A DNA stretch of 64,000 nt from an uncultured delta proteobacterium (lineage in GTDB: Bacteria > Desulfobacterota > Desulfobacteria > Desulfobacterales > B30-G6). Below the pieces are notes generated by a model. It had not been told where the DNA came from. It saw nothing but the letters and a program-made list of their open reading frames with translations, and ran no database searches. Positions 1 to 64,000 of the stretch are shown piece after piece; position 1 is the first letter of the stretch, and the number at the start of each line of letters is the position of its first letter. A program made the translations under genes and the position numbers. The DNA is taken from positions 41,180 through 105,179 of the forward strand of contig CAWKCS010000020.1 in NCBI GenBank assembly GCA_963848165.1. Reading direction: 5' to 3'.

Positions 1-1
1 T

Positions 2-1606
2 ATGTATCCCTGTTCCAGCATGGACTGCAGAGACAGAACCATGGCTGCTTCGCGGTCCATGACGTCTTCTTCGGAAGACCCGCTGATCGTCAACAGAACA
101 CGTGCCGGTGGACCCGCCGAGCCAGGAGGTAACCTGGTCCTGCAGCTGCAACACGCTGCTGTCACTCGGCCGGAAATTTTTGAGGTTGTCATCGAAGTGC
201 ACCTGAAAACCGGCGATCACCAGCCCACCTGTACACAGAGCGGTCAGTATCAGCGTCCGTTCAGGATGGCGCTTTATGGAAGTTAGCAATGGGGTCAGAA
301 AAAAGCCGGCCAGGGTTGCTTTCTTTTGGAACCGTCCGGTGGACGCGGTCCAGACAAGGCAGGCCGGCAGGAATACCAGCATGGCCAGGAGACAGAACAG
401 AATACCCGTCCCGGTTAAAATGCCGAGTTCCCTGAATCCTTTGAAATCAGAGAGTCCCACCGCATAAAAAGCCATGGCGGTGGTGAGACCGCCGATAAAT
501 ATTCCCATCCCCGCCTCCTTAAATGTGGTTTCCAGGCGTGACAGTTCGTCCAGACCAGCCATCTCCGGATCGAAAAATCGATTGACCACATGGATAGCGA
601 AATCGATGCCCAGTCCGATCAGGACACAGGCGAATAGGCAGGTCAGAATGTTGAGATGCTGAAACAGAATACCGGCAAACCCGATGGTCCAAAGAAGACT
701 CATGACCAGTGGTACAGTGACGAGGAGAAGAATCCCGGGGGTTCGAAATGATATGAAAAACAAAAGCATGACACAGACAAAGGAGGTGATCAGGGTGACC
801 TTGATATCCAGCCGGGTAATGGCTTCATCTTTGACGGCAATGGGGTAGCCGCCGGTGTGCCGAACATGGATGGCTGTTTCCGAAAAATCGAGATGCTCTG
901 AAACATCTTCCAACACCTGTTTTTCCATGGCAACGACTTCCCGCATCAATTTTTTGCTGAAAGCGATGTCCTGTGGGGGTTCTATGGGCGTCAGGAACAT
1001 GAAATAGGTGCGGTTGTTTTTTGTCCGGTACAGACCGGTTTCATTGAGTCCGCCTTTCTGGTGAAAAGGGATTTGAAGCGTTGAAAAAAACAGGTCTCCT
1101 ATACCCAGCGGGTCTTGGGTAAGCATCCGTTTGCCTGCCTGGCCCAGGGGCGTCATGAGGAGCTGCCGGTTTTCACGAATTTTTTGCTCGATATTCTCAC
1201 TTGCCAGATTTTCCGAGAGTTTTTCCATGTTTTCTGCTGTCAGGAGCAAGGGGATATAGGCAAAAAGAGTGTCGAACATGTTCAGGAGTTGCTCGGGGTC
1301 GCGTTGATAATCCACCTTGGAAATCATGGGGTTTTGAGCATATTGTTCAGCCAGGGTTTCCATGAATTCGGTGATGATATGCTCATCCAGCGTTTCATCC
1401 ACTGTAATGACCGATATCAAAAGCGATTGAAATCCGACCTCCTCGGTGATCTCAAAAAAGCGTTGAACTTCCGGGCGACCAGATGGTAGCAGGGAAAAAA
1501 GGCTCAGATTCAGCCTGAGCCGCAGGGCAGCCATGATCGATATGGCTGTGAGAACCAGCGCCATGATGATGATGGCCTTATGAAAGCGGTGGATGAATTG
1601 GGACAT
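2..1606 (-). CDS. MMPL/RND-superfamily membrane exporter; 3' end runs off the window; apparent frameshift around 113-118
   Basis: Absent from the supplied ORF track. Manual reverse-strand translation from the ATG at 1604-1606 is open to the window edge: MSQFIHRFHKAIIIMALVLTAISIMAALRL...HTGGYPIAVKDEAITRLDIKVTLITSFVCVMLLFF...CVLIGLGIDFAIHVVNRF...ILTGTGILFCLLAMLVFLPACLVW. It has TM bundles and an MMPL-type GxGxDFxIH motif. Only short ORFs exist on the plus strand here. Confidence 0.8.
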   Translation of the reverse strand, partial: MSQFIHRFHKAIIIMALVLTAISIMAALRLRLNLSLFSLLPSGRPEVQRFFEITEEVGFQSLLISVITVDETLDEHIITEFMETLAEQYAQNPMISKVDYQRDPEQLLNMFDTLFAYIPLLLTAENMEKLSENLASENIEQKIRENRQLLMTPLGQAGKRMLTQDPLGIGDLFFSTLQIPFHQKGGLNETGLYRTKNNRTYFMFLTPIEPPQDIAFSKKLMREVVAMEKQVLEDVSEHLDFSETAIHVRHTGGYPIAVKDEAITRLDIKVTLITSFVCVMLLFFISFRTPGILLLVTVPLVMSLLWTIGFAGILFQHLNILTCLFACVLIGLGIDFAIHVVNRFFDPEMAGLDELSRLETTFKEAGMGIFIGGLTTAMAFYAVGLSDFKGFRELGILTGTGILFCLLAMLVFLPACLVWTASTGRFQKKATLAGFFLTPLLTSIKRHPERTLILTALCTGGLVIAGFQVHFDDNLKNFRPSDSSVLQLQDQVTSWLGGSTGTCSVDDQRVFRRRRHGPRSSHGSVSAVHAGTGIH

Positions 1607-1684
1607 GGTCGTCGGGACTCGGCAAACATCATTTTTGAAAGACATCTGATATATACACTGATTTTGTGGGAAAGTAAAAAGAAA

Positions 1685-1720
1685 GGGTTGGAGGGTTGGA
1701 GGATTGAAGGGTTGGAGGGG
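1685..1720. repeat. G-rich GGGTTGGAGG-unit tract
   Basis: GGGTTGGAGGGTTGGAGGATTGAAGGGTTGGAGGGG. A C-rich inverse copy lies at 1854-1880 (CCCTCCACCCTCAAACCTCCAACCCTT), and an AGCT hairpin at 1726-1781 lies between them. Confidence 0.8.
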
Positions 1721-1831
1721 AAGCCCTTAAGCTTTTAGTTCTTTGTCAGAGAAGATCAGGAGCAAACAGCTAAAAGCTAACACCGTATGGGTTTATAGGA
1801 ATGTGTAGTCTGTAATACACGAAACTGTATT

Positions 1832-2416
1832 TCAAAAAACCTTTTTTTGGTTACCCTCCACCCTCAAACCTCCAACCCTTTCTGTCTTGTTCCCTCGGTT
1901 TTTAGACCTTCTAAAATGTTTGGTCAACAATTCCCAGCTCTTCAGAATAACCTCCCCCAACCCAAAGAGGATGCCGCATCCAATGACGCTTCCCAGGATC
2001 AGAAGCAGATAGACCCTTGTCTTTGGAATCTGCAGGAGTTTGGATAAGATAAAACCGCTCAGAATTCCGCAGCCTTTCAAGGGCAGGCTGGTAATCACGA
2101 TCACACCGGGTATCCCCAAAGCCTGAACCCATTGGAAGAGACGGGATTTCCGCCTTCTGGCTTCCTTTTGCTTTCTTCCTGTGGATAATTTCTGAATAAA
2201 TGTGCTGTTGGAGATACTCCCATACAGGTGATAAAAAATAGGTATTTGAAGCGTGTCGAGCAGGACGGCAACCGGTAGCAGAAACGAGATTTTGTGACCT
2301 ATCAACTGGGCGCTGAGCAATGCGATGGGGCGTCCTCCCAGGTAATAGAGGGGTATAAAGTAGATAACAAAATGTTCTGTAAGACTGTCTTTAAGGAATA
2401 AAATGAGTTCGCTCAT
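1832..2416 (-). CDS. small integral membrane protein (possibly small multidrug-export-like family)
   Basis: 194-aa ORF with 4-5 hydrophobic helices and a basic loop KQKEARRRKSR. It lies between the MMPL and ATP-grasp genes on the same strand. The family guess is weak. Confidence 0.45.
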   Translation of the reverse strand: MSELILFLKDSLTEHFVIYFIPLYYLGGRPIALLSAQLIGHKISFLLPVAVLLDTLQIPIFYHLYGSISNSTFIQKLSTGRKQKEARRRKSRLFQWVQALGIPGVIVITSLPLKGCGILSGFILSKLLQIPKTRVYLLLILGSVIGCGILFGLGEVILKSWELLTKHFRRSKNRGNKTERVGGLRVEGNQKKVF

Positions 2417-2438
2417 AACGTTTCTGTTTCATGGAAAA

Positions 2439-3635
2439 TTAGGGGTTCAAACTACTTCGAGTCTTCAGTCGTGCTTTCATGTCTGCATCGTATAAAAAGG
2501 TCAAAGGTGAAAGAATTTTGATGAAAGCAGGAACCGGATCCTTTGCCGACAGAATGTCGTAAAAGGTGTCCCGGGTATTGAAACGGAAAAAATCAGTCAT
2601 GATCCGGCTTCGATCCGGGTTGAATATGAAGTGAAACATATCACCCGGAATCAGCCATCTGCAGGTAATACCGAGACGATACTTTTCAACCGGATCGAAG
2701 CGTTCCCCCATGGCCATTTTGTGCAGGAGGAGTGGAAAATTGACACCCGCATGAACGGCCAGGGACAGCGAGCCCCAGAATCTCGGATTTATTTCCATCA
2801 GTTTGGGCAAACCATCCCGGGGATCGACCTTGAATTCAACCATGGCCACCCCGAACCATCCGATCTTTTCGAGGAGCGCTCGCGCCATGTCATAAATGTC
2901 GTCGTGTCGTATGCTGACACGCAGGGTGCTGGCGCCACCTGTGACCGGATATTCCCGTAGTCGTTTATGGACGAATCCGGCTTTTAAGCAGGATTGTTCA
3001 TCAAACAGAAAAGATGCGCCGTATCCGCTGCCCTCTCTTGGAATGAACTCCTGGATCATGGGAAATGGAAACTGCAGATGAATTTTCTGATATATTTCCT
3101 TGAGTTCCTGCCGGTTCTTTGGATAGGCCACACCCACAGCGCCTGAACTGATTTGGGGCTTGATGACCACAGGATACGGAAGTAGATCTGCGATGTCATC
3201 GAGTTGAGAGAGGTCCTGAATATGCCAGGTTTGTGGAACCGGTATACCCATTTGTTCAGCCAGGCGGATGACATTGGCTTTGTTACGTACCCGTTTGAAT
3301 GTGTTCCTGGGAGGTAGCGGAAGATAGGTCAACCGTGAAAACGTGTCCAGATGGCCGGACAAAAGGTAGGCAGTGTCTTCCTCCATGGGCAGCAGCATTC
3401 GAAAGGGATTTTTTGCCAGCAGATCATGTATGAATTCCAGAAAGTTATGTGGTGACGACCGCGGGGAGGGATAGACGATCCCTTTATGGCAGTACCTGGA
3501 AAAGGCGGCCATGGACAACCACGTGCTTTCGCCGACAGTTACCTGAATGCGGTTTTGTCCCAAAGCCCTTACGGCTGCAAGGGTTTTGCGCCAGTGCCCA
3601 TCCGTCACAAATACATCAGAATAGGTATTTACCAT
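2439..3635 (-). CDS. ATP-grasp domain enzyme (carboxylate-amine/thiol ligase type)
   Basis: 398 aa with ATP-grasp signature blocks: PVVIKPQISSGAVGVAY, MIQEFIPREGSGYG, VAMVEFKVDPRDGLPKLMEINPRFWGS. Confidence 0.7.
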   Translation of the reverse strand: MVNTYSDVFVTDGHWRKTLAAVRALGQNRIQVTVGESTWLSMAAFSRYCHKGIVYPSPRSSPHNFLEFIHDLLAKNPFRMLLPMEEDTAYLLSGHLDTFSRLTYLPLPPRNTFKRVRNKANVIRLAEQMGIPVPQTWHIQDLSQLDDIADLLPYPVVIKPQISSGAVGVAYPKNRQELKEIYQKIHLQFPFPMIQEFIPREGSGYGASFLFDEQSCLKAGFVHKRLREYPVTGGASTLRVSIRHDDIYDMARALLEKIGWFGVAMVEFKVDPRDGLPKLMEINPRFWGSLSLAVHAGVNFPLLLHKMAMGERFDPVEKYRLGITCRWLIPGDMFHFIFNPDRSRIMTDFFRFNTRDTFYDILSAKDPVPAFIKILSPLTFLYDADMKARLKTRSSLNP

Positions 3636-3715
3636 TCCAGAAGAATACTGTAGGTTGTCTCAAATGTAAACAGGATTGCTGCTGCAATCCTGTGTGACGC
3701 GGCTTTGCCGCTAAT

Positions 3716-3826
3716 TAACGTTCAATTTCCCGCAGCTTGCAGCGCGGGATGAACCGAAAAAGCGAGCGCATTTCCCGTAGGTTCTGCCGTTCGGCAGTGC
3801 ATCGCATGCTGCGGGGTTCTTCAAGA
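3716..3826. repeat. dispersed intergenic element, 'CTCGCAGCAAGC...CGGCAGAACCTACGGGAA' family (inverted orientation)
   Basis: The reverse complement reads TTGAAGAACCCCGCAGCATGCGATGCACTGCCGAACGGCAGAACCTACGGGAAATGCGCTCGCTTTTTCGGTTCA, which aligns with 8574-8660. Confidence 0.8.
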
Positions 3827-3833
3827 GGTTGCT

Positions 3834-4862
3834 TTGAAAGACAGAATTTGTGTAATCATACCTGCCTACAACGTTGCAGACACCATTGGCGATGTGGTTA
3901 AGGGGGCTTTTCAGCATGTGCGGATGGTCATGGTAGCAGACGATGGCTCCGGGGACGGCACAGGGGAACATGCGCTATCGGCAGGGGCAAACGTCATTTT
4001 CATCGACAGGAACCGGGGCAAGGGCAATGCGCTCAAAGTGTTGTTCAAGGAAGCTGCCAAGCAGGGTTATACGGCCGTGATCAGCATGGATGGCGATGGA
4101 CAGCACAACCCGGATGAAATACCCAGACTGATGCATGCCCACAAAGAGAACCCGGAAAACATCATTGTCGGGTCGCGTATGCACTCCAGAGAAAATATTC
4201 CCAGAGCACGTTACAATTCCATGCATGTGGCACGGTTTTTTATCTCCCTGGCAGCCAACCGGTTTATCGAGGATACCCAGTGTGGTTACCGGGTGTACCC
4301 GCTGGCGTTGATTCAGCGCATGGCCTTGACCCAGGAAAAATATGTTACCGAATCGGAGATCCTTATAAAGGCCGGAGATATGGGGGTAGCTATCGATTTT
4401 GTTCGGATCGGTGCTATTTATGGTGAGATTCACAGCCATTTCAGACCGGTGTTGGATGTCTCCGCCATTACCGCCTACATTATTTCCTATTTTCCGCTCA
4501 AGTTTTTTACCGAGGCGGTTATTCCAGGAAAATCCTACACCTATACCAAGGGAAACCTTCGGGATTGGATTGCCCGGCATAAGCTCCTTGATAACCAATT
4601 CAAAGTGATAACGGCTGTCATCGGCATACCCATGACGGTCATCTGTCTTATGGCGTACCATGGCCTGTCCATCCTGCTGGGCGATAATTTTTCATCCGTG
4701 CGAATGCTGGGACATGGTTATTATAAAATCACGCTGGCGGCCCTTCTTCTGCCGGTGATCCTAGTGACCATTATCTTTGAAAAACTGTTCAGTTATATCG
4801 GTATCAAGTTACGGCTTGTGGATGGAATTATCCAAAAATTTTATCCGCATTTGTGGGAATAA
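3834..4862 (+). CDS. family 2 glycosyltransferase with C-terminal TM helices
   Basis: TTG start. GT-A fold motifs VIIPAYNV, VADDGSGDGT and SMDGDGQHNP, followed by hydrophobic C-terminal segments. Confidence 0.8.
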   Translation: MKDRICVIIPAYNVADTIGDVVKGAFQHVRMVMVADDGSGDGTGEHALSAGANVIFIDRNRGKGNALKVLFKEAAKQGYTAVISMDGDGQHNPDEIPRLMHAHKENPENIIVGSRMHSRENIPRARYNSMHVARFFISLAANRFIEDTQCGYRVYPLALIQRMALTQEKYVTESEILIKAGDMGVAIDFVRIGAIYGEIHSHFRPVLDVSAITAYIISYFPLKFFTEAVIPGKSYTYTKGNLRDWIARHKLLDNQFKVITAVIGIPMTVICLMAYHGLSILLGDNFSSVRMLGHGYYKITLAALLLPVILVTIIFEKLFSYIGIKLRLVDGIIQKFYPHLWE

Positions 4863-5098
4863 ACAGCATAAAAGTCCCTCAGCCTGCCCAAACCGGGAAG
4901 ACATCCAGAGGGAAAGATACAATTATTCTTGAATAAAGACAATGTGTTTGCTAAGGTCCATGACTCATGTATACGATCTGTTTCGAAATATCGTGATGTT
5001 CAAGAGGCGGTATCAGGCAAAACGTTTGGGACGTATTCATCGAGATGTGGTGTGGAACCGGTATTGTTGTGTTGACATGAACCTGAGTGAGGTAGAAA

Positions 5099-5407
5099 TT
5101 GGAAGACATCATTAACGATTCGGCTAAATTAAGCGATTTTTTGAAAGAAATGATTATCGACACACTCAAGCTGGAAGATGTTTCAGCTGAGGAGATTGAT
5201 GATGATGCGCCTCTTTTTAAGGAGGGCCTGGGTCTTGATTCCATCGATGCCCTGGAACTCGTGGTGGCCATCGAAAAAGTTTTCAATGTGATTATAGAAG
5301 ATGAAGACGTGGGCAAAGAAGCTTTCGGCTCCATCAGGATCCTGGCCGGGTTCATCCAAAGAGAATTCACCGGGACGGGCAAGAACATCATACGTGCTGC
5401 CGGATAA
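5099..5407 (+). CDS. acyl carrier protein
   Basis: About 100 aa, acidic, with the phosphopantetheine attachment motif GLGLDSIDALELVVAIE. TTG start. Confidence 0.85.
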   Translation: MEDIINDSAKLSDFLKEMIIDTLKLEDVSAEEIDDDAPLFKEGLGLDSIDALELVVAIEKVFNVIIEDEDVGKEAFGSIRILAGFIQREFTGTGKNIIRAAG

Positions 5408-5408
5408 C

Positions 5409-5879
5409 ATGATGTGCTGGTTTGAAGTTGAAGAAAAGGTTCGTTTCAACGAAGTCGATGAGTGGGGCATGGTATGGTATGGGAATTACATGGCCTGGTT
5501 TGAAATCGGTCGCATGGCCCTGCTGAAAAAATTTGATCTTCTCCCCAGACAGATGGTTGAACTCGGATATGTTGCACCGGTGGTCAACTTGAACTGCGAT
5601 TACAAGCAATCCGCCAGGACCGGTGATACGGTCGTCATCAGAACAACCGTGCTGAAACCGGAAATTGCCGCGTTGATTTTCAAGTTTGAAATTTTGCATA
5701 AGGACAGTCGAGAACTGCTTGCCAAAGGAGAGACAACCCAGGTCTTGCTGACGACGGATCAGAAAATGATATACCGGCTCAGTGGCAAACTTGAACAACG
5801 GATTGCGGTTCTGTTGAACTATTGTGCGCAGGGCAGCAAGAAATTATTACAACGTAATCGACATACTGTGAGCTCTTAG
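5409..5879 (+). CDS. 4HBT/YbgC-type acyl-(ACP/CoA) thioesterase (hotdog fold)
   Basis: The ATG at 5409 lies 1 nt after the ACP stop. The N-terminus VRFNEVDEWGMVWYGNYMAWFEIGR is typical of 4-hydroxybenzoyl-CoA-thioesterase-like proteins. The part of the track ORF upstream of 5409 overlaps the ACP gene and is not used. Confidence 0.7.
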   Translation: MMCWFEVEEKVRFNEVDEWGMVWYGNYMAWFEIGRMALLKKFDLLPRQMVELGYVAPVVNLNCDYKQSARTGDTVVIRTTVLKPEIAALIFKFEILHKDSRELLAKGETTQVLLTTDQKMIYRLSGKLEQRIAVLLNYCAQGSKKLLQRNRHTVSS

Positions 5880-5965
5880 CTCTAAGCCTAAGCAGCCAAG
5901 CTGCCAAGAGCTAAAAGCTTATCGCTTATCCCCTTGAACCCTGATCTTATTTCTCTCAACGCCCA
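5870..5965. repeat. composite spacer (AGCT palindrome plus C-rich tail) between the thioesterase and KS genes
   Basis: AGCTCTTAGCTCTAAGCCTAAGCAGCCAAGCTGCCAAGAGCTAAAAGCTTATCGCTTATC followed by CCCTTGAACCCTGA...CAACGCCCAAACCC. Confidence 0.75.
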
Positions 5966-5971
5966 AACCCT

Positions 5972-7204
5972 ATGAAATCTGAAAATGAAAGACGCGTGGT
6001 CATTACCGGTGCCGGGATCATCGCTGCCATCGGACAGACCATGCCTGAGTTCCGCTCAAATCTTTTCCAGGGTGTGTGCGGCATCAAGGAGATTGGTCTT
6101 TTCGACACAAGCGGATACACCTGCAGGCTGGGGGGGCAGATCGACGGGGGCAACTTAAAGAAACGGCTGCCGCCGCGACAAACCAAGCGGATCTCTCGTT
6201 GTGACCTGTTGGGCCTGATTGCCGCAAAAGAGGCTGTCCTGAGCTCCCGAATCGATTTCGAGCAGACAGATACGGAACGAACGGGTGTTGTCATGGGCGG
6301 CGGGGCCGGTGGCATGCTTTCCTGGGAAACCTTTCGGCGTGACCTGTGGCAGGGTCGTCAAAACAACAATGCCTCGCGTGTCCTGGCGTCAGCCCCATGC
6401 ACACTGACCGATCTCATTGCCAATCACTATGGCATCAGTGGTATCCGATCCACCATTACAACCGCCTGCTCATCCAGTGCAAATGCCATCGGATACGGTT
6501 ATGACCTGATTCGATCCGGAGATGTCGACGTGGTCGTTACCGGTGGAAGCGAGGCGCTTTCAGAACTCACATTTGCCGGATTCAATTCCCTGAAAGTGAT
6601 GTCACCGGAGCCTTGTCGACCGTTTGACAAGCATCGCCGCGGTCTTTCCCTGGGAGAGGGCGCCGGGATCATCATTCTCGAGGAATACACACACGCAATC
6701 GAGAGGGGCGCAGCAATGTTGGCTGAGATGGCGGGGTATGCAGTGAATGCCGATGCCTATCATATGACGTCTCCCGACCCGGAAGGTCTGGGTATGTTCC
6801 GCGTCATGTCCAGTGCGCTTGAGCGCGCCGGTATTGAAACGGAAAGGGTGGATTATATCAATGCCCACGGTACGGCAACAAAGATCAACGATCACATGGA
6901 GACCCAGGCCATTCAACGGCTGTTTGGAAAAAAAGACCTGGCACGCATAACCGTCAGTTCCACCAAATCCATGGTGGGTCACTGCCTGGGGGCTTCCGGC
7001 GCGATTGAGGCTATTGCCACGATACTGGCACTGAACCGGCAGGCAGCACCCCCCACGATACACCTGGATGAACCGGATCCCCTTTGCAATCTAAACCACG
7101 TGGCGCATATATTTCGTAAGCAGAAAATCCATGTCGCCCTGAGCAATTCTTTTGCCTTTGGGGGTAACAATACGTCGTTGGTATTTAAACAGGCAGAAAC
7201 ATAG
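5972..7204 (+). CDS. beta-ketoacyl-ACP synthase (FabF/KS II-like)
   Basis: 410 aa with active-site Cys block ITTACSSSANAIGYG, His blocks INAHGTATKIND and KSMVGHCLGASG, and C-terminal SFAFGGNN. Confidence 0.9.
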   Translation: MKSENERRVVITGAGIIAAIGQTMPEFRSNLFQGVCGIKEIGLFDTSGYTCRLGGQIDGGNLKKRLPPRQTKRISRCDLLGLIAAKEAVLSSRIDFEQTDTERTGVVMGGGAGGMLSWETFRRDLWQGRQNNNASRVLASAPCTLTDLIANHYGISGIRSTITTACSSSANAIGYGYDLIRSGDVDVVVTGGSEALSELTFAGFNSLKVMSPEPCRPFDKHRRGLSLGEGAGIIILEEYTHAIERGAAMLAEMAGYAVNADAYHMTSPDPEGLGMFRVMSSALERAGIETERVDYINAHGTATKINDHMETQAIQRLFGKKDLARITVSSTKSMVGHCLGASGAIEAIATILALNRQAAPPTIHLDEPDPLCNLNHVAHIFRKQKIHVALSNSFAFGGNNTSLVFKQAET

Positions 7205-7288
7205 GGAGTTGAGCGGGGATAAGCTCGTATGAGCCAGTAAGCTGGTAAGCTAATTAGTCGGCTTACAGCTTATAGCTTAGAGCTAAAG
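7205..7288. repeat. composite spacer (G-rich head plus AGCT palindrome) between the KS and CLF-like genes
   Basis: GGGAGTTGAGCGGGGATAAGCTCGTATGAGCCAGTAAGCTGGTAAGCTAATTAGTCGGCTTACAGCTTATAGCTTAGAGCT. Confidence 0.7.
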
Positions 7289-7300
7289 GACTAATAATAG

Positions 7301-8519
7301 ATGACAGCCATCAGTATCACAGGCATCGGCGTGATCAGTTCTCTGGGTGTCGGCCGGGAGGCTTTCTGGGAGGGGTGCCTGGCGGCGCGGTCCGGCGTCA
7401 GGCAGATCACCACATTCAATACAGAGCCGTACAGCACGAACGTGGCGGCATGTGTCGTTGATTTCAAGCCGGCCAAATTCATGTCACCCATGACCTACCG
7501 TCGGATGAGCCGTATTTCGAGAATGGCTGTTGCCGCCAGCATCGAGGCTGTCCAGGACAGCGGACTTTGCCTGGACAGAATGAACAGGGAGCGGGTGGCC
7601 GTGGTCATGGGGACGTCCTATGGCAGCAGTTCCCATGTGGACGGATTTTATCGCAGCCTGCTGGCGGACGGACCGCGGGGTGCGCAACCCCTGCTCTTTC
7701 CTGAAACGGTTCCCAATGCGCCCGCCAGCCATATTTCGATTTACCATAATATCCAGGGACCAAACGCCACTTTTTGCCAGAATGAAATTTCAGCCGAAAC
7801 AGGCATGGCTTATGCCAGGTCCCTTTTGGATGGCAACATCGTGGATGTGGTCCTGGTAGGTGGCGCCGAGGAGCTGTCGGAAATTCTCTTTGGATGTTAC
7901 GATGCCGTTGGTGGGCTGAATAAGATATGGGTGAACGGGGGAGAGGACATCCAAGCAAAACCCGGTGGCGGGTTAATCCTGGGGGAAGGTGCGGCCGTGC
8001 TCGTCATGGAAAGAAAAGAATCCGCCAGGCAGAGAGGCGCAAAAATTTATGGCAATCTGGTGGCAGATGTCATTGCGGGAGGTGTTTCCGCCATGGGTCA
8101 CTATGCAACACAAGGGCAACCGATAGCCAGGGCTATTGTCCATTCCATGGAAAAAGCCGGAATTCAACCGGGCAGCATCGACCATGTCAGTGTATCGGCC
8201 AATTACGCCAAAGAACTGGACCTCATGGAGTTTGAGCAGGTTGCAAAATGTTTTCAGTCGTTCGGATAGGGAGTTGTGGGTATCACCGTTAAAATACCTG
8301 ATAGGCGATTTCGGTGCTGCAGGAACCACACGTGCTGCCGCCGTTCTGCTCAGCCTGCATCACCAGGTTTCCTTGCCGGAGATTTCCATCTCCGGCTTGA
8401 TAAAAAAACAAGAAAAACCGCTTGCATGGACGTCCCCCCAAAACAGGAAAATCGACAGGGCCTTGATGACCAGCACCACCTTCGGGGGGGGGACAGCCAG
8501 TATCATCTTTTCAAGGTAG
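7301..8519 (+). CDS. KS-like, chain-length-factor-type partner lacking the catalytic His residues; apparent frameshift at the A-run 8245-8248
   Basis: ORF 7301-8269 has a KS fold (GPNATFCQNEISAETG) but reads SANYAKE where a KS has AHGT. The C-terminus continues in ORF 8136-8519 (SDRELWVSPLKYLIGDFGAAG...TTFGGGTASIIFSR), with GD where a KS has GH. Removing one A from the run AAAA joins the two frames. Confidence 0.7.
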
Positions 8520-8573
8520 ACCGCCACCAGTGGGTAGAATATTTATTCTGTATCGAAAACCTGGTCTTCATTT

Positions 8574-8699
8574 TTCAATTGAAGAACCTCGCAGCAAGCT
8601 ACGAGGAATGTTCTGCCGTGCGGCAGAACCTACGGGAATGCCTCGCTTTTCGGTTCAAAATTCGATGTTGGACGTTCGATGTTCGATGTCATTCGTTCT
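8574..8699. repeat. dispersed intergenic element, same family as 3716-3826, with a TTCGATGTTGGACGTTCGATG tail
   Basis: CAATTGAAGAACCTCGCAGCAAGCTACGAGGAATGTTCTGCCGTGCGGCAGAACCTACGGGAATGCCTCGCTTTTCGGTTCAAAATTCGATGTTGGACGTTCGATGTTCGATG. It overlaps the 3' end of the OppF-like CDS. Confidence 0.85.
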
Positions 8700-9724
8700 C
8701 CAAACCGTTCGTTCACCAGCGTTTCAATGTCGGCCTGTCGATGGCAGGCTACCTTATGACCATATCCGATATCTTCCAGGACCGGGTCCTGATTTCGGCA
8801 CAGATCCATAACAAACGGGCAACGGGTATGAAAACGGCATCCTGCCGGCGGATTCAAGGGACTGGGCACATCACCGGATAGAACGATTCGTTTTTGCTTG
8901 TGTTCTACATCGGGAACGGGAATCCCCGAGAGCAGCGCATGGGTGTATGGGTGGCGTGGATGGCTGAAAATGTCGCCTGTTTTAGCAATTTCCACAACTT
9001 TCCCGAGATACATGACAGCCAGCCGATGGCTGATGTATTTAACCACCAGAAGATGGTGGGTCACAAACAGATAGGTTAAGTTGAGTTTCAGTTGCAGGCC
9101 ATGCAGGAGGTTGAGTATCTGGGCCTGGACCGACACATCCAGGGCGGAGGTCGGCTCATCGAGAACCAGAAAATCCGGATTTGTGGCGATGGCGCGCGCT
9201 ACGGCGATACGCTGTCGTTGTCCCCCTGAGAATTCATGGGGGTAACGGAGGTAATGATCTTTTGTCAGACCGACCAGGTTCAACAGGTCCATCACGCGAT
9301 CTTCCAGAGCACGACCGCGAAAAAGGCGCTGTGCTTTCAATGGCTCGGCAATGATGTTTTTTATCAGCATACGGGGATTCAATGACGTGGTGGGGTCCTG
9401 AAACACCATTTGCAGTTTGCTGCGGATCCCCAGCTGTTTCAATGATTTTAGCGGAATCTTGGCGATGTCGGTCCCGGAGGTGGTATCCCCCTCTGACGGA
9501 TAATAAACAATTTGACCCTCCGTGGGCTTGTGCAGCCGGACAATGGCTTTGCCGGTGGTGGTTTTGCCGCAACCCGATTCTCCCACGAGACCCAGGCATT
9601 CGCCCCTGTATATATCAAGGTCAACGCCGTCCAGAGCCTTGACGGCATCCACCTTTCTTCGAAGCACACCACCAAATACAGGATAATGTTTTTTCAGATT
9701 TTTCAGTTCAATAATTTTTTGCAT
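8630..9724 (-). CDS. peptide ABC transporter ATP-binding protein (OppF/DppF-like)
   Basis: Walker A GESGCGKTT, signature FSGGQRQR, Walker B LVLDEPTSALD and the oligopeptide C-terminal domain CRFHTRCP. The last ~23 codons are encoded by a dispersed repeat element. Confidence 0.85.
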   Translation of the reverse strand: MQKIIELKNLKKHYPVFGGVLRRKVDAVKALDGVDLDIYRGECLGLVGESGCGKTTTGKAIVRLHKPTEGQIVYYPSEGDTTSGTDIAKIPLKSLKQLGIRSKLQMVFQDPTTSLNPRMLIKNIIAEPLKAQRLFRGRALEDRVMDLLNLVGLTKDHYLRYPHEFSGGQRQRIAVARAIATNPDFLVLDEPTSALDVSVQAQILNLLHGLQLKLNLTYLFVTHHLLVVKYISHRLAVMYLGKVVEIAKTGDIFSHPRHPYTHALLSGIPVPDVEHKQKRIVLSGDVPSPLNPPAGCRFHTRCPFVMDLCRNQDPVLEDIGYGHKVACHRQADIETLVNERFGERMTSNIERPTSNFEPKSEAFP

Positions 9725-9728
9725 GGTA

Positions 9729-10898
9729 TCAATTTAGGTCGCGTGGCCTTTCCGTATATAAAAAGCATGCAACCTGGTGATTATTTCCGACCACTGTGGA
9801 TTCTGGAAATGCTTGTTTACAAATCTCTTTAGCATCCCTGCAACGCGGGTGAAACCGACATCCGGAAGGTGGGTTAACCAGGTTCGGAACATTTCCCTCG
9901 ATGCTTTCAAGCTTCCCCTCATGGGAAAACCGGGGAACGGCATTGAGCAGTGCGCGTGTATATGGATGCCGGGGTTCGTTGAACAGGTCTTTAACATCGG
10001 CGACTTCACACAGGTTGCCGGCATACATTACACCTACGCGGTCACAGGTTTCAGCGACAATTCCCAAATCATGTGTAATCAGAAGCACCGATGAAATGAC
10101 TTTCTGCTTGAGCTCTTTTAAAAGATCCAGAATCTGAGCCTGAATCGTAACATCCAGGTTGGAGGTGGCTTCATCGGCAATGAGCAGCAAAGGATTGCAG
10201 GCCAGTGCTATGGCGATAACGATACGCTGCTTCATACCACCGGAAAGATTGTGCGGATAACGTCGGGCGATATCTTCGGCATGGGGAATACTGAGCTTGG
10301 CCATCATTTCAACAGCACGCCTCATGGCCTCTTTTTTTAATCTGTTCTCCCAAGACTTGAGCAGGGGTGTCTTGCTGAACAGCTTCAGGATCAGCGCTTC
10401 CGGGTGGATCGCTGCGAGTCGGTAAAGTGCTTTCAGATAAATTCCCCATGGATTGGTCTTTGAGATGGAAGCATCCATATCCATCAATATCTGTTGGCAC
10501 ATCTCTTTCTTGCGATGAAAAAGAAAACTCTCTGCAACCTGTTCCCCGATGCTCATGATGGGGTTCAAGGCCGCATTGGGTTCTTGAAATATCATGGAGA
10601 TTTTATTTCCCCGCAAGCCCTTCATGGTGGTTTCGGACTGTTGCAGCAGATCGATTGCCGTATCACTTCCATTGTTTTCCGGATAGAACAGAACCTGACC
10701 GCCGTCGATTTTTCCCGGTTCCTGGATAATGCGCATCATGGAACGAACGGTGACGCTTTTTCCACAGCCGGATTCACCCACCAGACCAAAGGTGCAACCA
10801 TGATCCACAGAAATACTCACCTTGTCCAGGGCCTTTACCACACCCTCATGGGTATAAAAATTGGTTACCAGGTCAATGGTTTCGATGAGTTTGGGCAT
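9729..10898 (-). CDS. peptide ABC transporter ATP-binding protein (OppD/DppD-like)
   Basis: GESGCGKS, LSGGMKQR, LIADEATSNLD and CRFHPRC, with a ~50-aa insertion before the signature motif. Confidence 0.85.
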   Translation of the reverse strand: MPKLIETIDLVTNFYTHEGVVKALDKVSISVDHGCTFGLVGESGCGKSVTVRSMMRIIQEPGKIDGGQVLFYPENNGSDTAIDLLQQSETTMKGLRGNKISMIFQEPNAALNPIMSIGEQVAESFLFHRKKEMCQQILMDMDASISKTNPWGIYLKALYRLAAIHPEALILKLFSKTPLLKSWENRLKKEAMRRAVEMMAKLSIPHAEDIARRYPHNLSGGMKQRIVIAIALACNPLLLIADEATSNLDVTIQAQILDLLKELKQKVISSVLLITHDLGIVAETCDRVGVMYAGNLCEVADVKDLFNEPRHPYTRALLNAVPRFSHEGKLESIEGNVPNLVNPPSGCRFHPRCRDAKEICKQAFPESTVVGNNHQVACFLYTERPRDLN

Positions 10899-10915
10899 AA
10901 CTATTAGGTTCTTGT

Positions 10916-11008
10916 GTTTATTGGTTCATTATGTTTCTTAGTTGCCTATAGGAACCGTAAGGCTTTGAACCTTTATGCTGTTCAAGCAACTCAATGAACT
11001 CAATAAAC
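10916..11008. repeat. short-unit inverted repeat spacer (GTTTATTGGTTCATT / AATGAACTCAATAAAC) between ABC genes
   Basis: The arms were read directly. This is a different unit flavour from the AGCT spacers but the same architecture. Confidence 0.55.
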
Positions 11009-11032
11009 TCAAAAATCGCAATGAACAATATC

Positions 11033-11941
11033 TTATCGTCTTCTCTGCTTGGGATCGAAAGCATCTCGCAGTGCGTCGCCGATCAGGTTCCAGGCCAGAA
11101 CAAAAAGCACAATACAAGCCCCGGGTATGGCGATGGCATGCCAGTACTTAAGGGGATCATCGACCGGTCCGACGATATAATTACGGGCCAAAGCGACCAT
11201 CTGGCCCCAGTCGGCATATCCCTTGGGAGCGCCCAGACCTATAAAGCTCATGAATGCAGCAACGATCACCATGGATCCGATGTCCATGGAGGCCATGACC
11301 AGCACAGGGTATATCCCGTTGGGCAGGATATGTTTTCTCATGATGGTGAAATTGGAGACGCCCATGACACGCGCTGCCTGGACATAATCCAGTTCCCGCA
11401 ATGTTAAAATGCTGGATCGCATTACGCGCACATAATCTCTCCATTTTACAAGCGCCAGGGCAATCATGACCTTATCCAGCCCCCTGCCGAAGGCAACAAC
11501 GATGGCCATGGTGAGCACCAGCAGCGGCACAGCAAAAATGATATCCACCACACGCATGATGATTTCGTCGATGATCCCGCCATAATATCCAGATATAATC
11601 CCCAGTGAAACACCGATGATCAACGCAAAACCGATCACAAACATGCCGATCTTGAATGCCGTTCGTGTTCCCCATACCGCACCGTAAAAAATATCGTACT
11701 GGCCCGAGGTGGTGCCGAAAATATTCGTTGAGCTGGGCGGTTTCGGTGTTTGGGAATAGCCTTTATGGGGCATCATATAGGGGTTGTAGGCATATTTGGG
11801 GGGTGCGATATAGGGTGCCAACACCGCTACCGCCACAAAAACAAACAGCAACGAAAAACCGATGATGGCCGACGGATTTTTAAAAATCCGGTACAGGGTA
11901 AATTTCAGTTCTCTGATTCGGGGATGCTGTTTTTTGTTCAT
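11033..11941 (-). CDS. peptide ABC transporter permease (OppC/DppC-like)
   Basis: 302 aa with 6 predicted TM segments and a BPD-transporter EAA-like loop (ELDYVQAARVMGVSNFTIMRKHILPN). Confidence 0.8.
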   Translation of the reverse strand: MNKKQHPRIRELKFTLYRIFKNPSAIIGFSLLFVFVAVAVLAPYIAPPKYAYNPYMMPHKGYSQTPKPPSSTNIFGTTSGQYDIFYGAVWGTRTAFKIGMFVIGFALIIGVSLGIISGYYGGIIDEIIMRVVDIIFAVPLLVLTMAIVVAFGRGLDKVMIALALVKWRDYVRVMRSSILTLRELDYVQAARVMGVSNFTIMRKHILPNGIYPVLVMASMDIGSMVIVAAFMSFIGLGAPKGYADWGQMVALARNYIVGPVDDPLKYWHAIAIPGACIVLFVLAWNLIGDALRDAFDPKQRRR

Positions 11942-11951
11942 ACCATCCTCA

Positions 11952-12983
11952 TCAGTTGAGTCTTATCCTGGGATCGATATAGGCGTAGAGGATATCCAAA
12001 ACAAGATTTATAATCACATACACCAAGCCGAAAAACAGGCAGATACCCATTAATACGGGGAGATCTAATGAGATGGCGGCGTTTGCCAGCCACCATCCGA
12101 TACCCTGTCGGTTAAAGATGTATTCTACGGCGATGCTGCCCTCCATGGAGTATGCCGCCAGCCAGCCGGCCACCGTTATCACCGGAATCAATGCATTTTT
12201 ACGTGCATGTTTGAAATAAATGGTATGGTAATCCGCACCTTTGGCCAGAGCGGTGATGATATAGTCCTTGGAGATTTCTTCAATCATGCTGGAACGCATG
12301 ACCCGCAACAAAATGGCCACAATGACCACAACCTGGGTAAAGACCGGCATCACAAGCCGCGAAATTGCATCGCGTGTAATATCCAGTCTGCCGTTCAAAA
12401 GACCATCGAGTGTATATAAATAGGTATAGCGTTTAAACTGATCGGGATTTTCGCGAATCCAGACGTTGAACCCGTCATCGATAATACCCGGAGGGAATAT
12501 ATTTAAATAACCATAAAAAAACATCAGGATAATCAAAGCGAATAAAAAGGTAGGCAGAGACCAACCGACAATGGCGAATATGCGTGTGGAATGGTCTACC
12601 CAGGTATCCCGGTGGATTCCGGACACCGTTCCCAGCCAGATGCCGAAAATGATGATAATCGGTATGGTATACAGGTTGAGTTCCAGGGTGATGGGAAAGT
12701 AATACCAGAACGCATCCCAGACCGGCATGGCTGCCACAAAGGAATAGCCCCAGTTGCCTGAAGAAACCTGCCGTATCCATCGAACATATTGAATGTGAAA
12801 CGGATCGTCCAGCCCAAGCTGCTTGACGATGATGGGCAGGTCCTTTACCTGCTGGGGAGATTTGACATAGGCCATAGCCCTGCGCTCCGGGCTGAAGGTC
12901 ATGAGAATAGAAAAAATCAGAACCGAAACACCGAAAAGGACAAAGGCCAGAAACAGGAATCTTCGAATGATATAAGTTGTCAA
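11952..12983 (-). CDS. peptide ABC transporter permease (OppB/DppB-like)
   Basis: 343 aa. N-terminus MTTYIIRRFLFLAFVLFGVSVLIFS and the loop DYIITALAKGADYHTIYFKHARKNALIP are typical of this family. Confidence 0.8.
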   Translation of the reverse strand: MTTYIIRRFLFLAFVLFGVSVLIFSILMTFSPERRAMAYVKSPQQVKDLPIIVKQLGLDDPFHIQYVRWIRQVSSGNWGYSFVAAMPVWDAFWYYFPITLELNLYTIPIIIIFGIWLGTVSGIHRDTWVDHSTRIFAIVGWSLPTFLFALIILMFFYGYLNIFPPGIIDDGFNVWIRENPDQFKRYTYLYTLDGLLNGRLDITRDAISRLVMPVFTQVVVIVAILLRVMRSSMIEEISKDYIITALAKGADYHTIYFKHARKNALIPVITVAGWLAAYSMEGSIAVEYIFNRQGIGWWLANAAISLDLPVLMGICLFFGLVYVIINLVLDILYAYIDPRIRLN

Positions 12984-13008
12984 GGAAGCCCGATCATATG
13001 AAAATTGA

Positions 13009-13040
13009 TTTTTGCCTGCCTTTCAGATGGCAGGCAAAAA
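13009..13040 (-). other. intercistronic stem-loop between the SBP and the first permease gene
   Basis: TTTTTGCCTGCC-tttcagat-GGCAGGCAAAAA forms a perfect 12-bp stem. Placement after the binding-protein gene is typical of ABC-operon mRNA stabiliser or attenuator hairpins. Confidence 0.6.
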
Positions 13041-13045
13041 TCAAG

Positions 13046-13090
13046 AGCGACAAGGTCGCGTTTTATAAATTTGTGAAACAAATTTATTTG
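13046..13090. repeat. double-hairpin motif AGCGACAAsGTyGCG...ATAAAnnnG-N-CnnnTTTAT (copy 1 of 3)
   Basis: AGCGACAAGGTCGCGTTTTATAAATTTGTGAAACAAATTTATTTG. Related copies lie at 18639-18682 and 22472-22515. Confidence 0.7.
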
Positions 13091-14824
13091 GTAATGTTCC
13101 AGAAAAATTCAACAGTCTGCGAGAACATGGGATTGCGGTTGTATCCTTTTACATAGTCACGATAGACAAACAGTTCCAGGGGTTGGAACAGGGCGATGCC
13201 CAGGGCGTCTTCGTACCAGATGTTTTGCAGTTTGTCGTAAGCTGCTGCACGCTTGTCCGGTTCGACGTTTTCGATCCCGTCTTTAAGAAGTTTGTCCACG
13301 TCCGGATTGTTATACCCCATGTACTTGCCGTATGTCCCATTTGAGCTCATGTAGGGATACATGAAGTTGTGAGGATCTGGATAATCGGCACCCCATCCAA
13401 TGATGAAAATGGGATAACGGAATTGACGGATGGCCGGCATGTAATCCTTCCAATCCACATTGCGAACCTCGATCTGGAATTTGGGATTCAGGGATTCGAT
13501 ATTTTCTTTTAACATCAGGGCTGCAGCTTCCCGTTCTTCCCGGCCGGTATTGTGGGTGATGATCATCTTGAAACCCTTTTCCCAGACCTTACCCCCCCAG
13601 GCTTTTTTCATGTATGCTTCAGATTTTTTCAGATCGAATGCGTACATGGGCATATCTTTTTTATATGCCAGTCCACTGATCAGGGGTGTTCCCGGGAGTG
13701 AGCCCAGATCGTTGAGCACTTCTTTGAGAAAGGTATCCCCGTCGTAGGCGTGCATGAAAGCCTTACGTACGTTGATATCACTGAAAAAATCGGGTGGAAT
13801 GCCTTCACCATCCAGTTTTCCGCTTCCGATACTGGGATTGCCCGTGGGGTCGATTTTCTGGCAAAACAGCGCGCCGGTAACCGCCAACTGAGGAAGTTTT
13901 GTAATCTTGACCCCTTTCATACCTTCGACTTCATGCAGAAAGGTCTTGCCCACGTGGATACGGTCGGCATCGCCGGCCTTGAGCATCAACATACGGGTGG
14001 CGTGCTCGGGAACATATTTGACAATGGCGGTCTTGATGGTCGGTTTGGGACCCCAATATCCGTCGAATCTTTCAAACACAAACTGCTTGGAAGTTTCCCA
14101 GAGTCTCAGTTTATAAGGTCCGGTACCGTTCGCTATGGCCCGCAGGGGCTCTTTGCCTTCGGCCGGCTTGTTGTATTTGGCAGCGTTGGCGATGTTACCG
14201 TCCCAGCATCCATTGGCAATGGCCCATTCCTTGTCCAGTACCGCGGCCGAGGAATAGCAGAGGATGCCCAGCAAGGGGGGATACGCTTTGGGCAGGTGAA
14301 GAATCACCTTGTCTCCCTTGGCTTCCACGGCCATGTCGATTTTTTCGAAAATACCGGGGGCTATCTGGTCGTCTTTTCGGGTGGTATCGTCACCGGTCAG
14401 CGCTTCCAGCATCATCCACATGGGCCCACCTGCAGGGTCGCTGATCATGGCCCGTTTAAAAGAATACACCACATCCTCGGGTGTCAGGTCGCCGCCTTCA
14501 TGAAACTTCACACCCTTGCGTATGGTAAATGTGTAGGTTTTACCGTCAGCGGAAATACCGCCGTTTTCCACGCTGGGTACTTCTGTGGCCAGGATCGGGG
14601 AAAACTGGTCCGTATAGGGATCTTTGAAGAAAATCAGATTCTGGTAAATGGTATACAGTTTGGCTGCGCCTGCATTGTCATAGACTTTGGCCGGATCCAG
14701 GGTTTCCACAGATCCGATATCCGCCAGGACGAATGTGTCCGGGTTCTTTCACCTGTGCGTAAGTGGCTGTGACCCCCATGACAAAAACCAGACTAAGAAC
14801 CAGGATGAATAATAATTTTTTCAT
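13084..14824 (-). CDS. family 5 extracellular solute-binding protein (peptide/nickel type); apparent frameshift at 14739-14743
   Basis: The track ORF 13084-14709 is the mature SBP_bac_5-like domain. A signal peptide MKKLLFILVLSLVFVMGVTATYAQVKEPG starts at the ATG 14822-14824 in another frame. The mature frame reads ...DTFVLADIGSVETLDPAKVYDN directly after it. The frames switch within the CCGGG run. Confidence 0.8.
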
Positions 14825-15060
14825 AATATCTCCTTTTCTCTTTATGATTCAAAATCATATGGCCCCAGCGAATCAAGGCCGGTTCTTATTTCGAATCCCT
14901 GTCGGCAGAACTTTCAGGGAGCTTTTTATCTGGAGAGGGTTCTTCTGCTGATCGCCGAAATCTTGCTGCGAAGATCTTAAAATAGAATCTTTATTGGTGT
15001 TGGATGTTTGTGTCAACACTAAATCGCAATTAAGTTGTATGAAGGGGGATGAAGCGGATA

Positions 15061-15108
15061 AAAAATATTGCCGTCAAGGGGGCGGGCGCGTTGCTGGACG
15101 CCCCCTTG
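15061..15108 (-). terminator. stem-loop downstream of the hsp20 remnant
   Basis: CAAGGGGGCG (15075-15084) pairs with CGCCCCCTTG (15099-15108). A T-rich stretch follows on the minus strand. Confidence 0.5.
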
Positions 15109-15121
15109 ATTTCCTAAAAAT

Positions 15122-15235
15122 TTATTGAACCGTGATCTGTCTGGGTTTGCTATCCACCGGTTTCGGGATTTCGACCTTCAGCAGGCCGTCTTTGTAAGCC
15201 GCCTTGATGTCCTCGGCATTTACATTTACAGGACA
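15122..15235 (-). pseudogene. remnant of an Hsp20/alpha-crystallin small heat-shock gene (C-terminal ~36 codons only)
   Basis: The reverse strand reads ...PVNVNAEDIKAAYKDGLLKVEIPKPVDSKPRQITVQ*, which matches the conserved C-terminus of sHSPs (LPxxVdxdkIkAxykdGvLxvxxPK). There is no start codon and no alpha-crystallin core upstream, and a stop in the same frame lies at 15287. Confidence 0.45.
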
Positions 15236-15271
15236 ACTTGACAACCATACCGGAACCGGTATACCGATGCC

Positions 15272-16648
15272 ATGATGAAACTGCTTTTAATCTCCCCGAA
15301 TATTGAATTTCTGCCGGATCCGATTTTCCCGCTGGGGCTGGCGTATATTGCCGCGGCCCTCAAAAGGCGGGGAATCGATCATCGCATCCTGGATCTCTGT
15401 TTTGTCGCGGATGTGGAAGCTGAACTGGCTGCTGAAATTGCATCCTACCGGCCCGATCTCATCGGTCTTTCCCTCAGGAATCTGGACAATGTCAGCTATC
15501 CGAAATATACTTCCTACCTGCCGTTTTACCGGGAAGTGATCGACATCATACGACGCCATACCGACAGCCGCATCATCCTGGGTGGAAGCGCTTTTTCCCT
15601 GATGCCGAATGAGATACTTGCCTATCTGGGCGCGGATTTCGGTATTGTGGGAGAAGGGGAGCTGGCCATCATCAAGCTCCTGGAGCGGATCGAAACAGTG
15701 CAAAAGACAGGAAAACAACTGGAGAAGTGCATCCTGCGGGATCAGGATGTCGGTGTTATCCAGAAACTGGATGAACATCCGGCTCCTGACCGGTCAAGGC
15801 TTGACAATGCCGCCTATCTGGAATTCGGCGGCATGGGTAATCTTCAGACCAAGAGAGGATGTCCGTTCAGGTGTATTTACTGCACCTATCCCATCATCGA
15901 GGGGCGCAATGTCCGCTTGAGAAATCCTAAACAGATCTGTGACGAAATTGAATCTCTGACGGAACGCGGAATACGCAATATCTTTATCGTGGACAATGAA
16001 TTCAACTATCCTGTGGAACATGCTCAGTTTGTCTGCCATGAAATCATAAAAAGGAAATTGAAAATCAAGTGGAGTGGGTATGCCAATCCCAAGTTCATCC
16101 AGCCCAGGCTTGTGGCGTTGATGCGGGATTCGGGATGTAGCGGTATCGAGTTCGGAAGCGATGCTGCAAATCCTTTTATGCTGAAACAGATGGGCAAGGC
16201 ATTTACCCTGGAAGAAATGATTCGGGCCTCCGAGCTTTGCCACAGTTCAGGGCTGTCCTTCTGTCATTCTCTTCTGATTGGGGGGCCTGGTGAAACCATG
16301 CAGACGGTCCGGCGCACCTTCGATGCCATTCTGGCCATGTCGCCCACGGCCGTTGTCTGCATGGTGGGGATTCGTGTTTTTCCTGGAACACGGTTGTTTG
16401 AGATCGCCAAAAAAGAAGGCAGCATCCAGCCGGGTCAGAACCTCCTGGAACCCAGCTTTTATCTGTCACCGGAAATTAAGGATACGATTTTGTCTTTTGT
16501 GGAAACATTCTCAAAAGAACATCCCACCTGGATATTCCCGGGCATGGAGATCAACATCAACCGGACGCTGCAGAAGAAAATTCGTCGCCTGGGGGCCAGG
16601 GGGCCCTTGTGGGAATATATGAAAATGGGGCAGCGCTTTAAACCATAG
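15272..16648 (+). CDS. B12-binding-domain radical SAM protein (class B)
   Basis: 458 aa with an N-terminal cobalamin-binding-like Rossmann region (LLLISPN...PLGLAYIAAAL) and the radical SAM cluster motif RGCPFRCIYCTYP (CX3CX2C). Confidence 0.8.
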   Translation: MMKLLLISPNIEFLPDPIFPLGLAYIAAALKRRGIDHRILDLCFVADVEAELAAEIASYRPDLIGLSLRNLDNVSYPKYTSYLPFYREVIDIIRRHTDSRIILGGSAFSLMPNEILAYLGADFGIVGEGELAIIKLLERIETVQKTGKQLEKCILRDQDVGVIQKLDEHPAPDRSRLDNAAYLEFGGMGNLQTKRGCPFRCIYCTYPIIEGRNVRLRNPKQICDEIESLTERGIRNIFIVDNEFNYPVEHAQFVCHEIIKRKLKIKWSGYANPKFIQPRLVALMRDSGCSGIEFGSDAANPFMLKQMGKAFTLEEMIRASELCHSSGLSFCHSLLIGGPGETMQTVRRTFDAILAMSPTAVVCMVGIRVFPGTRLFEIAKKEGSIQPGQNLLEPSFYLSPEIKDTILSFVETFSKEHPTWIFPGMEININRTLQKKIRRLGARGPLWEYMKMGQRFKP

Positions 16649-16750
16649 ACTGTTAGCACATGAGGCTGTAGCATATCAGACTGTAGGCTGTTAGGCTGCT
16701 TACCGTCACTAACCTATAGCCTAATAGTCTACAGCCTAAGCAACCTAATT
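16647..16750. repeat. short-unit palindromic spacer (CTGTAGGC/GCCTA units) after the radical SAM gene
   Basis: GACTGTTAGCACATGAGGCTGTAGCATATCAGACTGTAGGCTGTTAGGCTGCTTACCGTCACTAACCTATAGCCTAATAGTCTACAGCCTAAGC. Confidence 0.7.
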
Positions 16751-16768
16751 TATACAAGGAGTACATTC

Positions 16769-18382
16769 ATGAGCGCGTTTAAATTTCAGGAAATGTTTCC
16801 GCTGAAGGAAGATACCACCGAATACCGTCTACTGAGCACTGACCATGTTACGGTCACCCGCTATGCGGAAAGGGATATTGTCAACATAGCGCCGCAGGCT
16901 TTATCCCTGCTTTCAGAGGAGGCCTTCAGAGACGTGTCCCATCTCTTGAGAACCTCACACCTCCAAAAGGTCTCCGCCATCCTGGATGATCCCCAGGCGT
17001 CTCAGAATGACAGATTTGTGGCGCTGGAATTGCTTCGCAATGCCGTGATTTCGTCTGAGGGCGAATTTCCCATGTGTCAGGATACCGGAACCGCCATCGT
17101 CATCGGTAAAAAGGGCCATCGTGTCATGACCGATGGCTCGGATGAGGAGGCTTTGTCTTACGGTGTGTTCAATGCCTACCAGAAGAACAATTTACGTTAC
17201 TCCCAGAACGCACCCCTTTCCATGTATGAAGAGCAAAACACGCTCTGCAATCTCCCGGCCCAGATCGAGTTGTACGCCACCAAAGGTGATTCATACGGGT
17301 TCCTGTTCGTGGCCAAGGGGGGCGGGTCTGCCAACAAAACCTATTTGTTCCAGGAGACCAAGGCACTCCTGAACCCGGAATCATTGGTGGCTTTTATGAA
17401 AGCAAAAATGAAGCTGCTCGGCACGGCCGCCTGTCCACCCTATCATCTGGCCTTTGTCGTGGGGGGTACCTCGGCCGAATTCAACCTTAAGACCGTCAAA
17501 CTGGCGAGTGCCGGGTATCTGGACGGACTCCCGGTGAAGGGAAGTTCTTCCGGGCATGCGTTCAGGGATAGGGAACTCGAGGATGAGGTCCAGGCCTTGT
17601 CCCGGGAGTCGGGGATAGGGGCACAATTCGGCGGCAAGTATTTCTGTCTGGATACCCGGGTGATCAGGCTGCCGCGGCACGGGGCCTCCTGTCCTGTGGG
17701 GATAGGTGTCAGCTGCAGTGCCGACCGTAATATCAAGGCCAAGATATCGCGTGAGGGTATTTTTCTCGAGAAACTGGAAACGAATCCCTCAAGATTTCTT
17801 CCGGAAGTGGTTTCCACAGGGGAGACAGCCGTACCCATCGATCTTGACCAGCCCATGATACATATTCGGGCTGAGTTGAGTCGTTACCCGGTCAGGACAC
17901 CCCTCCTTCTATCCGGCAAGATTATCGTCGCCAGGGATATTGCCCACGCGAAGCTTAAAGAGCGTATCGATCAAGGTGGTGAATTGCCACAGTATTTCAA
18001 AGATCATATTGTTTATTACGCCGGACCTGCCAAAACCCCGGCAGGACATGCTTCCGGCTCATTCGGCCCGACCACGGCGGCCAGAATGGACCCCTATGTG
18101 CCTGTTTTTCAGAAGCTGGGTGGCTCCCTCGTGATGCTGGCAAAAGGAAACCGTTCCAGGATCGTTACCGATGCATGCAGGGAAAATGGTGGTTTTTATC
18201 TCGGTTCCATCGGCGGACCGGCTGCCAGACTCGGCCGGGACTGTATCACCGCCATGAAGGTACTCGCTTACGAGGAACTCGGCATGGAGGCGATCTTTGA
18301 AATTACGGTAAAAGACTTTCCGGCATTTATCCTGATCGACGATAAGGGCAATGATTTTTTTGAGGCACTGCTGGGTTGTTAA
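16769..18382 (+). CDS. fumA: class I (Fe-S dependent) fumarate hydratase
   Basis: 537 aa. [30 protein letters not shown]...[16 protein letters not shown]...[15 protein letters not shown]...NLPAQIELY is closely similar to FumA/FumB-type enzymes. Confidence 0.9.
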
Positions 18383-18468
18383 TCCGGTTTTTATATGGTT
18401 TAGCGTTTGTCAGAATATCGTTCTGAAGCAGCTTCGGCAAATCACGGCAAACAGCCGCTCGAACTTGC

Positions 18469-18575
18469 AAATATACCGCTTGTCATAATAAGTTCCGAAA
18501 ATAGGATGGCGGCATAAGGGGTTGTAGCAGAAAAATGGTCCTCAATCGGAACGTTTTTCTGACAACCCCTATAAG
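18469..18575 (+). repeat. ~106-bp element with an internal 17-bp hairpin (copy 1)
   Basis: AAATATACCGCTTGTCATAATAAGTTCCGAAAATAGGATGGCGGCATAAGGGGTTGTAGCAGAAAAATGGTCCTCAATCGGAACGTTTTTCTGACAACCCCTATAAG. About 94% identical to the reverse complement of 24113-24220. Confidence 0.9.
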
Positions 18576-18638
18576 CGCTCGTAAGGAACACCAGCTGCCA
18601 AGCAGGTAAAATCAAATTAATTTGGACTATTAAAAAAA

Positions 18639-18682
18639 AGCGACAACGTCGCGTCAAATAAAATCGCGAAGCGATTTTATTG
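18639..18682. repeat. double-hairpin motif (copy 2 of 3)
   Basis: AGCGACAACGTCGCGTCAAATAAAATCGCGAAGCGATTTTATTG. Confidence 0.7.
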
Positions 18683-18684
18683 GT

Positions 18685-18713
18685 TGTTTACAAACCCTTC
18701 CAGTTGGTATAAT
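18685..18713 (+). promoter_or_regulatory. candidate sigma70 promoter of the PFOR gene (extended -10)
   Basis: Perfect TATAAT at 18708-18713, preceded by TGg (extended -10). The -35 (TTGTTT/TGTTTA) is weak. It lies ~90 nt upstream of the ATG at 18802. Confidence 0.5.
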
Positions 18714-18783
18714 CTAAAAAATTCTTTTGGCATAGCTAAAAAATAAAATTGCAGAGACCATGGATACCACGCGGGTCTAATAA

Positions 18784-22353
<3,570 letters not shown>

Positions 22354-22376
22354 ACGGCAAGCGATGACGGAAAAAC

Positions 22377-22407
22377 ATAAAATCCCCCTGTATCGGGGGA
22401 TTTTATG
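22377..22407. terminator. bidirectional rho-independent terminator between convergent por and thioesterase genes
   Basis: ATAAAATCCCCC-tgtatc-GGGGGATTTTAT: a 12-bp stem with A/T runs on both sides. Confidence 0.75.
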
Positions 22408-22471
22408 TTTAAATCCAATCCGATCCAGTGATTTCGTGACGAGCTATTGCCTGAGAATTTGCTTCTATTAA

Positions 22472-22515
22472 AGCGACAAGGTTGCGTTAGATAAAATCGT
22501 TATACGATTTTATTG
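22472..22515. repeat. double-hairpin motif (copy 3 of 3)
   Basis: AGCGACAAGGTTGCGTTAGATAAAATCGTTATACGATTTTATTG. It overlaps the stop codon of the PaaI-like gene. Confidence 0.7.
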
Positions 22516-23000
22516 ATCAAACAGGTGCTGGTGGCGTGGGCATGCAGTTTTTCATTTGCATCGAAAAGGCGTCCTTCGGCCGTTGCAACCCGCTTTCCGG
22601 CATGAATGACATTTGCTTTGGCCGTTACCAGGCCTGTCCTGCTGCTTACCGGACGAATAAAATTAATCTTCAATTCCAGTGTGGAGCAGGCCTTGCCTGG
22701 GGGCAGGAGGGTCATAACGGCGGCTGTCATGGCTGTGTCCAGCAGGGTGGAGAGCATACCACCGTGAACGGTTGAGAACGGGTTGTAGTGATATTCGGAC
22801 GGGTTGAGTTCAAACACGGCCTGCCCGGTATCGACGTTCACGATGTGATATCCCACCAGACGGGCTGCCGGTGGTGGCGCAATGCGACCATCCCTGAGGG
22901 CGCAAAGATAGTCCAAACCACTGATATTTTGCGTGTCCCTCGAACTGATCTGTGGATCTTCCCATTGAATGGTTCGGGTGCGTTTTGGCATTATGGACAC
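22500..23000 (-). CDS. PaaI-family hotdog thioesterase
   Basis: 166 aa. NPFSTVHGGMLSTLLDTAMTAAV and the GRLFDANEKLHAHATSTCLI pattern are typical of PaaI / 'uncharacterized domain 1' thioesterases. Confidence 0.7.
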   Translation of the reverse strand: MSIMPKRTRTIQWEDPQISSRDTQNISGLDYLCALRDGRIAPPPAARLVGYHIVNVDTGQAVFELNPSEYHYNPFSTVHGGMLSTLLDTAMTAAVMTLLPPGKACSTLELKINFIRPVSSRTGLVTAKANVIHAGKRVATAEGRLFDANEKLHAHATSTCLINKIV

Positions 23001-23091
23001 CTCCTATGGTACTGCTGTTTAGTTGTAGAGGGGTATAATCGGAGTGTTTTCATTTGTGTATAGCATACATATGGAGAATTTCTAAAGATAA

Positions 23092-23283
23092 ACGTCCAAC
23101 ATCGAACGCTGAACGTCCAACGTCGAATGAAAAGAATGTTGAAGAATATCGCGGCAAGACTTTCCTGCAAGCTCAGTTGAGGCGCGATGGAGAATGCGCT
23201 TGCTGTTACTGTTCAATACGGGCGTCTGTTTCTTCATATCTCAAATTCAACATTCGATGTTGGGCGTTCGATGTTCGATGTTC
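23092..23283. repeat. 192-bp MITE-like copy of the 8574-family element with ~35-bp imperfect terminal inverted repeats
   Basis: Left end ACGTCCAACATCGAACGCTGAACGTCCAACGTCGAATG. Right end CATTCGATGTTGGGCGTTCGATGTTCGATGTTC. The interior (GAAGAATATCGCGGCAAGAC...) is a diverged version of the GAAGAACCTCGCAGCAAGC core. Confidence 0.75.
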
Positions 23284-23338
23284 AAATTCATTTTTGGAGA
23301 CCGGGTTGTGTGTCGACACCATAGGATTGGATACGGAC

Positions 23339-23992
23339 ATGATTCGTCATAAGAATGGACCTTCCGAGAAGAAGACGCAGTGTACGCGTTGTGGTATCTG
23401 CTGTGAAAAAGGAGGCCCCTCCTTTCACATCCAGGATCGGCGTCTCATCGAGGACGGGACCATTCACACACGCTATCTTTATACCATCCGCAAGGGAGAA
23501 CTCGTGCATGACAATGTTCAGGGACATCTCAAACCGGCCGATTCCGACATTATCAAGATCAAGGGCAAAAGCCCTTCATGGGAATGTGTGTTCTTTCAAA
23601 AAAGAGATACATCCTGCCGCATATATGCCCATCGGCCCCTGGAGTGCCGCTTGTTGAAATGTTGGGACACACGGGATATCGAGATCGTCTATGAAAAAGA
23701 CAGGTTGACGCGCCGGGATATTCTGGCCGGGATAGAGGGGCTGTGGGAACTCGTGGCGGGACATGAGAAGCAATGTGGTCATGATGTGATCAACCGTGCA
23801 CTTCAGGATTCTGATGGGGTGTTCAAAAAACAGGCCCGGGAGTTGATAGCCAATGCCATTCAATATGACAGGGCCATTCGTCAGCTGGTTCTGGAAAACG
23901 GCAATGTCACACCCGATATGATCGATTTCCTGTTTGGGCGGCCCCTCACGGTGACGCTCAGATCCGCGGGCATCGACACGGATAAGCTATAA
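23339..23992 (+). CDS. YkgJ-family Cys-cluster protein (putative Zn/Fe-chelating domain)
   Basis: Motifs CTRCGICCEKGGP and CRIYAHRPLECRLLKCW. Start is placed at the ATG 23339, because the upstream 95 codons of the track ORF are encoded by a repeat element. Confidence 0.65.
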   Translation: MIRHKNGPSEKKTQCTRCGICCEKGGPSFHIQDRRLIEDGTIHTRYLYTIRKGELVHDNVQGHLKPADSDIIKIKGKSPSWECVFFQKRDTSCRIYAHRPLECRLLKCWDTRDIEIVYEKDRLTRRDILAGIEGLWELVAGHEKQCGHDVINRALQDSDGVFKKQARELIANAIQYDRAIRQLVLENGNVTPDMIDFLFGRPLTVTLRSAGIDTDKL

Positions 23993-24108
23993 GCTATATG
24001 CTTTAAGCTAGTCTAAGCAAGCTAAAGGCTTATCGCTTAAAGCTTACTGCTTATCGCTTTTTTGCCACCCTCGGACCCTCGAATCCTGGATCCCTCGAAC
24101 CCTTCATC
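23990..24108. repeat. composite spacer (AGCT palindrome plus C-rich tail)
   Basis: TAAGCTATATGCTTTAAGCTAGTCTAAGCAAGCTAAAGGCTTATCGCTTAAAGCTTACTGCTTATCGC followed by CACCCTCGGACCCTCGAATCCTGGATCCCTCGAACCCTTC. Confidence 0.75.
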
Positions 24109-24112
24109 GTCA

Positions 24113-24220
24113 TATATAGGGGTTGTCAGAAAAACGTTTCGATTGAGGACCTTTTTTCTGCTCCAACCCCTTATGCCGCCATCCTATTTTCGGAACATTA
24201 TTATTACAAGCGGTATATTT
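24113..24220 (-). repeat. ~106-bp element (copy 2, inverted relative to 18469-18575)
   Basis: See 18469-18575. Its end supplies the last five codons and the stop (EIYRL*) of the nitrilase-family gene. Confidence 0.9.
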
Positions 24221-25013
24221 CCGGTCTTCTGTTGGGAAGGAAAAAATGCATGCGGTTGCTGCGGATCGTGTCAAAGGTCTCGGCCTTGAGATCCACGAGT
24301 ATCATTGTCTCCCTGCTGCTGAGACTTTGTCCGATAATGTTTCCGGCCGGATCTAAAACCACGGCATTTCCAGGGAACGTGAGGCCTTTTCCGTTGTAAC
24401 CCGTTTGGTTGCATGCAACCACAAAGACACTGTTGTCAAAAGCCCTGGCGGTCAGGTGGCGCATCCAGGACCGGTGTTTATCTATGGCCAATCCCCTGGG
24501 GGAGGCGTGTGGCAGAAAGAGGATTTCAGCGCCCTTGATGGCCATTTTCGTGCTGAGCTCAGGAAAGTGCGTATCATAGCATAGCTGAACGCCAAAAGTA
24601 GATTCCTTGAAAGTAAAGATCGGGATGGTATTTCCCGGGCTGTAGATCTCTTTTTCGGGTGGTGCGATGTGACTCTTCCGGTAAGTCCCCAATTCACCAT
24701 CCGGCATGGCGATCATGTGGGTGGCATAGATCCGGCCGTCATTTCCTTTTTCCGCCATGCCGGCCAAAATGAGAAGATCATTTGAAGCGGCCATAGTGGA
24801 AAGTGCTTCACTGACAGGGCCTGGAATCGGTTCTGCAATACCTGGAAGATCCGCATGATTGCTGTATCCGGTAATGTTCAACTCCGGGAAGCAGATAATG
24901 TCTGCTGCAGCGTTCCGGGCTTTTTTGACAAAGGCGATCACTTTGTCCAGATTCTGTCGGGTCTTTCCGACCCTGGCATTGCAGACCACAACCGCGATAC
25001 GAAGATCTTTCAC
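24204..25013 (-). CDS. carbon-nitrogen hydrolase (nitrilase-superfamily amidohydrolase)
   Basis: 269 aa. The Glu-Lys-Cys triad context is present: ICFPELNITGY, TYRKSHIAPPE, GVQLCYDTHFPE. Confidence 0.8.
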   Translation of the reverse strand: MKDLRIAVVVCNARVGKTRQNLDKVIAFVKKARNAAADIICFPELNITGYSNHADLPGIAEPIPGPVSEALSTMAASNDLLILAGMAEKGNDGRIYATHMIAMPDGELGTYRKSHIAPPEKEIYSPGNTIPIFTFKESTFGVQLCYDTHFPELSTKMAIKGAEILFLPHASPRGLAIDKHRSWMRHLTARAFDNSVFVVACNQTGYNGKGLTFPGNAVVLDPAGNIIGQSLSSRETMILVDLKAETFDTIRSNRMHFFLPNRRPEIYRL

Positions 25014-27877
25014 GCCATTACTTCCTTGATTTTGATGGAGAGATCTTTCATGCCGTATGGTTTTTGCAGGAATCCACGAAAGCCCATGTCCATAATTTTT
25101 TTCCCTTGTTCGTCCAGGCTGTAGCCACTTGACAATATGGCTTTTATATTCGGATTGATTTTTTTCAAACGGACAAAGACGTCACTGCCGGTCATACCGG
25201 GCATAATCATATCCAGAATAGCCAGGTCGATGTCATTCCTGTGCGCCGTGTACGTGTCTAAGGCGTCTTGACCGTTATCAACCGGCAGGACCTTATATCC
25301 CAGGGCTGTAAGCATTTCTGAACCGACCTTGAGCAGGCTGGTCTCGTCGTCCACCAGCAGTATGGTCCCCCTGCCGTGGTTGATAGACACGTTGGCCTCT
25401 TTGGTCCGGCCTGAAATTTTGTCTGATGCCGGCAGATAGGCTCTGATGCGGGTTCCCTTTCTCTCTTCCGATGCGACGGTAATATACCCCTTGCAGGACT
25501 GGATGATGCCATAAACGGATGCCAATCCCAGCCCCGTACCCTTGCCCATTTTTTTTGTTGTGAACAAGGGGTCGAACATGCGTTTCTGAATTTCAGGGCT
25601 CATGCCGATGCCTGTGTCCGAAACCTCGATGAGGATATAGGTTCCGGATTTCGGTCTGAAATTTTCTTCGAAAATCTCTTTGGCGGGTTTTCGGTCCGCC
25701 TTGATGGTCAGAGTGCCGCCGTTGGGCATGGCATCTGCCGAATTCACGAACAGGTTGAAGAGAACCTGTTCCAGCTGGGTACGATCCGCTTCAATGATCA
25801 GCTCGCTCTCCGGAAGGTGTACATCCAGAGTGATTTCCTTGCGGGTTCTTCCAAAAGCCTGTACACTTTCATTCATTACGCGCACAATATCGAGGGGCTT
25901 GACTTCATAACTGCCTTTTCTGGCATAACCGAGGAATTGACTTGTTAATTTGGCACCACTGTCCACCTGCTGATCGATATTCTGGATCCTGGCCATGATG
26001 GGGTGGTCGGCATCGAAATCGAGTCTCATCAGGGATAGATTGCCCTTAATGACGGCAAGAAGGTTGTTGAAGTCGTGTGCGATGCCCCCTGCAAGGGTGC
26101 CGATGGCTTCCATTTTCTGCGCTTGAAGTAGCTGGGCTTCAAGGCGTTTGTTCTCGGAGATATCCCTTATGATGAGAAGCAGGCCCAGGGGGTCGCCATT
26201 GTGGTCGTCATAGCGGGACGCGCTGATGAGAACATCCAGAAGGCGCCCCTCCTTGGTGGTGCATTTTGATGTAAGTCCACGATGGGGCTTCCCGTTTTCG
26301 GCGACCTCCCTGATCATTGAATGGCAGGTCTCGTACTCGGGCTTGGATATAAATGTGAATGGCGAACCCTGCAGTTCTGTGATGGACCACCCGAATACAT
26401 TTTCGAATTCGGGGCTGATATATTTGATGTGTCCGGCCAGGTCGCAGGTGGCAATGGCGTCCGCTGATGAATGGATCAAGGAACGGTACAGTTGTTCGTC
26501 CTGTTTCGATTCCTTATAGAGTTTTCTGAACTCCTTTTCGCTTTCCTGGAGTTTTTTAAAGGAATCGGCATTGGCGATTCCTGCTGAGATCTGCGATGCA
26601 ATTCCATTTAGAATGCCGATGTCACTCTTGGTCAGCGGCTTTTGAGAATTCCAGTTGTCCACAGCCAGAATACCGAAATCCTTCTGGTTGTACACGAGGG
26701 GAACACAGATAAAGGAGGGGGATGCAATGGTTTCGGCAAAGACCTTGCTGCCCGTGGAGAGGGAGGAAATGATTTTGTCGACATCGTCCACAAGAAACGG
26801 TTTCCGCTCCTTTACGGCCTTTACAAACGGCCCCTTGGATTTGGGGTTGTTCAAGTTGAACCGGGCCTGCTTCAACATCTTTAACTGTTCTTGGGTATGC
26901 CCGTAGCTTGCCACATATTCCAGGGTGCTGGAATCATCTCGTATCAACATGATTATCGCCCTGTCAAAATTCAAGCGTTTTTGCATGATGGGGATGACCC
27001 TGTGGATCAAGCGATTCACATCCAGGATTGCCGACGATTCAGAAGAAATCTCCTGGATTACGGACATGTCATTGTAGCGCGCATTGGCGGCGTTGAGGAG
27101 GTCTTTGGCCGAATTTCCCTGGGAGGTGATGGTTCGGGCTAACTCCCTGTTCTTCAAATGGATAGCCTTGCAGTAGGCCGCGAGTGTCACCAGGCCGGAC
27201 ACCAGGAACAGTATCAATGTAGGTGTCATCGAAAACGCCAGACCAGCGACAGCGGTCAAAAACAGGGTCGCCAGAAGTGCATATTTGCTGATACGGGTCC
27301 AGAGAGTCGACTGGGTTGTTTTCCACGATATCATGTAAAGACAGGCATCGTCCCCCCGGTGATAGCATTCCGGATGCTCGATTGTGGCAAAATCGTCGGT
27401 AAAGAGTTTCGGCAAGGACTCGAGCGTTCCCATACGGTTGGCACACTGATAGGGTTTTTCCTCCACACCGTTGTTGGGTGTGGCTTTGAGTTGTACCTGG
27501 TTGGAACTGATGCTCTTTGTCTCGATGCGGGCGCCGCGGCTCATGATGCGGTAGAGCTTGCCGGTGGCAAGGTACACCATGGCAGGGCTCATGAGCCCCA
27601 TGGTGTATTCTTTTACCGCGCCGATTTTTTTGGAGAGAATGGTATACCTGCCGGCCTCCCTGGCAAGATTCGGGTTACCGGTTTTTTCAACCATAATTTC
27701 ATGAAGCCGGTCAACCTGGACCTGGGTCAACCAGTGAGCAGGGTCTTCCACTTCATAGTTTTTTATCCCGGCATACTCAAGAAGGGGGGGGATTTCCAGT
27801 TCAGGGTAATTACTGGAGATATATTCCAGATAGGTATTTGAGATACGGCTGTTGTAGAGGGGTGTGTTGTTGTCCAT
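25010..27877 (-). CDS. hybrid sensor histidine kinase (N-terminal sensor, 2 TM, GAF, PAS, HisKA, HATPase, REC)
   Basis: H-box GGIAHDFNNLLAVIKG, G-boxes DTGIGM and GTGLGL, C-terminal receiver ILLVDDE...LAILDMIMPGMTG. Start is placed at MDNNTPLY (27877), because the longer track ORF overlaps the upstream gene. Confidence 0.85.
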   Translation of the reverse strand: MDNNTPLYNSRISNTYLEYISSNYPELEIPPLLEYAGIKNYEVEDPAHWLTQVQVDRLHEIMVEKTGNPNLAREAGRYTILSKKIGAVKEYTMGLMSPAMVYLATGKLYRIMSRGARIETKSISSNQVQLKATPNNGVEEKPYQCANRMGTLESLPKLFTDDFATIEHPECYHRGDDACLYMISWKTTQSTLWTRISKYALLATLFLTAVAGLAFSMTPTLILFLVSGLVTLAAYCKAIHLKNRELARTITSQGNSAKDLLNAANARYNDMSVIQEISSESSAILDVNRLIHRVIPIMQKRLNFDRAIIMLIRDDSSTLEYVASYGHTQEQLKMLKQARFNLNNPKSKGPFVKAVKERKPFLVDDVDKIISSLSTGSKVFAETIASPSFICVPLVYNQKDFGILAVDNWNSQKPLTKSDIGILNGIASQISAGIANADSFKKLQESEKEFRKLYKESKQDEQLYRSLIHSSADAIATCDLAGHIKYISPEFENVFGWSITELQGSPFTFISKPEYETCHSMIREVAENGKPHRGLTSKCTTKEGRLLDVLISASRYDDHNGDPLGLLLIIRDISENKRLEAQLLQAQKMEAIGTLAGGIAHDFNNLLAVIKGNLSLMRLDFDADHPIMARIQNIDQQVDSGAKLTSQFLGYARKGSYEVKPLDIVRVMNESVQAFGRTRKEITLDVHLPESELIIEADRTQLEQVLFNLFVNSADAMPNGGTLTIKADRKPAKEIFEENFRPKSGTYILIEVSDTGIGMSPEIQKRMFDPLFTTKKMGKGTGLGLASVYGIIQSCKGYITVASEERKGTRIRAYLPASDKISGRTKEANVSINHGRGTILLVDDETSLLKVGSEMLTALGYKVLPVDNGQDALDTYTAHRNDIDLAILDMIMPGMTGSDVFVRLKKINPNIKAILSSGYSLDEQGKKIMDMGFRGFLQKPYGMKDLSIKIKEVMA

Positions 27878-27881
27878 TTTC

Positions 27882-28337
27882 CTATAGATTGAAATGCGCT
27901 TTGATCTTAAAGACGCGCGTTGCCGGTAGGTTGAGTATCTCTTCAATACCTGTTTCCTCGGCAATCCGTTGAAGATTGAGTTTGATCTCTTCACGGGAGG
28001 GAGCAATAAAGGTGAACCAGATATTGAAGTGGTTGTTACGCTGGTAGTTATGGGTCACGCCCGGGTATTGATTGACGATTGCGGTAAAGTGCTGGATTTT
28101 ATCCTGTGGGACGGATGCGGCACAGAGGGTACTGACATAGCCTAGTTTTTCCGGGACAAAATTTCCACCAATCCGCCGTATGAGACCTTGTTTTCGCATT
28201 CTGGATACCCGTTTCAGGACATCTGTTTCCTGCAGATTGAGACGATCGGCCACTGCGCGGTACGGGCTATGGGTAATGGGGAAGTCGGATTGTATCCGGT
28301 TCAGAATTTTTTTGTCGATATCGTCAAGTGGTGGCAT
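27882..28337 (-). CDS. Lrp/AsnC-fold siroheme decarboxylase subunit (AhbA/AhbB, NirDLGH-like)
   Basis: 151 aa. DKKILNRIQSDFPITHSPYRAVADRLNLQETDVLKRVSRMRKQGLIRRIG...GVTHNYQRNNHFNIWFT matches the alternative heme biosynthesis proteins of sulfate reducers. Confidence 0.7.
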   Translation of the reverse strand: MPPLDDIDKKILNRIQSDFPITHSPYRAVADRLNLQETDVLKRVSRMRKQGLIRRIGGNFVPEKLGYVSTLCAASVPQDKIQHFTAIVNQYPGVTHNYQRNNHFNIWFTFIAPSREEIKLNLQRIAEETGIEEILNLPATRVFKIKAHFNL

Positions 28338-28405
28338 GTTAGCTGTTCAATCCTTAATTTCAACGCTGCACTATTCTATAGCAAGATGCTGTATCACTAT
28401 CGTTT

Positions 28406-28470
28406 GAGCCGTAAGCTGTAAGCCATAAGCTATAAGCTGCTTACGGCTTATAGCTTATAGCTTAGAGCTG
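28406..28470. repeat. AGCT-type palindromic spacer
   Basis: GAGCCGTAAGCTGTAAGCCATAAGCTATAAGCTGCTTACGGCTTATAGCTTATAGCTTAGAGC. Confidence 0.75.
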
Positions 28471-28853
28471 ATCCGCATATGCAGCTTCCGGGTTCGTGGT
28501 CCATCGAATTCACAGAAAAATATTCCCTGCCACGTTCCCAGCACCAGCTGTCCGTTCTCAATGGCAATCATCTCCGAAGCGCCCACCAGTGTTGATTTGA
28601 TATGTGCCGGTGAATTCCCCTCCAGATGACGATAGCCTGCTTTCCAGGGAATGACCTGGTTGAGCACCATCAATATGTCTGATGGGACACTTGGGTCGGC
28701 ACTTTCGTTGATTGTTACCGCGGCAGTGGTGTGAGGGACGTAAAGAAAACAGAATCCATCCTGGATATCATGGGATTGTAGCGCTGTCCTTATCTTGGTG
28801 GTAATATCGATGAGTTCTGTCTGCTGTTTTGTTTTGATAGTCAGGATCATCAC
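28455..28853 (-). CDS. YjbQ/UPF0047 family protein
   Basis: 132 aa with VPHTTAAVTINESADPSV...HLEGNSPAHIKSTLVG...LGTWQGIFFCEFDGPRTR. Confidence 0.75.
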   Translation of the reverse strand: MMILTIKTKQQTELIDITTKIRTALQSHDIQDGFCFLYVPHTTAAVTINESADPSVPSDILMVLNQVIPWKAGYRHLEGNSPAHIKSTLVGASEMIAIENGQLVLGTWQGIFFCEFDGPRTRKLHMRISSKL

Positions 28854-28872
28854 ATCTCCAACGGGCTATCAC

Positions 28873-28909
28873 AACAAAAAAAAGGCTCTGCAGGAGCTGC
28901 AGAGCCTTT
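28873..28909 (-). terminator. rho-independent terminator of dsrC and end of redox operon A
   Basis: On the minus strand: AAGGCTCTGCAG-ctc-CTGCAGAGCCTT followed by T8. Confidence 0.85.
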
Positions 28910-28952
28910 GTCATGAACAAATACAGTCAATCGATCGTTACCGATCAGGTGC

Positions 28953-29270
28953 TTATACACACCCGGTTGGCTTCGGAAGACCGGCCATCTTACATGCTCC
29001 CTTGCCTGGTCCTGACGGGAAGAGCTCATAGATGTGTTTCAGTTTGAATCCGGTCACTTTTGAAAGAACACGAACCATCGGGGCAATCCCGTTTTTCTCA
29101 TAGTACTCCCTGAGAACCGTGATGACCTTCTGGTGTTCATCATTCAATTCTTCGATACCTTCTTCTTTCTTTACCAACTGAACCCATTCTTGACTCCAGT
29201 TTTCATAGGAATCAATGAATCCATCTTCGTCAACACCAAATGTTTTACCCATAAATTCTACGTCCGGCAT
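28953..29270 (-). CDS. dsrC: DsrC (dissimilatory sulfite reductase gamma/TusE-family sulfur carrier) with both conserved C-terminal cysteines
   Basis: 105 aa ending ...GKGACKMAGLPKPTGCV, the canonical DsrC C-terminal arm. Confidence 0.9.
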   Translation of the reverse strand: MPDVEFMGKTFGVDEDGFIDSYENWSQEWVQLVKKEEGIEELNDEHQKVITVLREYYEKNGIAPMVRVLSKVTGFKLKHIYELFPSGPGKGACKMAGLPKPTGCV

Positions 29271-29348
29271 TTAACAACCCTCCTTTATTTGATAATAGAT
29301 TTTCTTCTGCAGGTCTTTTTTAGACCTTAATATTTTTAGGAAGAATAT

Positions 29349-29377
29349 TTAATAAATGATAAGCGAATCATTGTCAA
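29349..29377 (-). promoter_or_regulatory. candidate strong sigma70 promoter in front of dsrC
   Basis: The minus strand reads TTGACA-17 nt-TATTAA, about 80 nt upstream of the dsrC ATG, inside the 137-nt AT-rich spacer after the preceding gene. Confidence 0.6.
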
Positions 29378-29407
29378 CACGAAAAATAGGGATACCGTAT
29401 CCTTAAG

Positions 29408-30262
29408 TTAATATTCTTTGGGGGTTTGGTTGATCTGATCCAGTGTAAACACGGGTCCATCCTTGCACACCAGCTCTTTGCCGATACCGCAGCGGCCACA
29501 CATGCCGAAACCACATTTCATTCGATTCTCCAGGGACATGATGATGTGGTCATGGGCATAGCCTAATTTTTCGAGCACCGGCAGCGTAAATTTAATCATA
29601 ACCGGCGGACCACAGACAATTGCGTAGGTATCATCATCGCCCTGGGGCGCTTTCTGTTCCGTTACCGGGGGGGTAAAACCCACATTGTATTGCCACCCTT
29701 CGGCAGGGGCATCGATGGTGAGATGCATGTTGATATCGTCCCGTTTTTCCCATTCGATCAGTTCGTCTTTGTACAGCAGCATTCCAGGTGTCCTGGCACC
29801 GTAAACGACATCGATATTTCCGAATTTCGACCGGTTATCAGGATTCAGCATGGTGACGATGGAAGAGCGAAGGGTTGTGAATGCAAAACCGCCACCGACG
29901 ATCAGAATATTTTTTCCTTCTAAAAGATCCCAGGGATACCAGTTTCCCAGGGGACCGCGCAGGCCCATGATGTCGCCGACCTTCATGTTGTGAAGATGCG
30001 ATGTCACCACACCGGCTTTAAATACGGTGAATTTTACAAAACCCTTTTCAACCGGCGAAGAAGCGATGCCAATGGGGATTTCCCCGATACCCGCCACGGA
30101 AAGTTCCGCAAACTGACCGGCCTGGTAGGAAAATTTTTCCTCATCACCGTCATTCAAAAATACAAACTTGAATGTTTTCAAACTTTTATCTTCGGTCGCA
30201 ACTGCTATGTCATCGATACGAACCGGATAAGGTACATATGGATTTTGCACGTGTTCCTCCAT
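29408..30262 (-). CDS. FAD/NAD(P)-binding 2Fe-2S oxidoreductase subunit (PyrK/HydG/AsrB/FlxA-like)
   Basis: 284 aa. FNR-like fold (FKFVFLN...GQFAELSV...LRGPLGN...ILIVGGGFAFT) and C-terminal cluster motif KCGFGMCGRCGIGKELVCKDGP. Confidence 0.75.
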   Translation of the reverse strand: MEEHVQNPYVPYPVRIDDIAVATEDKSLKTFKFVFLNDGDEEKFSYQAGQFAELSVAGIGEIPIGIASSPVEKGFVKFTVFKAGVVTSHLHNMKVGDIMGLRGPLGNWYPWDLLEGKNILIVGGGFAFTTLRSSIVTMLNPDNRSKFGNIDVVYGARTPGMLLYKDELIEWEKRDDINMHLTIDAPAEGWQYNVGFTPPVTEQKAPQGDDDTYAIVCGPPVMIKFTLPVLEKLGYAHDHIIMSLENRMKCGFGMCGRCGIGKELVCKDGPVFTLDQINQTPKEY

Positions 30263-30317
30263 CTATTCAAATTATTTAAAACGCATCTTACGAAATTGCA
30301 ACATATCGAGATAATAA

Positions 30318-31382
30318 TTACTTCTGTACCGCGCAGGCCGGTTCATCCGCTTTATAAGCATTCATCAAAGCACAAACGCTTCGGATGTCGATGTTGACCG
30401 GGCACTGGTTGACACACCGGCCGCAACCGACACACATGATGCCCTGGTCGTATTTGTCTGCAAAATACTTCAATTTATGCATAAACCGCTGCCGGACCCG
30501 CTGAAGCTTTGTGCCCCGGGGGTTATGCCCGGTGGTATGCAGGGTAAAGAGCGGGAACATACAGCTGTCCCAGTTCTTGAAGCGTTTCCCGGACTTGCCG
30601 CGAACTTCGTCCTGAAGATCGAAACACCAGCAGGTGGGACAGGTGTAGGTACAGGTGCCGCAGTTGAGACAGGCAAATGAGACCTCTTCCCAGAAAGAAG
30701 CTCCATGCAGATCCAGGATGTCCTGACCTTTTAAATTGTCCGTTGCGATGGTGGATGTGATTTTGGCTTCCGCTGCTTTCTTTTTTGCGTCGAAAAGCGT
30801 TGTGTCTTCATCGGCTGTGTCCAGACCTGCGGCGTCGAGGAATTTCTGGCCTTTCTCGGTCAAAATCTTGATCAGATATGTTTTTCCTTCATCCACAAGG
30901 AGCAGGTCGAGACCTTCCTCATGATAGGGGCCGCAACCTACGGAGGTACAGAAGCAGGTGCTTTTTGGCGTATCACAGGCCAGACCGATGAATGTGGTAG
31001 CTGCCAATGTTTTGACCCAATAGGGATCCTTGTACTCGGGTGTATCGAAATTGAGATTCACCAGGGTCACGGCTTTGGCGTCACAGGGTCGAATACCCAG
31101 AACCGCCCGGGGAGACGCATCCGTCTCAATGGCTTTCATGATATGGTGATCCTCATCACGCGGATCAAGGGAATATTCAACAATGGCTTCGGATTGCGGG
31201 AAAAGAAGTGATTTGGGTGACAAGCGCGTATTCAGAAACGAAAAATCGGCTTCTTCACCTTTTTTGAGCTCCTTGAAACTATAATAGGTATCTTCCTTGA
31301 CCGGTCCCAACAATCGGAAGGATTTTCTCAGGATATTCAATCCTTCTGCCCACTGTTTTTTATCGATTTTTACTAATTTCAT
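30318..31382 (-). CDS. 4Fe-4S dicluster subunit (AsrA/sulfhydrogenase-beta/FlxB-like)
   Basis: 354 aa with CLNCGTCTYTCPTCWCF and CVGCGRCVNQCPVNID. Paired with the PyrK-like gene, as in AsrAB/HydBG/FlxAB. Confidence 0.65.
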   Translation of the reverse strand: MKLVKIDKKQWAEGLNILRKSFRLLGPVKEDTYYSFKELKKGEEADFSFLNTRLSPKSLLFPQSEAIVEYSLDPRDEDHHIMKAIETDASPRAVLGIRPCDAKAVTLVNLNFDTPEYKDPYWVKTLAATTFIGLACDTPKSTCFCTSVGCGPYHEEGLDLLLVDEGKTYLIKILTEKGQKFLDAAGLDTADEDTTLFDAKKKAAEAKITSTIATDNLKGQDILDLHGASFWEEVSFACLNCGTCTYTCPTCWCFDLQDEVRGKSGKRFKNWDSCMFPLFTLHTTGHNPRGTKLQRVRQRFMHKLKYFADKYDQGIMCVGCGRCVNQCPVNIDIRSVCALMNAYKADEPACAVQK

Positions 31383-31450
31383 AATCAGTTGCCTTTAAAT
31401 AGGTTTTTGACTCGTATTCCAGCTGTTTTGTATTGATGTTTAATCCGTGT

Positions 31451-31505
31451 TTGAAGATTCCTCGCAGCAAGCTACGAGGAATGCACTCGCTTTTTCAGTT
31501 CAAAT
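31451..31505. repeat. short copy of the 8574-family element (core only)
   Basis: TTGAAGATTCCTCGCAGCAAGCTACGAGGAATGCACTCGCTTTTTCAGTTCAAA. Confidence 0.75.
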
Positions 31506-31549
31506 CATAAGAGCTGCAAAGCGGCGTTCCATATATCGTGAAACGATAA

Positions 31550-32498
31550 TCACTTAACAAAATCATTGGGATCATCCGGCCGGTATGTATCAAGGGGGGG
31601 CCTTTCATCGAGGCTCATCCCGGCTTCCCAGCCGAACTGTTCGAAACAGTCTTTTTCCAACTTTTTGGTAAACACCCGCATGTTGATTCCCACCGGGCAG
31701 GCACGTTCGCATGCCCCGCAATCGGTACATCGTCCGGCACAGTGAAAGGCCCTTAAGAAATGAAACGTTCGCACGTCCGCGGGATCCTGTCCTTTGCCCA
31801 CCCACTGGGGTTTGGCTTCATCCACGAAGCATGTGGGGCAATAGCAGAGAGGACAGGCATTTCTGCAGGCATAGCAGCGGATGCAGGGTGACAGGAGCGA
31901 TTCAAAATAATCCCATTTCTCCTGGGTCGCCATGGCTTCAATCTCTCGCACATCCGCATACCGGTCCACACCTTGTTGTTCCTCGACCTTTTCCGCCACG
32001 AGCTCGTCATAAAAGACGGGATTGCGGTGGGTACAGACCGCACAGTTTTTCTGCAGGACGTCCGATTTGTTCAGGGTTTTTTCCTTGCCGCCTGCCTTCA
32101 CCTGGACTTTTATCCCCATTTTCAGTCACATCCTGAATTTCATCCGCAAACAGGGAGGCAATTTTGTGCTTGTCGATCATGCCCTTGCAGGGGACACCGA
32201 TCACCACGAGCTGCTCCCGGCTGATTTTGTTTTCGATAATATGGGTTGCGATATTTCTCGTGTCGCAGCCCTTGGCGACAATACCGATTCTTTCTTTGCG
32301 GTTGGTCAGGTAGTTGGCCAGGTTGATACCGCAGTTGCTGTCCCAGACAAACCGGCCGACATCCTCGGGCGTTCTGGCAAAACAGGGCTCATTCATCATG
32401 GGCAGGGTTCCCTTGCGGAATCCGATCACCATCTCCACCGAACAGTCTTTTAACAGGCGTTCGGAGATTTCTTTAATTTTATCTATATAATCTAACAT
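31550..32498 (-). CDS. Fe-S subunit (FrhB-like N-domain plus CX2CX2CX3CPxCYC dicluster; FlxC-like); apparent frameshift at the T-run 32108-32111
   Basis: ORF 32007-32498 (...KHKIASLFADEIQDVTENGDK) and ORF 31550-32119 (...IKVQVKAGGKEKTL...CIRCYACRNACPLCYCPTCF...CTDCGACERACPVG) join if the coding-strand run AAAA is AAAAA. Paralogous to 53695-54840. Confidence 0.6.
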
Positions 32499-32499
32499 G

Positions 32500-32931
32500 T
32501 TATGCTACCTTGGCGTCATTTTTTTTAAAGTGCTGTTGCGGTCCCAGGGCTTTAACTTTTTCGGTCACCTCTTTGACCACCTTTACAAACTTGGTGGATT
32601 CAGCCGAGGAGATCCAGGAGAAATGGATACGATCAGACTCGATGCCCATGTGTTCCATCAGGTTCATGAAAAGCGAAAATTTTCGACGAGCATAGTAATT
32701 ACCTTCCAGGTAATGGCATTCGCCGGGATGTCACCCGGACACCCAGACGCCGTCCGCACCTTCTCGAAGCGCGGCCAAGGCAAACTTGGGACTCATTCTA
32801 CCGGTACAGGGTATCCGGATGACCCGAATATTGGGGGGATACTCCATTCTGCTGACGCCGGCAAGGTCTGCGGCGCCGTAACTGCACCAGGTACAAAGGA
32901 AACTGACAATCTTCGGTTCCCATTCAGACAT
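32500..32931 (-). CDS. MvhD/FlxD-type subunit with in-frame UGA (selenocysteine) at 32731-32733
   Basis: [45 protein letters not shown]...[28 protein letters not shown]...[16 protein letters not shown]. The same frame continues for 76 codons after the TGA. The paralog at 54972-55397 has Cys at that position (VLVSGCNPGDCHY). Confidence 0.85.
32731..32733 (-). other. UGA recoded as selenocysteine (MvhD)
   Basis: In-frame TGA at a conserved Cys position, with conserved MvhD sequence on both sides. Confidence 0.8.
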
Positions 32932-33020
32932 TTCTTATCTCCTCTCTCAATTATCAACTTACTAATAACGATTGTATAACTTTAAAGATAGTATATCTTT
33001 TAAACTCTTAACAAACGCCA

Positions 33021-33096
33021 GGATGCTGGGAGGCTATAATGCTTGAAAGCTGTCATCCGCATTTAGCTATCAGCCACCCTCAAACCCTTCCTTTAC
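33021..33096. repeat. composite spacer (AGCT-containing segment plus CCACCCTCAAACCCTTCC tail) between the fusion HdrA and Sec-MvhD genes
   Basis: Read directly: GGATGCTGGGAGGCTATAATGCTTGAAAGCTGTCATCCGCATTTAGCTATCAGCCACCCTCAAACCCTTCC. Confidence 0.6.
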
Positions 33097-36000
33097 ACTG
33101 CCTCATTCATCGCAAATATCTGTGCGAAAATCTGATCGTTGTCAAACCCTTTCAGCTTGATGGCACCGGACCGGCAGGAAGCGACACAAAGACCGCAGCC
33201 TTTACACAGAACCGGATTGATCTTGGCTTTGCCTGCAAAGGGTCCTTCCTCGATAAGCGAGGGCGCCGAATAGGGGCAGATGGAAATGCAGACCTTACAG
33301 GAACTGCAATGCATGGGGACGGTTTCAGCTACGGCACCACTGGTATGAATGGTTTTGCGTGCCAGCAGCGTAACCGCTCTCGATGCTGCCGCTCTCCCCT
33401 GCACGATGGATTCGTCGATGGGTTTGGGATAATGGGCCAGACCACAGAGAAACACACCATCGGTTGAAAACTCCGAGGGACCCAGTTTGGCATGTCTTTC
33501 CACAAAAAAGCCGTCGTCGTTCAGCGGCACCTTGAAAAACTGCGCCAGGGCATCGCCCTTGTTTGGCACTACGGCAGACGCCAGTGTCAGCATGTCGGTG
33601 ACGATTTCCAGTTTTCGTTCCAGCACATGATCCATAACCGTGACGATCAGATCATCACCCTTTATCTCGACCTCGGGTTTGTTTTCCAGGGCGTAGCGGA
33701 TAAAAATAATACCTTTTTCGCGGGCTTCTCTGTAGATATACTCCCGCTCGCCATAGGTCCTGATATCCCGGTAGAGGACATAAACAGTCATTTCCGGGTT
33801 GACTTTTTTCAGTTCCAGCGCATTGTCGATGGCATGGGTACAGCAGACCCTGGAACAGTAAGGTCTTTCCGGCTCTCTTGAACCGACACACTGGATAAAA
33901 ACGGCCGAGGACATTTCCTTGAGCGATGGATCTTGATCCATAAATTTTCGATCGAGATCCAGACTTGTCAAAATTCTTGGGTCATCCCCATAATGATACT
34001 CAGCCGGTTTCAGGGCGGCAGCACCGGTGGCCACCACAGCCACGCCGTATTCCAGGTCCGTTGTGGTGTCTCCGGAAGTGAGGGTGGATTTGAAATTTCC
34101 CACGAACCCGTCTACATTGCTAAGCTCTGTATTCAGGTGCACGTGGACCTTGTCATCCCCCTGGATATCGGAAATGAGTTCCGACAGTTTTTTCTGCACA
34201 TCCTCGCCCGATATGGTTTTAAACAGATTCAGCGCCTGTCCGCCTAGAACATCGCTTTTTTCAATGATATGGGTCTCATAACCCTGCAAACCCAGTGTCT
34301 TGGCAGCACTCATGCCGGCGATGCCGCCGCCGATGACAACAGCTGTCTGGTTTACTTCCAGTTCGGCTTCCTCGAGTGGCTGCATCAGGGCGACTTTGGA
34401 GACCGCCATTCGCACAAGATCTTTGGCTTTTTCCGTGGCCAGATCAGGGTTGTTCTTATGAACCCAGGAGTCCTGATTGCGGATGTTGCACATTTCAAAA
34501 AGGTATTTATTCAGCCCGGCATTGATCAGGGTTTCCTGGAAAAGCGGTTCGTGGGTTTTTGGCGTACAGGCTGCCACCACAATCCTGTTCAAATTTTTCT
34601 GTTTGATGATCTGGGTTATGGTTTCCTGTGTGTCCTGGGCACAGGAGTAGAGGTTGTCCGTGAAATATTCCACATATGGGAGTGTCGCAGCATATTCGCT
34701 TACGGCCGGGACGTCCACAACGCCGGCGATATTGATGCCGCACCGGCAGACAAACACGCCGATTCGCGGTCGTTCCCCGAAGATGTTTGTTTCGGGAATG
34801 ATCTCCGGTATCTGTGTCCGGGTATTCCTGGCCGGGCTCAAGGCCGCACCGGCACTGGCCGCCGCGGCACTGGCATCGATAACCGACTGGGGAATGTCCT
34901 TGGGGCCCTGGAAGGCACCGCACACATAGATGCCTTTGCGCGATGTTTCCACCGGTTCAAACGTCTCGGTTTTACAAAAATTGCCCTCGGTCAGTTCGAT
35001 ACCCAGGTTCTGGGCCAGGGCAATGGTTTTGGGGTCTATCTGCAGCCCGATGGACAGTACGATCTGGTCGAAGGTTTCGGTTTCAAGACCACCGGACTCC
35101 GTAACATAACGGACGGAAAGATCATCGGATCCGTGTACCGGGTCAATGGAGTGGACCCGGCTGCGGACAAATCGCACACCGCTTTCTTTGGCCCTGTTGT
35201 AAAAGCGTTCAAAGTCCTTCCCATGGGTGCGCATGTCCATATAGAAAATGGTGCACTCGAGATCGTCTCCACTGTGCTCCTTGGCAATCACGGCTTCCTT
35301 GATGGCATACATACAGCAGACCGAGGAGCAGTAAGCATTGTCACAGCGGTTGAGATCTCTTGATCCGACGCACTGGAACCAGGCAATTTTTTTGGGCTCC
35401 TTATGGTCGGACATACGGACGAGGTGTCCACCGGTGGGGCCTGAGGCGGACAAAATGCGCTCCATTTCCATGGAGGTGATGACATTGGGGTGCTTGGCGT
35501 AGTTGTAGGAATCAAACTTGGAAGGGTCGAAGGGTTCAAATCCCGGTGCCAGGATAATCGATCCCACATTGAGCTCGACAATTTCATCTTCCATGGTGTA
35601 ATCGATGGCATCCACGCCACAGAATTCAGCACAGACTTTACAACCCCCGGTCTTGAAATGAACGCAGACATCCCGGTCGATTGCCGGTGTGTTAGGAACT
35701 GCCTGTGCATAGGGGACGTAGACCGGTTTGCGGCCCATTAACCCCATGTCATATTCCGATGGAATAGCCTTAACATTTTCCTTGGTTGTAATCAGATTTC
35801 TGACTCTGTCCAGCGTAATATGGCCGGTGGGGCAGACGGATGCACAGGCACCGCATGCCATGCAGATCTCTGTCTGGGTATGGAAGGGCGTGTCGACAGC
35901 GAACTCCAGGCCTCGTCCGGTCAGAGCGATGGCGCTGTTTCCCATCTTTTCGCAGATCCGGGTACAGAGCCCGCAGAGGATGCAGTCGTCATCCTCGGTT

Positions 36001-36350
36001 TTGAAGCGGGGCGCTTCGATACCGTATTTTTTTGCCAGATTCTTCAACAACGGTACTTCCGGGCATCTGGCATACAGCATTTCGACGATCAGTTTGCGTC
36101 CTTCGTGAACGGCCGGTGTATCCGTTTTGACTTCCATTCCTTCCCATATGGGATAGTTGCAGGCGGTCACGAACCGGGTTCTGCGTCCATCAAAGAGTTC
36201 CACCGTGCAGATTCGGCACATGCCGGCCGGTTCCAGGGCCTTGTGATGACAAAGCGTTGGGATGTCGACACCGAATTTTTCGGCTACCTGAAGGATATAT
36301 TGCCCTTCTTCTCCCTGTACTTTTTTCCCATTTAATTTGAAAGTGATCAT
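33093..36350 (-). CDS. fusion protein: NuoG/HydA-type N-terminus (2Fe-2S + 2x4Fe-4S) :: HdrA lacking its first ~120 residues :: complete second HdrA-like unit
   Basis: 1085 aa. Motifs in order: CHHKALEPAGMCRICTVEL; CILCGLCTRICE; CMACGACASVCPTG. Then AIPSEYDMGLMGRKPVYVPYAQAVP...VGSIILAPGFEPFDP...WFQCVGSRD...CCMYAIKEA. Then IGVFVCRCGINIAG...AVVIGGGIAGMSAAK...FIQCVGSRE...CCTHAI...CSSCKVCISICP...CKGCGLCVASC. Confidence 0.85.
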   Translation of the reverse strand: MITFKLNGKKVQGEEGQYILQVAEKFGVDIPTLCHHKALEPAGMCRICTVELFDGRRTRFVTACNYPIWEGMEVKTDTPAVHEGRKLIVEMLYARCPEVPLLKNLAKKYGIEAPRFKTEDDDCILCGLCTRICEKMGNSAIALTGRGLEFAVDTPFHTQTEICMACGACASVCPTGHITLDRVRNLITTKENVKAIPSEYDMGLMGRKPVYVPYAQAVPNTPAIDRDVCVHFKTGGCKVCAEFCGVDAIDYTMEDEIVELNVGSIILAPGFEPFDPSKFDSYNYAKHPNVITSMEMERILSASGPTGGHLVRMSDHKEPKKIAWFQCVGSRDLNRCDNAYCSSVCCMYAIKEAVIAKEHSGDDLECTIFYMDMRTHGKDFERFYNRAKESGVRFVRSRVHSIDPVHGSDDLSVRYVTESGGLETETFDQIVLSIGLQIDPKTIALAQNLGIELTEGNFCKTETFEPVETSRKGIYVCGAFQGPKDIPQSVIDASAAAASAGAALSPARNTRTQIPEIIPETNIFGERPRIGVFVCRCGINIAGVVDVPAVSEYAATLPYVEYFTDNLYSCAQDTQETITQIIKQKNLNRIVVAACTPKTHEPLFQETLINAGLNKYLFEMCNIRNQDSWVHKNNPDLATEKAKDLVRMAVSKVALMQPLEEAELEVNQTAVVIGGGIAGMSAAKTLGLQGYETHIIEKSDVLGGQALNLFKTISGEDVQKKLSELISDIQGDDKVHVHLNTELSNVDGFVGNFKSTLTSGDTTTDLEYGVAVVATGAAALKPAEYHYGDDPRILTSLDLDRKFMDQDPSLKEMSSAVFIQCVGSREPERPYCSRVCCTHAIDNALELKKVNPEMTVYVLYRDIRTYGEREYIYREAREKGIIFIRYALENKPEVEIKGDDLIVTVMDHVLERKLEIVTDMLTLASAVVPNKGDALAQFFKVPLNDDGFFVERHAKLGPSEFSTDGVFLCGLAHYPKPIDESIVQGRAAASRAVTLLARKTIHTSGAVAETVPMHCSSCKVCISICPYSAPSLIEEGPFAGKAKINPVLCKGCGLCVASCRSGAIKLKGFDNDQIFAQIFAMNEAV

Positions 36351-36373
36351 AACAAATAGGTTCCTTGTAAAAT

Positions 36374-38224
36374 CTATCGAATGGCTATTGCATTAAATTT
36401 GCACCCATCATAGCAGATACCGCACTTGATACATTTCTCCTGATCGATAAGATGTGTTTCTTTCTTTTTGCCGGACACAGCATCCTGGGGGCATTTTTTT
36501 GCGCACAGGGTGCAACCCGTACAGGCTTCCTCATCGATCTCATAGTGAAACAATGGTTTACAGACACCTGCAGGGCACTTTTTGTCTCTGATGTGGGCTT
36601 CGTATTCATCCCGGAAGAAGAGAATGTTGGTCAGCACGGGGTTAGGTGCGGACGTGCCGAGCCCGCAAAGGGAAAATTTCTGGAGCATGCTGCCCAGTTC
36701 TTCCAGAAGTTCGATGTCCCCCTCGCGGCCCTCCCCTTTGCAGATCCGCGTCAATACGGCAAGCATCTGCTTGAGCCCTTCCCTGCAGGGATTGCATTGG
36801 CCGCAGGATTCATCTTTCAGAAAATCGACAAAATATCGCGCCACATCGACCATGCAGGTGTCCTGGTCCATGACGATCATACCACCGGAGCCCATTATGG
36901 AGCCCACTTTAGACAGCTCGTCAAAGTCAACCGGGAGGTCCAGGAACTTTTCCGGAATACACCCGCCGGACGGCCCACCCGTCTGAACCGCCTTGAATTT
37001 TTTCTTCTTGGGAATGCCGCCGCCGATGTCGAATATGATCTGACGCAATGTCGTTCCCATGGGCACTTCCACCAGGCCGGTATTGGTGACCTTACCCACC
37101 AGGGAAAATATTTTGGTTCCTTTGCTTCTTTGGGTCCCGATGGCGGCGTACCAGTCTGCCCCCTTGCTGATAATAACAGGAACGTTGGCCCATGTTTCGA
37201 CATTGTTCAGGTTGGTAGGCCCTTGTCGAAAGCCTTTTTCTACCGTGTGCACGTACTTTGCCTTGGGCCGACCCGGTTTTCCTTCGAGGGAGGCCATCAA
37301 TGCTGTGGACTCGCCACAGACAAACGCACCGCCACCCCGGCTGATATGGATGTCGAAATCAAAGCCGGACCCAAGAATGTCGGTACCCAGAAATCCTTTT
37401 TCACGCGCCTTCTCGAGGGCGATGGTCAGGTTGGTAACGGCCAGCGGATATTCATGGCGGACATAAACATATCCTTCGTTGGATCCAATGGCAAAGGCGC
37501 CGATGATCATTCCTTCGATGACACTGTGGGGGTTTCCTTCGAGGATGCTGCGGTCCATGTAGGCTCCGGGATCGCCTTCGTCTGCATTGCAGATGACGTA
37601 CCGTGTACCTTTGTGTTTACGGCAGGTGGCCCATTTGATACCGGTCGGAAAACCACCGCCGCCACGGCCTCTGAGTCCGGAGGCTTTGATCTGGTCGATG
37701 ATGCTTTCCGGGGAAAGGTCAAACAGGGCTTTGGCAAGGGAGGCATAACCGCCAACAGCCAGATAGTGATCCAGGTTTGTGGGATCGATCAATCCATTGT
37801 TGCCGAAAATGATTCTTTCTTGCAGTTTATAGAATGGGATGTCGTGCTCATGGATGATTTTTTTCTTCGTGACTGGATCTTTGAATATCAGGCTGTTAAC
37901 CAGTTCACCCTTTTTCAGGGTTTTTTCGACGATCTCCTTTACATGGTCCACCCTCACCTGGGGGTAAAAGATCCTTTCAGGATGAATCACCATGATGGGA
38001 CCCTTTTCACAGAAACCGTGACAACCGGTAAGTCTGACTTCGACTTCATCCTGCATGCCCTGATCGGTCAGCTCCGCCACCAGCGCCTTATACACGTCGG
38101 CCGTTCCATAGGCGCCGCAGCCCGATCCTGCACAAAGGGAAACAAGCTTTCCGGGCTGCCGATCCTGTTCTTGCAGTTTTTTTCGATAGGTATCTAGCGC
38201 CTCTTTGTTTTTAAATCTTGCCAT
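36374..38224 (-). CDS. NuoF/HydB-like NADH-binding FMN/Fe-S subunit (with N-terminal 2Fe-2S thioredoxin-like and C-terminal 2x4Fe-4S domains)
   Basis: 616 aa with GLRGRGGGGFPTGIKW, CNADEGDPGAYMDR, ESCGQCNPCREG, CTGCTLCAKKCP and CIKCGICYDGC. Confidence 0.9.
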   Translation of the reverse strand: MARFKNKEALDTYRKKLQEQDRQPGKLVSLCAGSGCGAYGTADVYKALVAELTDQGMQDEVEVRLTGCHGFCEKGPIMVIHPERIFYPQVRVDHVKEIVEKTLKKGELVNSLIFKDPVTKKKIIHEHDIPFYKLQERIIFGNNGLIDPTNLDHYLAVGGYASLAKALFDLSPESIIDQIKASGLRGRGGGGFPTGIKWATCRKHKGTRYVICNADEGDPGAYMDRSILEGNPHSVIEGMIIGAFAIGSNEGYVYVRHEYPLAVTNLTIALEKAREKGFLGTDILGSGFDFDIHISRGGGAFVCGESTALMASLEGKPGRPKAKYVHTVEKGFRQGPTNLNNVETWANVPVIISKGADWYAAIGTQRSKGTKIFSLVGKVTNTGLVEVPMGTTLRQIIFDIGGGIPKKKKFKAVQTGGPSGGCIPEKFLDLPVDFDELSKVGSIMGSGGMIVMDQDTCMVDVARYFVDFLKDESCGQCNPCREGLKQMLAVLTRICKGEGREGDIELLEELGSMLQKFSLCGLGTSAPNPVLTNILFFRDEYEAHIRDKKCPAGVCKPLFHYEIDEEACTGCTLCAKKCPQDAVSGKKKETHLIDQEKCIKCGICYDGCKFNAIAIR

Positions 38225-38255
38225 GGTAAAGTATAACCTCCGTTATCCCATGCGG

Positions 38256-38744
38256 TTAAGCTTCCTGCTGCTCGTATTTGTCTAAGATTTCCAATGCACG
38301 CGAACGATCAAGTCCGCCATGGGTATCCTTGTTTACCGTAATTACCGGGCCTGAGGCACAGCACCCGATGCAGCGGACGCCTTCCAGGGTGAAGAGTCCA
38401 TCGCTGCTGGTCTGCCCTTCGGCGATTTTCAGCCGTTCCTCCAGCGCCTCAGTAATTTTTTCAGCACCCCGGACATGGCATGCCGTTCCGGTACAGACAC
38501 TGACAATGTATTTTCCGCGCGGTTCAAGGCTGATGGTTTTGTAAAAAGTGGCGACACTGTAAACCAGACTTTCTTGTATCCCGAGACGTTCGACGAGCAG
38601 GGGAACCACTTCCGGCGGCACGTAATTGTAGATGTCGCTGATGTCCTGCATGATCATCAGGAGTGATTCTTTCTCTTTGCCGTAGTGGTCAATGATGGTG
38701 TTGATTTTATCCCAGTCTATCTCTGCTGAAGTCCTCATAATCAT
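38256..38744 (-). CDS. NuoE/HydC-like 2Fe-2S subunit
   Basis: 162 aa with VSVCTGTACHVRGAEKI...VRCIGCCASGPVITVN. Confidence 0.85.
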   Translation of the reverse strand: MIMRTSAEIDWDKINTIIDHYGKEKESLLMIMQDISDIYNYVPPEVVPLLVERLGIQESLVYSVATFYKTISLEPRGKYIVSVCTGTACHVRGAEKITEALEERLKIAEGQTSSDGLFTLEGVRCIGCCASGPVITVNKDTHGGLDRSRALEILDKYEQQEA

Positions 38745-38831
38745 TCAGATCCTTATGTGTTCTTGATGTCCTTGATAACAGATATCCTTCTTTTCTTTGT
38801 CGTTTATGCAGCAGGTCCGCCCCAATGGAGA

Positions 38832-39215
38832 TCAGGAGGCCACCGTCTGTACGACTGGGCAGTTTTCAACACACGCACCACAGCCTGTACAAAGATCCAT
38901 GTTGATGGTTCTTGCACGTTTTCTGACTTTGACCTTGAAATTACCGGGTTCGCCATCTACGGATTCAAGATCTGCATAGGTGATAAGCTCGATGTTTAGA
39001 TGCCGGCCGACCTCGACCAGTACGGGAGAGATAATTCACATCGCGCAGTCGTTGGTTGGGAACGTCTTGTCAAGCTGGGACATTACCCCGCCAATGGAAG
39101 GTGACTTTTCAAGAAGGTAGACGTAGTATCCGGAATTTGCCAAATCAAGGGCAGACTGCATGCCTGCAATGCCCCCGCCGACAACCAGAACCGATCCAAT
39201 GATATCCTTTTCCAT
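38832..39215 (-). CDS. HdrA N-terminal fragment (127 codons) with in-frame UGA (selenocysteine) at 39036-39038
   Basis: AGGAGA RBS then [127 protein letters not shown]. The 67 codons after the TGA, in the same frame, are canonical HdrA sequence. Confidence 0.8.
39036..39038 (-). other. UGA recoded as selenocysteine (HdrA fragment)
   Basis: The TGA replaces the second Cys of the FPTxDCxxC motif. The paralogs at 59192 (TLDCAACI) and 53597 (SNHCGMCK) have Cys. Confidence 0.8.
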
Positions 39216-39380
39216 ATTTTTTCTCCTGGAAATGAATTGTGGTGATAGATTACCTGCCACCCGGTGGACGAAGCAGCCGGGCGGTCAAACAAAGAATTTA
39301 CCTATATGCTGGGTGTGGGCTTGTCAATAGGAATCGAAAAGAAAAAGATGGAAAAATGGGGAGGCGGGATCCTGAGTGTT

Positions 39381-39429
39381 AGATATAAAAACCCCGATGC
39401 GACCGCAGATACATCCAGGTCGCATCGGG
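39381..39429 (-). terminator. rho-independent terminator after the dual-receiver gene
   Basis: On the minus strand: CCCGATGCGACC-13 nt-GGTCGCATCGGG followed by GTTTTTATAT. Confidence 0.75.
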
Positions 39430-39458
39430 ATTGTTCATTGTGGCACCTGTTCCCGGAA

Positions 39459-41123
39459 TCAGGCAGCCAGGAGAAACGCCTTGTCCGTGGCTTCGCGTAT
39501 TTCATCCGGTGTAAAGGGTTTGGGGAGATAATCCACGGCACCCATGCGCGCCGCTGCCACGGCGGTCTCGATGCTGGCATAGCCGGTGATCATGATGACC
39601 TTTGCCTGCGGGTTTTTATCCCGGATGGTCTGCAGCAGCTCGAGTCCTTTGACACCCGGAATCTTGAGGTCGAGGAGTATCAGTTTATACGGATGGGAAG
39701 AGATGCTTTCCAGGGCTTCCTCTTTGGTAACGGCCTGATCGACCTGGTAACCTTTTTTGAGGAGAATTTTACGGATGTTGTTGTTGACCGCCACTTCGTC
39801 GTCAATGACCAGAATGCTTTTTGTACGGGATTCTTTTGGAAATTCATATAGTTTGGCTTTTTTGGATGCCATCTCTTTCATCATCCCGGCAACATTTTGT
39901 TTTAATTCCTCGTAGGGTACCTGCACTTGGCCGTCGTAGCCCATATGTGCAACGAAATCAGGACCGGTAACAGCGGCAACCTCATCGTAGTCAAAGGGTT
40001 GGTCAACGGCAATGAGTGTTTTCACGTCCACAACCGTTTTCATCTTTGCGGCTCTTTTCTTTTTCGCGAGCTGCGGGCATTTCGCCGTTTTCGTGCCTGC
40101 CTTGCATGTGGCGCCCAGTTTCTTAAAGATGTCACACACCATATTGCCGGTTTCACAGAAGCCTTCCAGGGATTCGGAGGCCGTGATTTCAATGATGGGC
40201 ATGTCCGAACGGGAGAACTGATCCGTATAGGCCTCACCAACCTGGGCGGCGACTTCATCCCGGTCAAAGGGGGCGTCCACATCAATTTTGCCTTTTCCCA
40301 GCATCCTGGACACGTTCTTCTTGAGTTCTTCATAGGGGATAAAAGCCACACCTTCGTTATGCAGAGATTGTACATATTCGGGACCGGTCACTGCGGCCAC
40401 TTCCTCGTAATCAAAGGGCTGGTCGATACCGATCAATTGTTTGACATCGGTTCTGCTTTTCTTTTTGGCGGCTCTTTCTTTCTTTGCCAGCTGGGGGCAT
40501 GTTTGGGTTTTTGTGCCGGCTTTGCAGGTTGCGCCCAGTTTTTTGAAAATGTCGCACACCATGTTGCCCATCTCACAAAACCCCACCAGAGGCTCAGGCA
40601 TTTTGACTTCGATGATGGGCATGTCCGAGGGCCCCAGTGATTTGGCATAGGCTTCTCCGGTTACTGCCGCTACTTCATCAATGTCAAAAGGGATGTCGAG
40701 GTCGATGGCATCGATGAATTCTCTTTCCTCAGAGGTGGTAGGGGCTTCCGCGAGTTCTCCGGCCAGGGCTTTTTCAACGGTGGATCGCAGTTCGTCAGGT
40801 GTGAAAGGCTTGGGAATATAATCCAACGCCCCCATTCGAATGGCCTTTACGGCCGTATCGGTGGATGCGTAGGCAGTCATCATCACGGCTTTGGTGAGCG
40901 GCCACTGTTTTTTGACAAGCTTTAAAAGTTCGAGCCCGTTTTTTCCGGGCATGACAATGTCGGATATGAGCAGGGAAAAGGATTCGACAGCCATTTTTTC
41001 CAAGGCCTCATCGGCGGTTGTGGCATGCACGATTTCATAGTGGTTTTTCTTTAAAATTTTTTCCACATTGTTGCAGATGCTTTTTTCATCATCCACGACG
41101 ATGATTTTGGGTGCTGTTTCCAT
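39459..41123 (-). CDS. dual receiver-domain protein with a tandemly duplicated 140-aa Cys4 central module and no recognisable output domain
   Basis: 554 aa. REC1 (IIVVDDE...LLISDIVMPGKNG...MMTAYAS...KPF) and REC2 (ILVIDDE...LILLDLKIPGVKG...MITGYAS...KPF). Between them, residues ~139-278 and ~279-418 are repeats, each carrying PFDxDEVAA...GFCExGNMVCDIFKKLGATCKAGTKTxxCPQLAKK...PFDYxEVAAVTGP. Confidence 0.8.
   Translation of the reverse strand: METAPKIIVVDDEKSICNNVEKILKKNHYEIVHATTADEALEKMAVESFSLLISDIVMPGKNGLELLKLVKKQWPLTKAVMMTAYASTDTAVKAIRMGALDYIPKPFTPDELRSTVEKALAGELAEAPTTSEEREFIDAIDLDIPFDIDEVAAVTGEAYAKSLGPSDMPIIEVKMPEPLVGFCEMGNMVCDIFKKLGATCKAGTKTQTCPQLAKKERAAKKKSRTDVKQLIGIDQPFDYEEVAAVTGPEYVQSLHNEGVAFIPYEELKKNVSRMLGKGKIDVDAPFDRDEVAAQVGEAYTDQFSRSDMPIIEITASESLEGFCETGNMVCDIFKKLGATCKAGTKTAKCPQLAKKKRAAKMKTVVDVKTLIAVDQPFDYDEVAAVTGPDFVAHMGYDGQVQVPYEELKQNVAGMMKEMASKKAKLYEFPKESRTKSILVIDDEVAVNNNIRKILLKKGYQVDQAVTKEEALESISSHPYKLILLDLKIPGVKGLELLQTIRDKNPQAKVIMITGYASIETAVAAARMGAVDYLPKPFTPDEIREATDKAFLLAA
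39870..40709 (-). repeat. intragenic tandem duplication (2 x 420 bp) encoding the Cys4 module
   Basis: The protein repeat period is exactly 140 aa. Antisense track ORFs 40012-40221 and 40441-40650 are also near-duplicates, so the repeat is visible at DNA level. Confidence 0.85.
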
Positions 41124-41183
41124 GTGACCCTCCTGGTGGTTTCAGTTTGATGGGGGCGATATCGTTATTTGGAGATTAGGAAT

Positions 41184-41199
41184 TGCACAAGGCGTGCCA
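41184..41199 (-). promoter_or_regulatory. sigma54 (-24/-12) promoter of the dual-receiver gene
   Basis: The minus strand reads TTGGCACGCCTTGTGCAAT. That is TGGCACG-N4-gTGC, with the GG and GC dinucleotide start positions 12 nt apart as in TGGCACG-N4-TTGC. It lies ~60 nt upstream of the ATG at 41123. Confidence 0.75.
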
Positions 41200-41533
41200 A
41201 AGAAACTAATTATATTAACCTTATTGAATTTATAGCAAATTATTTATTTCAAGCTGCTATGGCCCTTGAAAAACGTATAAATAAAATATACAGTATGTGA
41301 AGAAAAAATCCTGCAAAACAGAATGCTGTGAGGGTTGAATCCAAATATTTTATCCAACATGATTTCCATATGATATTCTGATATTATATAGAAAAGCGAC
41401 AATTTGGAATACGATTGCAAACCAGAAGAAGTACAAAACGTATAAAATAAATATACATGTATAAAAAATCATTGTAGTTCTACAGTTATGTGTTGTCATA
41501 GATATGTTCAGAGTAACCCATGCATGCAGTGAA

Positions 41534-41720
41534 GGGGTATCCATATTTTTTTTAAAAGACATATCAAACCAAGCCTTGCCTTGTGCCCACCGGATTGATG
41601 ATGAAATACGACTGGTTGTTAGTAACATTAGGCAGTCGAAACATCATCAATCCGGCAGGGCACTACGCTAGTGATGCAGATTGATCATGATATGTCTTTT
41701 AAAAAAAATATGGATACCCC
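41534..41720. repeat. 187-bp nested palindrome (perfect 33-bp outer arms, 21-bp inner arms)
   Basis: GGGGTATCCATATTTTTTTTAAAAGACATATCA (41534-41566) is the exact reverse complement of 41688-41720. The inner arms GTGCCCaCCGGATTGATGATG (41583-41603) and CATCATCAATCCGGcaGGGCAC (41642-41663) also pair. Confidence 0.9.
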
Positions 41721-41820
41721 CTTTTAGCACAGCCCAACGCTTTTTTAGTAAATTCAGTTAGCCGTTGAACCAGTTTAGAAAAGTAGGGGAGCAGGGCATA
41801 AGGGTGGGGGTACACGTAAA

Positions 41821-43251
41821 TCAGGATTCTTCGCCTTGGGAGCGACCAGGCAGGGTAATTCCGTGTTTTTTCATCAAACTCTGAAAGTTGGTACGTTGAA
41901 GGCCGGTTTTTTCACTGGCATGGGTGACATTCCAGTCGTTGTTTATCAGGGCGTTGAGGATGAAATTTTTTTCAACCGTTTGCACGGCTTTCCGGCGAAT
42001 CTCTTTTTTTATGGACTTGAGTTCTTCGTTGGTGGAGGGGGTGTATTCCACCAGATTTTCCAGATCGCCGAATTCGCCCAGGATCGGTAGCTCCTTGACA
42101 CCAATCATATCCCTGTCGCAGAGAATGATCGCCCGTTCGATCACATTCCGTAGCTGTCTAACATTTCCGGGCCAATCAAATGCAAGCAGGCGGCTGGTGG
42201 CGGCCTCATCGAGACCGCTGATCTCTTTTTTCATGGATTGCCCGAACTGCTTGATGAAATGATAGGCAATGGGGAGGATATCCATTTTTCTTTCCCTTAA
42301 GGGTGGAATGATGATCGGATAGACATAGATGCGATAATAGAAATCTTCCCTGAACGATCCTTCGGACACCATTTCCTCGAGGTGGGTGTTGGTGGCAAAT
42401 ATAAGGCGAACATCCACTTTCTTGGGTGATGTCCCGCCCAGAGGCAGAAATTCACGTGTTTCCAGGAACCGGAGGAGTTTTCCCTGGACCTCCATGCTGA
42501 TGTTGCTGATTTCATCCAGGAAAACAGTTCCCTTGTCCGCCAGTGAGAAAATACCGTCCTTTTGCCGATGGGCACCGGTAAAGGCGCCCTTGGTATGACC
42601 GAAGAGCTCATTCTCGAGAAGATTTCCGGACAGGGTGCCGCAATCCACCGCAAAGAATACATTTGATTTCCGTTTGCTGTTTGCATGGACTGCTCTGGAA
42701 ATCAGCTCTTTTCCGGTACCGCTTTCGCCTGTTACCAGAACCGTGGCATCTGTAGGTGCTACCTTTTCGACCATGGAGATGACTTTCCTTATCTTAGGGC
42801 TGCTGCCGATGAGCTGGTGGGAGGTGATTTTTTTTTGACCAATCTGGTTTTGCAGATTCCGGTTTTGCTGCTGTTGTTCCATATCTGTCAAGGCCTGGTG
42901 TACAACTGCCCTGAGTTCGTGGGGTGTAAAGGGTTTGGGGAGATAATCATAGGCCCCCATCTTCATGACTTCCACGGCCGAGGCTACGCTGGCATACCCG
43001 GTGATAACGATGACATGGGTATCGGGATAGGTTTCCTTGACCCTGTAAAGAAGCTCCATGCCACCCAGGCGGCTCATCTTGAGGTCGGTGACGATGATAC
43101 AAAACGGCTCATCCGCCATCATTTTCAATGCATCATATCCATTGAGTGCGTACTGGACATGATGGCCCTGTTTGGAGAGGATTTTGACACAGCTTTGGCA
43201 GATGTTGGGTTCATCGTCAACAATGAGGATCCGCCGCTGTTCAGTGTTCAT
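41821..43251 (-). CDS. sigma54-dependent response regulator (NtrC family: REC, AAA+, Fis-type HTH)
   Basis: MNTEQRRILIVDDE...IIVTDLKMSRLGG; Walker A GESGTGKE; sigma54-contact GAFTGA; C-terminal HTH WNVTHASEKTGLQRTNFQSLMKKHGI. The start at 43251 overlaps the kinase stop (ATGAACACTGA). Confidence 0.9.
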   Translation of the reverse strand: MNTEQRRILIVDDEPNICQSCVKILSKQGHHVQYALNGYDALKMMADEPFCIIVTDLKMSRLGGMELLYRVKETYPDTHVIVITGYASVASAVEVMKMGAYDYLPKPFTPHELRAVVHQALTDMEQQQQNRNLQNQIGQKKITSHQLIGSSPKIRKVISMVEKVAPTDATVLVTGESGTGKELISRAVHANSKRKSNVFFAVDCGTLSGNLLENELFGHTKGAFTGAHRQKDGIFSLADKGTVFLDEISNISMEVQGKLLRFLETREFLPLGGTSPKKVDVRLIFATNTHLEEMVSEGSFREDFYYRIYVYPIIIPPLRERKMDILPIAYHFIKQFGQSMKKEISGLDEAATSRLLAFDWPGNVRQLRNVIERAIILCDRDMIGVKELPILGEFGDLENLVEYTPSTNEELKSIKKEIRRKAVQTVEKNFILNALINNDWNVTHASEKTGLQRTNFQSLMKKHGITLPGRSQGEES

Positions 43252-44682
43252 AAACCTTGTCCTTTGCCAGGGGGAGCTTGATGGTAAAGGTCGTTCCATG
43301 CCCAAGCCTGCTTTCGGCCCCGATGGATCCGTTGTGTTGTTCGACGATGCCGTGGGTAATGGCCAGTCCGAGACCGCTGCCGTCACTCTTGGTTGTAAAG
43401 AACGGGTCAAAAATTTTTACCAGATTTTCTTCGGCAATACCTTCTCCGCTGTCGGCCACGGACACATGAATTTCACGGTTTTCAGGAACATACCGGGTAA
43501 GGACCCGCACATAACCACCGGCGGCGGTGGCCTCGATGGCGTTGAGTACGAGATTGATGAGGGATTGCTGAATCTGGCCCTTGTCCACGAGAACACGCGG
43601 CAAATTGGGACGCCAGGTCCTGTTCCACGGACACGTCCTTGAAGGCCGCCTGTTTTTTTGTCAGCAGGAGACTTTCCTTGACGATGTCGTTGAGATTGTG
43701 TTCTTTTTTGTCCGGTCTGGTCTGCCGGGCAAAATCGAGCAGGCTGGTGACAATCTTTCTGCATCTCAGGGTTTCTTTGGCAATGGTCTCCAATTCCAGG
43801 TACATGGGGTCTTCGGGTCGGGTCTCTTCCTGGAGCAGCATGGCTGTTGTCAAGATGGTGGTGAGGGGGTTGTTGATTTCGTGGGCGACACCCGCCGAAA
43901 GTCGCCCGATGGATGCCAGCTTTTCCTGCTGCATCATGCTCTTCTGAACGTTGATATCACCGGTGATGTCTCTGGATATCTCCACCACGCCCAGGATATC
44001 GCCGTCTTCGATAAGCGGATAGGTGGAGATGGAGTAGTAGATTTCCTTGTCGTCTTTGTCCAGATGAATGTGGGTGGTCTGGGATGGTTCGATGGTTTCC
44101 ATGGTTTTTAACAAGGGGCAGGGGTGCTTCTCCCCGGAGCATGGAAAGGACTGGCGATGGGTAATTTCGTAGCAGTATTTGCCCACCACTTCTTCTCTTT
44201 TGAGTCCCAGCCGGTTCAGGACGGTATTGTTGACGTCGATGATACGGTAGTCATGCCCGATGACCAGAACATCTTCCTGGATCAGTTCGTTGATCATTGT
44301 TTTGTACAGGGCGTTGGCTTCGTAGAGTTCCTGGCTGGTCTTTTTCTGCATGTTCGACACACGCGCGATTTCCCAGAAAAGCTGTGCGGTTCGAGTTGAT
44401 ATGGCGCGGACGTCCGGTCCCTTTTTTATTCAGGATGTCATAGATAATGTCTGTGTTGCCGGTGAGTTCGATGATAAGCTCGATATCGTCCCGGGAAAAC
44501 AGATCATTGTAGTCGGTGGTGGTGAAGAGACCCTTTTCTTTTGCAAGAAGCATACCCGGGGCATCGGTTTTCAGGTCTGCCACCGCAACGACCCTGGGGT
44601 GTATTTTTTCGAATTGGTGCTGATCGATGAGATTCAATAACTGGGCGCATTTTGTACCACCCCCGACGACGGCTATGTTCAT
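43241..44682 (-). CDS. sensor histidine kinase with N-terminal Rossmann-like domain, PAS, HisKA, HATPase; two apparent frameshifts (about 43607-43609 and 44419-44427)
   Basis: Three overlapping track ORFs tile one protein. First MNIAVVGGGTKCAQLL...ILNKKG | PDVRAISTRTAQLFWEIARVSNMQKK...PAS. Then H-box LSAGVAHEINNPL...VSVEQDLAS | NLPRVLVDKGQIQQSLINLVLNAIEA...DSGEGI...GSGLGL. Confidence 0.8.
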
Positions 44683-44737
44683 GGGATTTTCCGGTTCAAT
44701 TGTTAATGGTTACGATTGGCTTTGTTTTCGTTTCCGA

Positions 44738-44862
44738 CTGTCACTTACGCCTTTATCTGTCATTTGCACTACGCGTGTAATTTATTGCTGCTCATAGCTG
44801 ATCGCTTGTAGCTGCGATAAATGACACGAAGTAAATGACCACCAATGACGCGAAGCAAATAA
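44738..44862. repeat. short copy of the GTCATTTGCGCTTCGCG-unit palindromic array
   Basis: GTCACTTACGCC..GTCATTTGCACTACGCG..., then a spacer, then ATGACACGAAGTAAATGAC..AATGACGCGAAGCAAATAAC. Same unit family as 55410-55757. Confidence 0.7.
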
Positions 44863-44959
44863 CATTAGCTTAACTTGACCCTGACTGCTCGCTTTGTATA
44901 CTATTATTTTGAATAAATTTCAAACAGGTGTGGCCCGAAAAGGAAACAAGATGATTTAG

Positions 44960-45862
44960 ATGGAATCTTTTCAACCAAAACCAAAGGGGATCATCATCTG
45001 CGGGCCGACCGGAGTCGGCAAGACATCGTTTGCCATCCAACTGGCAAGATTGTTCCAGGGAGAAATCATCGGTGCGGACTCCATGCAGATATACCGGCAT
45101 ATGGATATCGGCACGGCCAAACCGACCCCGGCGGAACGATCCCTGGTTCCCCATCACATGGTGGATATCGTCGATCCGGACGAACCATTCGATGCGGAGA
45201 CCTATGCCACCCTGTCGCTTTCCATTGTAATGGCGTTGCAGGCGCGGCAAGTGTTGCCCTTTGTTGTGGGGGGCACGGGTCTCTATATCAAGTCCCTGGT
45301 TTATGGCCTGTTTGATGCGCGGCCCCGGGACGAAGCGCTTCGGATACGGTTGAAGCAGGAGGCTGAAAAGGAGGGGGCAGAGGCCCTTTTTGAGCGCTTG
45401 AAACAGGTCGATCCTGTAACTGCGCGTAAATTGCACGTCAATGATACCTACCGCATCATACGTGCTCTGGAGGTGTATGAAACATCGGGAGTACCGATTT
45501 CCGATTATCAGCGGCGACACCGGTTTCAGGAAAGCAGGGTGACGACACTGAAATTCGGTCTGCATATGGGCCGGGACCAACTTTATGACCGGATCGACGA
45601 GCGAGTTGACATGATGATCCAGGCGGGTCTTCTGGATGAAGTCAGGCGCCTGCAGGAATCGGGGTATTCAGGCGAGTTGAAATCCATGCAGTCCATTGGT
45701 TATCGTCACATGTGCGATTTTTTGGACGGGCGTCTGGATTGGCCGGAAACCATCCGGACCTTGAAGCGGGATACCCGGCGATACGCCAAGCGTCAGATGA
45801 CATGGTTCAAGGCCGACAGGGAGGTTGTCTGGGTGGATCCGGTTGTTTCCAGACGAGATTGA
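44960..45862 (+). CDS. miaA: tRNA dimethylallyltransferase
   Basis: 300 aa with IIICGPTGVGKTSFAIQLA...GEIIGADSMQIYRHMDIGTAKPT...HHMVDIVDP...GGTGLYI. Confidence 0.9.
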   Translation: MESFQPKPKGIIICGPTGVGKTSFAIQLARLFQGEIIGADSMQIYRHMDIGTAKPTPAERSLVPHHMVDIVDPDEPFDAETYATLSLSIVMALQARQVLPFVVGGTGLYIKSLVYGLFDARPRDEALRIRLKQEAEKEGAEALFERLKQVDPVTARKLHVNDTYRIIRALEVYETSGVPISDYQRRHRFQESRVTTLKFGLHMGRDQLYDRIDERVDMMIQAGLLDEVRRLQESGYSGELKSMQSIGYRHMCDFLDGRLDWPETIRTLKRDTRRYAKRQMTWFKADREVVWVDPVVSRRD

Positions 45863-45999
45863 AAATACGATTAAAAGATTTTTAGCCGCAAGAAATTGCC
45901 TTTGACAACCTCCTTTGGCATGTTCATATTATATCTATTAAGAAAAAATAGAAAGAAAGGAAAAACCAATGACAGGTAAAAATTGTCGTATGTCAATGG

Positions 46000-46474
46000 A
46001 TGTATAGATGGATATTGTCCGTACTTTTGATGATTGCCATGGGCGCCGGCGTCGGTTTTGCAGAAGAGCCTAAAGACATGGGCGGATGGGAATTGGGCAG
46101 CACTTACAACCAATACTACAATCCATCGGAGATGGACCGTCTCAAATGCACTGTTACGAAGGTAACCACGGTGGTACCGCTCAAGGGTATGGCGCCGGGT
46201 GTGGCACTCCTTGTCGAGGAATCCAAAGGGGATACGACCTTGGTGCACGTATGCCCGGAGTGGTATCTGGGATCCAAAGATATTGGACTCAAGAAAGGTG
46301 ACAATCTGAAAATCAGGGGTTCGTGGGCGGAAATCAACGGCGAATTCATTTTTATGGCATCCAAGATCAAAAAAGGCGACTACTTTGAATTAAAAGTCAG
46401 ATTGACTTCAAGATGGAAAGCCTTTCTGGACCATGAGTCCCGAGGAGATTGCCAAAGAGACGGCAAGCCAATAA
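46000..46474 (+). CDS. small exported protein of unknown function; apparent frameshift at 46410-46411
   Basis: Signal peptide MYRWILSVLLMIAMGAGVGFA. The track ORF runs on into the convergent kinase gene. A 1-nt shift after ...KVRLTS gives DGKPFWTMSPEEIAKETASQ* and a sensible stop at 46472-46474. Confidence 0.5.
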
Positions 46475-46500
46475 CACGAATGTTGCACAATGTTATTCCT

Positions 46501-47661
46501 TCATTGATGACCTGGTCCTTTGGATCCGGGTATCTGCATAGGGATTTTGATGGTAAACCGAGAACCCTGACCCTGGACGGAATCCACGCTGATGGATCCG
46601 CCATGCTGAGCGATGATCTTGTTGGAAAGAAAGAGCCCCAGTCCGGTTCCCTCACGGCCTTTTGAAGAGTAAAAAAGTGAAAAGAGGTTGTCCCGGGTCT
46701 CGAAATCCATTCCGATGCCATTGTCACTGACGATAAAGAAAAGATGTTTTTTGTCATTCTTGACCGAAAACACTATTTTGTGCTTTTTATTCTGGTCGTT
46801 CCTGATACAGGCATCAATGGCATTTTCGAGAATGTTGATGAGGGCGGAGTGGACAAATCCTGCATCGATTTCGATTTTTTCGGCAGAGAAATCGAAATCT
46901 TTTACCAGCGCGATGTTCAGTGTTTTGCTCTTGGGTTCAACGACCCGGATGACATCATTGGCAAAGGTGAGAATGTCGACCTCGTCACGTCTCAGGTTTC
47001 TTTCTTTTGCGTAGAACAGGATGTCGCTCACCATCCGTCGAATCCGCTCCACCATCATTTTGAGAATATCGCTGCCTTCCTCGATCTTCACGAGGTCGTT
47101 GGCCTTCAATCCTGATCCGAGAAGATAGAGACCCCCATCCAGACCGGTCAACAGCCCCTTGATCCCGTGTGAAATAGATCCTACCATAAGACCCAGGTTT
47201 GAGAGATTGTCCTGGAGTTCGGTTTTTTCGCGGATGAGTCGTTCAAGGTTCTCGGTGTATTGCTGGAGTTGTTTGCGGGTGGTAATCTTTTCTTCGACCC
47301 TTTTCAGGGAGATTTCCAGCGCGTCCACATTGATGGGTTTGGTAATAAAATCGGTGGCGCGGTGTTTCAGACTTTTGATGGCCAGGTCCATATCACCATG
47401 ACCGGTGATCATGATGACTTCCGCTTCGGGATTTTCACGCTTGATTCGTTGCAGGAGCTCGATGCCATCCATGACGGGCATTTTGATATCGGTCAGGACA
47501 ATGGGGGGCATCTCCGACAGGAAGGTTTTCCATGCTGTTTCACCATTACCGGCTGTCAATACCTGATATCCCATGTCCGACAAGGTCATGCCGAGGACAT
47601 CACGGATGTCTTCTTCGTCGTCCACCAGGAGAATTTTTTTCTTGTCTTGGGATGGATTCAT
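46501..47661 (-). CDS. receiver-histidine kinase fusion (REC, HisKA-like, HATPase)
   Basis: 386 aa with ILLVDDEEDIRD...IVLTDIKMPVMDG...MITGHGD; H-box region VGSISHGIKGLLTGL; ATPase boxes NILENAIDA, DNGIGMD, GTGLGL. Confidence 0.85.
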   Translation of the reverse strand: MNPSQDKKKILLVDDEEDIRDVLGMTLSDMGYQVLTAGNGETAWKTFLSEMPPIVLTDIKMPVMDGIELLQRIKRENPEAEVIMITGHGDMDLAIKSLKHRATDFITKPINVDALEISLKRVEEKITTRKQLQQYTENLERLIREKTELQDNLSNLGLMVGSISHGIKGLLTGLDGGLYLLGSGLKANDLVKIEEGSDILKMMVERIRRMVSDILFYAKERNLRRDEVDILTFANDVIRVVEPKSKTLNIALVKDFDFSAEKIEIDAGFVHSALINILENAIDACIRNDQNKKHKIVFSVKNDKKHLFFIVSDNGIGMDFETRDNLFSLFYSSKGREGTGLGLFLSNKIIAQHGGSISVDSVQGQGSRFTIKIPMQIPGSKGPGHQ

Positions 47662-47676
47662 TTTCTTCTCTTAACT

Positions 47677-47838
47677 TTAAGCGGTAAGCTGTAAGCGATA
47701 AGCTCTAACGGCTTATAGCTTATCGTCTAGTTAGCTTTTCCCTTTGACTTCCAAATATCTGTTTGTATCCCCGCTGCTTGTCGAAAACCTCCAACATAAT
47801 AGCTTCAACGTCCGTCCGACCCTCAAACCCTTCACATT
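47677..47838. repeat. composite spacer (AGCT palindrome plus C-rich tail) between the sensor kinase and REC-kinase genes
   Basis: TTAAGCGGTAAGCTGTAAGCGATAAGCTCTAACGGCTTATAGCTTATCGTCTAGTTAGC ... AACCTCCAAC...GACCCTCAAACCCTTC. Confidence 0.7.
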
Positions 47839-47839
47839 C

Positions 47840-50107
47840 TTATTTTGGTACCGGAAACGACACAATAAAGCAGGTGCCCTGGTCCTTGTTGGGCAGGACC
47901 TCGATCATTCCCCCACAATCTTTGACAATGCCGTAGCTAATGGAAAGGCCTAAACCGGTACCCTTACCGACTTCCTTGGTGGTGAAAAATGGTTCGAAAA
48001 TCTTGTCTGCAACATGTTTTGGCATGCCGATGCCCGTGTCGCAGACCTCGGCGATGACCCGTCCGCCTTCCGTGTAGGTTCGGAGCGTAATGCGTTCTTC
48101 ATGACTGGTACGGCCGGCAGCCATTTTCTCCTCGATGGCATCCCTGGCATTGAGCAGGAGATTGATGATTACCTGTTCAAGGCGATCCGGGTCGGCATGG
48201 ATCTTGGGTAAGGTCTGGCTCATATCCCTGACCACCGCAATCCCTCTGACTTTCAGCTGCTGGCTGAAAATCTCGAATGCATTCACGAGGACGTCGTTGA
48301 TGGATATTTTCTCCATTGCCATGTCTGTTTTCCTGGCAAACTGCCGCATGTGGTTGATAATCCGGGCAGCCCGGTCGACATTGCTGTCCACTTTCGTCAG
48401 CATGGTATCCAGGATCTCTTTTTTAATGGTTTCGCCGCGGTTGATCTTCTTGATAAAAAAGCTACTGGCCGTCTTGATGACGGACAGGGGTTGATTCAGT
48501 TCGTGGGCAACGCCTGTGGCCATCTCGCCCAGTGTGGCCATTTTGCTGGCCTGGATTAGCTGTTGTTCCGCCTCAAGGCGTTTGGTGATGTCACTTGTGG
48601 TGACCAGGAGAACTTCTTGTCCGGAATATTCGGAGAGGGATACGCGAATATTGACATAAAGTTCCTTGCCGGTTTTTGTCAGATGTCTGGCCTGGTTAAT
48701 GATGGTATCTGTCTTTAGCCTAACGGCGTAGGTGTCCTTTTCTTCTTTACGGAACAGGTTCAGAAAGGAACTATTGATAAGGTCGCCGGTTGTAAATCCA
48801 TATACCGATTCTGCACTCATGTTACAGTCCAGGATCGTGAGGGTCTGGATGTCGAGTACAAATACTGGATTGGGTATGTTGCTGAAGATAGCATGATATT
48901 TCTTTTCCGACTTTTCCAGATCGACTTCGAGTTGCCGCCGTTCTGAAATATCGTGAGAGATTTCCATGGCGGCAACAACCTCGCCTTTATCGTTGACAAT
49001 GGGCGAGGTCCAGACGATCCAGTGTTTGATGCTGCCGTCCTTGTCGACACCGGTCTCTTCGGTTGAGTAAGATTTACCATCGGCAAATGTCCATTCGACC
49101 GGACAGCGCTCACACTTTTCCGAGCGGCCTTTGTAGGCGTGGTAGCAGAAATCCCCGGGAACGGGGTCGAAACGATTCGAAAACTCTTTATTATAACGCA
49201 GCAGCTTGAAATTTCGATTCTGGACGGTAATGATACAGGGTACCTGTTCAAACAGCTGCATATATTCATCCCGCTGCTTGTTGAGAGCTGTTTCATGCTC
49301 GGCGATTTCGGATCCCATTTTATCGATGGCATCCCCTAACTGCCCCATTTCGTCCTTCTGTGAAAGATGGGCTTTCCTGCCATAGTCACCCTTTGCAATA
49401 TCCCGGGTTCGGGTGATAAGTTTTTTGACGGGACGGTTGACAAACCGGAACACAAAGAAACAGATAATCGTAGACGTGAGAAGAAAAACGGAGATGGACA
49501 TGCCGATGATACCCCGTTGGAGTTGATACAGGCCTTTGTCTGTTTCTTTCAGAGAGACTACCAGGTCCAGGGCACCGAGAATTTTCTTTCCCTGGGGGTG
49601 AACATGACAGTCGTCGGTTGAACAACCCGGTTCGTTGCGGATAGGACTGATGATGCCGAGGAGTCGATATCCCCCGGCATGGTTGAAGATACGCGTTCTT
49701 TCATTCAGGGCGAGTTCGGAAAGGGGTGGTTCCGACCGGTGGCAGATGTCGCAGGCTTCGGCCTTGATGTTCGTGGACAGATCGACCTCGGATGGTCGGT
49801 TGGAAAATTTGATTTCCCCTGCTTTATTGTATATTCGGATATTCTCTATTTCAGGAAGCTGTCCGATGTTCATGATGATCTGGTTGATGTCGTCCCTGGA
49901 ATTGAGCATCATGGCGTAATGGGTTCCTAGCCGGATAGTGGTGGTAAGCCTGTCGGTGGTTCCCACAATATTTTGCATTTCTTTTTCCTTCTGATAGCGT
50001 ACATTAATGTAGGTCCAGATTGAAAAAGAAACGAGGAAGACAAGCCCCACGGTTAGCACAATTTTGGAGACAAGCCGGCTACGTATTTTGTTGAATAACG
50101 TCATCAT
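47840..50107 (-). CDS. sensor histidine kinase (periplasmic domain with CXXCH motif, HAMP, 2 PAS, HisKA, HATPase)
   Basis: TM1 at residues 15-35. The periplasmic region contains EACDICHRS and [10 protein letters not shown], followed by TM2/HAMP. H-box [13 protein letters not shown]; DTGIGMP; GTGLGL. Start is placed at MMTLFNK (50107), 7 nt after the upstream stop. Confidence 0.85.
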
Positions 50108-50114
50108 GAGCGGT

Positions 50115-53100
50115 TCACTGCTTTGGTTCAACGGGATAGACAGAGGAACCTGGTTGCCATGTGCTCTCAATGGCTGCATCGATCATGTCCAGCACCTGAT
50201 GATCGGCAAAGCCCTGGATCACGGAAGCACTGTTGGGGCATGCCGTGGCACAGTCGCCACATCCCTGGCACATGGCCGGGTTGACCACGATTTTCCCCAT
50301 GTCCGGATCCAGACGTCTTGCATGGTAAGGGCACGTATCGATACACCGTTCGCAAAGACTGCAGAGGCTGTGTCGAACCGAGGCGACGATTTTCCCGGCA
50401 GACAACTTTTCATGGGCGAGAATTCGTAATGCTCTTTGCGCGGCAGCGCCGGCGGTGGCGATGGTGTCCGGTATTGATCTGGGGGACAAGGCAATTCCGC
50501 AGCCAAAGACCCCTTCTTTGAGCGCGTCTACAGGGCGCCATTTGGATTCCGCTTCCAGAAAAAAACCGTCTTGATCCGCTTCCACGGCAAAGGCCTCCGC
50601 CAGGGTTGCCGGCAACTGCGGAACGATACCGGTGGCCAGAACCAGCAGATCGGCCTCTATCTCCAGAGGTCTATTCAGAATGGGATCTGTGACGGTAATT
50701 AAAAGGGGGGTATTCGCTTCCGTTGGAACGGTTACCCGGGGCGTGTTATCCAGGTCGTACTGGATAAAGATGACACCCGCCTTACGGGCTGCTGTGAAGT
50801 AGCTCTCGGTGAATCCAATGGTCATCATGTCACGGTAAAGAATGTAAACAGCTAACTGCGGGTTCGCTTTTTTCAGCTTTAAGGCGTGTTTCAACGATGT
50901 GGGGCAGCAGACCCGGCTGCAGTAATTCCTCGGTTCCTGCCTGGAATCCACACACTGAATCATCACCACGGAATCGAGTTTCTGCGGGTCGACATCACCC
51001 TGTACCAGACCCGATTCCAGTTCTTTCTGGGTCATGACGGCCTGACTGGTACCATAGCCATATGCACGGGTTGTGGCTTCGTTGCCGCCGGTTGCCAGAA
51101 TGGCGGTACCGTGTTGAATCGTTTCAATGGTTCCATCACCGCTTTCAATGGTTGTATAAAAATCACCCACTTCACCGAAAGCGGCCGTAATTTTTGTTTG
51201 CAGGTGGATATGCAGAAGCGGGTGCTTTTCTGCCGCCTGAGCGATTTGATGAAGATACGGCTCCAGAGAAAGCCCCTCAATGGTTTGCTGCAACCAGAGC
51301 AGGTTCCCTCCAAGTCTGTCACTTTGCTCCACAAGGTCCACAGGATACCCGTGATCCGCGATTGCCAGGGCGGCATGTATCCCGGCGATGCCGCCGCCGA
51401 CGACCAAGGCCCTTCTGGTGACAGGCAGCGAGGTTGTCGGTAGCGGATCCATGTTCTTTAACCGGGAAATGCCCATTTTTAAAGCTGATAGCTGATGGCT
51501 GATAGCAGATAACTGGTTTGTTTGGTTTTTGTTGTAAGCGAAGATCGGGGACATGATATCCACCACATCCATCATTTCGGCATCCAGATGAACCCGGCGG
51601 CTCAGCTCTCTCAATTTTCGGATGTAAAGATACGGATGGCATGCTCCTAGGAGGATTCGGTTGGGCTTGGAGGCTTCGATGATCCCGGTGAGTTCTTCCC
51701 ATCCTGTCGCCGTGCAGCATTGTCGGAGAAAAACGACCTTGTCCACACACGGATCCTGTTGGAGCTGGTGTGTCAATGCGTCGACGTCCAGGTGCTCCGA
51801 ATACTTGTTTCCACAATTGCAGACGGCTACAAGCATCTTCGGCGCTTCTCTTGAGACGTCCTGATTTGCCGGCTCAGAAAAAGATTCGTCTGAAAGACCG
51901 CCTCCCGCAGCATGAATGATCCGGGAGGCCTCCAGAGAAGCCGCAGATGCATACATCACGGATTCACTGATATCTTTGAGGCCTGAAAACGATCCGCCGG
52001 CCAGCACGCCCAATCGGTCGGTAGTCACCGGGGAAAGGGGTTCTGTCTGGATAAACCCCCAGGGATTCAGGGGTGCCTCGATCAGTTTTGATAATTCCTC
52101 GATACCACGGGCCGGGCGTTGTCCTACGGCCAGCACCACCAGATCGAAGGTTTCATTGTGGAGACGCCCATCGGTCTGGGCATATCGGATGAGCGGTTCT
52201 CCGGTCACGGCATCCGCTGTGATGGAATGGATGCGGGCCCTTTCAAATCGCACGCCGTGCTCCTGCTCTGCGCTGTCACGATAGCGCTGGAATGTTTTTC
52301 CGAAGGTGCGCATATCCATGTAAAAAATGGTGGTTTCAACGGGCGAGGGGTTCTTTTTTTTCACCAGCATGGCTTCCTTTATGGCGACCATGCAACAGAC
52401 GGAAGAGCAGTAATCTGCGTTGAACTGGACATCTCGAGAGCCGACACACTGTATCCAGGCGATCTTCTCAATTTTTTTACCATCATGGGGGCTCACCAGT
52501 CGGCCTTGTGTCGGCCCGGTGCCGCTCAGCATCCGTTCCAGTTCGAGACTGGTTATCACCCCGGGGGTTGTCCCGTAGCCGTATACATTTTTTGATTCGG
52601 CAGGGTCGAAATATGCCGTGCCACCAGAAAAAACGATGGCACCCACCTCAAGGTGTTGAATGTCACCGACTTCGATCTCCTCGTAAATCTGAACGATTTT
52701 CGCGATCATCCGTTCCGGATCAAATGGTTTCATCAGATAATCCTGGGCACCTATTTTCATGGCTTCCACGGCGGTTTCCACCGTGGCAAAAGCGGTCATC
52801 ATCAATACACACAGGTCCGGAAAATTTTCTTTTGCTTTCTTGAGGAGATCGACGCCATCCATTCCCGGCATCTTGATATCCGTCAACATGAGGTTAAACG
52901 ACGCCTTTGACAGCTTTTCCAGGGCCACGGATCCGGATTCAGCCACATCCACGAAGAAACCTTCTTCGTCCAGCCATTCCTTCAGGGAGTCGCGTACGAT
53001 CAGTTCGTCATCCACCACGAGGACACGAAACTCTTTCCGTTTCTCAAGTGACAGCTCGATGGCCTGGGTGGGACAAATCTTTTCGCATTCTCCACAGTGG

Positions 53101-53597
53101 TTGCAGGATGCAAGATCAATGATATAAGGGTTAGGGATCGTGTGGGGAACGGGCAGGTAGATTGCCTTGCGTGTTGTCAAGCCTTCATTGAACGTGTCGG
53201 GGATTTCCACCGGGCAAACCGCTTCACAGACGCCGCAGCCAACACATCGTTCGGGATCGACCCAGGTGGGCTTTTTACGCACGGATACCGAAAATTTGCC
53301 TGGTTCGCCGTCTATGGCCATGACTTCTGTGTTGAGAAGAATATCGATATTTTCGTGAAAAAGGCCCTTGCGTAGGCAGAACTGAGATGATTGGTCGCGT
53401 TTGACGAGGGGCAGCATCTTGCACATGCCGCAATGATTTGAGGGAAACTGATCGTCTAACTGGCTGAGAATTCCGCCCATATGCGGCTCACGATCGATGA
53501 GGGTAACACCGTAACCGGTTTCGGCCAGATCGAGTGCCGAGCGGATACCGCTGATGCCGGCGCCTACTACCAGCGCTTTACCCATTTTTTTACCCAT
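50115..53597 (-). CDS. tandem HdrA-like flavo-Fe-S protein with a complete receiver (REC) domain inserted in the first HdrA unit
   Basis: 1160 aa. ALVVGAGISGIRSALDL...FPSNHCGMCK...CVGCGVCEAVCPV...RKAIYLPVP...CNHCGECEKICPTQAIE. Then the REC segment: FRVLVVDDELIVRD...LMLTDIKMPGMDG...MMTAFATVETAVEAMKIGAQDYLMKPF. Then LEVGAIVFSGG...WIQCVGSRD...CCMVAIKEA. Then a second unit: LVAVCNCG...[15 protein letters not shown]...IQCVDSRQ...CSLCERCIDTCP...CQGCGDCATACP. Confidence 0.85.
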   Translation of the reverse strand: MGKKMGKALVVGAGISGIRSALDLAETGYGVTLIDREPHMGGILSQLDDQFPSNHCGMCKMLPLVKRDQSSQFCLRKGLFHENIDILLNTEVMAIDGEPGKFSVSVRKKPTWVDPERCVGCGVCEAVCPVEIPDTFNEGLTTRKAIYLPVPHTIPNPYIIDLASCNHCGECEKICPTQAIELSLEKRKEFRVLVVDDELIVRDSLKEWLDEEGFFVDVAESGSVALEKLSKASFNLMLTDIKMPGMDGVDLLKKAKENFPDLCVLMMTAFATVETAVEAMKIGAQDYLMKPFDPERMIAKIVQIYEEIEVGDIQHLEVGAIVFSGGTAYFDPAESKNVYGYGTTPGVITSLELERMLSGTGPTQGRLVSPHDGKKIEKIAWIQCVGSRDVQFNADYCSSVCCMVAIKEAMLVKKKNPSPVETTIFYMDMRTFGKTFQRYRDSAEQEHGVRFERARIHSITADAVTGEPLIRYAQTDGRLHNETFDLVVLAVGQRPARGIEELSKLIEAPLNPWGFIQTEPLSPVTTDRLGVLAGGSFSGLKDISESVMYASAASLEASRIIHAAGGGLSDESFSEPANQDVSREAPKMLVAVCNCGNKYSEHLDVDALTHQLQQDPCVDKVVFLRQCCTATGWEELTGIIEASKPNRILLGACHPYLYIRKLRELSRRVHLDAEMMDVVDIMSPIFAYNKNQTNQLSAISHQLSALKMGISRLKNMDPLPTTSLPVTRRALVVGGGIAGIHAALAIADHGYPVDLVEQSDRLGGNLLWLQQTIEGLSLEPYLHQIAQAAEKHPLLHIHLQTKITAAFGEVGDFYTTIESGDGTIETIQHGTAILATGGNEATTRAYGYGTSQAVMTQKELESGLVQGDVDPQKLDSVVMIQCVDSRQEPRNYCSRVCCPTSLKHALKLKKANPQLAVYILYRDMMTIGFTESYFTAARKAGVIFIQYDLDNTPRVTVPTEANTPLLITVTDPILNRPLEIEADLLVLATGIVPQLPATLAEAFAVEADQDGFFLEAESKWRPVDALKEGVFGCGIALSPRSIPDTIATAGAAAQRALRILAHEKLSAGKIVASVRHSLCSLCERCIDTCPYHARRLDPDMGKIVVNPAMCQGCGDCATACPNSASVIQGFADHQVLDMIDAAIESTWQPGSSVYPVEPKQ
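51481..51513. repeat. AGCT-type short-unit repeat inside the HdrA-REC coding region
   Basis: AAAGCTGATAGCTGATGGCTGATAGCAGATAAC encodes the linker ...QLSAISHQLSALK... between the two HdrA units. It has the same flavour as the intergenic AGCT palindromes. Confidence 0.6.
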
Positions 53598-53633
53598 GAT
53601 AGACCTCCTGGGAATTTGACGTTCGTCAAATTC

Positions 53634-53699
53634 GGCTCTTAGCTCTTGGCTGTTAGCATTTAGCGGCTACGAGCTACGAGCAAAGAGCTAACAGCTAAT
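53634..53699. repeat. AGCT-type palindromic spacer between the Fe-S subunit gene and the HdrA-REC gene
   Basis: GGCTCTTAGCTCTTGGCTGTTAGC...GCTACGAGCTACGAGCAAAGAGCTAACAGC. It is preceded by the tight palindrome GAATTTGACG-tt-CGTCAAATTC (53611-53632). Confidence 0.75.
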
Positions 53700-54840
53700 T
53701 GTTCAGTCCAACAATTTCAGTAAATTCATCTTCCTTGAATTCAGACAGGGGCGGTTTTTCTTCCAGACTTCTGCCGGCCTCGTAGTCGAATGCCTGCTGG
53801 GTTTTGTGTGCGATCGTGCGAAACAACGGCATGATCGCTATGTCGTTGGGGCAGGCATTGGTGCATTGTCCACATCCGACGCAGGCAGTGCTCATGTGTG
53901 CCAGGCGGGTGATGTGGTACAGCAACGTGTCCGTCGGCATTTTTACAGCCCCTTTTTTTCTGGCCCATTGCAGGTACTGAATGGGTTCGTGGTCGAAAAC
54001 ATCGGTCACGAAAACACACTCTCTGCAATAACAGACAGGGCATGCAACCCGACAATTGTAGCAGTTCACACAACCGGCCAGATAATCATTCAGTTTCTCA
54101 AGGCTGCCGATCTTGTCTCCGACGTCAGCGAACATATTGTCTCGAAATGTGGTCCTTTCCGAAATCAAGCGGTCGATTTCTTTCCTGCGCGATGCAGGTT
54201 CTTCTGCCGTTGCGAGATCGAGGTCTTCCAGGAGACGGCCTCCCTTGTCCGTGAGTGACTGGACCAGGATTTGCCGACCGATATCCACACCGAAAAAACC
54301 GATGCTGATGTCGGCACCTTCGGCTACGGGGAGTTCACAGGACCGACATGCCTGTGTCAGTTCAATGCCATCCATGTCGGCGCTCTTTCCGGAAAGCACC
54401 TGGGCGGCAAATGTATTCGTGGCCTCGTCCCCGTTTTCTCCTGACCAGTTCAGATAATCCCTGTTTCCTAATGCTCCCGGGCAGTCAATGCCGATGAGTA
54501 TCAACTCGTCCGTGCGCGCTTGCTTGAGTTTGACCAGTTCCACAAAGGCTCTGATTTCGCATGGTCGCATCACGGCTGCTATGTTTCCCCCCGAGGGTTT
54601 GCGTGTGAGCCTCGATACGATTTTGGCACTGTTCATTGGAAATGCCGGGGACAGGGGGTCCACACCGTTCAATTGGTCCGGATCCGTCAACAGGGTCGGC
54701 ATGACCATCTTTTTCGTTGGAACCCTCCAGGGAGCCAGGATGGCGCTGATGTCCTCCTTTTCCAGGATATTTTCGAACAGCACCCTGAGCGCACCAAGCA
54801 AATCCTGATCTTTAACGTCTATTTTGGCCGTTTTTATCAT
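53695..54840 (-). CDS. Fe-S subunit (FrhB-like N-domain plus CX2CX2CX3CPxCYC dicluster), paralog of 31550-32498
   Basis: 381 aa with MRPCEIRAFVELVKL...LIGIDCPG, CVNCYNCRVACPVCYCRECVF and CVGCGQCTNACPNDI. Confidence 0.6.
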   Translation of the reverse strand: MIKTAKIDVKDQDLLGALRVLFENILEKEDISAILAPWRVPTKKMVMPTLLTDPDQLNGVDPLSPAFPMNSAKIVSRLTRKPSGGNIAAVMRPCEIRAFVELVKLKQARTDELILIGIDCPGALGNRDYLNWSGENGDEATNTFAAQVLSGKSADMDGIELTQACRSCELPVAEGADISIGFFGVDIGRQILVQSLTDKGGRLLEDLDLATAEEPASRRKEIDRLISERTTFRDNMFADVGDKIGSLEKLNDYLAGCVNCYNCRVACPVCYCRECVFVTDVFDHEPIQYLQWARKKGAVKMPTDTLLYHITRLAHMSTACVGCGQCTNACPNDIAIMPLFRTIAHKTQQAFDYEAGRSLEEKPPLSEFKEDEFTEIVGLNN

Positions 54841-54865
54841 TCATACCTCCTGGGACAACCTGGCG

Positions 54866-54975
54866 GTTGTCGGTTCTTAGCCTTGGCTTAGCTCTTGGCT
54901 CTTAGCCGGCTAACAGCTAAGAGCCAAGAGCTAAGACTTACCCTCGACCCTTCAACCCCTCCAACCCTTCCTCAC
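54866..54975. repeat. composite spacer: AGCT palindrome with a perfect 20-bp stem plus a C-rich CCCTCRAACCC tail
   Basis: CTTAGCTCTTGGCTCTTAGC (54887-54906) is the exact reverse complement of GCTAAGAGCCAAGAGCTAAG (54916-54935). It is followed by CCCTCGACCCTTCAACCCCTCCAACCCTTCC. Confidence 0.9.
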
Positions 54976-55397
54976 CCCACCCTCTGCAACCTGGCCTGGC
55001 TGGGTCCCAGGGCCTTGATCTGGGCCACAAGCTCCTGAAGGGTTTCGGCCAGCAGAACACCATCGCTGGCCGCTATCCATGTGAGCCTCAGTCGTTCAGG
55101 CTCAAATCCGAAACTGGGCAGGATCTCTTTCAGCAGCTTGATGCGCCGGCGGGCTTTGAAATTTCCATTGATGTAATGGCAGTCGCCGGGATTGCAGCCG
55201 CTCACAAGAACCCCATCAGCACCTTCCAGCAGTGCTTTGATGACATACTTGGGGTCCACCATTCCACTGCACATCACCCGGATGATTTTTATGTTCGGCG
55301 GATACGAGAGGCGCGATGTGCCGGCCAGGTCTGCCGCCGTATAGGTGCACCAGTTGCAGAAGAAGGCCAGGATGGTGGGTTCAAAATTGTCGTTCAT
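54972..55397 (-). CDS. MvhD-type subunit (Cys version)
   Basis: 141 aa with ILAFFCNWCTYTAADLAG...IRVMCSGMV...VLVSGCNPGDCHYINGN. Confidence 0.85.
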   Translation of the reverse strand: MNDNFEPTILAFFCNWCTYTAADLAGTSRLSYPPNIKIIRVMCSGMVDPKYVIKALLEGADGVLVSGCNPGDCHYINGNFKARRRIKLLKEILPSFGFEPERLRLTWIAASDGVLLAETLQELVAQIKALGPSQARLQRVG

Positions 55398-55409
55398 AAC
55401 GGATCTCCT

Positions 55410-55757
55410 CTATTTGCGCTGCGCGCGTCATTTGGCCTTGCGGGCCGATATTACGCCTGCGGCTGTCATTTGCGCTTGCGCGATATTAGTGCTTTGCACG
55501 TCATTTGGCCTTCGGCCGACATTTGCGCTTCGCGCGTCATTAGCCCTGCGGGCGATATTACGCCTGCGGCTGTCATTTGCGCTTCGCGCGTTATTTGGCC
55601 TTCGGCCGACATTTACGCTTCGCGCGTCATTAATTGTTGTTTACGGCCGATAGCTTTCAGTTACAATAAATGACGCGAAGCAAATGACAATCAATGACAG
55701 CCGCAGGCGTAATGACGGCCGAAGGCCAAATGACAGCGAAGCGTAATGACCTTATGT
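55410..55757. repeat. array of ~13 contiguous 17-20-nt units (consensus GTCATTTGCGCTTCGCGC), then a 21-nt spacer, then ~5 units in inverted orientation
   Basis: The units read directly, e.g. GTCATTTGGCCTTCGGCC / GACATTTGCGCTTCGCGC / GTCATTAGCCCTGCGGGC / GATATTACGCCTGCGGCT. The unit at 55447 recurs identically at 55554 (~108-nt super-period). The right side reads ATGACGCGAAGCAAATGAC...GGCCGAAGGCCAAATGAC. Confidence 0.9.
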
Positions 55758-55810
55758 TTAAAGATGTTGACGCGTAATAATTCATGACCAATTCTCATGC
55801 AGAGCATTGT

Positions 55811-58800
55811 CTACCCCGCCAATAGTCCTTCAATTTCAGAAAAAATCTGCTTGTCCGTAAAATGTCGCACCTTGGCTGCGCCGCTGGGACAGTATCCGGC
55901 ACAACTGCCGCACCCTTTACAGATGGCTTCGTTGACCTCGCTGATGCCTTTGCGTTCGTTGAATTCGATAGCCGTATAGGGGCAGAGGCTGATACACACC
56001 TGGCATCCGATACAGATATCCGGGTCGATGGTGGAGATCATCGGTGACACCGCCACCTGGCCGGAAGCGCTGAGTGAAAGTGCTTCGGCGGCGGCCCCTT
56101 TGGCCTGGGCAACGGTATCCGGAATATCTTTGGGCCCCTGGCAGGTGCCGGCCAGGAAGACGCCGCTCGTGGCGGTGGAGACGGGTTCGAGCTTGGGGTG
56201 TTCTTCCTGGTAGAAACCATCACTTCCTGTGGAAATACCGAAGATTCTGGCCACATCGTTGACATCGGGACGTGGCTCCATGGCCGTACACAGAATCACC
56301 ATTTCCACGGGAATTTTCATTAAACTGTCGGAGAGGGTGTCTTCTGCGGTCACCCACAGCATGTCGTCGACTTCTTCTACACGGGAGGCTTTGCCGCGGA
56401 TCATGCGAACACCTTCGCTCTGGACACGCTTATAGAATTCTTCATACCCTTTGCCGAAGCAGCGCATGTCGATATAGAAATTGTAGATCTGAGTTTCGTG
56501 GCCACATTTGTCCTTGAGAAGATGGGCGTACTTCAAGGCATACATGCAGCATGTGCGGGAACAGTACTCATGATGGTTGATATCACGACTGCCGATACAA
56601 TGCAGGATAGCCACGCTTTTGGGTGGTTCGGTGAATTTGAGACGATCGTCAGGGTCGCGTTTCAGAAGCCGGCCGCTTGTGGGTCCGGTGGCATTCGACA
56701 GGCGTTCGAATTCCAGATTGGTGAAGACGTTGGCATACCGGCCGTAGCCGTATTGTGTCATGGGGGTCGGATCAAGGGGATCGAAGCCCGTGGCAACAAT
56801 GATGGAACCCACATCGATTTCCTGTATTGTTTCCGTCATGTCATGATTGATGGCCTTTGCCTCACAGGCATCCACGCACAGTTTACATTCACAGCACCCG
56901 CCGCAATCCAGGCATCTGAGAGGCTTCCGCTCTTGCCGCTTCCTCTGAAAAATTATGATCGACCTCATGGAAGCTCTTCACGCGCTGTTGTGGGTCCAGT
57001 TGGGTGGATACGACGCGGGGGGTTGCCTCGACATCTTCGGGGACGGGCTTCCAGTTGTTTCCCGGTATTGAGTCAACATCCGCTTGCTCAAGGATTTGAC
57101 GGCGGTCTTTTTCCCTGAGATAGCGATGGATGGCCGCCACAGCCTTGTGGCCGGCGGCAACAGCCTCGATGACCGTTGCCGGTCCGGTGACGGCATCACC
57201 GGCGCCGAATACATGCGGGAGACTGGTCTGCATTGTTGCGGGATTGACCTTGATGGTATTTCGCGTGGTCAATTCCAGACCGGGTTCTTTTGTGGCCCAG
57301 GACACATCGATTTTTTGTCCGATGGCAGGAATGACGGCATCGCATGGTACGACATATTCGGAGCCCTTTACCGGCACGGGACGTCGGCGCCCGCTGGCAT
57401 CCGGAGGTCCGAGTTCCGTCTGGATGCAGGTACATCCGGTTACATGCCCATCCTTGCTCTGTATGCCCACAGGTGCCGTGAGAAAGGAGAGTTCAATGCC
57501 TTCCTCCCGGGCCCCGTTGATTTCTTCCTTGTAGGCAGGCATTTCCCGTTCGGAACGTCTGTAGACCACCGTGACATGTTCGGCCCCGAGACGTTTGGCT
57601 ACCCGGGCTGCGTCTATGGCTACATTTCCGCCGCCGATGACGATGACCTGCTTTCCCGGTGCTTTTCGACTTCCCAGGTTGATTTCCCTCAAAAACCCGA
57701 CGGCATCGATGACCTCTGCAGCCTGGTCTTCCCCCTGGATCTGCATCTGGAGGGAGCCGTGTGCCCCGATTCCCAGAAAAACAGCTGAAAATCCTTTTGA
57801 CTCAAGATCCGACAGGGACAGGTCCCGGCCGAAGCGTACATTCGTTTCAACGTCGATCCCGTGCTGAAGGAGATGTTGGATCTCATTGTCCAACAGCTTT
57901 GCCGGCAATCGATAATCGGGGATGCCCACACGGAGCATCCCTCCCAGTTGGTCGAGTGCTTCGAACAAAGTGATGCGGTAGCCTTTGAGTCTCAGGTAAT
58001 AGGCCACGGTGAGGCCGGCGGGTCCGGAACCGATGACGGCGATTTTTTCCGGCCGATCTTCGATCTCCGGAAGGGGCAGGTCGGTGAAATCCACCTGGTC
58101 GGCGGCAAAGCGTTTCAACTCACGGATGGCGACCGGGGTGTCCACATCGACCCGACGACAGGCTTTTTCACATGGTGCCGGACAGACCCGGCCAAGGGTC
58201 CCGGGGAGGGGTATCTTCTCCATGATCAGTTTCACGGCCTCCCGGTATTGCCCGGTTTTGATGAGGGCGATATAGCCCTGGACGTTCGTTCCCGCAGGAC
58301 ATGTCTGAACACAGGGAGCCCGATCATATTTATCGATGCAGTAGGTGATGGGAACGGCCTGGGGAAATGGCCGGTAAATTGCTCTTCTCATCTTGGTGCC
58401 CACATCCCATTCATTGGGGAAAGCAACGGGACACACTTTTTCACACTCGCCGCACCCGGTGCATTTCGGTTCGATATAACGTGCTTTACGGTGGACCTTT
58501 ACTTTGAAGTTGCCGATGAAGCCACTGACATCCACGATCTCACTGTAAGACAAAAGCTCGATGTTGGGCTCCTGCCCCACAGAGACCATTTTTGGTGTTC
58601 CGATGCAGGCCGCACAGTCCAGGGTTGGAAAGGTTTTGTCATACTGGAGCATGTGACCACCGATGGTGGGTGCCCTTTCAACCAGGTATACCTTGAAACC
58701 GGCCTTGGCGATATCGAGAGATGCCTGCATACCGGCGATGCCGCCGCCTACCACGAGCGTGTTTGTGCAGACAGGGAATTTTGCCGGTGTTAAATCCTGC

Positions 58801-59192
58801 TGGTGAACAACCCGCATAATGCCTGCACCGACCAGGATTTTGGCTTTTTGCGTTGCTGCTTCCTCCTCCAGGGTGACCCAGGAAACATGCTCCCGAACAC
58901 TGACCATGTGGAAGGCCTTGTAGGGGTTGAGGCCGGCGCGCTGGCAGGCAGCCCGAAAGGTTTTTTCATGCATCCGGGGAGAGCAGGATGCCACGACCAC
59001 GCGCGTGAGATGGTGGGACCGAATATCATTTTCAATCAATTCCTGACCCGGGTCGGAACACATGAACAGATAATCTCGTGATACAGCTACATTCGGGAGG
59101 GTCGCAACATAAGCGGCAACCTCTTCCACCCGGACACGGTAAGCGATATTGATGCCGCAGTGGCAGATATAGAATCCGATGCGTTCAGGCAT
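55811..59192 (-). CDS. HdrA-like protein with a GltD/NfnB-like NAD(P)H-FAD module inserted (HdrL-type); apparent frameshift around 56915-56930
   Basis: ORF 56889-59210: MPERIGFYICHCGINIA...[14 protein letters not shown]...FPTLDCAACI...CTGCGECEKVCPV...RRAIYRPFPQAVP. Then CPAGTNVQGYI...IAVIGSGPAGL...VIVIGGGNVAIDAAR...GAGDAVTG. ORF 55811-56968 carries the rest of HdrA: RCLDCGGCCECKLCVDAC...VGSIIVATGFDPLDP...LHCIGSRD...CCMYALKYA...CIGCQVCISLCP...CKGCGSCAGYCP. The two frames abut at ...EEAARAEA|. Confidence 0.8.
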
Positions 59193-61485
59193 GCAGGACC
59201 TCCTGGTCAAGTTTTAAATTGATATGAACAGGCATGGAGTGTTCGTATCTCGTTTCGATGGATTGGATCAGCAACTCGGCAATATCTTGAACGACGATTC
59301 GGTCTTGGAAACCAAGGGTCATGATGGCTTCCTGGAGCATCCGTGTGCAATAGGGACAGGCCGTGGCGATCACGCCGGCTCCGGTATCCAGGGCCTGTTC
59401 TATTCGCAGTTCAGCCAGTCGGCCATTGGAAGAAGGTTCACCGAATGCACCCCCACCTCCGCCCCCGCAGCAGAGGCTGTGATGACGGTTATCAGGCATC
59501 TCGACAAGGCTGAGGCCCGGGATGCTCCTCAAGATACGGCGCGGTGCGTCATAGACGCCGTTGTGGCGTCCCAGGTAACAGGGATCGTGAAAGGTGACAC
59601 GGTTTTTTACCTCGAATCTGGGGGTCAGATCTCCTTTCGAGACCAGTCGATCCAGGAGCACGGTGTAGTGTTCGATTTCCATGTTCGTCGGTGCGTCTGC
59701 ATAGGCTTTTCGAAATGTGTCAAAGCAATGGGGGGAGGTCGTGAGGACTCTTTCAACGCCCCGACGTTCAAAAAGCGACATATTTTCATTTGAGAGGGTC
59801 GAAAAAAGGTCCCCAGCCCCTAACCTGAAGGCGGGGTCTCCACAGCAGCGCTCTTTTGTACCGAGGGTGCCGAAGGAGACGCCTGCCTGGATCAGCAGTC
59901 TGAGCAGGGCCCGGCCGGCATGGCTGCATTTCTGGGATGGCGTGTCGTCATATGCCGTGGTGCAGCACGTGAACAGGCAGTAGGCGTGTTCCGGATTGAA
60001 ATCGGGTATATCGATATCCTCTGCCCAGCCGGATCGTTGTCCGGGGTTCCCTCCCCAGGGATTTCCTCTCTCTGCCAGGTACTCCAGCGGCATTTCGAGG
60101 CGTGCGGGGGCTGTTCCCTGTTTGTTCTGGATTTCCCGGATGGATCTTATCACGTCGATAATATCGATACCCCGGAGGCAGGCGTCCCCGCAGGCATTAC
60201 AGGTGACGCAGTCCCATGCGGCGTTATCAACGGTTTTTTCGGTACCGGTATTCAGACCGATGTGACGAAGAATCTGTCTGGGGCTGTAATCCGATACCCG
60301 GTTCCAGGGGCAGGCAGCGGTGCAGGTGCCGCACTGCACACAGATCATGAACATCTCTCCAATGAGCGCTTTGACGTCTTCGACGTTGACGGAAGAGTGT
60401 TTTACGGCTTTTTCCCGAACCGTTGTCAAAAACAGGGCCAGCGGACGGTAGAAGAGGTGCGACCACTTTCCAAAAGGGACCTCGATGACCAGCATGGGTA
60501 CGGCGATGGCCAGGTGGATGACGTACATGACATAGGTGCCCATGGGCCACCCGGCCAGGCGGACCAGGTGCATGATAATACCGGTCAAGGTCGTTAAAAA
60601 TAGCAGGATCAGAAAAAGCCAGTCGGAAAGTTCTGAAAAGCGGTGAATGGCTTCTTGTTTCCTGCGCCGGCTCTGGAACATTTCGATGGTAATGAACAGG
60701 ATGACGCCGGTGGCATAGTATCCGAAGAGACTCGAGAAATGCCAGCTGCTGTCATCCACCTGAAACCAGCGGATGAATACGATAATCAGCGTCATCATGG
60801 TCATGTAGCCGGATACCAGCAGAAAATGTTTCAACCAGCGGCTCTTGTCCTCACCGCATTCCCGCCAGCGCTTCTGGGTTGCAAAGTGGAGCACAAAGGC
60901 TTTTGCTTCGGTGAGATAAAGACGGAAGGGTACGGACGTGTCGTTCATGATGAATCGGAACATTCTGAATGCATTTGACAAGAGAAAGAGTGTCAACACA
61001 GCCGCCATGCTCAGATCGCCGATTTCGATCCACAGGACCGGCACAAAGGTGTTGACGGCAACGCGGTCGGTAATGATGGGGCCGTGAAAAAACCAGAAGA
61101 GGGCGATGATGCCGAATGCCACCACGCCCAGGGCACCCAGTTCCCATGCTTCGGAGATATAGAATTTTTTGGCGAGACCGGTCCAGTCGTACTGGGTGGT
61201 CAACCACCGGCGGGTTGCCATCATGGTTTCTGCGGGTTCGGCCCCCCGGGGACAATCTAAATTGCATTCACCACAATAGTAACAGAGCCATGGGACCGGT
61301 GATTTGAGCAGCTTGTCCCTTAAACCCAGCTGAAGATAGCGGTATATCTTTCGGGGAAACGTATCTGTACCGGTGGAGAGTGGGCACGATGCGCTGCAGG
61401 TGCCGCACTGCATGCAGATTTCCATGTCCCTGGCTCCGAATTTCGCTACTTCCTGGTAGAGTTCCGGGTCGACGCTGTTGTACAT
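59185..61485 (-). CDS. fusion of a QmoC/HdrC+E-like module (2x4Fe-4S plus membrane b-type domain) with an HdrD-like module (2x4Fe-4S plus two CCG domains)
   Basis: CMQCGTCSASCP...CYYCGECNLDCP, then ~6 TM helices. Then CVQCGTCTAACP...CVTCNACGDAC. Then CCTTAYD/CCGDPAF and PCYLGRH/CCGGGGG/CPYC. Start is placed at MYNSVDP (61485), which has the RBS AGAGAGG. Confidence 0.8.
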   Translation of the reverse strand: MYNSVDPELYQEVAKFGARDMEICMQCGTCSASCPLSTGTDTFPRKIYRYLQLGLRDKLLKSPVPWLCYYCGECNLDCPRGAEPAETMMATRRWLTTQYDWTGLAKKFYISEAWELGALGVVAFGIIALFWFFHGPIITDRVAVNTFVPVLWIEIGDLSMAAVLTLFLLSNAFRMFRFIMNDTSVPFRLYLTEAKAFVLHFATQKRWRECGEDKSRWLKHFLLVSGYMTMMTLIIVFIRWFQVDDSSWHFSSLFGYYATGVILFITIEMFQSRRRKQEAIHRFSELSDWLFLILLFLTTLTGIIMHLVRLAGWPMGTYVMYVIHLAIAVPMLVIEVPFGKWSHLFYRPLALFLTTVREKAVKHSSVNVEDVKALIGEMFMICVQCGTCTAACPWNRVSDYSPRQILRHIGLNTGTEKTVDNAAWDCVTCNACGDACLRGIDIIDVIRSIREIQNKQGTAPARLEMPLEYLAERGNPWGGNPGQRSGWAEDIDIPDFNPEHAYCLFTCCTTAYDDTPSQKCSHAGRALLRLLIQAGVSFGTLGTKERCCGDPAFRLGAGDLFSTLSNENMSLFERRGVERVLTTSPHCFDTFRKAYADAPTNMEIEHYTVLLDRLVSKGDLTPRFEVKNRVTFHDPCYLGRHNGVYDAPRRILRSIPGLSLVEMPDNRHHSLCCGGGGGGAFGEPSSNGRLAELRIEQALDTGAGVIATACPYCTRMLQEAIMTLGFQDRIVVQDIAELLIQSIETRYEHSMPVHINLKLDQEVLHA

Positions 61486-61574
61486 GATACGGCCTCTCTT
61501 ACGTTGTAACAACTCTGTGTGATTCTTCTCCTGGGAATGTTCCCGGGCCCTGTGCTATGGCCATGTATATAAAG

Positions 61575-61686
61575 ATAGCTGGGAAGCTAGGACGCCGGGA
61601 GGCTGGAATGCTGCTCTCCGCCTAAAGCTGTCAGCTACCCTTGTATCACCCTCCGCCCCTCCAAACCCTCCAACCCTCCAACCCTC
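61575..61686. repeat. composite spacer (AGCT-containing segment plus a C-rich CCCTCCAACCCTCCAACCCTC tail)
   Basis: Read directly. The 15-mer CCCTTGTATCACCCT (61638-61652) recurs as its reverse complement at 63889-63903. Confidence 0.75.
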
Positions 61687-61690
61687 ATAT

Positions 61691-62110
61691 TTATACATGC
61701 CCCAGAGCGGACAGCTCTTGGACCGTCGTCAGCAGAATCTCGGCTTCGACCGGTTTTTCCATGAACGTATCGATCAATTCATGGGGCTTCACATTGCCTG
61801 TAAGCCATACAGGTTATGGCATTTCAGAAATGTGTCTTTATCTAAGGTAGAGAGCATGATGACCGGTATCCGACTGAGGGTTTCGTCCTGCTTGAGGCTG
61901 TTGATACAGGCGGATGCCGCTTTCTCCCGGCATCATCATGTTGAGGATGATAACGGAAGGGTGTTCTGCGGCAGCCTTTTTGAGCCCATCTGCTTTATTG
62001 CTCGCCGTAAGCGGATGAAACCCGCTGGCGTTCAAAAGATTGAAAAGGAAAATTCTGGTGTCCGGTTCATCGTCCACCACAAGTATTTTTTTTACTGTTT
62101 CTGCAGACAC
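61691..62110 (-). CDS. single-domain CheY-like receiver; two apparent frameshifts (about 61896-61897 and 61797-61798)
   Basis: MSAETVKKILVVDDEPDTRIFL...VIILNMMMPGESGIRLYQQ | LKQDETLSRIPVIMLSTLDKDTFLKCHNLYGLQ | GNVKPHELIDTFMEKPVEAEILLTTVQELSALGHV*. The three frames tile a normal REC fold. Confidence 0.7.
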
Positions 62111-62332
62111 CCCATAAGCCTCCTACCTAAGATGAGCGTTTTAAATGATTTGATTTGTTTGAATTCTTAAAATTTGAAACGCTCAACTTAGGTTCCAGAA
62201 AAAATGCTTGTAACCCGGAAACTCACGATCCTGAAATACTCGGGTTAGACGGTTTCGGTCTGTCAGAGAGGAATGCAGACAGGTCAATATCAGACCACTG
62301 TTGCTAAAATGGGTTTTCTGTTCCGATGAATT

Positions 62333-62348
62333 AGCATAGAGCGTGCCA
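62333..62348 (-). promoter_or_regulatory. sigma54 (-24/-12) promoter of redox/signalling operon B
   Basis: The minus strand reads CTTGGCACGCTCTATGCTAA. That is TGGCACG-N4-aTGCT with correct GG/GC spacing. It lies ~210 nt upstream of the CheY-like start. Confidence 0.75.
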
Positions 62349-62422
62349 AGCTTTTTATAGTTTGTAACATGTTGAAATTATTGCAATGTGGCGGAGGTCT
62401 TCACGCAGGTTCCCAACTGTTC

Positions 62423-62530
62423 ACACAACATATGTTGCAATAAATGCAACATATGTTGTGTAACAAGCTGATAGATTTAATTAAAACGCAATTGAAACAA
62501 AATGCAACATATGCGCAACATTGCTGCAAC
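62423..62530. promoter_or_regulatory. cluster of TGCAAC/GTTGCA palindromes (candidate enhancer/UAS or operator)
   Basis: ACACAACATATGTTGCA-ataaa-TGCAACATATGTTGTGT (62423-62461) has perfect 17-bp arms. A further TGCAACATATG lies at 62503-62513 and TGCAAC at 62524. The centre is ~95-110 bp upstream of the sigma54 promoter. Confidence 0.65.
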
Positions 62531-62926
62531 TTTCCCCTGTTATCATGGCTGCACCTAAGACATCATCGGTTTTTCTGAAAAATTATCATGACATATTCGG
62601 GGTTCATGGCATTTGCGAAAAAGGGCTACACTGAGTGTAGCAATAAGCAACAACCAAGCAACTGCTTGTTTTTTATTCATAAATACTCTTTATCAGGATG
62701 CTTTTCCCGGACAGGTGTAAAAAAATGCATCACAAATTGAATCTATCGGATCAGGCAGCCGGTGGTTTAACCCAAGGTTGTTGAAAGATAAAATATAATT
62801 AAATCAATAGATAAGAAATATTACTGGTTGTGTAACGCCGAGTGGTATTGTTTTTGCTCTATTCTGATAGTGATGAAACGCAGTTTGACCGATGATTGTC
62901 AAAAGGAAACAAGGGAGGGCCAAGCA

Positions 62927-63875
62927 ATGAAAATAAAAAAATTGATAAGTAGAAAAAAAGATCGTGAAAAAAAATACGTACAGGGATTTAATGTGCTGGA
63001 GGATGAATGTATCTGGATGAAAGCAGGCGTGGTCAATTTTCGTAAATGTGACAACAGTTTCGACTGCAACAGCTGTCCATTTGACAAAGGTATGCGTAAA
63101 GCAATGGGTATCGACGAAAACCTGAAAACAGAGCAGGCAGCGCCCAACTGGGTCGAATTTCTACAGAAAAATTACTATGGTGCCTCAAGACCTTGCCGTC
63201 ATGCACTTACCGGTCGTATTGATGCCCCCAAGATATGTGCTCATGAACTATGAGTGCTATCATTGCTCTTTTGATCAGATTCTGGATGAAATGGATATCG
63301 CCAGGGATCTTGAATCTCCACAATATATCTCTGCATCAGGGTATCAAATGGCCGATGGATACTACTACCACATGGGGCATAGCTGGTCACGGTTCGAGCA
63401 TGGCGGTCGAATACGGGTCGGCGTGGATGATTTTCTGGTGAAAGTTTTTGGTTCGGCAAGGTCCCTGAACCTGCCGCCTTTGGGTGAGAAAATGCAGCAA
63501 AATAAGGTGGGATGGGCCTTTGCGAGAAATGGCCATGAGGCGGCGGTCCTGTCTCCTATAACGGGCACGGTCCTGGCTGTGAACCATAAGGCCAGAGAAC
63601 ATCCTGAGATGATCCACGAGGATCCCTATAACACGGGATGGTTGTTCATTATGGAACCCGTGATGCCGAAACGCAACTTAAAGGGGCTCTATTTCGGCCG
63701 GGAAAGCGTCCAGTGGATGGAAGAGGAAAGCCAGAGGCTGTTGTCATTGATGGGACCGGAGTACAAAGATCTGGCCGCCACCGGTGCCGAACCCATCAGT
63801 GATGTATATGGATCTTTTCCGGAGATCGGATGGGATGTTCTGGTGGAGATATTTTTGCGAACGGGGAAAAAATAA
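62927..63875 (+). CDS. GcvH-fold protein lacking the lipoyl-lysine, with a Cys-rich N-terminal domain; apparent frameshift at the C-run 63225-63229
   Basis: RBS AAGGGAGGG then MKIKKLISRK...CIWMKAGVVNFRKCDNSFDCNSCPFD...RPCRHALTGRIDAP | RYVLMNYECYHCSF...YYYHMGHSWSRFEHGGRIRVGVDDFLVKVFG...LPPLGEKMQQNKVGWAFARNGHEAAVLSPITGTVLAVN...DPYNTGWLFIMEP. Confidence 0.6.
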
Positions 63876-63881
63876 AAAATG

Positions 63882-63925
63882 AGGGTCAAGGGTGATACAA
63901 GGGTTCGAGGGGAAATAGGGTTTGT
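63882..63925. repeat. G-rich tract, inverted relative to 61638-61686
   Basis: GAGGGTCAAGGGTGATACAAGGGTTCGAGGGGAAATAGGGTTTG. It contains AGGGTGATACAAGGG, the reverse complement of 61638-61652. Confidence 0.75.
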
Positions 63926-64000
63926 GAGTTTCATGGGTTCATTGGGTTGCTGAAATGGAAACGAGTTGAAAGCTCTCGCCGGCGGCCATAAGCAACACAA

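Follow-up and report, generated by a model that had tools for sequence, protein, structure and literature searches.

The 64,000-nt stretch of DNA analyzed here (the window) carries on its minus strand, at positions 46501–62348, an eight-gene unit that, judged by its sequence, is a membrane variant of the HdrL/HdrABC cluster conserved in Desulfobacterota, with a QmoC::HdrD fusion in place of HdrCB. A receiver domain (REC) is inserted in its tandem HdrA. We give about an even chance to the reading that this membrane-anchored variant is under two-level control, namely, transcriptional control and phosphorylation of the REC in HdrA. The cluster is not unique to the window, and REC-bearing HdrA is encoded by at least 578 species-level Desulfobacterota genomes.

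Organization of the unit

The order and domains assigned to the eight genes in a previous sequence-only reading were confirmed by Pfam and NCBIfam analyses. The features of the unit and its surroundings are as follows:

41821–43254: NtrC-type sigma54 activator, 3 kb downstream of the unit (sequence)
46501–47661, minus strand: RHK8, REC + HATPase kinase, last gene of the unit (Pfam)
47840–50107, minus strand: HK7, HAMP-PAS-PAS-HisKA-HATPase kinase (Pfam)
49598–49753, minus strand: periplasmic haem-c motifs of HK7, CDICH (CxxCH) and CSTDDCHVH (Cx3-4CH) (sequence)
50115–53597, minus strand: tandem HdrA with REC (PF00072, 105.7 bits)
52683–53027, minus strand: REC in HdrA, residues 191–305 (PF00072, 105.7 bits)
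53695–54840, minus strand: FrhB/FdhB-like flavin/Fe-S subunit, FrhB_FdhB_C/Fer4 (PF04432, 31 bits, cut-off 23.3, and Fer4)
54972–55397, minus strand: MvhD/FlpD, [2Fe-2S] electron-transfer subunit docking on HdrA (PF02662 FlpD, 179.5 bits)
55412–55750, minus strand: intercistronic repeat with 18-nt units, every one of them a C(GNA)G mini-hairpin (Tandem Repeats Finder)
55811–59192, minus strand: HdrL, HdrA with an inserted GltD-like NAD(P)H/FAD module, Fer4_20/Pyr_redox_2 (Pfam)
59185–61485, minus strand: QmoC::HdrD fusion, QmoC-like membrane domain and two CCG domains (Pfam)
61697–62110, minus strand: CheY-like single-domain receiver, first gene of the unit (three-frame translation)
62333–62348, minus strand: sigma54-type -24/-12 element TGGCACgctctATGCT (consensus scan, one mismatch)
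62424–62530, no strand assigned: enhancer-like upstream activating sequence (sequence; conserved in the related locus L081)
62843–63875, plus strand: divergent neighbor, sigma54-like site TGGTATtgtttTTGCT (62843–62858) and Cys-rich/GcvH-like-domain gene (sequence)

The tight junctions reported earlier are real: the ATG of HdrL overlaps the stop codon of the preceding QmoC::HdrD gene (ATGCCTGA, 59185–59192), and 7 nt (50108–50114) separate the hdrA stop codon from the start of HK7. Structured repeats are present in the larger intergenic gaps, as had also been claimed. According to Tandem Repeats Finder, the array at 55412–55750 has a period of 18 and 12 copies; its 5' units are the complement of its 3' units, so that the RNA can form a single long imperfect hairpin (RNA fold -176 kcal/mol, z = -7.8). 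The copy number in locus L001 differs from that of the window. In total, the unit encodes three receivers and two kinase transmitters.

Sequence integrity

In the window, frameshifts interrupt two of the eight genes, which counts against the two-level reading. Alignment of the DNA with the intact 144-aa orthologue of L081 shows that the CheY-like receiver ORF is disrupted by three +1 insertions, and an extra T at ~56919 splits HdrL into two ORFs (as seen from the reading frames and as an insertion relative to L001). The L081 orthologue of HdrL is an intact protein of 1126 aa that passes NCBIfam PRK12771 (544.8, above 516). These insertions in the receiver gene and hdrL would fit a decaying pseudogene cluster, in which the receiver and HdrL are inactive whatever the family does elsewhere, but this explanation is improbable. 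Similar single-base insertions also break neighboring genes, namely, a kinase gene (twice), a MamS/MamX-like gene and a GcvH-fusion gene, giving at least nine events over ~21 kb, at least five of them in genes neighboring those of the receiver and HdrL. The rest of the sequence is free of stop codons and deletions and shows 88–93% protein identity to intact orthologues, and the pattern is typical of the insertion errors of an unpolished assembly. Since the close relative L081 has an identical gene order with every gene intact, the frameshifts in the window are probably assembly errors.

The broken receiver ORF, the split HdrL and the Asn at the phospho-acceptor position of the receiver had been overlooked in the sequence-only reading; its domain content, junctions and promoter stand, and the single transcript that it implies is putative.

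Relationship to known Hdr complexes

HdrL/HdrABC clusters have been named in Desulfobacterium autotrophicum HRM2 (hdr locus VIII, PMC2702500) and Syntrophobacter fumaroxidans (Sfum_0819–0824, PMC5947623). They were thus described earlier but are uncharacterized, and by sequence the core of the window matches them. Their common order is HdrL (HdrA/GltD fusion), MvhD, FdhB/FrhB-like protein, HdrA and then HdrC/HdrB, and it was found exactly so in most of 80 related loci. The window differs in that QmoC::HdrD, encoded upstream of HdrL, stands instead of HdrC and HdrB, a replacement that predicts a membrane-bound complex. Of the earlier label Qmo/Hdr-like, the Qmo part was not upheld, the unit being a variant of the cluster already named (PMC2702500, PMC5947623).

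The QmoC-like module of the fusion comprises two [4Fe-4S] sites and a six-helix membrane domain, and the HdrD-like module comprises two [4Fe-4S] sites and two CCG domains (Pfam matches: CCG twice, Fer4_8 twice, Nitrate_red_gam). The fusion matches the whole NCBIfam qmoC profile with 215.7 bits, below the cut-off of 300, and its C-terminal half matches TfrB/HdrC (NCBIfam). From its sequence, it is an "HdrF"-type membrane anchor joined to a disulfide-reductase module. HdrF and HdrC + HdrB are mutually exclusive among the relatives. Similarity with QmoABC, the quinone-interacting membrane-bound oxidoreductase of sulfate reducers, is seen in the N-terminal half of the fusion (two [4Fe-4S] sites and a NarI-like membrane domain) and in the HdrA-like flavoprotein partners. 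However, there are no QmoA/QmoB orthologues and no adjoining aprAB, and Qmo lacks the HdrD-like CCG fusion.

With the methanogen MvhADG-HdrABC and Fdh-Hdr bifurcating complexes (PDB 5ODC, 7BKB, 8RVU) the unit shares the fold and Cys motifs of HdrA, an MvhD connector and an FdhB/FrhB-like subunit, although its HdrA sequences score below the NCBIfam HdrA cut-offs. In contrast to these complexes, the unit lacks a catalytic subunit of the hydrogenase or formate dehydrogenase kind and has an NAD(P)H input through the GltD module, a covalent tandem HdrA and a REC after the inserted ferredoxin domain.

In HRM2, according to a figure legend (PMC2702500), hdr loci have among their neighbors a response regulator, a histidine kinase and also a regulator of the CheY type. 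The HdrABC/HdrL proteins of S. fumaroxidans were detected only in the presence of sulfate (PMC5947623), which indicates conditional expression. Both papers are silent on a receiver domain within HdrA, on a di-haem kinase and on a sigma54 enhancer, and these features set the window apart from the clusters as described there.

Receiver domain of the tandem HdrA

The tandem HdrA (1160 aa) has homologues in at least 120 full-length clusters with at least 59% identity. Alignment with the solved HdrA structures (8rvu/5odc) shows that module 1 consists of the FAD domain with an inserted ferredoxin domain, and module 2 of an N-terminal Fe-S domain, the FAD domain and a C-terminal ferredoxin domain. 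The AlphaFold2 model is of moderate confidence (pLDDT 74.9) and matches HdrA in Foldseek (E = 2e-41). The REC insertion point corresponds to HdrA residues 320–326, directly after the inserted ferredoxin domain of module 1. The insertion is clean when compared with REC-less relatives, and the same point is occupied by the GltD module in relatives of 1500 aa.

The catalytic residues of the REC are conserved among 68 orthologues: D240 in all, K290 in 66, and D196 and T268 in 65 each; D197 is also invariant or nearly so, and the DD pair, T and K are found in at least 64 of the 68. REC-bearing HdrA proteins form one clade; on this sequence evidence the REC was gained once, and its loss or decay is rare. 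In response regulators of the CheB, PleD, RpfG and RssB types, a REC is fused to a non-DNA-binding effector and phosphorylation acts post-translationally, the REC being an N-terminal module that controls a hydrolase, a cyclase or an adaptor. The HdrA REC differs from these in being inserted internally, into a redox subunit that carries several cofactors and belongs to an energy-metabolism complex. A literature search found no paper describing a receiver domain in HdrA and no description of direct phospho-control of such an enzyme, in agreement with the earlier remark that this regulation is apparently undescribed.

Kinases and stand-alone receiver

HK7 is composed of a periplasmic domain, HAMP, a PAS domain with four invariant Cys, a second PAS domain, HisKA and HATPase; its conserved residues include C291, C321, C332, C335 and H535. 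Every Cys and His of the two haem motifs, and likewise the four-Cys PAS, is invariant across all 37 orthologues. The periplasmic CxxCH sensor between two membrane helices resembles that of the Geobacter chemoreceptors GSU0582 and GSU0935 (PDB 3B47/3B42; PF21563). The similarity is weak and lies around the second haem motif (22.1 bits, below the Pfam threshold of 27; E = 1.1 with 3B47), and HK7 differs in having two haem motifs (CxxCH and Cx3-4CH) and a histidine kinase output instead of a chemoreceptor.

RHK8 consists of a receiver, an H-box and HATPase, with D58 in 27 and H165 in all of 28 sequences. The phospho-acceptor position of the CheY-like receiver is occupied by Asn in the window and seven loci, by D in 20 and by E in one.

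Promoter and enhancer

The sigma54 promoter element claimed previously, TGGCACgctctATGCT, was found to precede the receiver gene by ~225 nt. Between 28 and 64 kb, the minus strand has just one other such site, and both are intergenic. In 21 of 28 related loci, the 400 nt that precede the receiver gene hold an equivalent site (background 0.039 per 400 nt). The enhancer-like sequence contains the palindrome CACAACATATGTTGCA-tttat-TGCAACATATGTTGTG (62424–62460) and three more (A)TGTTGC(A) half-sites (62503–62530). Of all 7-mers upstream of the sigma54 site, TGCAACA shows the strongest enrichment, being present in 18 of the 21 regions at about -90/-104 and -160/-200. By these sequence comparisons, the putative sigma54 promoter and its upstream TGTTGC/GCAACA enhancer are conserved among the relatives.

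Conservation of the cluster

Gene counts were made in 37 fully covered loci out of the 80 genomic loci with conserved order. MvhD and the FrhB-like subunit occur in all 37, HdrL in 30, and HdrCB (27) or HdrF (8) never together; orthologues of HK7 and RHK8 are present in 27 and 26 loci, respectively.

That the kinase and hdr genes are mere neighbors, with separate transcription units and unrelated functions, is very improbable. Gaps of 97–413 nt separate several genes, RHK8 is preceded by a 178-nt gap, internal promoters would be compatible with the consensus scans, and the position and orientation of the kinases vary in some loci (HK7 is inverted in L031 and L078). Against this, synteny spans Desulfobacterales, Syntrophobacterales and Desulfovibrionales, HK7 and/or RHK8 is present in 29 of the 37 loci (the remaining eight have other kinases), only 7 nt separate hdrA and HK7 in the window, the consensus scan of the minus strand revealed no second sigma54 site within the unit, and a REC within HdrA demands a kinase. 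A point against the two-level reading is Desulfonema magnum, which has REC-HdrA with HdrCB and no kinase within 10 kb. Another is that the REC-less relatives L083, L085 and L086 also retain kinases and a stand-alone receiver, indicating that the link between the two-component proteins and the cluster is independent of the embedded REC.

Transcriptional output and possible control of the enzyme

The statement that no DNA-binding output is encoded holds literally for 46501–62348 and fails beyond it, given the nearby NtrC-type activator and the activators inside the clusters of relatives. An activator gene belongs to the cluster in about half of the relatives, and in most of them it is found either within or next to it; in 13 loci, the receiver gene directly follows it (in 12 on the strand of the unit). 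The commonest activator (PAS-bEBP) has PAS inputs and no REC, which leaves the two-component proteins there with no obvious transcriptional receiver. Loci without the PAS activator have an adjoining HK and NtrC-type regulator, whose REC is 45–55% identical to the HdrA REC. This similarity makes a shared kinase with DNA-binding and enzyme outputs at least as likely as enzyme-only control. In the syntenic L037, the HK and NtrC-type regulator lie at about the position where the window ends (64000).

Because of these adjoining regulators, the kinases may mainly serve transcription. The two-component proteins would then control transcription only, and the HdrA REC would serve as a phosphate sink, a competitor or a feedback element, without acting on catalysis directly. 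HK7 and RHK8 would act on an NtrC-type activator beyond the window end (as in L037) or at 41821–43254, or the CheY-like protein would modulate a PAS activator. We consider this rather unlikely. It agrees with the conserved promoter and enhancer, the activators of most relatives, the 13 loci with an adjacent receiver gene, the probable shared kinase and the kinases and receivers of REC-less clusters. It also has a precedent in DVU2394, which regulates the adh-hdr operon of D. vulgaris (PMC3333781). However, a sink needs no precise insertion in a catalytic subunit, nor five catalytic residues kept across at least 68 divergent orthologues, and the most frequent activator has no REC. In addition, the TGCAACA motif is missing at the other sigma54 promoter of the window, next to the NtrC gene, an argument for this NtrC acting on the operon downstream of it. 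The D. vulgaris FlxABCD-HdrABC/adh system is likewise an NADH-linked Hdr-type complex of a sulfate reducer under two-component transcriptional control, but control there is purely transcriptional through the DNA-binding DVU2394 (PMC3333781), whereas the window has a receiver within the enzyme and the commonest activator of such clusters lacks a REC.

The proposal that signalling targets the enzyme rather than transcription is therefore sustained in its first part by the invariant phospho-acceptor in HdrA, the syntenic kinases and the REC-less PAS activator, and contradicted in its second by the conserved sigma54 promoter/enhancer and the activators in or beside the clusters of relatives. The embedded REC and the adjoining dedicated, putatively redox-sensing kinases suggest that phosphorylation may act as a switch on the enzyme itself. 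Such direct phospho-control of an Hdr enzyme is plausible and would probably operate alongside transcriptional control, not instead of it.

Proposed mechanism

By sequence and comparison, the unit encodes an Hdr-type flavin/Fe-S complex in which NAD(P)H input comes from HdrL, the connectors are MvhD and the FrhB-like subunit, and the flavoprotein core is the tandem HdrA. QmoC::HdrD contributes disulfide-reductase sites of the CCG type together with a membrane (quinone-type) anchor, where most relatives have soluble HdrC + HdrB. Under two-level control, an enhancer-binding protein encoded outside the window may activate transcription; its counterpart in relatives is either a PAS-PAS-AAA+-HTH activator or a regulator of the NtrC type. 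HK7 may sense redox state through its two periplasmic c-haems and the cytoplasmic four-Cys PAS and phosphorylate Asp240 of the HdrA REC, directly or via RHK8. The phosphorylated REC would probably shift the position or docking of the inserted ferredoxin Fe-S arm, and electrons would thereby be gated or redirected among NAD(P)H, ferredoxin and the disulfide/quinone acceptor. With Asn at its acceptor site in the lineage of the window, the CheY-like protein is more likely a phosphorylation-independent partner.

Divergent neighbor gene

The Cys-rich/GcvH-like gene starts at ~62927 and has a frameshift near 63230; in L081, it is a single gene of 333 aa, and the TGGTATtgtttTTGCT site is identical there. 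This gene was also found near the cluster in L004, L013, L037, L063, L079 and L080.

Gene content of the unit

The order of eight minus-strand genes given in the sequence-only reading was confirmed by ORF listing and by Pfam and NCBIfam scans, which place them between 46501 and 62110. Two tight junctions were likewise found as described there: at 59185-59192 start and stop codons overlap (ATGCCTGA), and at 50108-50114 the gap measures 7 nt.

Genes of the unit
61697-62110, minus strand: CheY-like receiver (PF00072 in the intact orthologue of the close relative L081)
59185-61485, minus strand: QmoC-like membrane/Fe-S module fused to an HdrD-like module (two CCG domains; NCBIfam qmoC, 215.7 bits)
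55811-59192, minus strand: HdrL, an HdrA with an inserted GltD-like module (Fer4_20 and Pyr_redox_2)
54972-55397, minus strand: MvhD (PF02662, 179.5 bits)
53695-54840, minus strand: FrhB/FdhB-like Fe-S protein (PF04432 and Fer4)
50115-53597, minus strand: tandem HdrA (1160 aa) with an embedded receiver domain (REC; PF00072, 105.7 bits)
47840-50107, minus strand: HK7, a membrane histidine kinase (HAMP-PAS-PAS-HisKA-HATPase)
46501-47661, minus strand: RHK8, a REC-kinase (REC and HATPase)

According to the NCBIfam scan, seven of the eight proteins match no family above its cut-off. Consensus scans for sigma70 promoters and terminators inside the unit returned counts close to the shuffled expectation and gave no usable boundary.

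The CheY-like gene lacks an uninterrupted frame. Compared with the intact L081 orthologue, it carries three single-base insertions (about 61897, 61806 and 61789), and all three frames are used. HdrL is split into ORFs of 773 and 385 aa by an extra T at about 56919, as judged against a MAG contig that is 90% identical (L001). Selenocysteine read-through was ruled out as the basis of this split, since the frames of the two ORFs differ and one T is missing in a relative. Lesions of the same type break a kinase gene at 43250-44700 twice (about 44350 and about 43600), a MamS/MamX-like gene at 46000-46470 (about 46410-46425) and a divergent GcvH-fusion gene (about 63230). In total, at least nine single-base insertions are found in about 21 kb, and six genes that are broken in the window are intact in L081, a JGI metagenome contig with the same gene order, an 81% identical tandem HdrA and no broken gene. 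Since the frameshifted genes are otherwise 88-93% identical to their intact orthologues and L081 is intact, the frameshifts look like assembly errors, in the pattern of an unpolished assembly, rather than decay or natural pseudogenes.

Structure of the tandem HdrA and its embedded receiver

A phmmer comparison of the tandem HdrA with the solved HdrA structures (8rvu/5odc) gave E = 3e-117 over four collinear blocks, with the REC between the first and the second.

Domain correspondence of the tandem HdrA (window residues: HdrA residues or domain)
7-184: HdrA 153-320, start of the FAD domain and inserted ferredoxin domain
191-305: REC
315-456: HdrA 326-465
582-758: HdrA N-terminal Fe-S domain and start of the second FAD domain
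964-1144: end of the second FAD domain and C-terminal ferredoxin domain

The AlphaFold model, of moderate reliability (pLDDT 74.9) and used only to confirm the HdrA fold, matched HdrA structures in Foldseek with E = 2e-41 and a target TM score of up to 0.87. The CxGSRD...C...CC motif of the FAD-proximal cluster is present in both halves (C384/C397/C401/C402 and C882/C893/C897/C898) and is invariant in the alignment. The protein scores below the cut-off of all three NCBIfam HdrA equivalogs (678, 563 and 538 bits against 1100, 1400 and 1300), and by these sequence criteria it is HdrA-like and not an orthologue of the methanogen enzyme.

The REC insert (residues 192-301) scores 105.7 bits against a PF00072 cut-off of 30.2, and its best PDB matches are receivers of the NtrC family, FixJ and CheY. 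None of 64 protein clusters shows a change at D196, D197, D240, T268 or K290. Among 68 genomic orthologues, D240 is found in all 68, K290 in 66, D196 and T268 in 65 each and D197 in 64. Judged by this conservation, the insert is a receiver under selection for phosphorylation.

The insertion is clean: the ferredoxin domain ends in "CPTxAIxL" just before it, and the FAD domain resumes with its next strand after it. Among representatives at 50% identity, many tandem HdrA proteins have about 1000 aa and no REC, some have about 1500 aa and a GltD module, and about 14 clusters contain the REC. In the 1500-aa proteins (P0158, P0166, P0175 and others), the GltD NAD(P)H module occupies exactly the REC insertion point, and the GltD module of HdrL is found at the equivalent point of a single HdrA. 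The loop after the inserted ferredoxin domain is a hot spot of domain insertion.

In a neighbour-joining tree constructed with the REC masked, the REC-bearing proteins formed one clade; a REC-less member is nested in it, and another member has a degenerate REC. Two REC-less relatives, L083 and L086, encode a stand-alone receiver beside their hdr genes, which was considered as an unfused form of the embedded REC. This was rejected, as the best match of the stand-alone receiver is the CheY-like first gene (31% identity and 69 bits, versus 33% and 50 bits with the HdrA REC).

Distribution and relation to named Hdr clusters

At 59% identity or higher, the tandem HdrA with the REC is represented by more than 120 full-length clusters, with PF00072 in every one. 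Scanning one genome per species revealed relatives in at least 578 species-level genomes, cultured species among them, and 80 loci, which come from Desulfobacterales, Syntrophobacterales and Desulfovibrionales, were kept. The REC-HdrA cluster is thus common in nature and no oddity of the window genome. Mapping of the window proteins on the 80 loci gave the conserved order [activator] - CheY-like - HdrL - MvhD - FrhB-like - HdrA(REC) - HdrC - HdrB - HK7 - RHK8.

Occurrence of components in the 37 loci with full flanks
MvhD: 37/37
FrhB-like protein: 37/37
HdrL: 30/37
HdrC and HdrB: 27/37
QmoC::HdrD fusion: 8/37, never together with HdrC and HdrB
HK7: 27/37
RHK8: 26/37
CheY-like receiver: 22/37
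PAS-type sigma54 activator: 18/37

In the eight loci without orthologues of HK7 or RHK8, other kinases adjoin the cluster. Chance adjacency of kinases and hdr genes is given little weight.

The names HdrL, for an HdrA/glutamate-synthase fusion, and HdrF, for a membrane HdrD, come from the genome paper of Db. autotrophicum HRM2, where hdr loci appear in the legend of Figure 4 with a response regulator, a histidine kinase and a CheY-like regulator as neighbours (PMC2702500). The HdrABC/HdrL of S. fumaroxidans (Sfum_0819-0824) was detected in proteomes only with sulfate (PMC5947623). The window has the same HdrL - MvhD - FdhB-like - HdrA order as these clusters (Db. autotrophicum locus VIII and Sfum_0819-0824, as described). 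In the named clusters, HdrC and HdrB directly follow HdrA, whereas the window contains neither and has the QmoC::HdrD fusion upstream in their place. In two loci of uncultured Syntrophobacter (L035 and L041), the cluster is present and its HdrA contains the REC. Since its core corresponds to the named HdrL and HdrF and to the HdrABC/HdrL complex, the window unit is, on sequence grounds, a variant with a membrane anchor of a type of cluster that is known, though biochemically uncharacterised.

An identity as a Qmo complex was not supported. The match to the QmoC equivalog spans profile positions 4-358 of 360, though its score of 215.7 bits is below the cut-off of 300. QmoABC includes QmoA and QmoB partners and is typically encoded near aprAB, whereas the fusion gene neighbours HdrL, MvhD, the FrhB-like gene and the tandem HdrA, and no AprA/AprB-type domain was found among the window ORFs scanned. 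The window unit is not a Qmo complex.

In the cultured Desulfonema magnum (CP061800, 8004059-8027490), only HdrC and HdrB follow the REC-bearing HdrA. The 10 kb around it contain no HdrL, MvhD, FrhB-like gene or kinases, and the locus has a transposase gene at its edge. This case indicates that the cluster can break up with the REC-HdrA retained. With its orphan REC-HdrA and HdrCB only, the species was rejected as an experimental model.

Kinases and stand-alone receivers

The periplasmic domain of HK7, a loop between two membrane helices, contains the motifs CDICH and CSTDDCHVH. The corresponding CxxCH and Cx3-4CH are invariant in all 37 orthologues, as are the four Cys residues of the first cytoplasmic PAS domain and the H-box His. 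Such a CxxCH and Cx3-4CH pair is typical of cytochrome c3. Around the second haem motif, HK7 shows a weak similarity to c-haem sensor domains found in Geobacter chemoreceptors (PF21563; GSU0582/GSU0935), with a score of 22.1 bits, below the cut-off of 27, and E = 1.1 for PDB 3B47. In RHK8, the receiver Asp is conserved in 27 of 28 sequences and the His in all 28.

The acceptor position of the CheY-like protein is occupied by Asn in the window, L081 and seven mapped loci, by Asp in 20 and by Glu in one (L072). This distribution suggests that the first gene is drifting towards a phosphorylation-independent pseudo-receiver. The loci listed with Asn are L002, L003, L026, L037, L040, L043, L061 and L081, and Asn or Glu is found in about a third of lineages.

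A Cys-patterned PAS domain recurs in kinases and activators near redox clusters, including HK7 (residues 291-335, about 49100-49240 of the window) and the kinase at 43482-44360. The pattern is C-x29-C-x10-C-x2-C-P in HK7 and CREIFLGVPCLVSCPF in activators (L023, L029, L043, L051 and L072). This domain may be an Fe-S or metal-binding redox sensor.

Promoter, enhancer and activators

The sigma54-type element TGGCACgctctATGCT (62333-62348, minus strand) has one mismatch to a TGGCAC-N5-TTGCW-like site, with GG and GC 10 nt apart. With up to two mismatches, the minus strand from 28 to 64 kb has only two sigma54 sites, this element and one other, and both are intergenic. A sigma54-like site within 400 nt upstream of the receiver gene is present in 21 of 28 loci, against a background of 0.039 per 400 nt. 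Upstream of the window site, there are a 16-bp perfect palindrome (62424-62460) and three TGTTGC half-sites (62503-62530), all conserved in L081. The most enriched 7-mer upstream of the promoter is TGCAACA, which 18 of 21 regions contain at about -90/-104 and -160/-200 and which was not found upstream of the other sigma54 promoter of the window (41184-41199).

Candidate activators are of two kinds. In 18 of the 37 loci, the cluster includes a PAS-PAS-AAA+-HTH protein of about 580 aa, which has a Cys-rich first PAS domain and no REC; no such protein is encoded in the window. In five loci (L003, L004, L013, L037 and L044), a histidine kinase and an NtrC-type regulator lie beside the cluster, and the REC of this regulator is 45-55% identical to the HdrA REC, compared with 39% for the NtrC of the window. 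In such genomes, the kinase is probably shared with a DNA-binding regulator whose receiver is near-identical. The two activator kinds were considered as domain-swapped orthologues. This was rejected, as their AAA+/HTH parts are only about 40% identical and their HTH motifs differ.

The window NtrC (41821-43254) is an unlikely activator of the unit, as the TGTTGC enhancer is missing from the promoter downstream of it and as its AAA+/HTH part shares only 36-40% identity with the cluster activators of either class. In L037, as in the window, the GcvH-fusion gene is divergent from the receiver gene, and the NtrC-type gene lies just beyond it, at a position that would correspond to the region beyond the window end.

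Possible direct phosphorylation control and control of transcription

In sulfate reducers and syntrophs, which live near the thermodynamic limit, Hdr-like complexes are regarded as the cytoplasmic hubs at which NAD(P)H, ferredoxin, quinone and DsrC are kept in balance. The comparisons demonstrate a conserved cluster predicted to encode an NAD(P)H-linked complex of this type, membrane-anchored in the window, behind a conserved sigma54 promoter and enhancer. They also demonstrate a functional-looking receiver built into a flavoprotein, with putative redox-sensor kinases co-conserved.

The sequence-only reading had proposed that the signalling proteins target the enzyme complex itself rather than transcription. 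This proposal is supported in part, by the conserved REC in the flavoprotein and the co-conserved kinases, but its premise is too strong, given the sigma54 control and the activators that belong to the conserved cluster. The same promoter and activators would fit signalling directed at transcription only, with the HdrA REC serving as a sink or a feedback element; set against the conserved receiver in the enzyme, this explanation is considered rather improbable. About an even chance is assigned to a combination of both levels, in which the enzyme is phospho-controlled directly and its transcription is controlled as well.

Under such direct control, HK7 would phosphorylate Asp240 of the HdrA REC, either directly or via RHK8, and this phosphorylation would gate or redirect electron flow. 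Gating is proposed because the REC lies beside the inserted ferredoxin domain, at the point where the family otherwise holds an NAD(P)H input module. As REC-less relatives retain the kinase and a stand-alone receiver, the signalling association predates the REC insertion.

A more specific form of this proposal is offered tentatively and is, on balance, doubtful. Hdr-type electron bifurcation or confurcation would be gated by aspartyl phosphorylation through a periplasmic di-haem/cytoplasmic Cys4-PAS cascade (HK7 to RHK8 to the REC beside the ferredoxin-reducing Fe-S arm of HdrA). Movement of the arm would then take only seconds to switch the complex between the routes of NAD(P)H, ferredoxin and disulfide/quinone, and hundreds of species, sulfate-reducing and syntrophic, would share the mechanism. 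If true, a core energy-conserving redox enzyme would for the first time be the direct target of a two-component system.

No description of a receiver domain in HdrA, or of a di-haem kinase tied to an Hdr cluster, was found in the literature searched, and prior mention is possible. The finding belongs with kinds that are already known, Hdr-like complexes and REC-enzyme fusions. A receiver in the flavoprotein, with its own redox-sensing kinases, offers a testable handle on the bifurcating/confurcating switch, and if phosphorylation gates the enzyme, two-component signalling would extend from gene expression and motility to energy-conserving electron transfer. Even without enzyme gating, a widespread regulon is defined (sigma54 promoter, TGTTGC/GCAACA enhancer, PAS or NtrC-type activator) for a cluster that is detected in proteomes and functionally uncharacterised.

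Neighbouring genes, spacers and repeats

A second redox operon that begins with a receiver protein occupies 29408-41199 on the minus strand, with the sigma54-like site 41184-41199 at its head. Its first protein (554 aa) has a REC at each end and a Cys-rich repeat (GFCETGNMVCDIFKKLGATCKAGTKT..CPQLAKK) in two copies, and it is followed by NuoE-like and NuoF-like proteins, a 2Fe-2S/HdrA-like protein (1085 aa), Fer4 proteins and an FAD/NAD-binding subunit. Upstream of this operon lies its own pair of a PAS kinase and NtrC (41821-44700).

The divergent neighbour of the unit at 62843-63875 (plus strand) is one gene, whose product (333 aa in L081) joins a Cys-rich N-terminal domain to a GcvH-like domain. 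A sigma54-like site of its own, TGGTATtgtttTTGCT, precedes the gene and is identical in L081. By eye, the lipoyl-lysine position of the GcvH-like domain apparently has no Lys. Copies of the fusion were found near an hdr cluster in at least six other loci, often beside a histidine kinase and NtrC-type pair, and the protein may be a co-regulated partner or a substrate carrier of the Hdr complex.

On the other side, the plus-strand gene at 46000-46470, convergent with RHK8, encodes a small secreted protein with a signal peptide. PF26390 (MamS_MamX) is given in the database record of its L081 orthologue, and a direct Pfam scan did not return this match. In L001, L002 and L081 the gene is conserved at this place, flanked by the unit and by miaA; in the window, the frameshift carries it 165 nt into the RHK8 gene.

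In databases, proteins of the REC-HdrA type are labelled "response regulator", "FAD-dependent oxidoreductase" or "heterodisulfide reductase subunit A".

The hdrL-mvhD spacer (55412-55750; also 5245-5560 of L001) contains about 12-15 units of 18 nt, in each of which AATGAC comes before a mini-hairpin, C(GAA)G or C(GCA)G. Units on the 5' side are reverse-complementary to those on the 3' side, folding of the RNA gives z = -7.8, and the copy number varies between close relatives. Intercistronic spacers open with G-rich (GGAGGGTT)n runs (61649-61684 and 54941-54982, both on the minus strand, and 47815-47840), which fit the G-quadruplex pattern in the mRNA sense (5 in the window versus 0.9 in shuffles). 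Hairpins of AGCTTA/GCTAAG-type 7-mers follow the G-rich runs at 54876-54936 and 47678-47725, and the same short repeat families occur in other intergenic regions (1684-1719, 23982-24103 and 28407-28469).

Follow-up and report, generated by a model that had tools for sequence, protein, structure and literature searches.

A fused tandem HdrA that carries a complete CheY-like receiver domain (REC) inside its first flavin-binding fold is encoded by an uncultured delta proteobacterium of the Desulfobacterales, in the 64,000-nucleotide stretch of DNA analysed here (the window). The receiver occupies a defined site in the fold, its phospho-switch is intact and strongly conserved, it entered HdrA once, and kinase genes are conserved beside it (Table 1). 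Judging from these sequence comparisons, we think that the receiver probably gates an Hdr-type electron-bifurcating complex in response to phosphorylation. In the literature searched, a REC within HdrA is nowhere described, in line with the earlier note, which knew of no characterised HdrA with this architecture; tandem HdrA as such had already been described (PMC9012536). What is new is therefore the receiver inserted in HdrA, not the tandem HdrA or the fusion of receivers to enzymes.

Table 1. Features of the REC-HdrA gene and its neighbours (window coordinates).
Feature	Position	Strand	Basis
REC-histidine-kinase hybrid, 386 aa	46501..47661	-	Pfam Response_reg and HATPase_c
Membrane sensor histidine kinase	47840..50107	-	Pfam; start site; TM segments
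Fused tandem HdrA with inserted receiver, 1160 aa, flavin/Fe-S core subunit	50115..53597	-	ORF, translation, Pfam and NCBIfam matches
Unit 2, residues 1071-1160: C-terminal ferredoxin domain, 2 x [4Fe-4S]	50118..50387	-	Fer4_7 at 1079-1123; alignment
Unit 2, residues 726-1070: second FAD-binding TrxR fold	50388..51422	-	Pfam Pyr_redox_2 and FAD matches from 730
Unit 2, residues 582-725: HdrA-type N-terminal domain	51423..51854	-	Alignment to HdrA 8-150; Cys conservation
Unit 1, residues 313-570: remainder of TrxR fold	51888..52661	-	Alignment to HdrA 326-509
Receiver (REC, CheY-like), residues 189-306	52680..53033	-	PF00072, AF2, residue conservation
Unit 1, residues 111-184: inserted ferredoxin domain, two [4Fe-4S] motifs	53046..53267	-	Pfam Fer4 at 112-132, 160-180; alignment
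Unit 1, residues 1-110: FAD-binding start of TrxR fold	53268..53597	-	Alignment to HdrA 153 onward
FrhB/FdhB-like Fe-S/flavin subunit, directly upstream of hdrA	53695..54840	-	Pfam FrhB_FdhB_C and Fer4
MvhD ([2Fe-2S] electron-transfer subunit)	54972..55397	-	Pfam FlpD, E 3e-53
hdrL: HdrA with NfnB/GltD-like NAD(P)H module	55811..59210	-	Pfam
HdrF-like membrane subunit: Fer4, NarI-like TM region, Fer4, two CCG domains	59185..61512	-	Pfam

Architecture of the Tandem HdrA

ORF calling and translation gave a genuine ORF of 1160 amino acids. HdrA structures were its top matches both by sequence and by fold, and the AF2 model of the whole protein reached a mean pLDDT of 82 and a pTM of 0.80. In phmmer searches against the PDB, residues 7-184 aligned to HdrA 153-320 and residues 315-456 to HdrA 326-465 of 8rvu, and the alignment to 5odc was similar. 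The insertion point thus lies between HdrA residues ~320 and ~326, directly after the inserted ferredoxin domain, exactly where the earlier note had placed it. Since HdrA aligns on both sides of the REC, ~128 residues must have been inserted at the junction where this ferredoxin domain rejoins the thioredoxin-reductase (TrxR) fold, and the insert was constant in length (128-130 residues) in nearly all REC-bearing representatives at 50% identity. Residues 582-758 corresponded to the N-terminal domain and FAD start of HdrA, and residues 964-1144 to its C-terminal part and C-terminal ferredoxin; these matches make up the second unit of the tandem HdrA that had been proposed.

A mis-assembly or chimeric gene call that fused a response regulator to hdrA had been named as a finding that would overturn this picture. 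It is ruled out, because the full-length HdrA-REC-HdrA architecture recurs in all 240 homologue clusters among the matches listed and the same continuous ORF in 80 of 80 independent genome loci, including complete chromosomes and isolates. HdrA sequence on either side of the REC likewise argues against such an artefact, which we regard as practically out of the question. No point in its favour was found, apart from the assembly not being flawless, since the adjoining hdrL carries a 1-nt frameshift.

The cofactor sites are those expected of a working enzyme. In unit 1, C56 and C59 are the equivalents of HdrA Cys194 and Cys197 and, together with G12, G14 and G17, were invariant in 116 sequences. 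All eight cysteines of the inserted ferredoxin domain (C118/121/124/128 and C165/168/171/175), which aligns to its HdrA counterpart up to residue 320, were also invariant, as were those of the TrxR [4Fe-4S] site (C384, C397, C401 and C402). Unit 2 has the N-terminal-domain cysteines C593, C595, C628 and C653 and possesses neither an inserted ferredoxin domain nor a Cys197 equivalent; G734, G736, C882, C893, C897 and C898 were invariant in it, and so were all eight cysteines of the C-terminal ferredoxin, which aligns to HdrA 575-654. Each unit has a GxGxxG motif and its own [4Fe-4S] site, with HdrA as the best fold match, while the inserted ferredoxin, the C-terminal ferredoxin and the N-terminal cluster domain occur once each, shared out over the two units. 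On these alignments, two HdrA units with complementary accessory domains are joined in one chain, which makes the core a pseudo-heterodimer. By analogy with the complementarity rule for fused HdrAs (PMC9012536), C59 of unit 1 would be expected to complete, in trans, the N-terminal cluster of unit 2. Because the protein scored below the NCBIfam equivalog level for both HdrA2 (NF040770, 678 bits vs. a cutoff of 1100) and HdrA (NF041778, 563 bits vs. 1400), we class it as HdrA-like and not as a CoB-CoM heterodisulfide reductase equivalog.

Fused HdrA pseudo-heterodimers are known as HdrA3/HdrA4 of ANME and as the HdrA of the Moorella thermoacetica MetFV-HdrABC-MvhD complex (PMC9012536). REC-HdrA shares with them two units per chain and complementary domain loss, one unit having the N-terminal cluster domain without Cys197 and the other Cys197 without the N-terminal domain. 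However, its unit order is reversed, the Cys197-bearing unit coming first, its inserted ferredoxin domain lies on one unit and its C-terminal ferredoxin domain on the other, and no described fused HdrA bears a REC insert. With the HdrA of the methanogen complexes MvhAGD-HdrABC, Fdh-Hdr-Fmd and Elp-Hdr (PDB 5ODC, 7BKB and 8RVU) it shares the fold, all cofactor-binding motifs and a genetic tie to MvhD and HdrB/HdrC-type CCG proteins. It differs from them in sequence (25-29% identity, below the NCBIfam equivalog cutoffs), in its single-chain pseudo-dimer, in the REC insert, in its partner with a HdrL/NAD(P)H module, and in its host, a bacterium that makes no CoM-S-S-CoB.

Conservation of the Inserted Receiver

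The earlier note had read a full REC from the sequence, phospho-acceptor pocket included, and had proposed a profile search and a structure prediction as checks; both bore it out. Pfam Response_reg (PF00072) matched residues 192-301, inside the nucleotides assigned to the receiver, with an E value of 2e-30 and 105.7 bits against a curated cutoff of 30.2, and the match spanned model positions 1-110 of 111 and was thus full-length. AF2 predicted the canonical (beta-alpha)5 fold at residues 191-308 with a pLDDT of about 90, and the flanking linkers were fairly confident (pLDDT 74-87). All the quoted motifs were found in the translation: VVDDE holds the acidic pair D196/D197, LMLTDIKMPGMDG the phospho-acceptor D240 (codon at 52878-52880), MMTAF holds T268, and YLMKPF holds K290 and the aromatic switch residue Y287. 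These six residues were invariant in 121 sequences. Among 281 REC hits, the D-D-D-T-K quintet was present in every complete REC except P0322 and the four-sequence degenerate lineage of P0124, in which T is replaced by G and K by H; the only other exceptions were three fragments. Moreover, mean pairwise identity was higher in the REC (73%) than in the rest of the protein (63%), and the distances of the two parts co-varied (r = 0.77).

This conservation bears on the possibility that the REC fold never receives a phosphate and serves purely for spacing or docking, which we consider very improbable. Such a relic would be consistent with P0124 and its relatives, which keep a REC-sized insert minus T and K, and with P0123, nested in the REC clade, in which the REC was lost entirely while the operon was kept. 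Nevertheless, fragments aside, only 5 of the 281 sequences leave the quintet, Y287 is invariant in the 121 checked for it, the REC varies less than the catalytic body does, and dedicated kinases co-occur with it.

The most conserved REC stretch comprises alpha4 and beta5, and among receivers of known structure those of the FixJ and NtrC1 type come closest to this REC. Both observations would suit a phospho-REC that dimerises through alpha4-beta5-alpha5, as in NtrC1/DctD or the OmpR type, or that docks a partner, and so controls oligomerisation or assembly (e.g., with HdrL or HdrF) and not the internal electron path. The canonical Hdr is a dimer of HdrA, internalised in the tandem HdrA, which also speaks for this explanation. 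Against it, the linkers are short and fixed and the AF2 placement is confident, so that intramolecular packing of the REC is suggested. We therefore hold control of assembly to be unlikely; it is in any case a variant of the gating explanation and not its opposite.

Operon, Kinases and Distribution

REC-HdrA lies in a conserved operon of the order hdrL-mvhD-frhB-like-hdrA-(hdrCB or hdrF). The FrhB/FdhB-like subunit was present in 64 of 67 loci and MvhD in 54 of 55. The hdrL of the window is split into two ORFs (56889-59210 and 55811-56968) by a 1-nt insertion near 56917-56919, seen as an extra base in the DNA alignment; the two halves jointly cover the 1131-aa HdrL of locus L082, and in all of 49 related loci they fall in a single frame. 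In the subclade of the window, the HdrF-like subunit takes the place of soluble HdrC/HdrB. HdrC and HdrB were identified in locus L031 and were found downstream in 45-46 of 65 relatives; across 38 loci, 28 had HdrCB downstream, 9 had HdrF upstream and none had both, so the two are mutually exclusive. The presence of MvhD and a HdrF-like CCG protein in the same locus is the genetic association expected of HdrA.

As the earlier note had described, a sensor kinase begins 7 nt past the hdrA stop codon and is followed by a REC-HATPase hybrid. The former consists of a TM segment, an extracytoplasmic loop with CXXCH and CX4CH motifs, a second TM segment, HAMP, two PAS domains, HisKA and HATPase; both heme-type motifs were kept in 42 of 42 orthologues. 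In the location of a conserved heme-c motif in a periplasmic loop between two TM helices it resembles the PAS-like heme-c sensor domains of GSU0582/GSU0935 of Geobacter (PDB 3B47), but it has two motifs (CXXCH and CX3-4CH, putatively heme-binding) and its output is a histidine kinase instead of an MCP. 3B47 was the only PDB match of the loop and was very weak (E 0.45); the Pfam match to PF21563 was weak. Of 53 loci, 40 (about 75%) had a co-oriented orthologue downstream of REC-HdrA, usually overlapping or within a few nt of the preceding hdr gene, and the other 13 had none within 10 kb. The hybrid has an NtrB-like H-box, SHGIKG, read from its sequence, and its orthologue was downstream in 32 of 49 loci (about 65%). 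The degenerate P0124 lineage has neither kinase. This synteny strengthens the dedicated phosphorelay that had been proposed, whereas the direct control of electron flow that went with it is something we infer.

The window also encodes a sigma-54 activator of the NtrC type (41821-43410), a PAS-HisKA protein and a double-REC protein. Receivers can act as phosphate sinks, and in such a signalling-rich neighbourhood the REC might be a sink or relay for the kinase pair, with the flavin/Fe-S redox state as the input that alters its phosphorylation or dephosphorylation and with transcription tuned through other regulators, for example this sigma-54 activator; the hybrid kinase hints at a multi-step pathway. 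We find this doubtful. The NtrC-type regulator is retained in close relatives only, and synteny across loci revealed no DNA-binding regulator conserved with the kinase pair. Every cofactor ligand of a working enzyme is invariant, and the operon around the gene, which includes HdrCB or HdrF, is that of an enzyme and is conserved. Furthermore, a related HdrABC/HdrL complex, whose HdrA is a putative orthologue, is abundant and catabolic in S. fumaroxidans (PMC5947623).

The survey for the same insertion that had been called for found it in 80 species genomes and 240 listed clusters, mainly from Desulfobacterales, Syntrophobacterales and Desulfatiglandales. By these counts, REC-HdrA is a large, old family that is not peculiar to the source genome; its members are already labelled "response regulator" or "FAD-dependent oxidoreductase" in databases. 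In a tree computed without the REC columns, REC-bearing proteins formed a single clade among tandem HdrAs that lack the REC; within it the REC was lost secondarily once (P0123) and is degenerate in one lineage (P0124), and the tree topology places the origin of the REC in HdrA at a single event. Three closely related REC-less tandem HdrA operons (L082, L083 and L087) have a small stand-alone REC and a kinase at the same place, and the kinase of L082 can be aligned over its full length to the sensor kinase of the window, heme motifs included. A history as a tethered CheY is nonetheless not demonstrated, because the stand-alone REC (33% identity) is no closer to the inserted REC than unrelated receivers are.

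Like CheB, PleD/WspR and RpfG, REC-HdrA joins a canonical phospho-receiver covalently to an enzyme and has a probable cognate kinase encoded nearby, and in the REC-thioredoxin-reductase fusions noted previously (PMC5847659) the enzyme is a flavoenzyme of the same superfold as HdrA. In all of these the REC is terminal, whereas in REC-HdrA it lies in the middle of the catalytic fold, at the hinge of a subdomain that carries cofactors in a redox complex of several subunits. A likeness in placement is seen in the HdrL/HdrA-NfnB proteins, such as HdrL of D. autotrophicum (PMC2702500) and HdrA9-11 of ANME-1 (PMC9012536), where a whole foreign domain also sits in the inserted-ferredoxin region; NfnB/GltD-like inserts of 300-500 aa occurred in about 25 of the best 150 representatives. 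The NfnB-like module, however, lies between the two ferredoxin cluster motifs and adds a catalytic cofactor site, whereas the REC comes after the second motif and contributes a signalling switch.

Proposed Gating of Electron Flow

The gating that we favour would operate in a complex of HdrL with its NAD(P)H module, MvhD, the FrhB-like subunit, the tandem HdrA and either HdrCB or membrane HdrF, which presumably bifurcates electrons, given its homology to bifurcating Hdr complexes. A phospho-receiver, predicted to be fully functional, is spliced in where the inserted ferredoxin domain, the low-potential, ferredoxin-side exit of HdrA, re-enters the flavin domain; such an exit and conformational gating have been described for Hdr complexes (PMC13518236, PMC9012536). 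The co-transcribed membrane kinase probably senses the periplasmic redox state through c-type heme, and would pass phosphate to D240 itself or by way of the neighbouring REC-kinase hybrid. The usual T268/Y287 switch would then act on the alpha4-beta5-alpha5 face and, with helix alpha5 predicted to run nearly straight into a flavin-domain strand, may shift where the ferredoxin-domain clusters lie or how accessible they are. The low-potential branch, or the enzyme as a whole, would thereby be turned on or off with no need for new protein. Phosphotransfer, the donor kinase and the gated electron path are all steps that we infer. More tentatively, the c-heme kinase may report external redox and, by phosphorylating the receiver at the HdrA hinge, open or close the low-potential branch of the cytoplasmic NAD(P)H-linked complex within seconds, with a free CheY-like protein docking on HdrA in the REC-less relatives.

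Anaerobes that live near the thermodynamic limit depend centrally on flavin-based electron bifurcation to conserve energy, and to our knowledge the regulation known for bifurcating enzymes is transcriptional or substrate-driven. The architecture suggests that electron flow in the tandem HdrA is switched directly by phosphorylation; if true, it would be the first example of flavin-based electron bifurcation that is controlled post-translationally, by phosphorylation. REC-HdrA is in itself a rare clear case of a receiver inserted within, and not appended to, an enzyme fold. A conserved, intact phospho-switch in the bifurcating subunit and a redox-type kinase in the same operon would constitute a direct and fast control point. 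REC-HdrA proteins are abundant in sulfate reducers of marine and fresh waters, in syntrophs and in the symbionts of gutless worms, so any such control would matter for the carbon and sulfur cycles.

A receiver domain within a fused tandem HdrA

The hdrA-type open reading frame was found to encode 1160 residues, as an earlier note had read it, and the complete receiver (REC) domain which that note had claimed inside it was recovered by Pfam as a full-length match. The Response_reg model matched residues 192-301 (E 2e-30, 105.7 bits) over model positions 1-110 of 111, and every receiver residue quoted in the note was present. Pfam also placed FAD/Pyr_redox matches at residues 7-41 and from residue 730, and 4Fe-4S motifs at residues 112-132, 160-180 and 1079-1123. 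The top NCBIfam models were HdrA2 and HdrA, each scoring under its own equivalog cutoff, and the next matches were numerous response-regulator models at residues 188-308. With the family alignment as input, AlphaFold2 modelled the protein (REC-HdrA) at a mean pLDDT of 82 and a pTM of 0.80. The REC appeared as a canonical (beta-alpha)5 fold at residues 191-308 (pLDDT about 90) with reasonably confident linkers, and HdrA chains ranked first in Foldseek.

Among all PDB chains searched with phmmer, the best match of REC-HdrA was methanogen HdrA. Query residues 7-184 aligned to HdrA 153-320 (the start of the thioredoxin-reductase fold and the inserted ferredoxin domain), 315-456 to HdrA 326-465, 582-758 to the N-terminal domain and the start of the second flavin domain, and 964-1144 to the C-terminal part with the C-terminal ferredoxin. 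Because the alignment breaks between query residues 184 and 315, about 128 residues, comprising the REC and two short linkers, have been spliced in. The insertion point is the junction at which the chain leaves the inserted ferredoxin domain and re-enters the flavin domain, just as had been proposed. The linkers that join the REC to the C-terminal hinge of this ferredoxin exit domain are short and of fixed length, and in the AlphaFold2 model helix alpha5 of the REC leads into a flavin-domain strand within four residues.

The first HdrA unit contains the inserted ferredoxin domain together with C56 and C59 (the equivalents of Cys194 and Cys197) and has neither the N-terminal domain nor the C-terminal ferredoxin, while the second contains these two and has neither the inserted ferredoxin nor Cys197. 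The cofactor ligands were all invariant in 116 aligned sequences. Judged from sequence, the two units are complementary, a pattern common to REC-HdrA and the fused HdrAs of ANME archaea and Moorella, in which the chain is its own heterodimeric partner (PMC9012536). Residues 560-725 were also considered as MvhD/FlpD; they had no such Pfam match and aligned instead to the HdrA N-terminal domain.

Conservation, distribution and origin of the insertion

A survey of relatives, which the earlier note had suggested, showed that the same insertion is widespread. The best 120 database clusters were all about 1130-1170 aa long and all carried PF00072, and a second set of 120 clusters, seeded with a Syntrophobacter member, had the same length and PF00072 architecture. 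Moreover, the 80 loci listed from one-genome-per-species contigs all encoded an essentially full-length protein (51-91% identity); these 80 are the verified genomic loci, and the 579 relatives on genome contigs are not a count of REC-HdrA genomes, since one of the two patterns was an HdrA motif common to REC-less proteins. The carriers among the 80 loci included Desulfobacterales, Desulfosarcina, Desulfonema, Desulfospira joergensenii DSM 10085, Desulfobacterium N47, Desulfatirhabdium, Desulfatiglandales, Syntrophobacteraceae and Olavius symbionts. Cultured organisms with the protein include Desulfonema magnum, Desulfospira joergensenii DSM 10085 and Desulfoferrobacter suflitae. A mis-assembly or chimera is ruled out by this recurrence in 120 + 120 clusters and 80 loci, with HdrA sequence on both sides of the REC, and as an explanation of the REC in HdrA it has a negligible probability.

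The phospho-acceptor D240 was invariant in 121 sequences, and so were D196, D197, T268, K290 and Y287, the switch tyrosine, which sits at K-3 as it does in CheY. The D-D-D-T-K quintet was canonical in all but 8 of 281 family REC matches, the exceptions being three fragments, one K-to-N sequence (P0322) and four sequences of one degenerate lineage. Mean pairwise identity was 73% in the REC versus 63% in the rest of the protein, and alpha1, the beta3 loop and alpha4-beta5 were nearly frozen. The distances of the two parts co-varied (r = 0.77), as expected if the REC and the HdrA body were co-inherited. Against this background we regard a non-phosphorylated structural relic as highly improbable. 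The insertion of the REC in HdrA is genuine, ancient and widespread, and it is under selection.

An exhaustive search covered 1.84 billion representatives at 50% identity, of which the best 150 were inspected. A REC occupied the same site in 15 of these 150, and the insert measured 128-130 residues in 12 of the 13 with both flanks locatable; the 145-residue insert of the remaining protein (P0244) has an extra loop within the REC. About 100 of the 150 were REC-less tandem HdrAs with a 3-residue junction, and about 25 carried NfnB/GltD-like inserts of 300-500 aa that interrupt the inserted ferredoxin domain slightly further upstream. Inserts of the HdrL/HdrA-NfnB type have been described already (PMC2702500, PMC9012536). 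The idea of one insertion hotspot for both is only partly true, as the foreign domain lies between the two ferredoxin Cys motifs in the NfnB-like cases, whereas in REC-HdrA it lies past the second.

In a neighbour-joining tree without the REC columns and without bootstrap support, all REC-bearing sequences fell in one clade, and the sister of this clade was a REC-less sequence. P0123 (locus L081, 4612-7677) is a REC-less tandem HdrA of 1021 aa with 52% identity to the query, a 6-residue junction and the operon type of its REC-bearing relatives. Since it is nested in the REC-bearing clade, its receiver was apparently lost secondarily. In P0124 and its relatives an insert of REC size persists without the Thr and Lys. 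This degenerate-REC lineage (P0276, P0272 and P0124; loci L089 10001-13468 and L090 10001-13516) consists of Thermodesulfobacteriota/'Desulfovibrio sp.' MAGs whose insert has an altered acidic pair, G in place of T and H in place of K, with the phospho-site Asp retained. Identity between the inserted REC and the window's four other RECs is only 33-40%, which rules out a recent copy of a neighbouring receiver.

Operon context and the sensor kinase

The operon of the window lies entirely on the minus strand (table; neighbour counts were taken over related loci with sufficient flank). The downstream genes are those that had been reported, with a sensor kinase 7 nt 3' of the hdrA stop and then a REC-kinase hybrid.

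Coordinates of the features in the window and in related loci, with the position of conserved neighbours relative to REC-HdrA
Feature	Coordinates	Strand	Occurrence in related loci
Operon gene 1, HdrF-like membrane CCG protein	59185-61512	(-)	
Operon gene 2, HdrL	55811-59210	(-)	upstream; C-terminal half 49/50, N-terminal part 45/50
Operon gene 3, MvhD		(-)	upstream, 54/55
Operon gene 4, FrhB/FdhB-like protein		(-)	FrhB-like, upstream, 64/67
Operon gene 5, REC-HdrA	50115-53597	(-)	
Operon gene 6, sensor kinase	47840-50107	(-)	orthologue downstream, 40/53; 36 same strand within 4.6 kb
Operon gene 7, REC-kinase hybrid	46501-47661	(-)	downstream, 32/49
HdrC			downstream, 46/65
HdrB			downstream, 45/65
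PAS-HisKA ORF	43482-44360	(-)	
REC-sigma54 activator	41821-43410	(-)	
Double-receiver protein	39459-41123	(-)	
L082: hdrB, REC (129 aa), kinase (769 aa)	14403-17433		
L083: hdrB, REC (129 aa), kinase (769 aa)	9306-11841		
L087: hdrB, PAS kinase, REC (181 aa)	12768-14799		
L084: REC-HATPase hybrid just upstream	1982-3178		

Soluble HdrC/HdrB stood directly 3' of REC-hdrA in 28 loci, versus HdrF upstream in 9, the window included (n = 38). None of the 38 loci had both, so these thiol/disulfide modules are mutually exclusive. The HdrF-like protein at the head of the window operon combines a NarI-like transmembrane region with CCG domains; the alternative module is seen, for example, at 13556-15066 of locus L031, where the kinase gene overlaps hdrB. 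In the window, one surplus base at about 56917-56919 (GCCTCTCAGATGCC, versus GCCTCCA-GATGCC in relatives) divides hdrL into overlapping open reading frames of 773 and 385 aa. Both halves share a frame in 49/49 related loci (L082 has a single HdrL of 1131 aa), and the surplus base reflects an error of sequencing or else a genuine frameshift. In locus L033 (13558-20155), which has no kinase pair, REC-hdrA is followed by genes for a TetR regulator, EtfB, EtfA, an HdrD-like CCG protein and an acyl-CoA synthetase, an order that hints at a link of the complex to fatty-acid oxidation in that organism.

The kinase has transmembrane helices at residues 12-30 and 200-218, and the extracytoplasmic loop between them (31-199) bears CXXCH (residue 119) and CX4CH (residue 162) motifs, encoded at 49604-49624 and 49739-49753 (-). 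Both were retained in 42/42 kinase orthologues, the second as CX3-4CH. The sole PDB sequence match of the loop, weak and over the second motif (E 0.45), was 3B47, the heme-c PAS-like sensor domain of a Geobacter chemoreceptor, and there was a weak Pfam match to PF21563, the family corresponding to 3B47. From the conserved motifs and these weak matches, the loop is probably a periplasmic c-heme redox sensor.

No DNA-binding regulator conserved alongside the kinase pair was found in the related loci; an NtrC-type gene is retained in close relatives only. The further signalling genes downstream, at 39459-44360 of the window, accompany the hdr cluster in L005, L064, L077 and other close relatives only. 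That REC-HdrA serves as a signalling node seems unlikely to us.

In the degenerate-REC lineage, a Usp gene and NiFeSe hydrogenase genes come after hdrC-hdrB, and the downstream kinase pair is absent (L089, L090). Close REC-less tandem-HdrA operons often have a small output-less receiver and a kinase at the same place, and no signalling genes were found near two other REC-less relatives. The L082 kinase aligned end to end with the window kinase (29% identity, E 4e-109), the CXXCH and CX4CH motifs included. By analogy, the free CheY-like protein of these operons may do what the inserted REC does in the window. The shared context is suggestive of an origin of the inserted REC by fusion of a free receiver. 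The free REC is only 33% identical to it, no nearer than unrelated receivers, so that this history is suggested by context and has no sequence support. The two natural controls, the degenerate-REC lineage and the REC-less operons, point the same way.

Possible control of electron bifurcation

In the solved Hdr complexes, low-potential electrons leave the bifurcating flavin via the inserted ferredoxin domain, and electron transfer is gated by conformational changes (PMC13518236; PMC9012536). Tandem REC-HdrA has exactly one such ferredoxin exit domain, and the REC is attached at its C-terminal hinge. We think it rather probable that the enzyme is switched when D240 becomes phosphorylated. The phosphate donor would be the kinase of the operon, acting directly or via the REC-kinase hybrid, and the most likely effect would be that the ferredoxin-exit clusters are repositioned or occluded. 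That the branch gated is the ferredoxin exit is the least certain step and can be proposed only tentatively. Phosphorylation might instead govern assembly of the complex, a reading to which we give a small probability. The HdrABC/HdrL of S. fumaroxidans (Sfum_0819-0821) is abundant during sulfate reduction, and a link between NADH, ferredoxin and DsrC has been proposed as its role (PMC5947623). The window complex resembles it in having the same gene content, and no named S. fumaroxidans protein was among the REC-HdrA matches listed in the search seeded from a Syntrophobacter MAG.

Fused tandem HdrAs and domain insertions in the HdrA ferredoxin region are already known, and so are response regulators with enzymatic output, including REC-thioredoxin-reductase fusions (PMC5847659). 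REC-HdrA proteins are named in databases as 'response regulator', 'FAD-dependent oxidoreductase' or 'heterodisulfide reductase subunit A', and the Desulfonema magnum entry as 'Two component system response regulator domain-containing protein, FAD/NAD(P)-binding'. The label 'response regulator' means that annotation pipelines have already seen the domain combination. In the literature searched, we found no description of a receiver inside a bifurcating subunit, nor of such a receiver being consistently paired with a heme-type sensor kinase, and the REC insertion is missing from the domain architectures that a 2024 survey lists for HdrA. This agrees with the earlier note, which knew of no characterised HdrA with this architecture. 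With REC-HdrA, rapid control of electron bifurcation can be put to a direct test.
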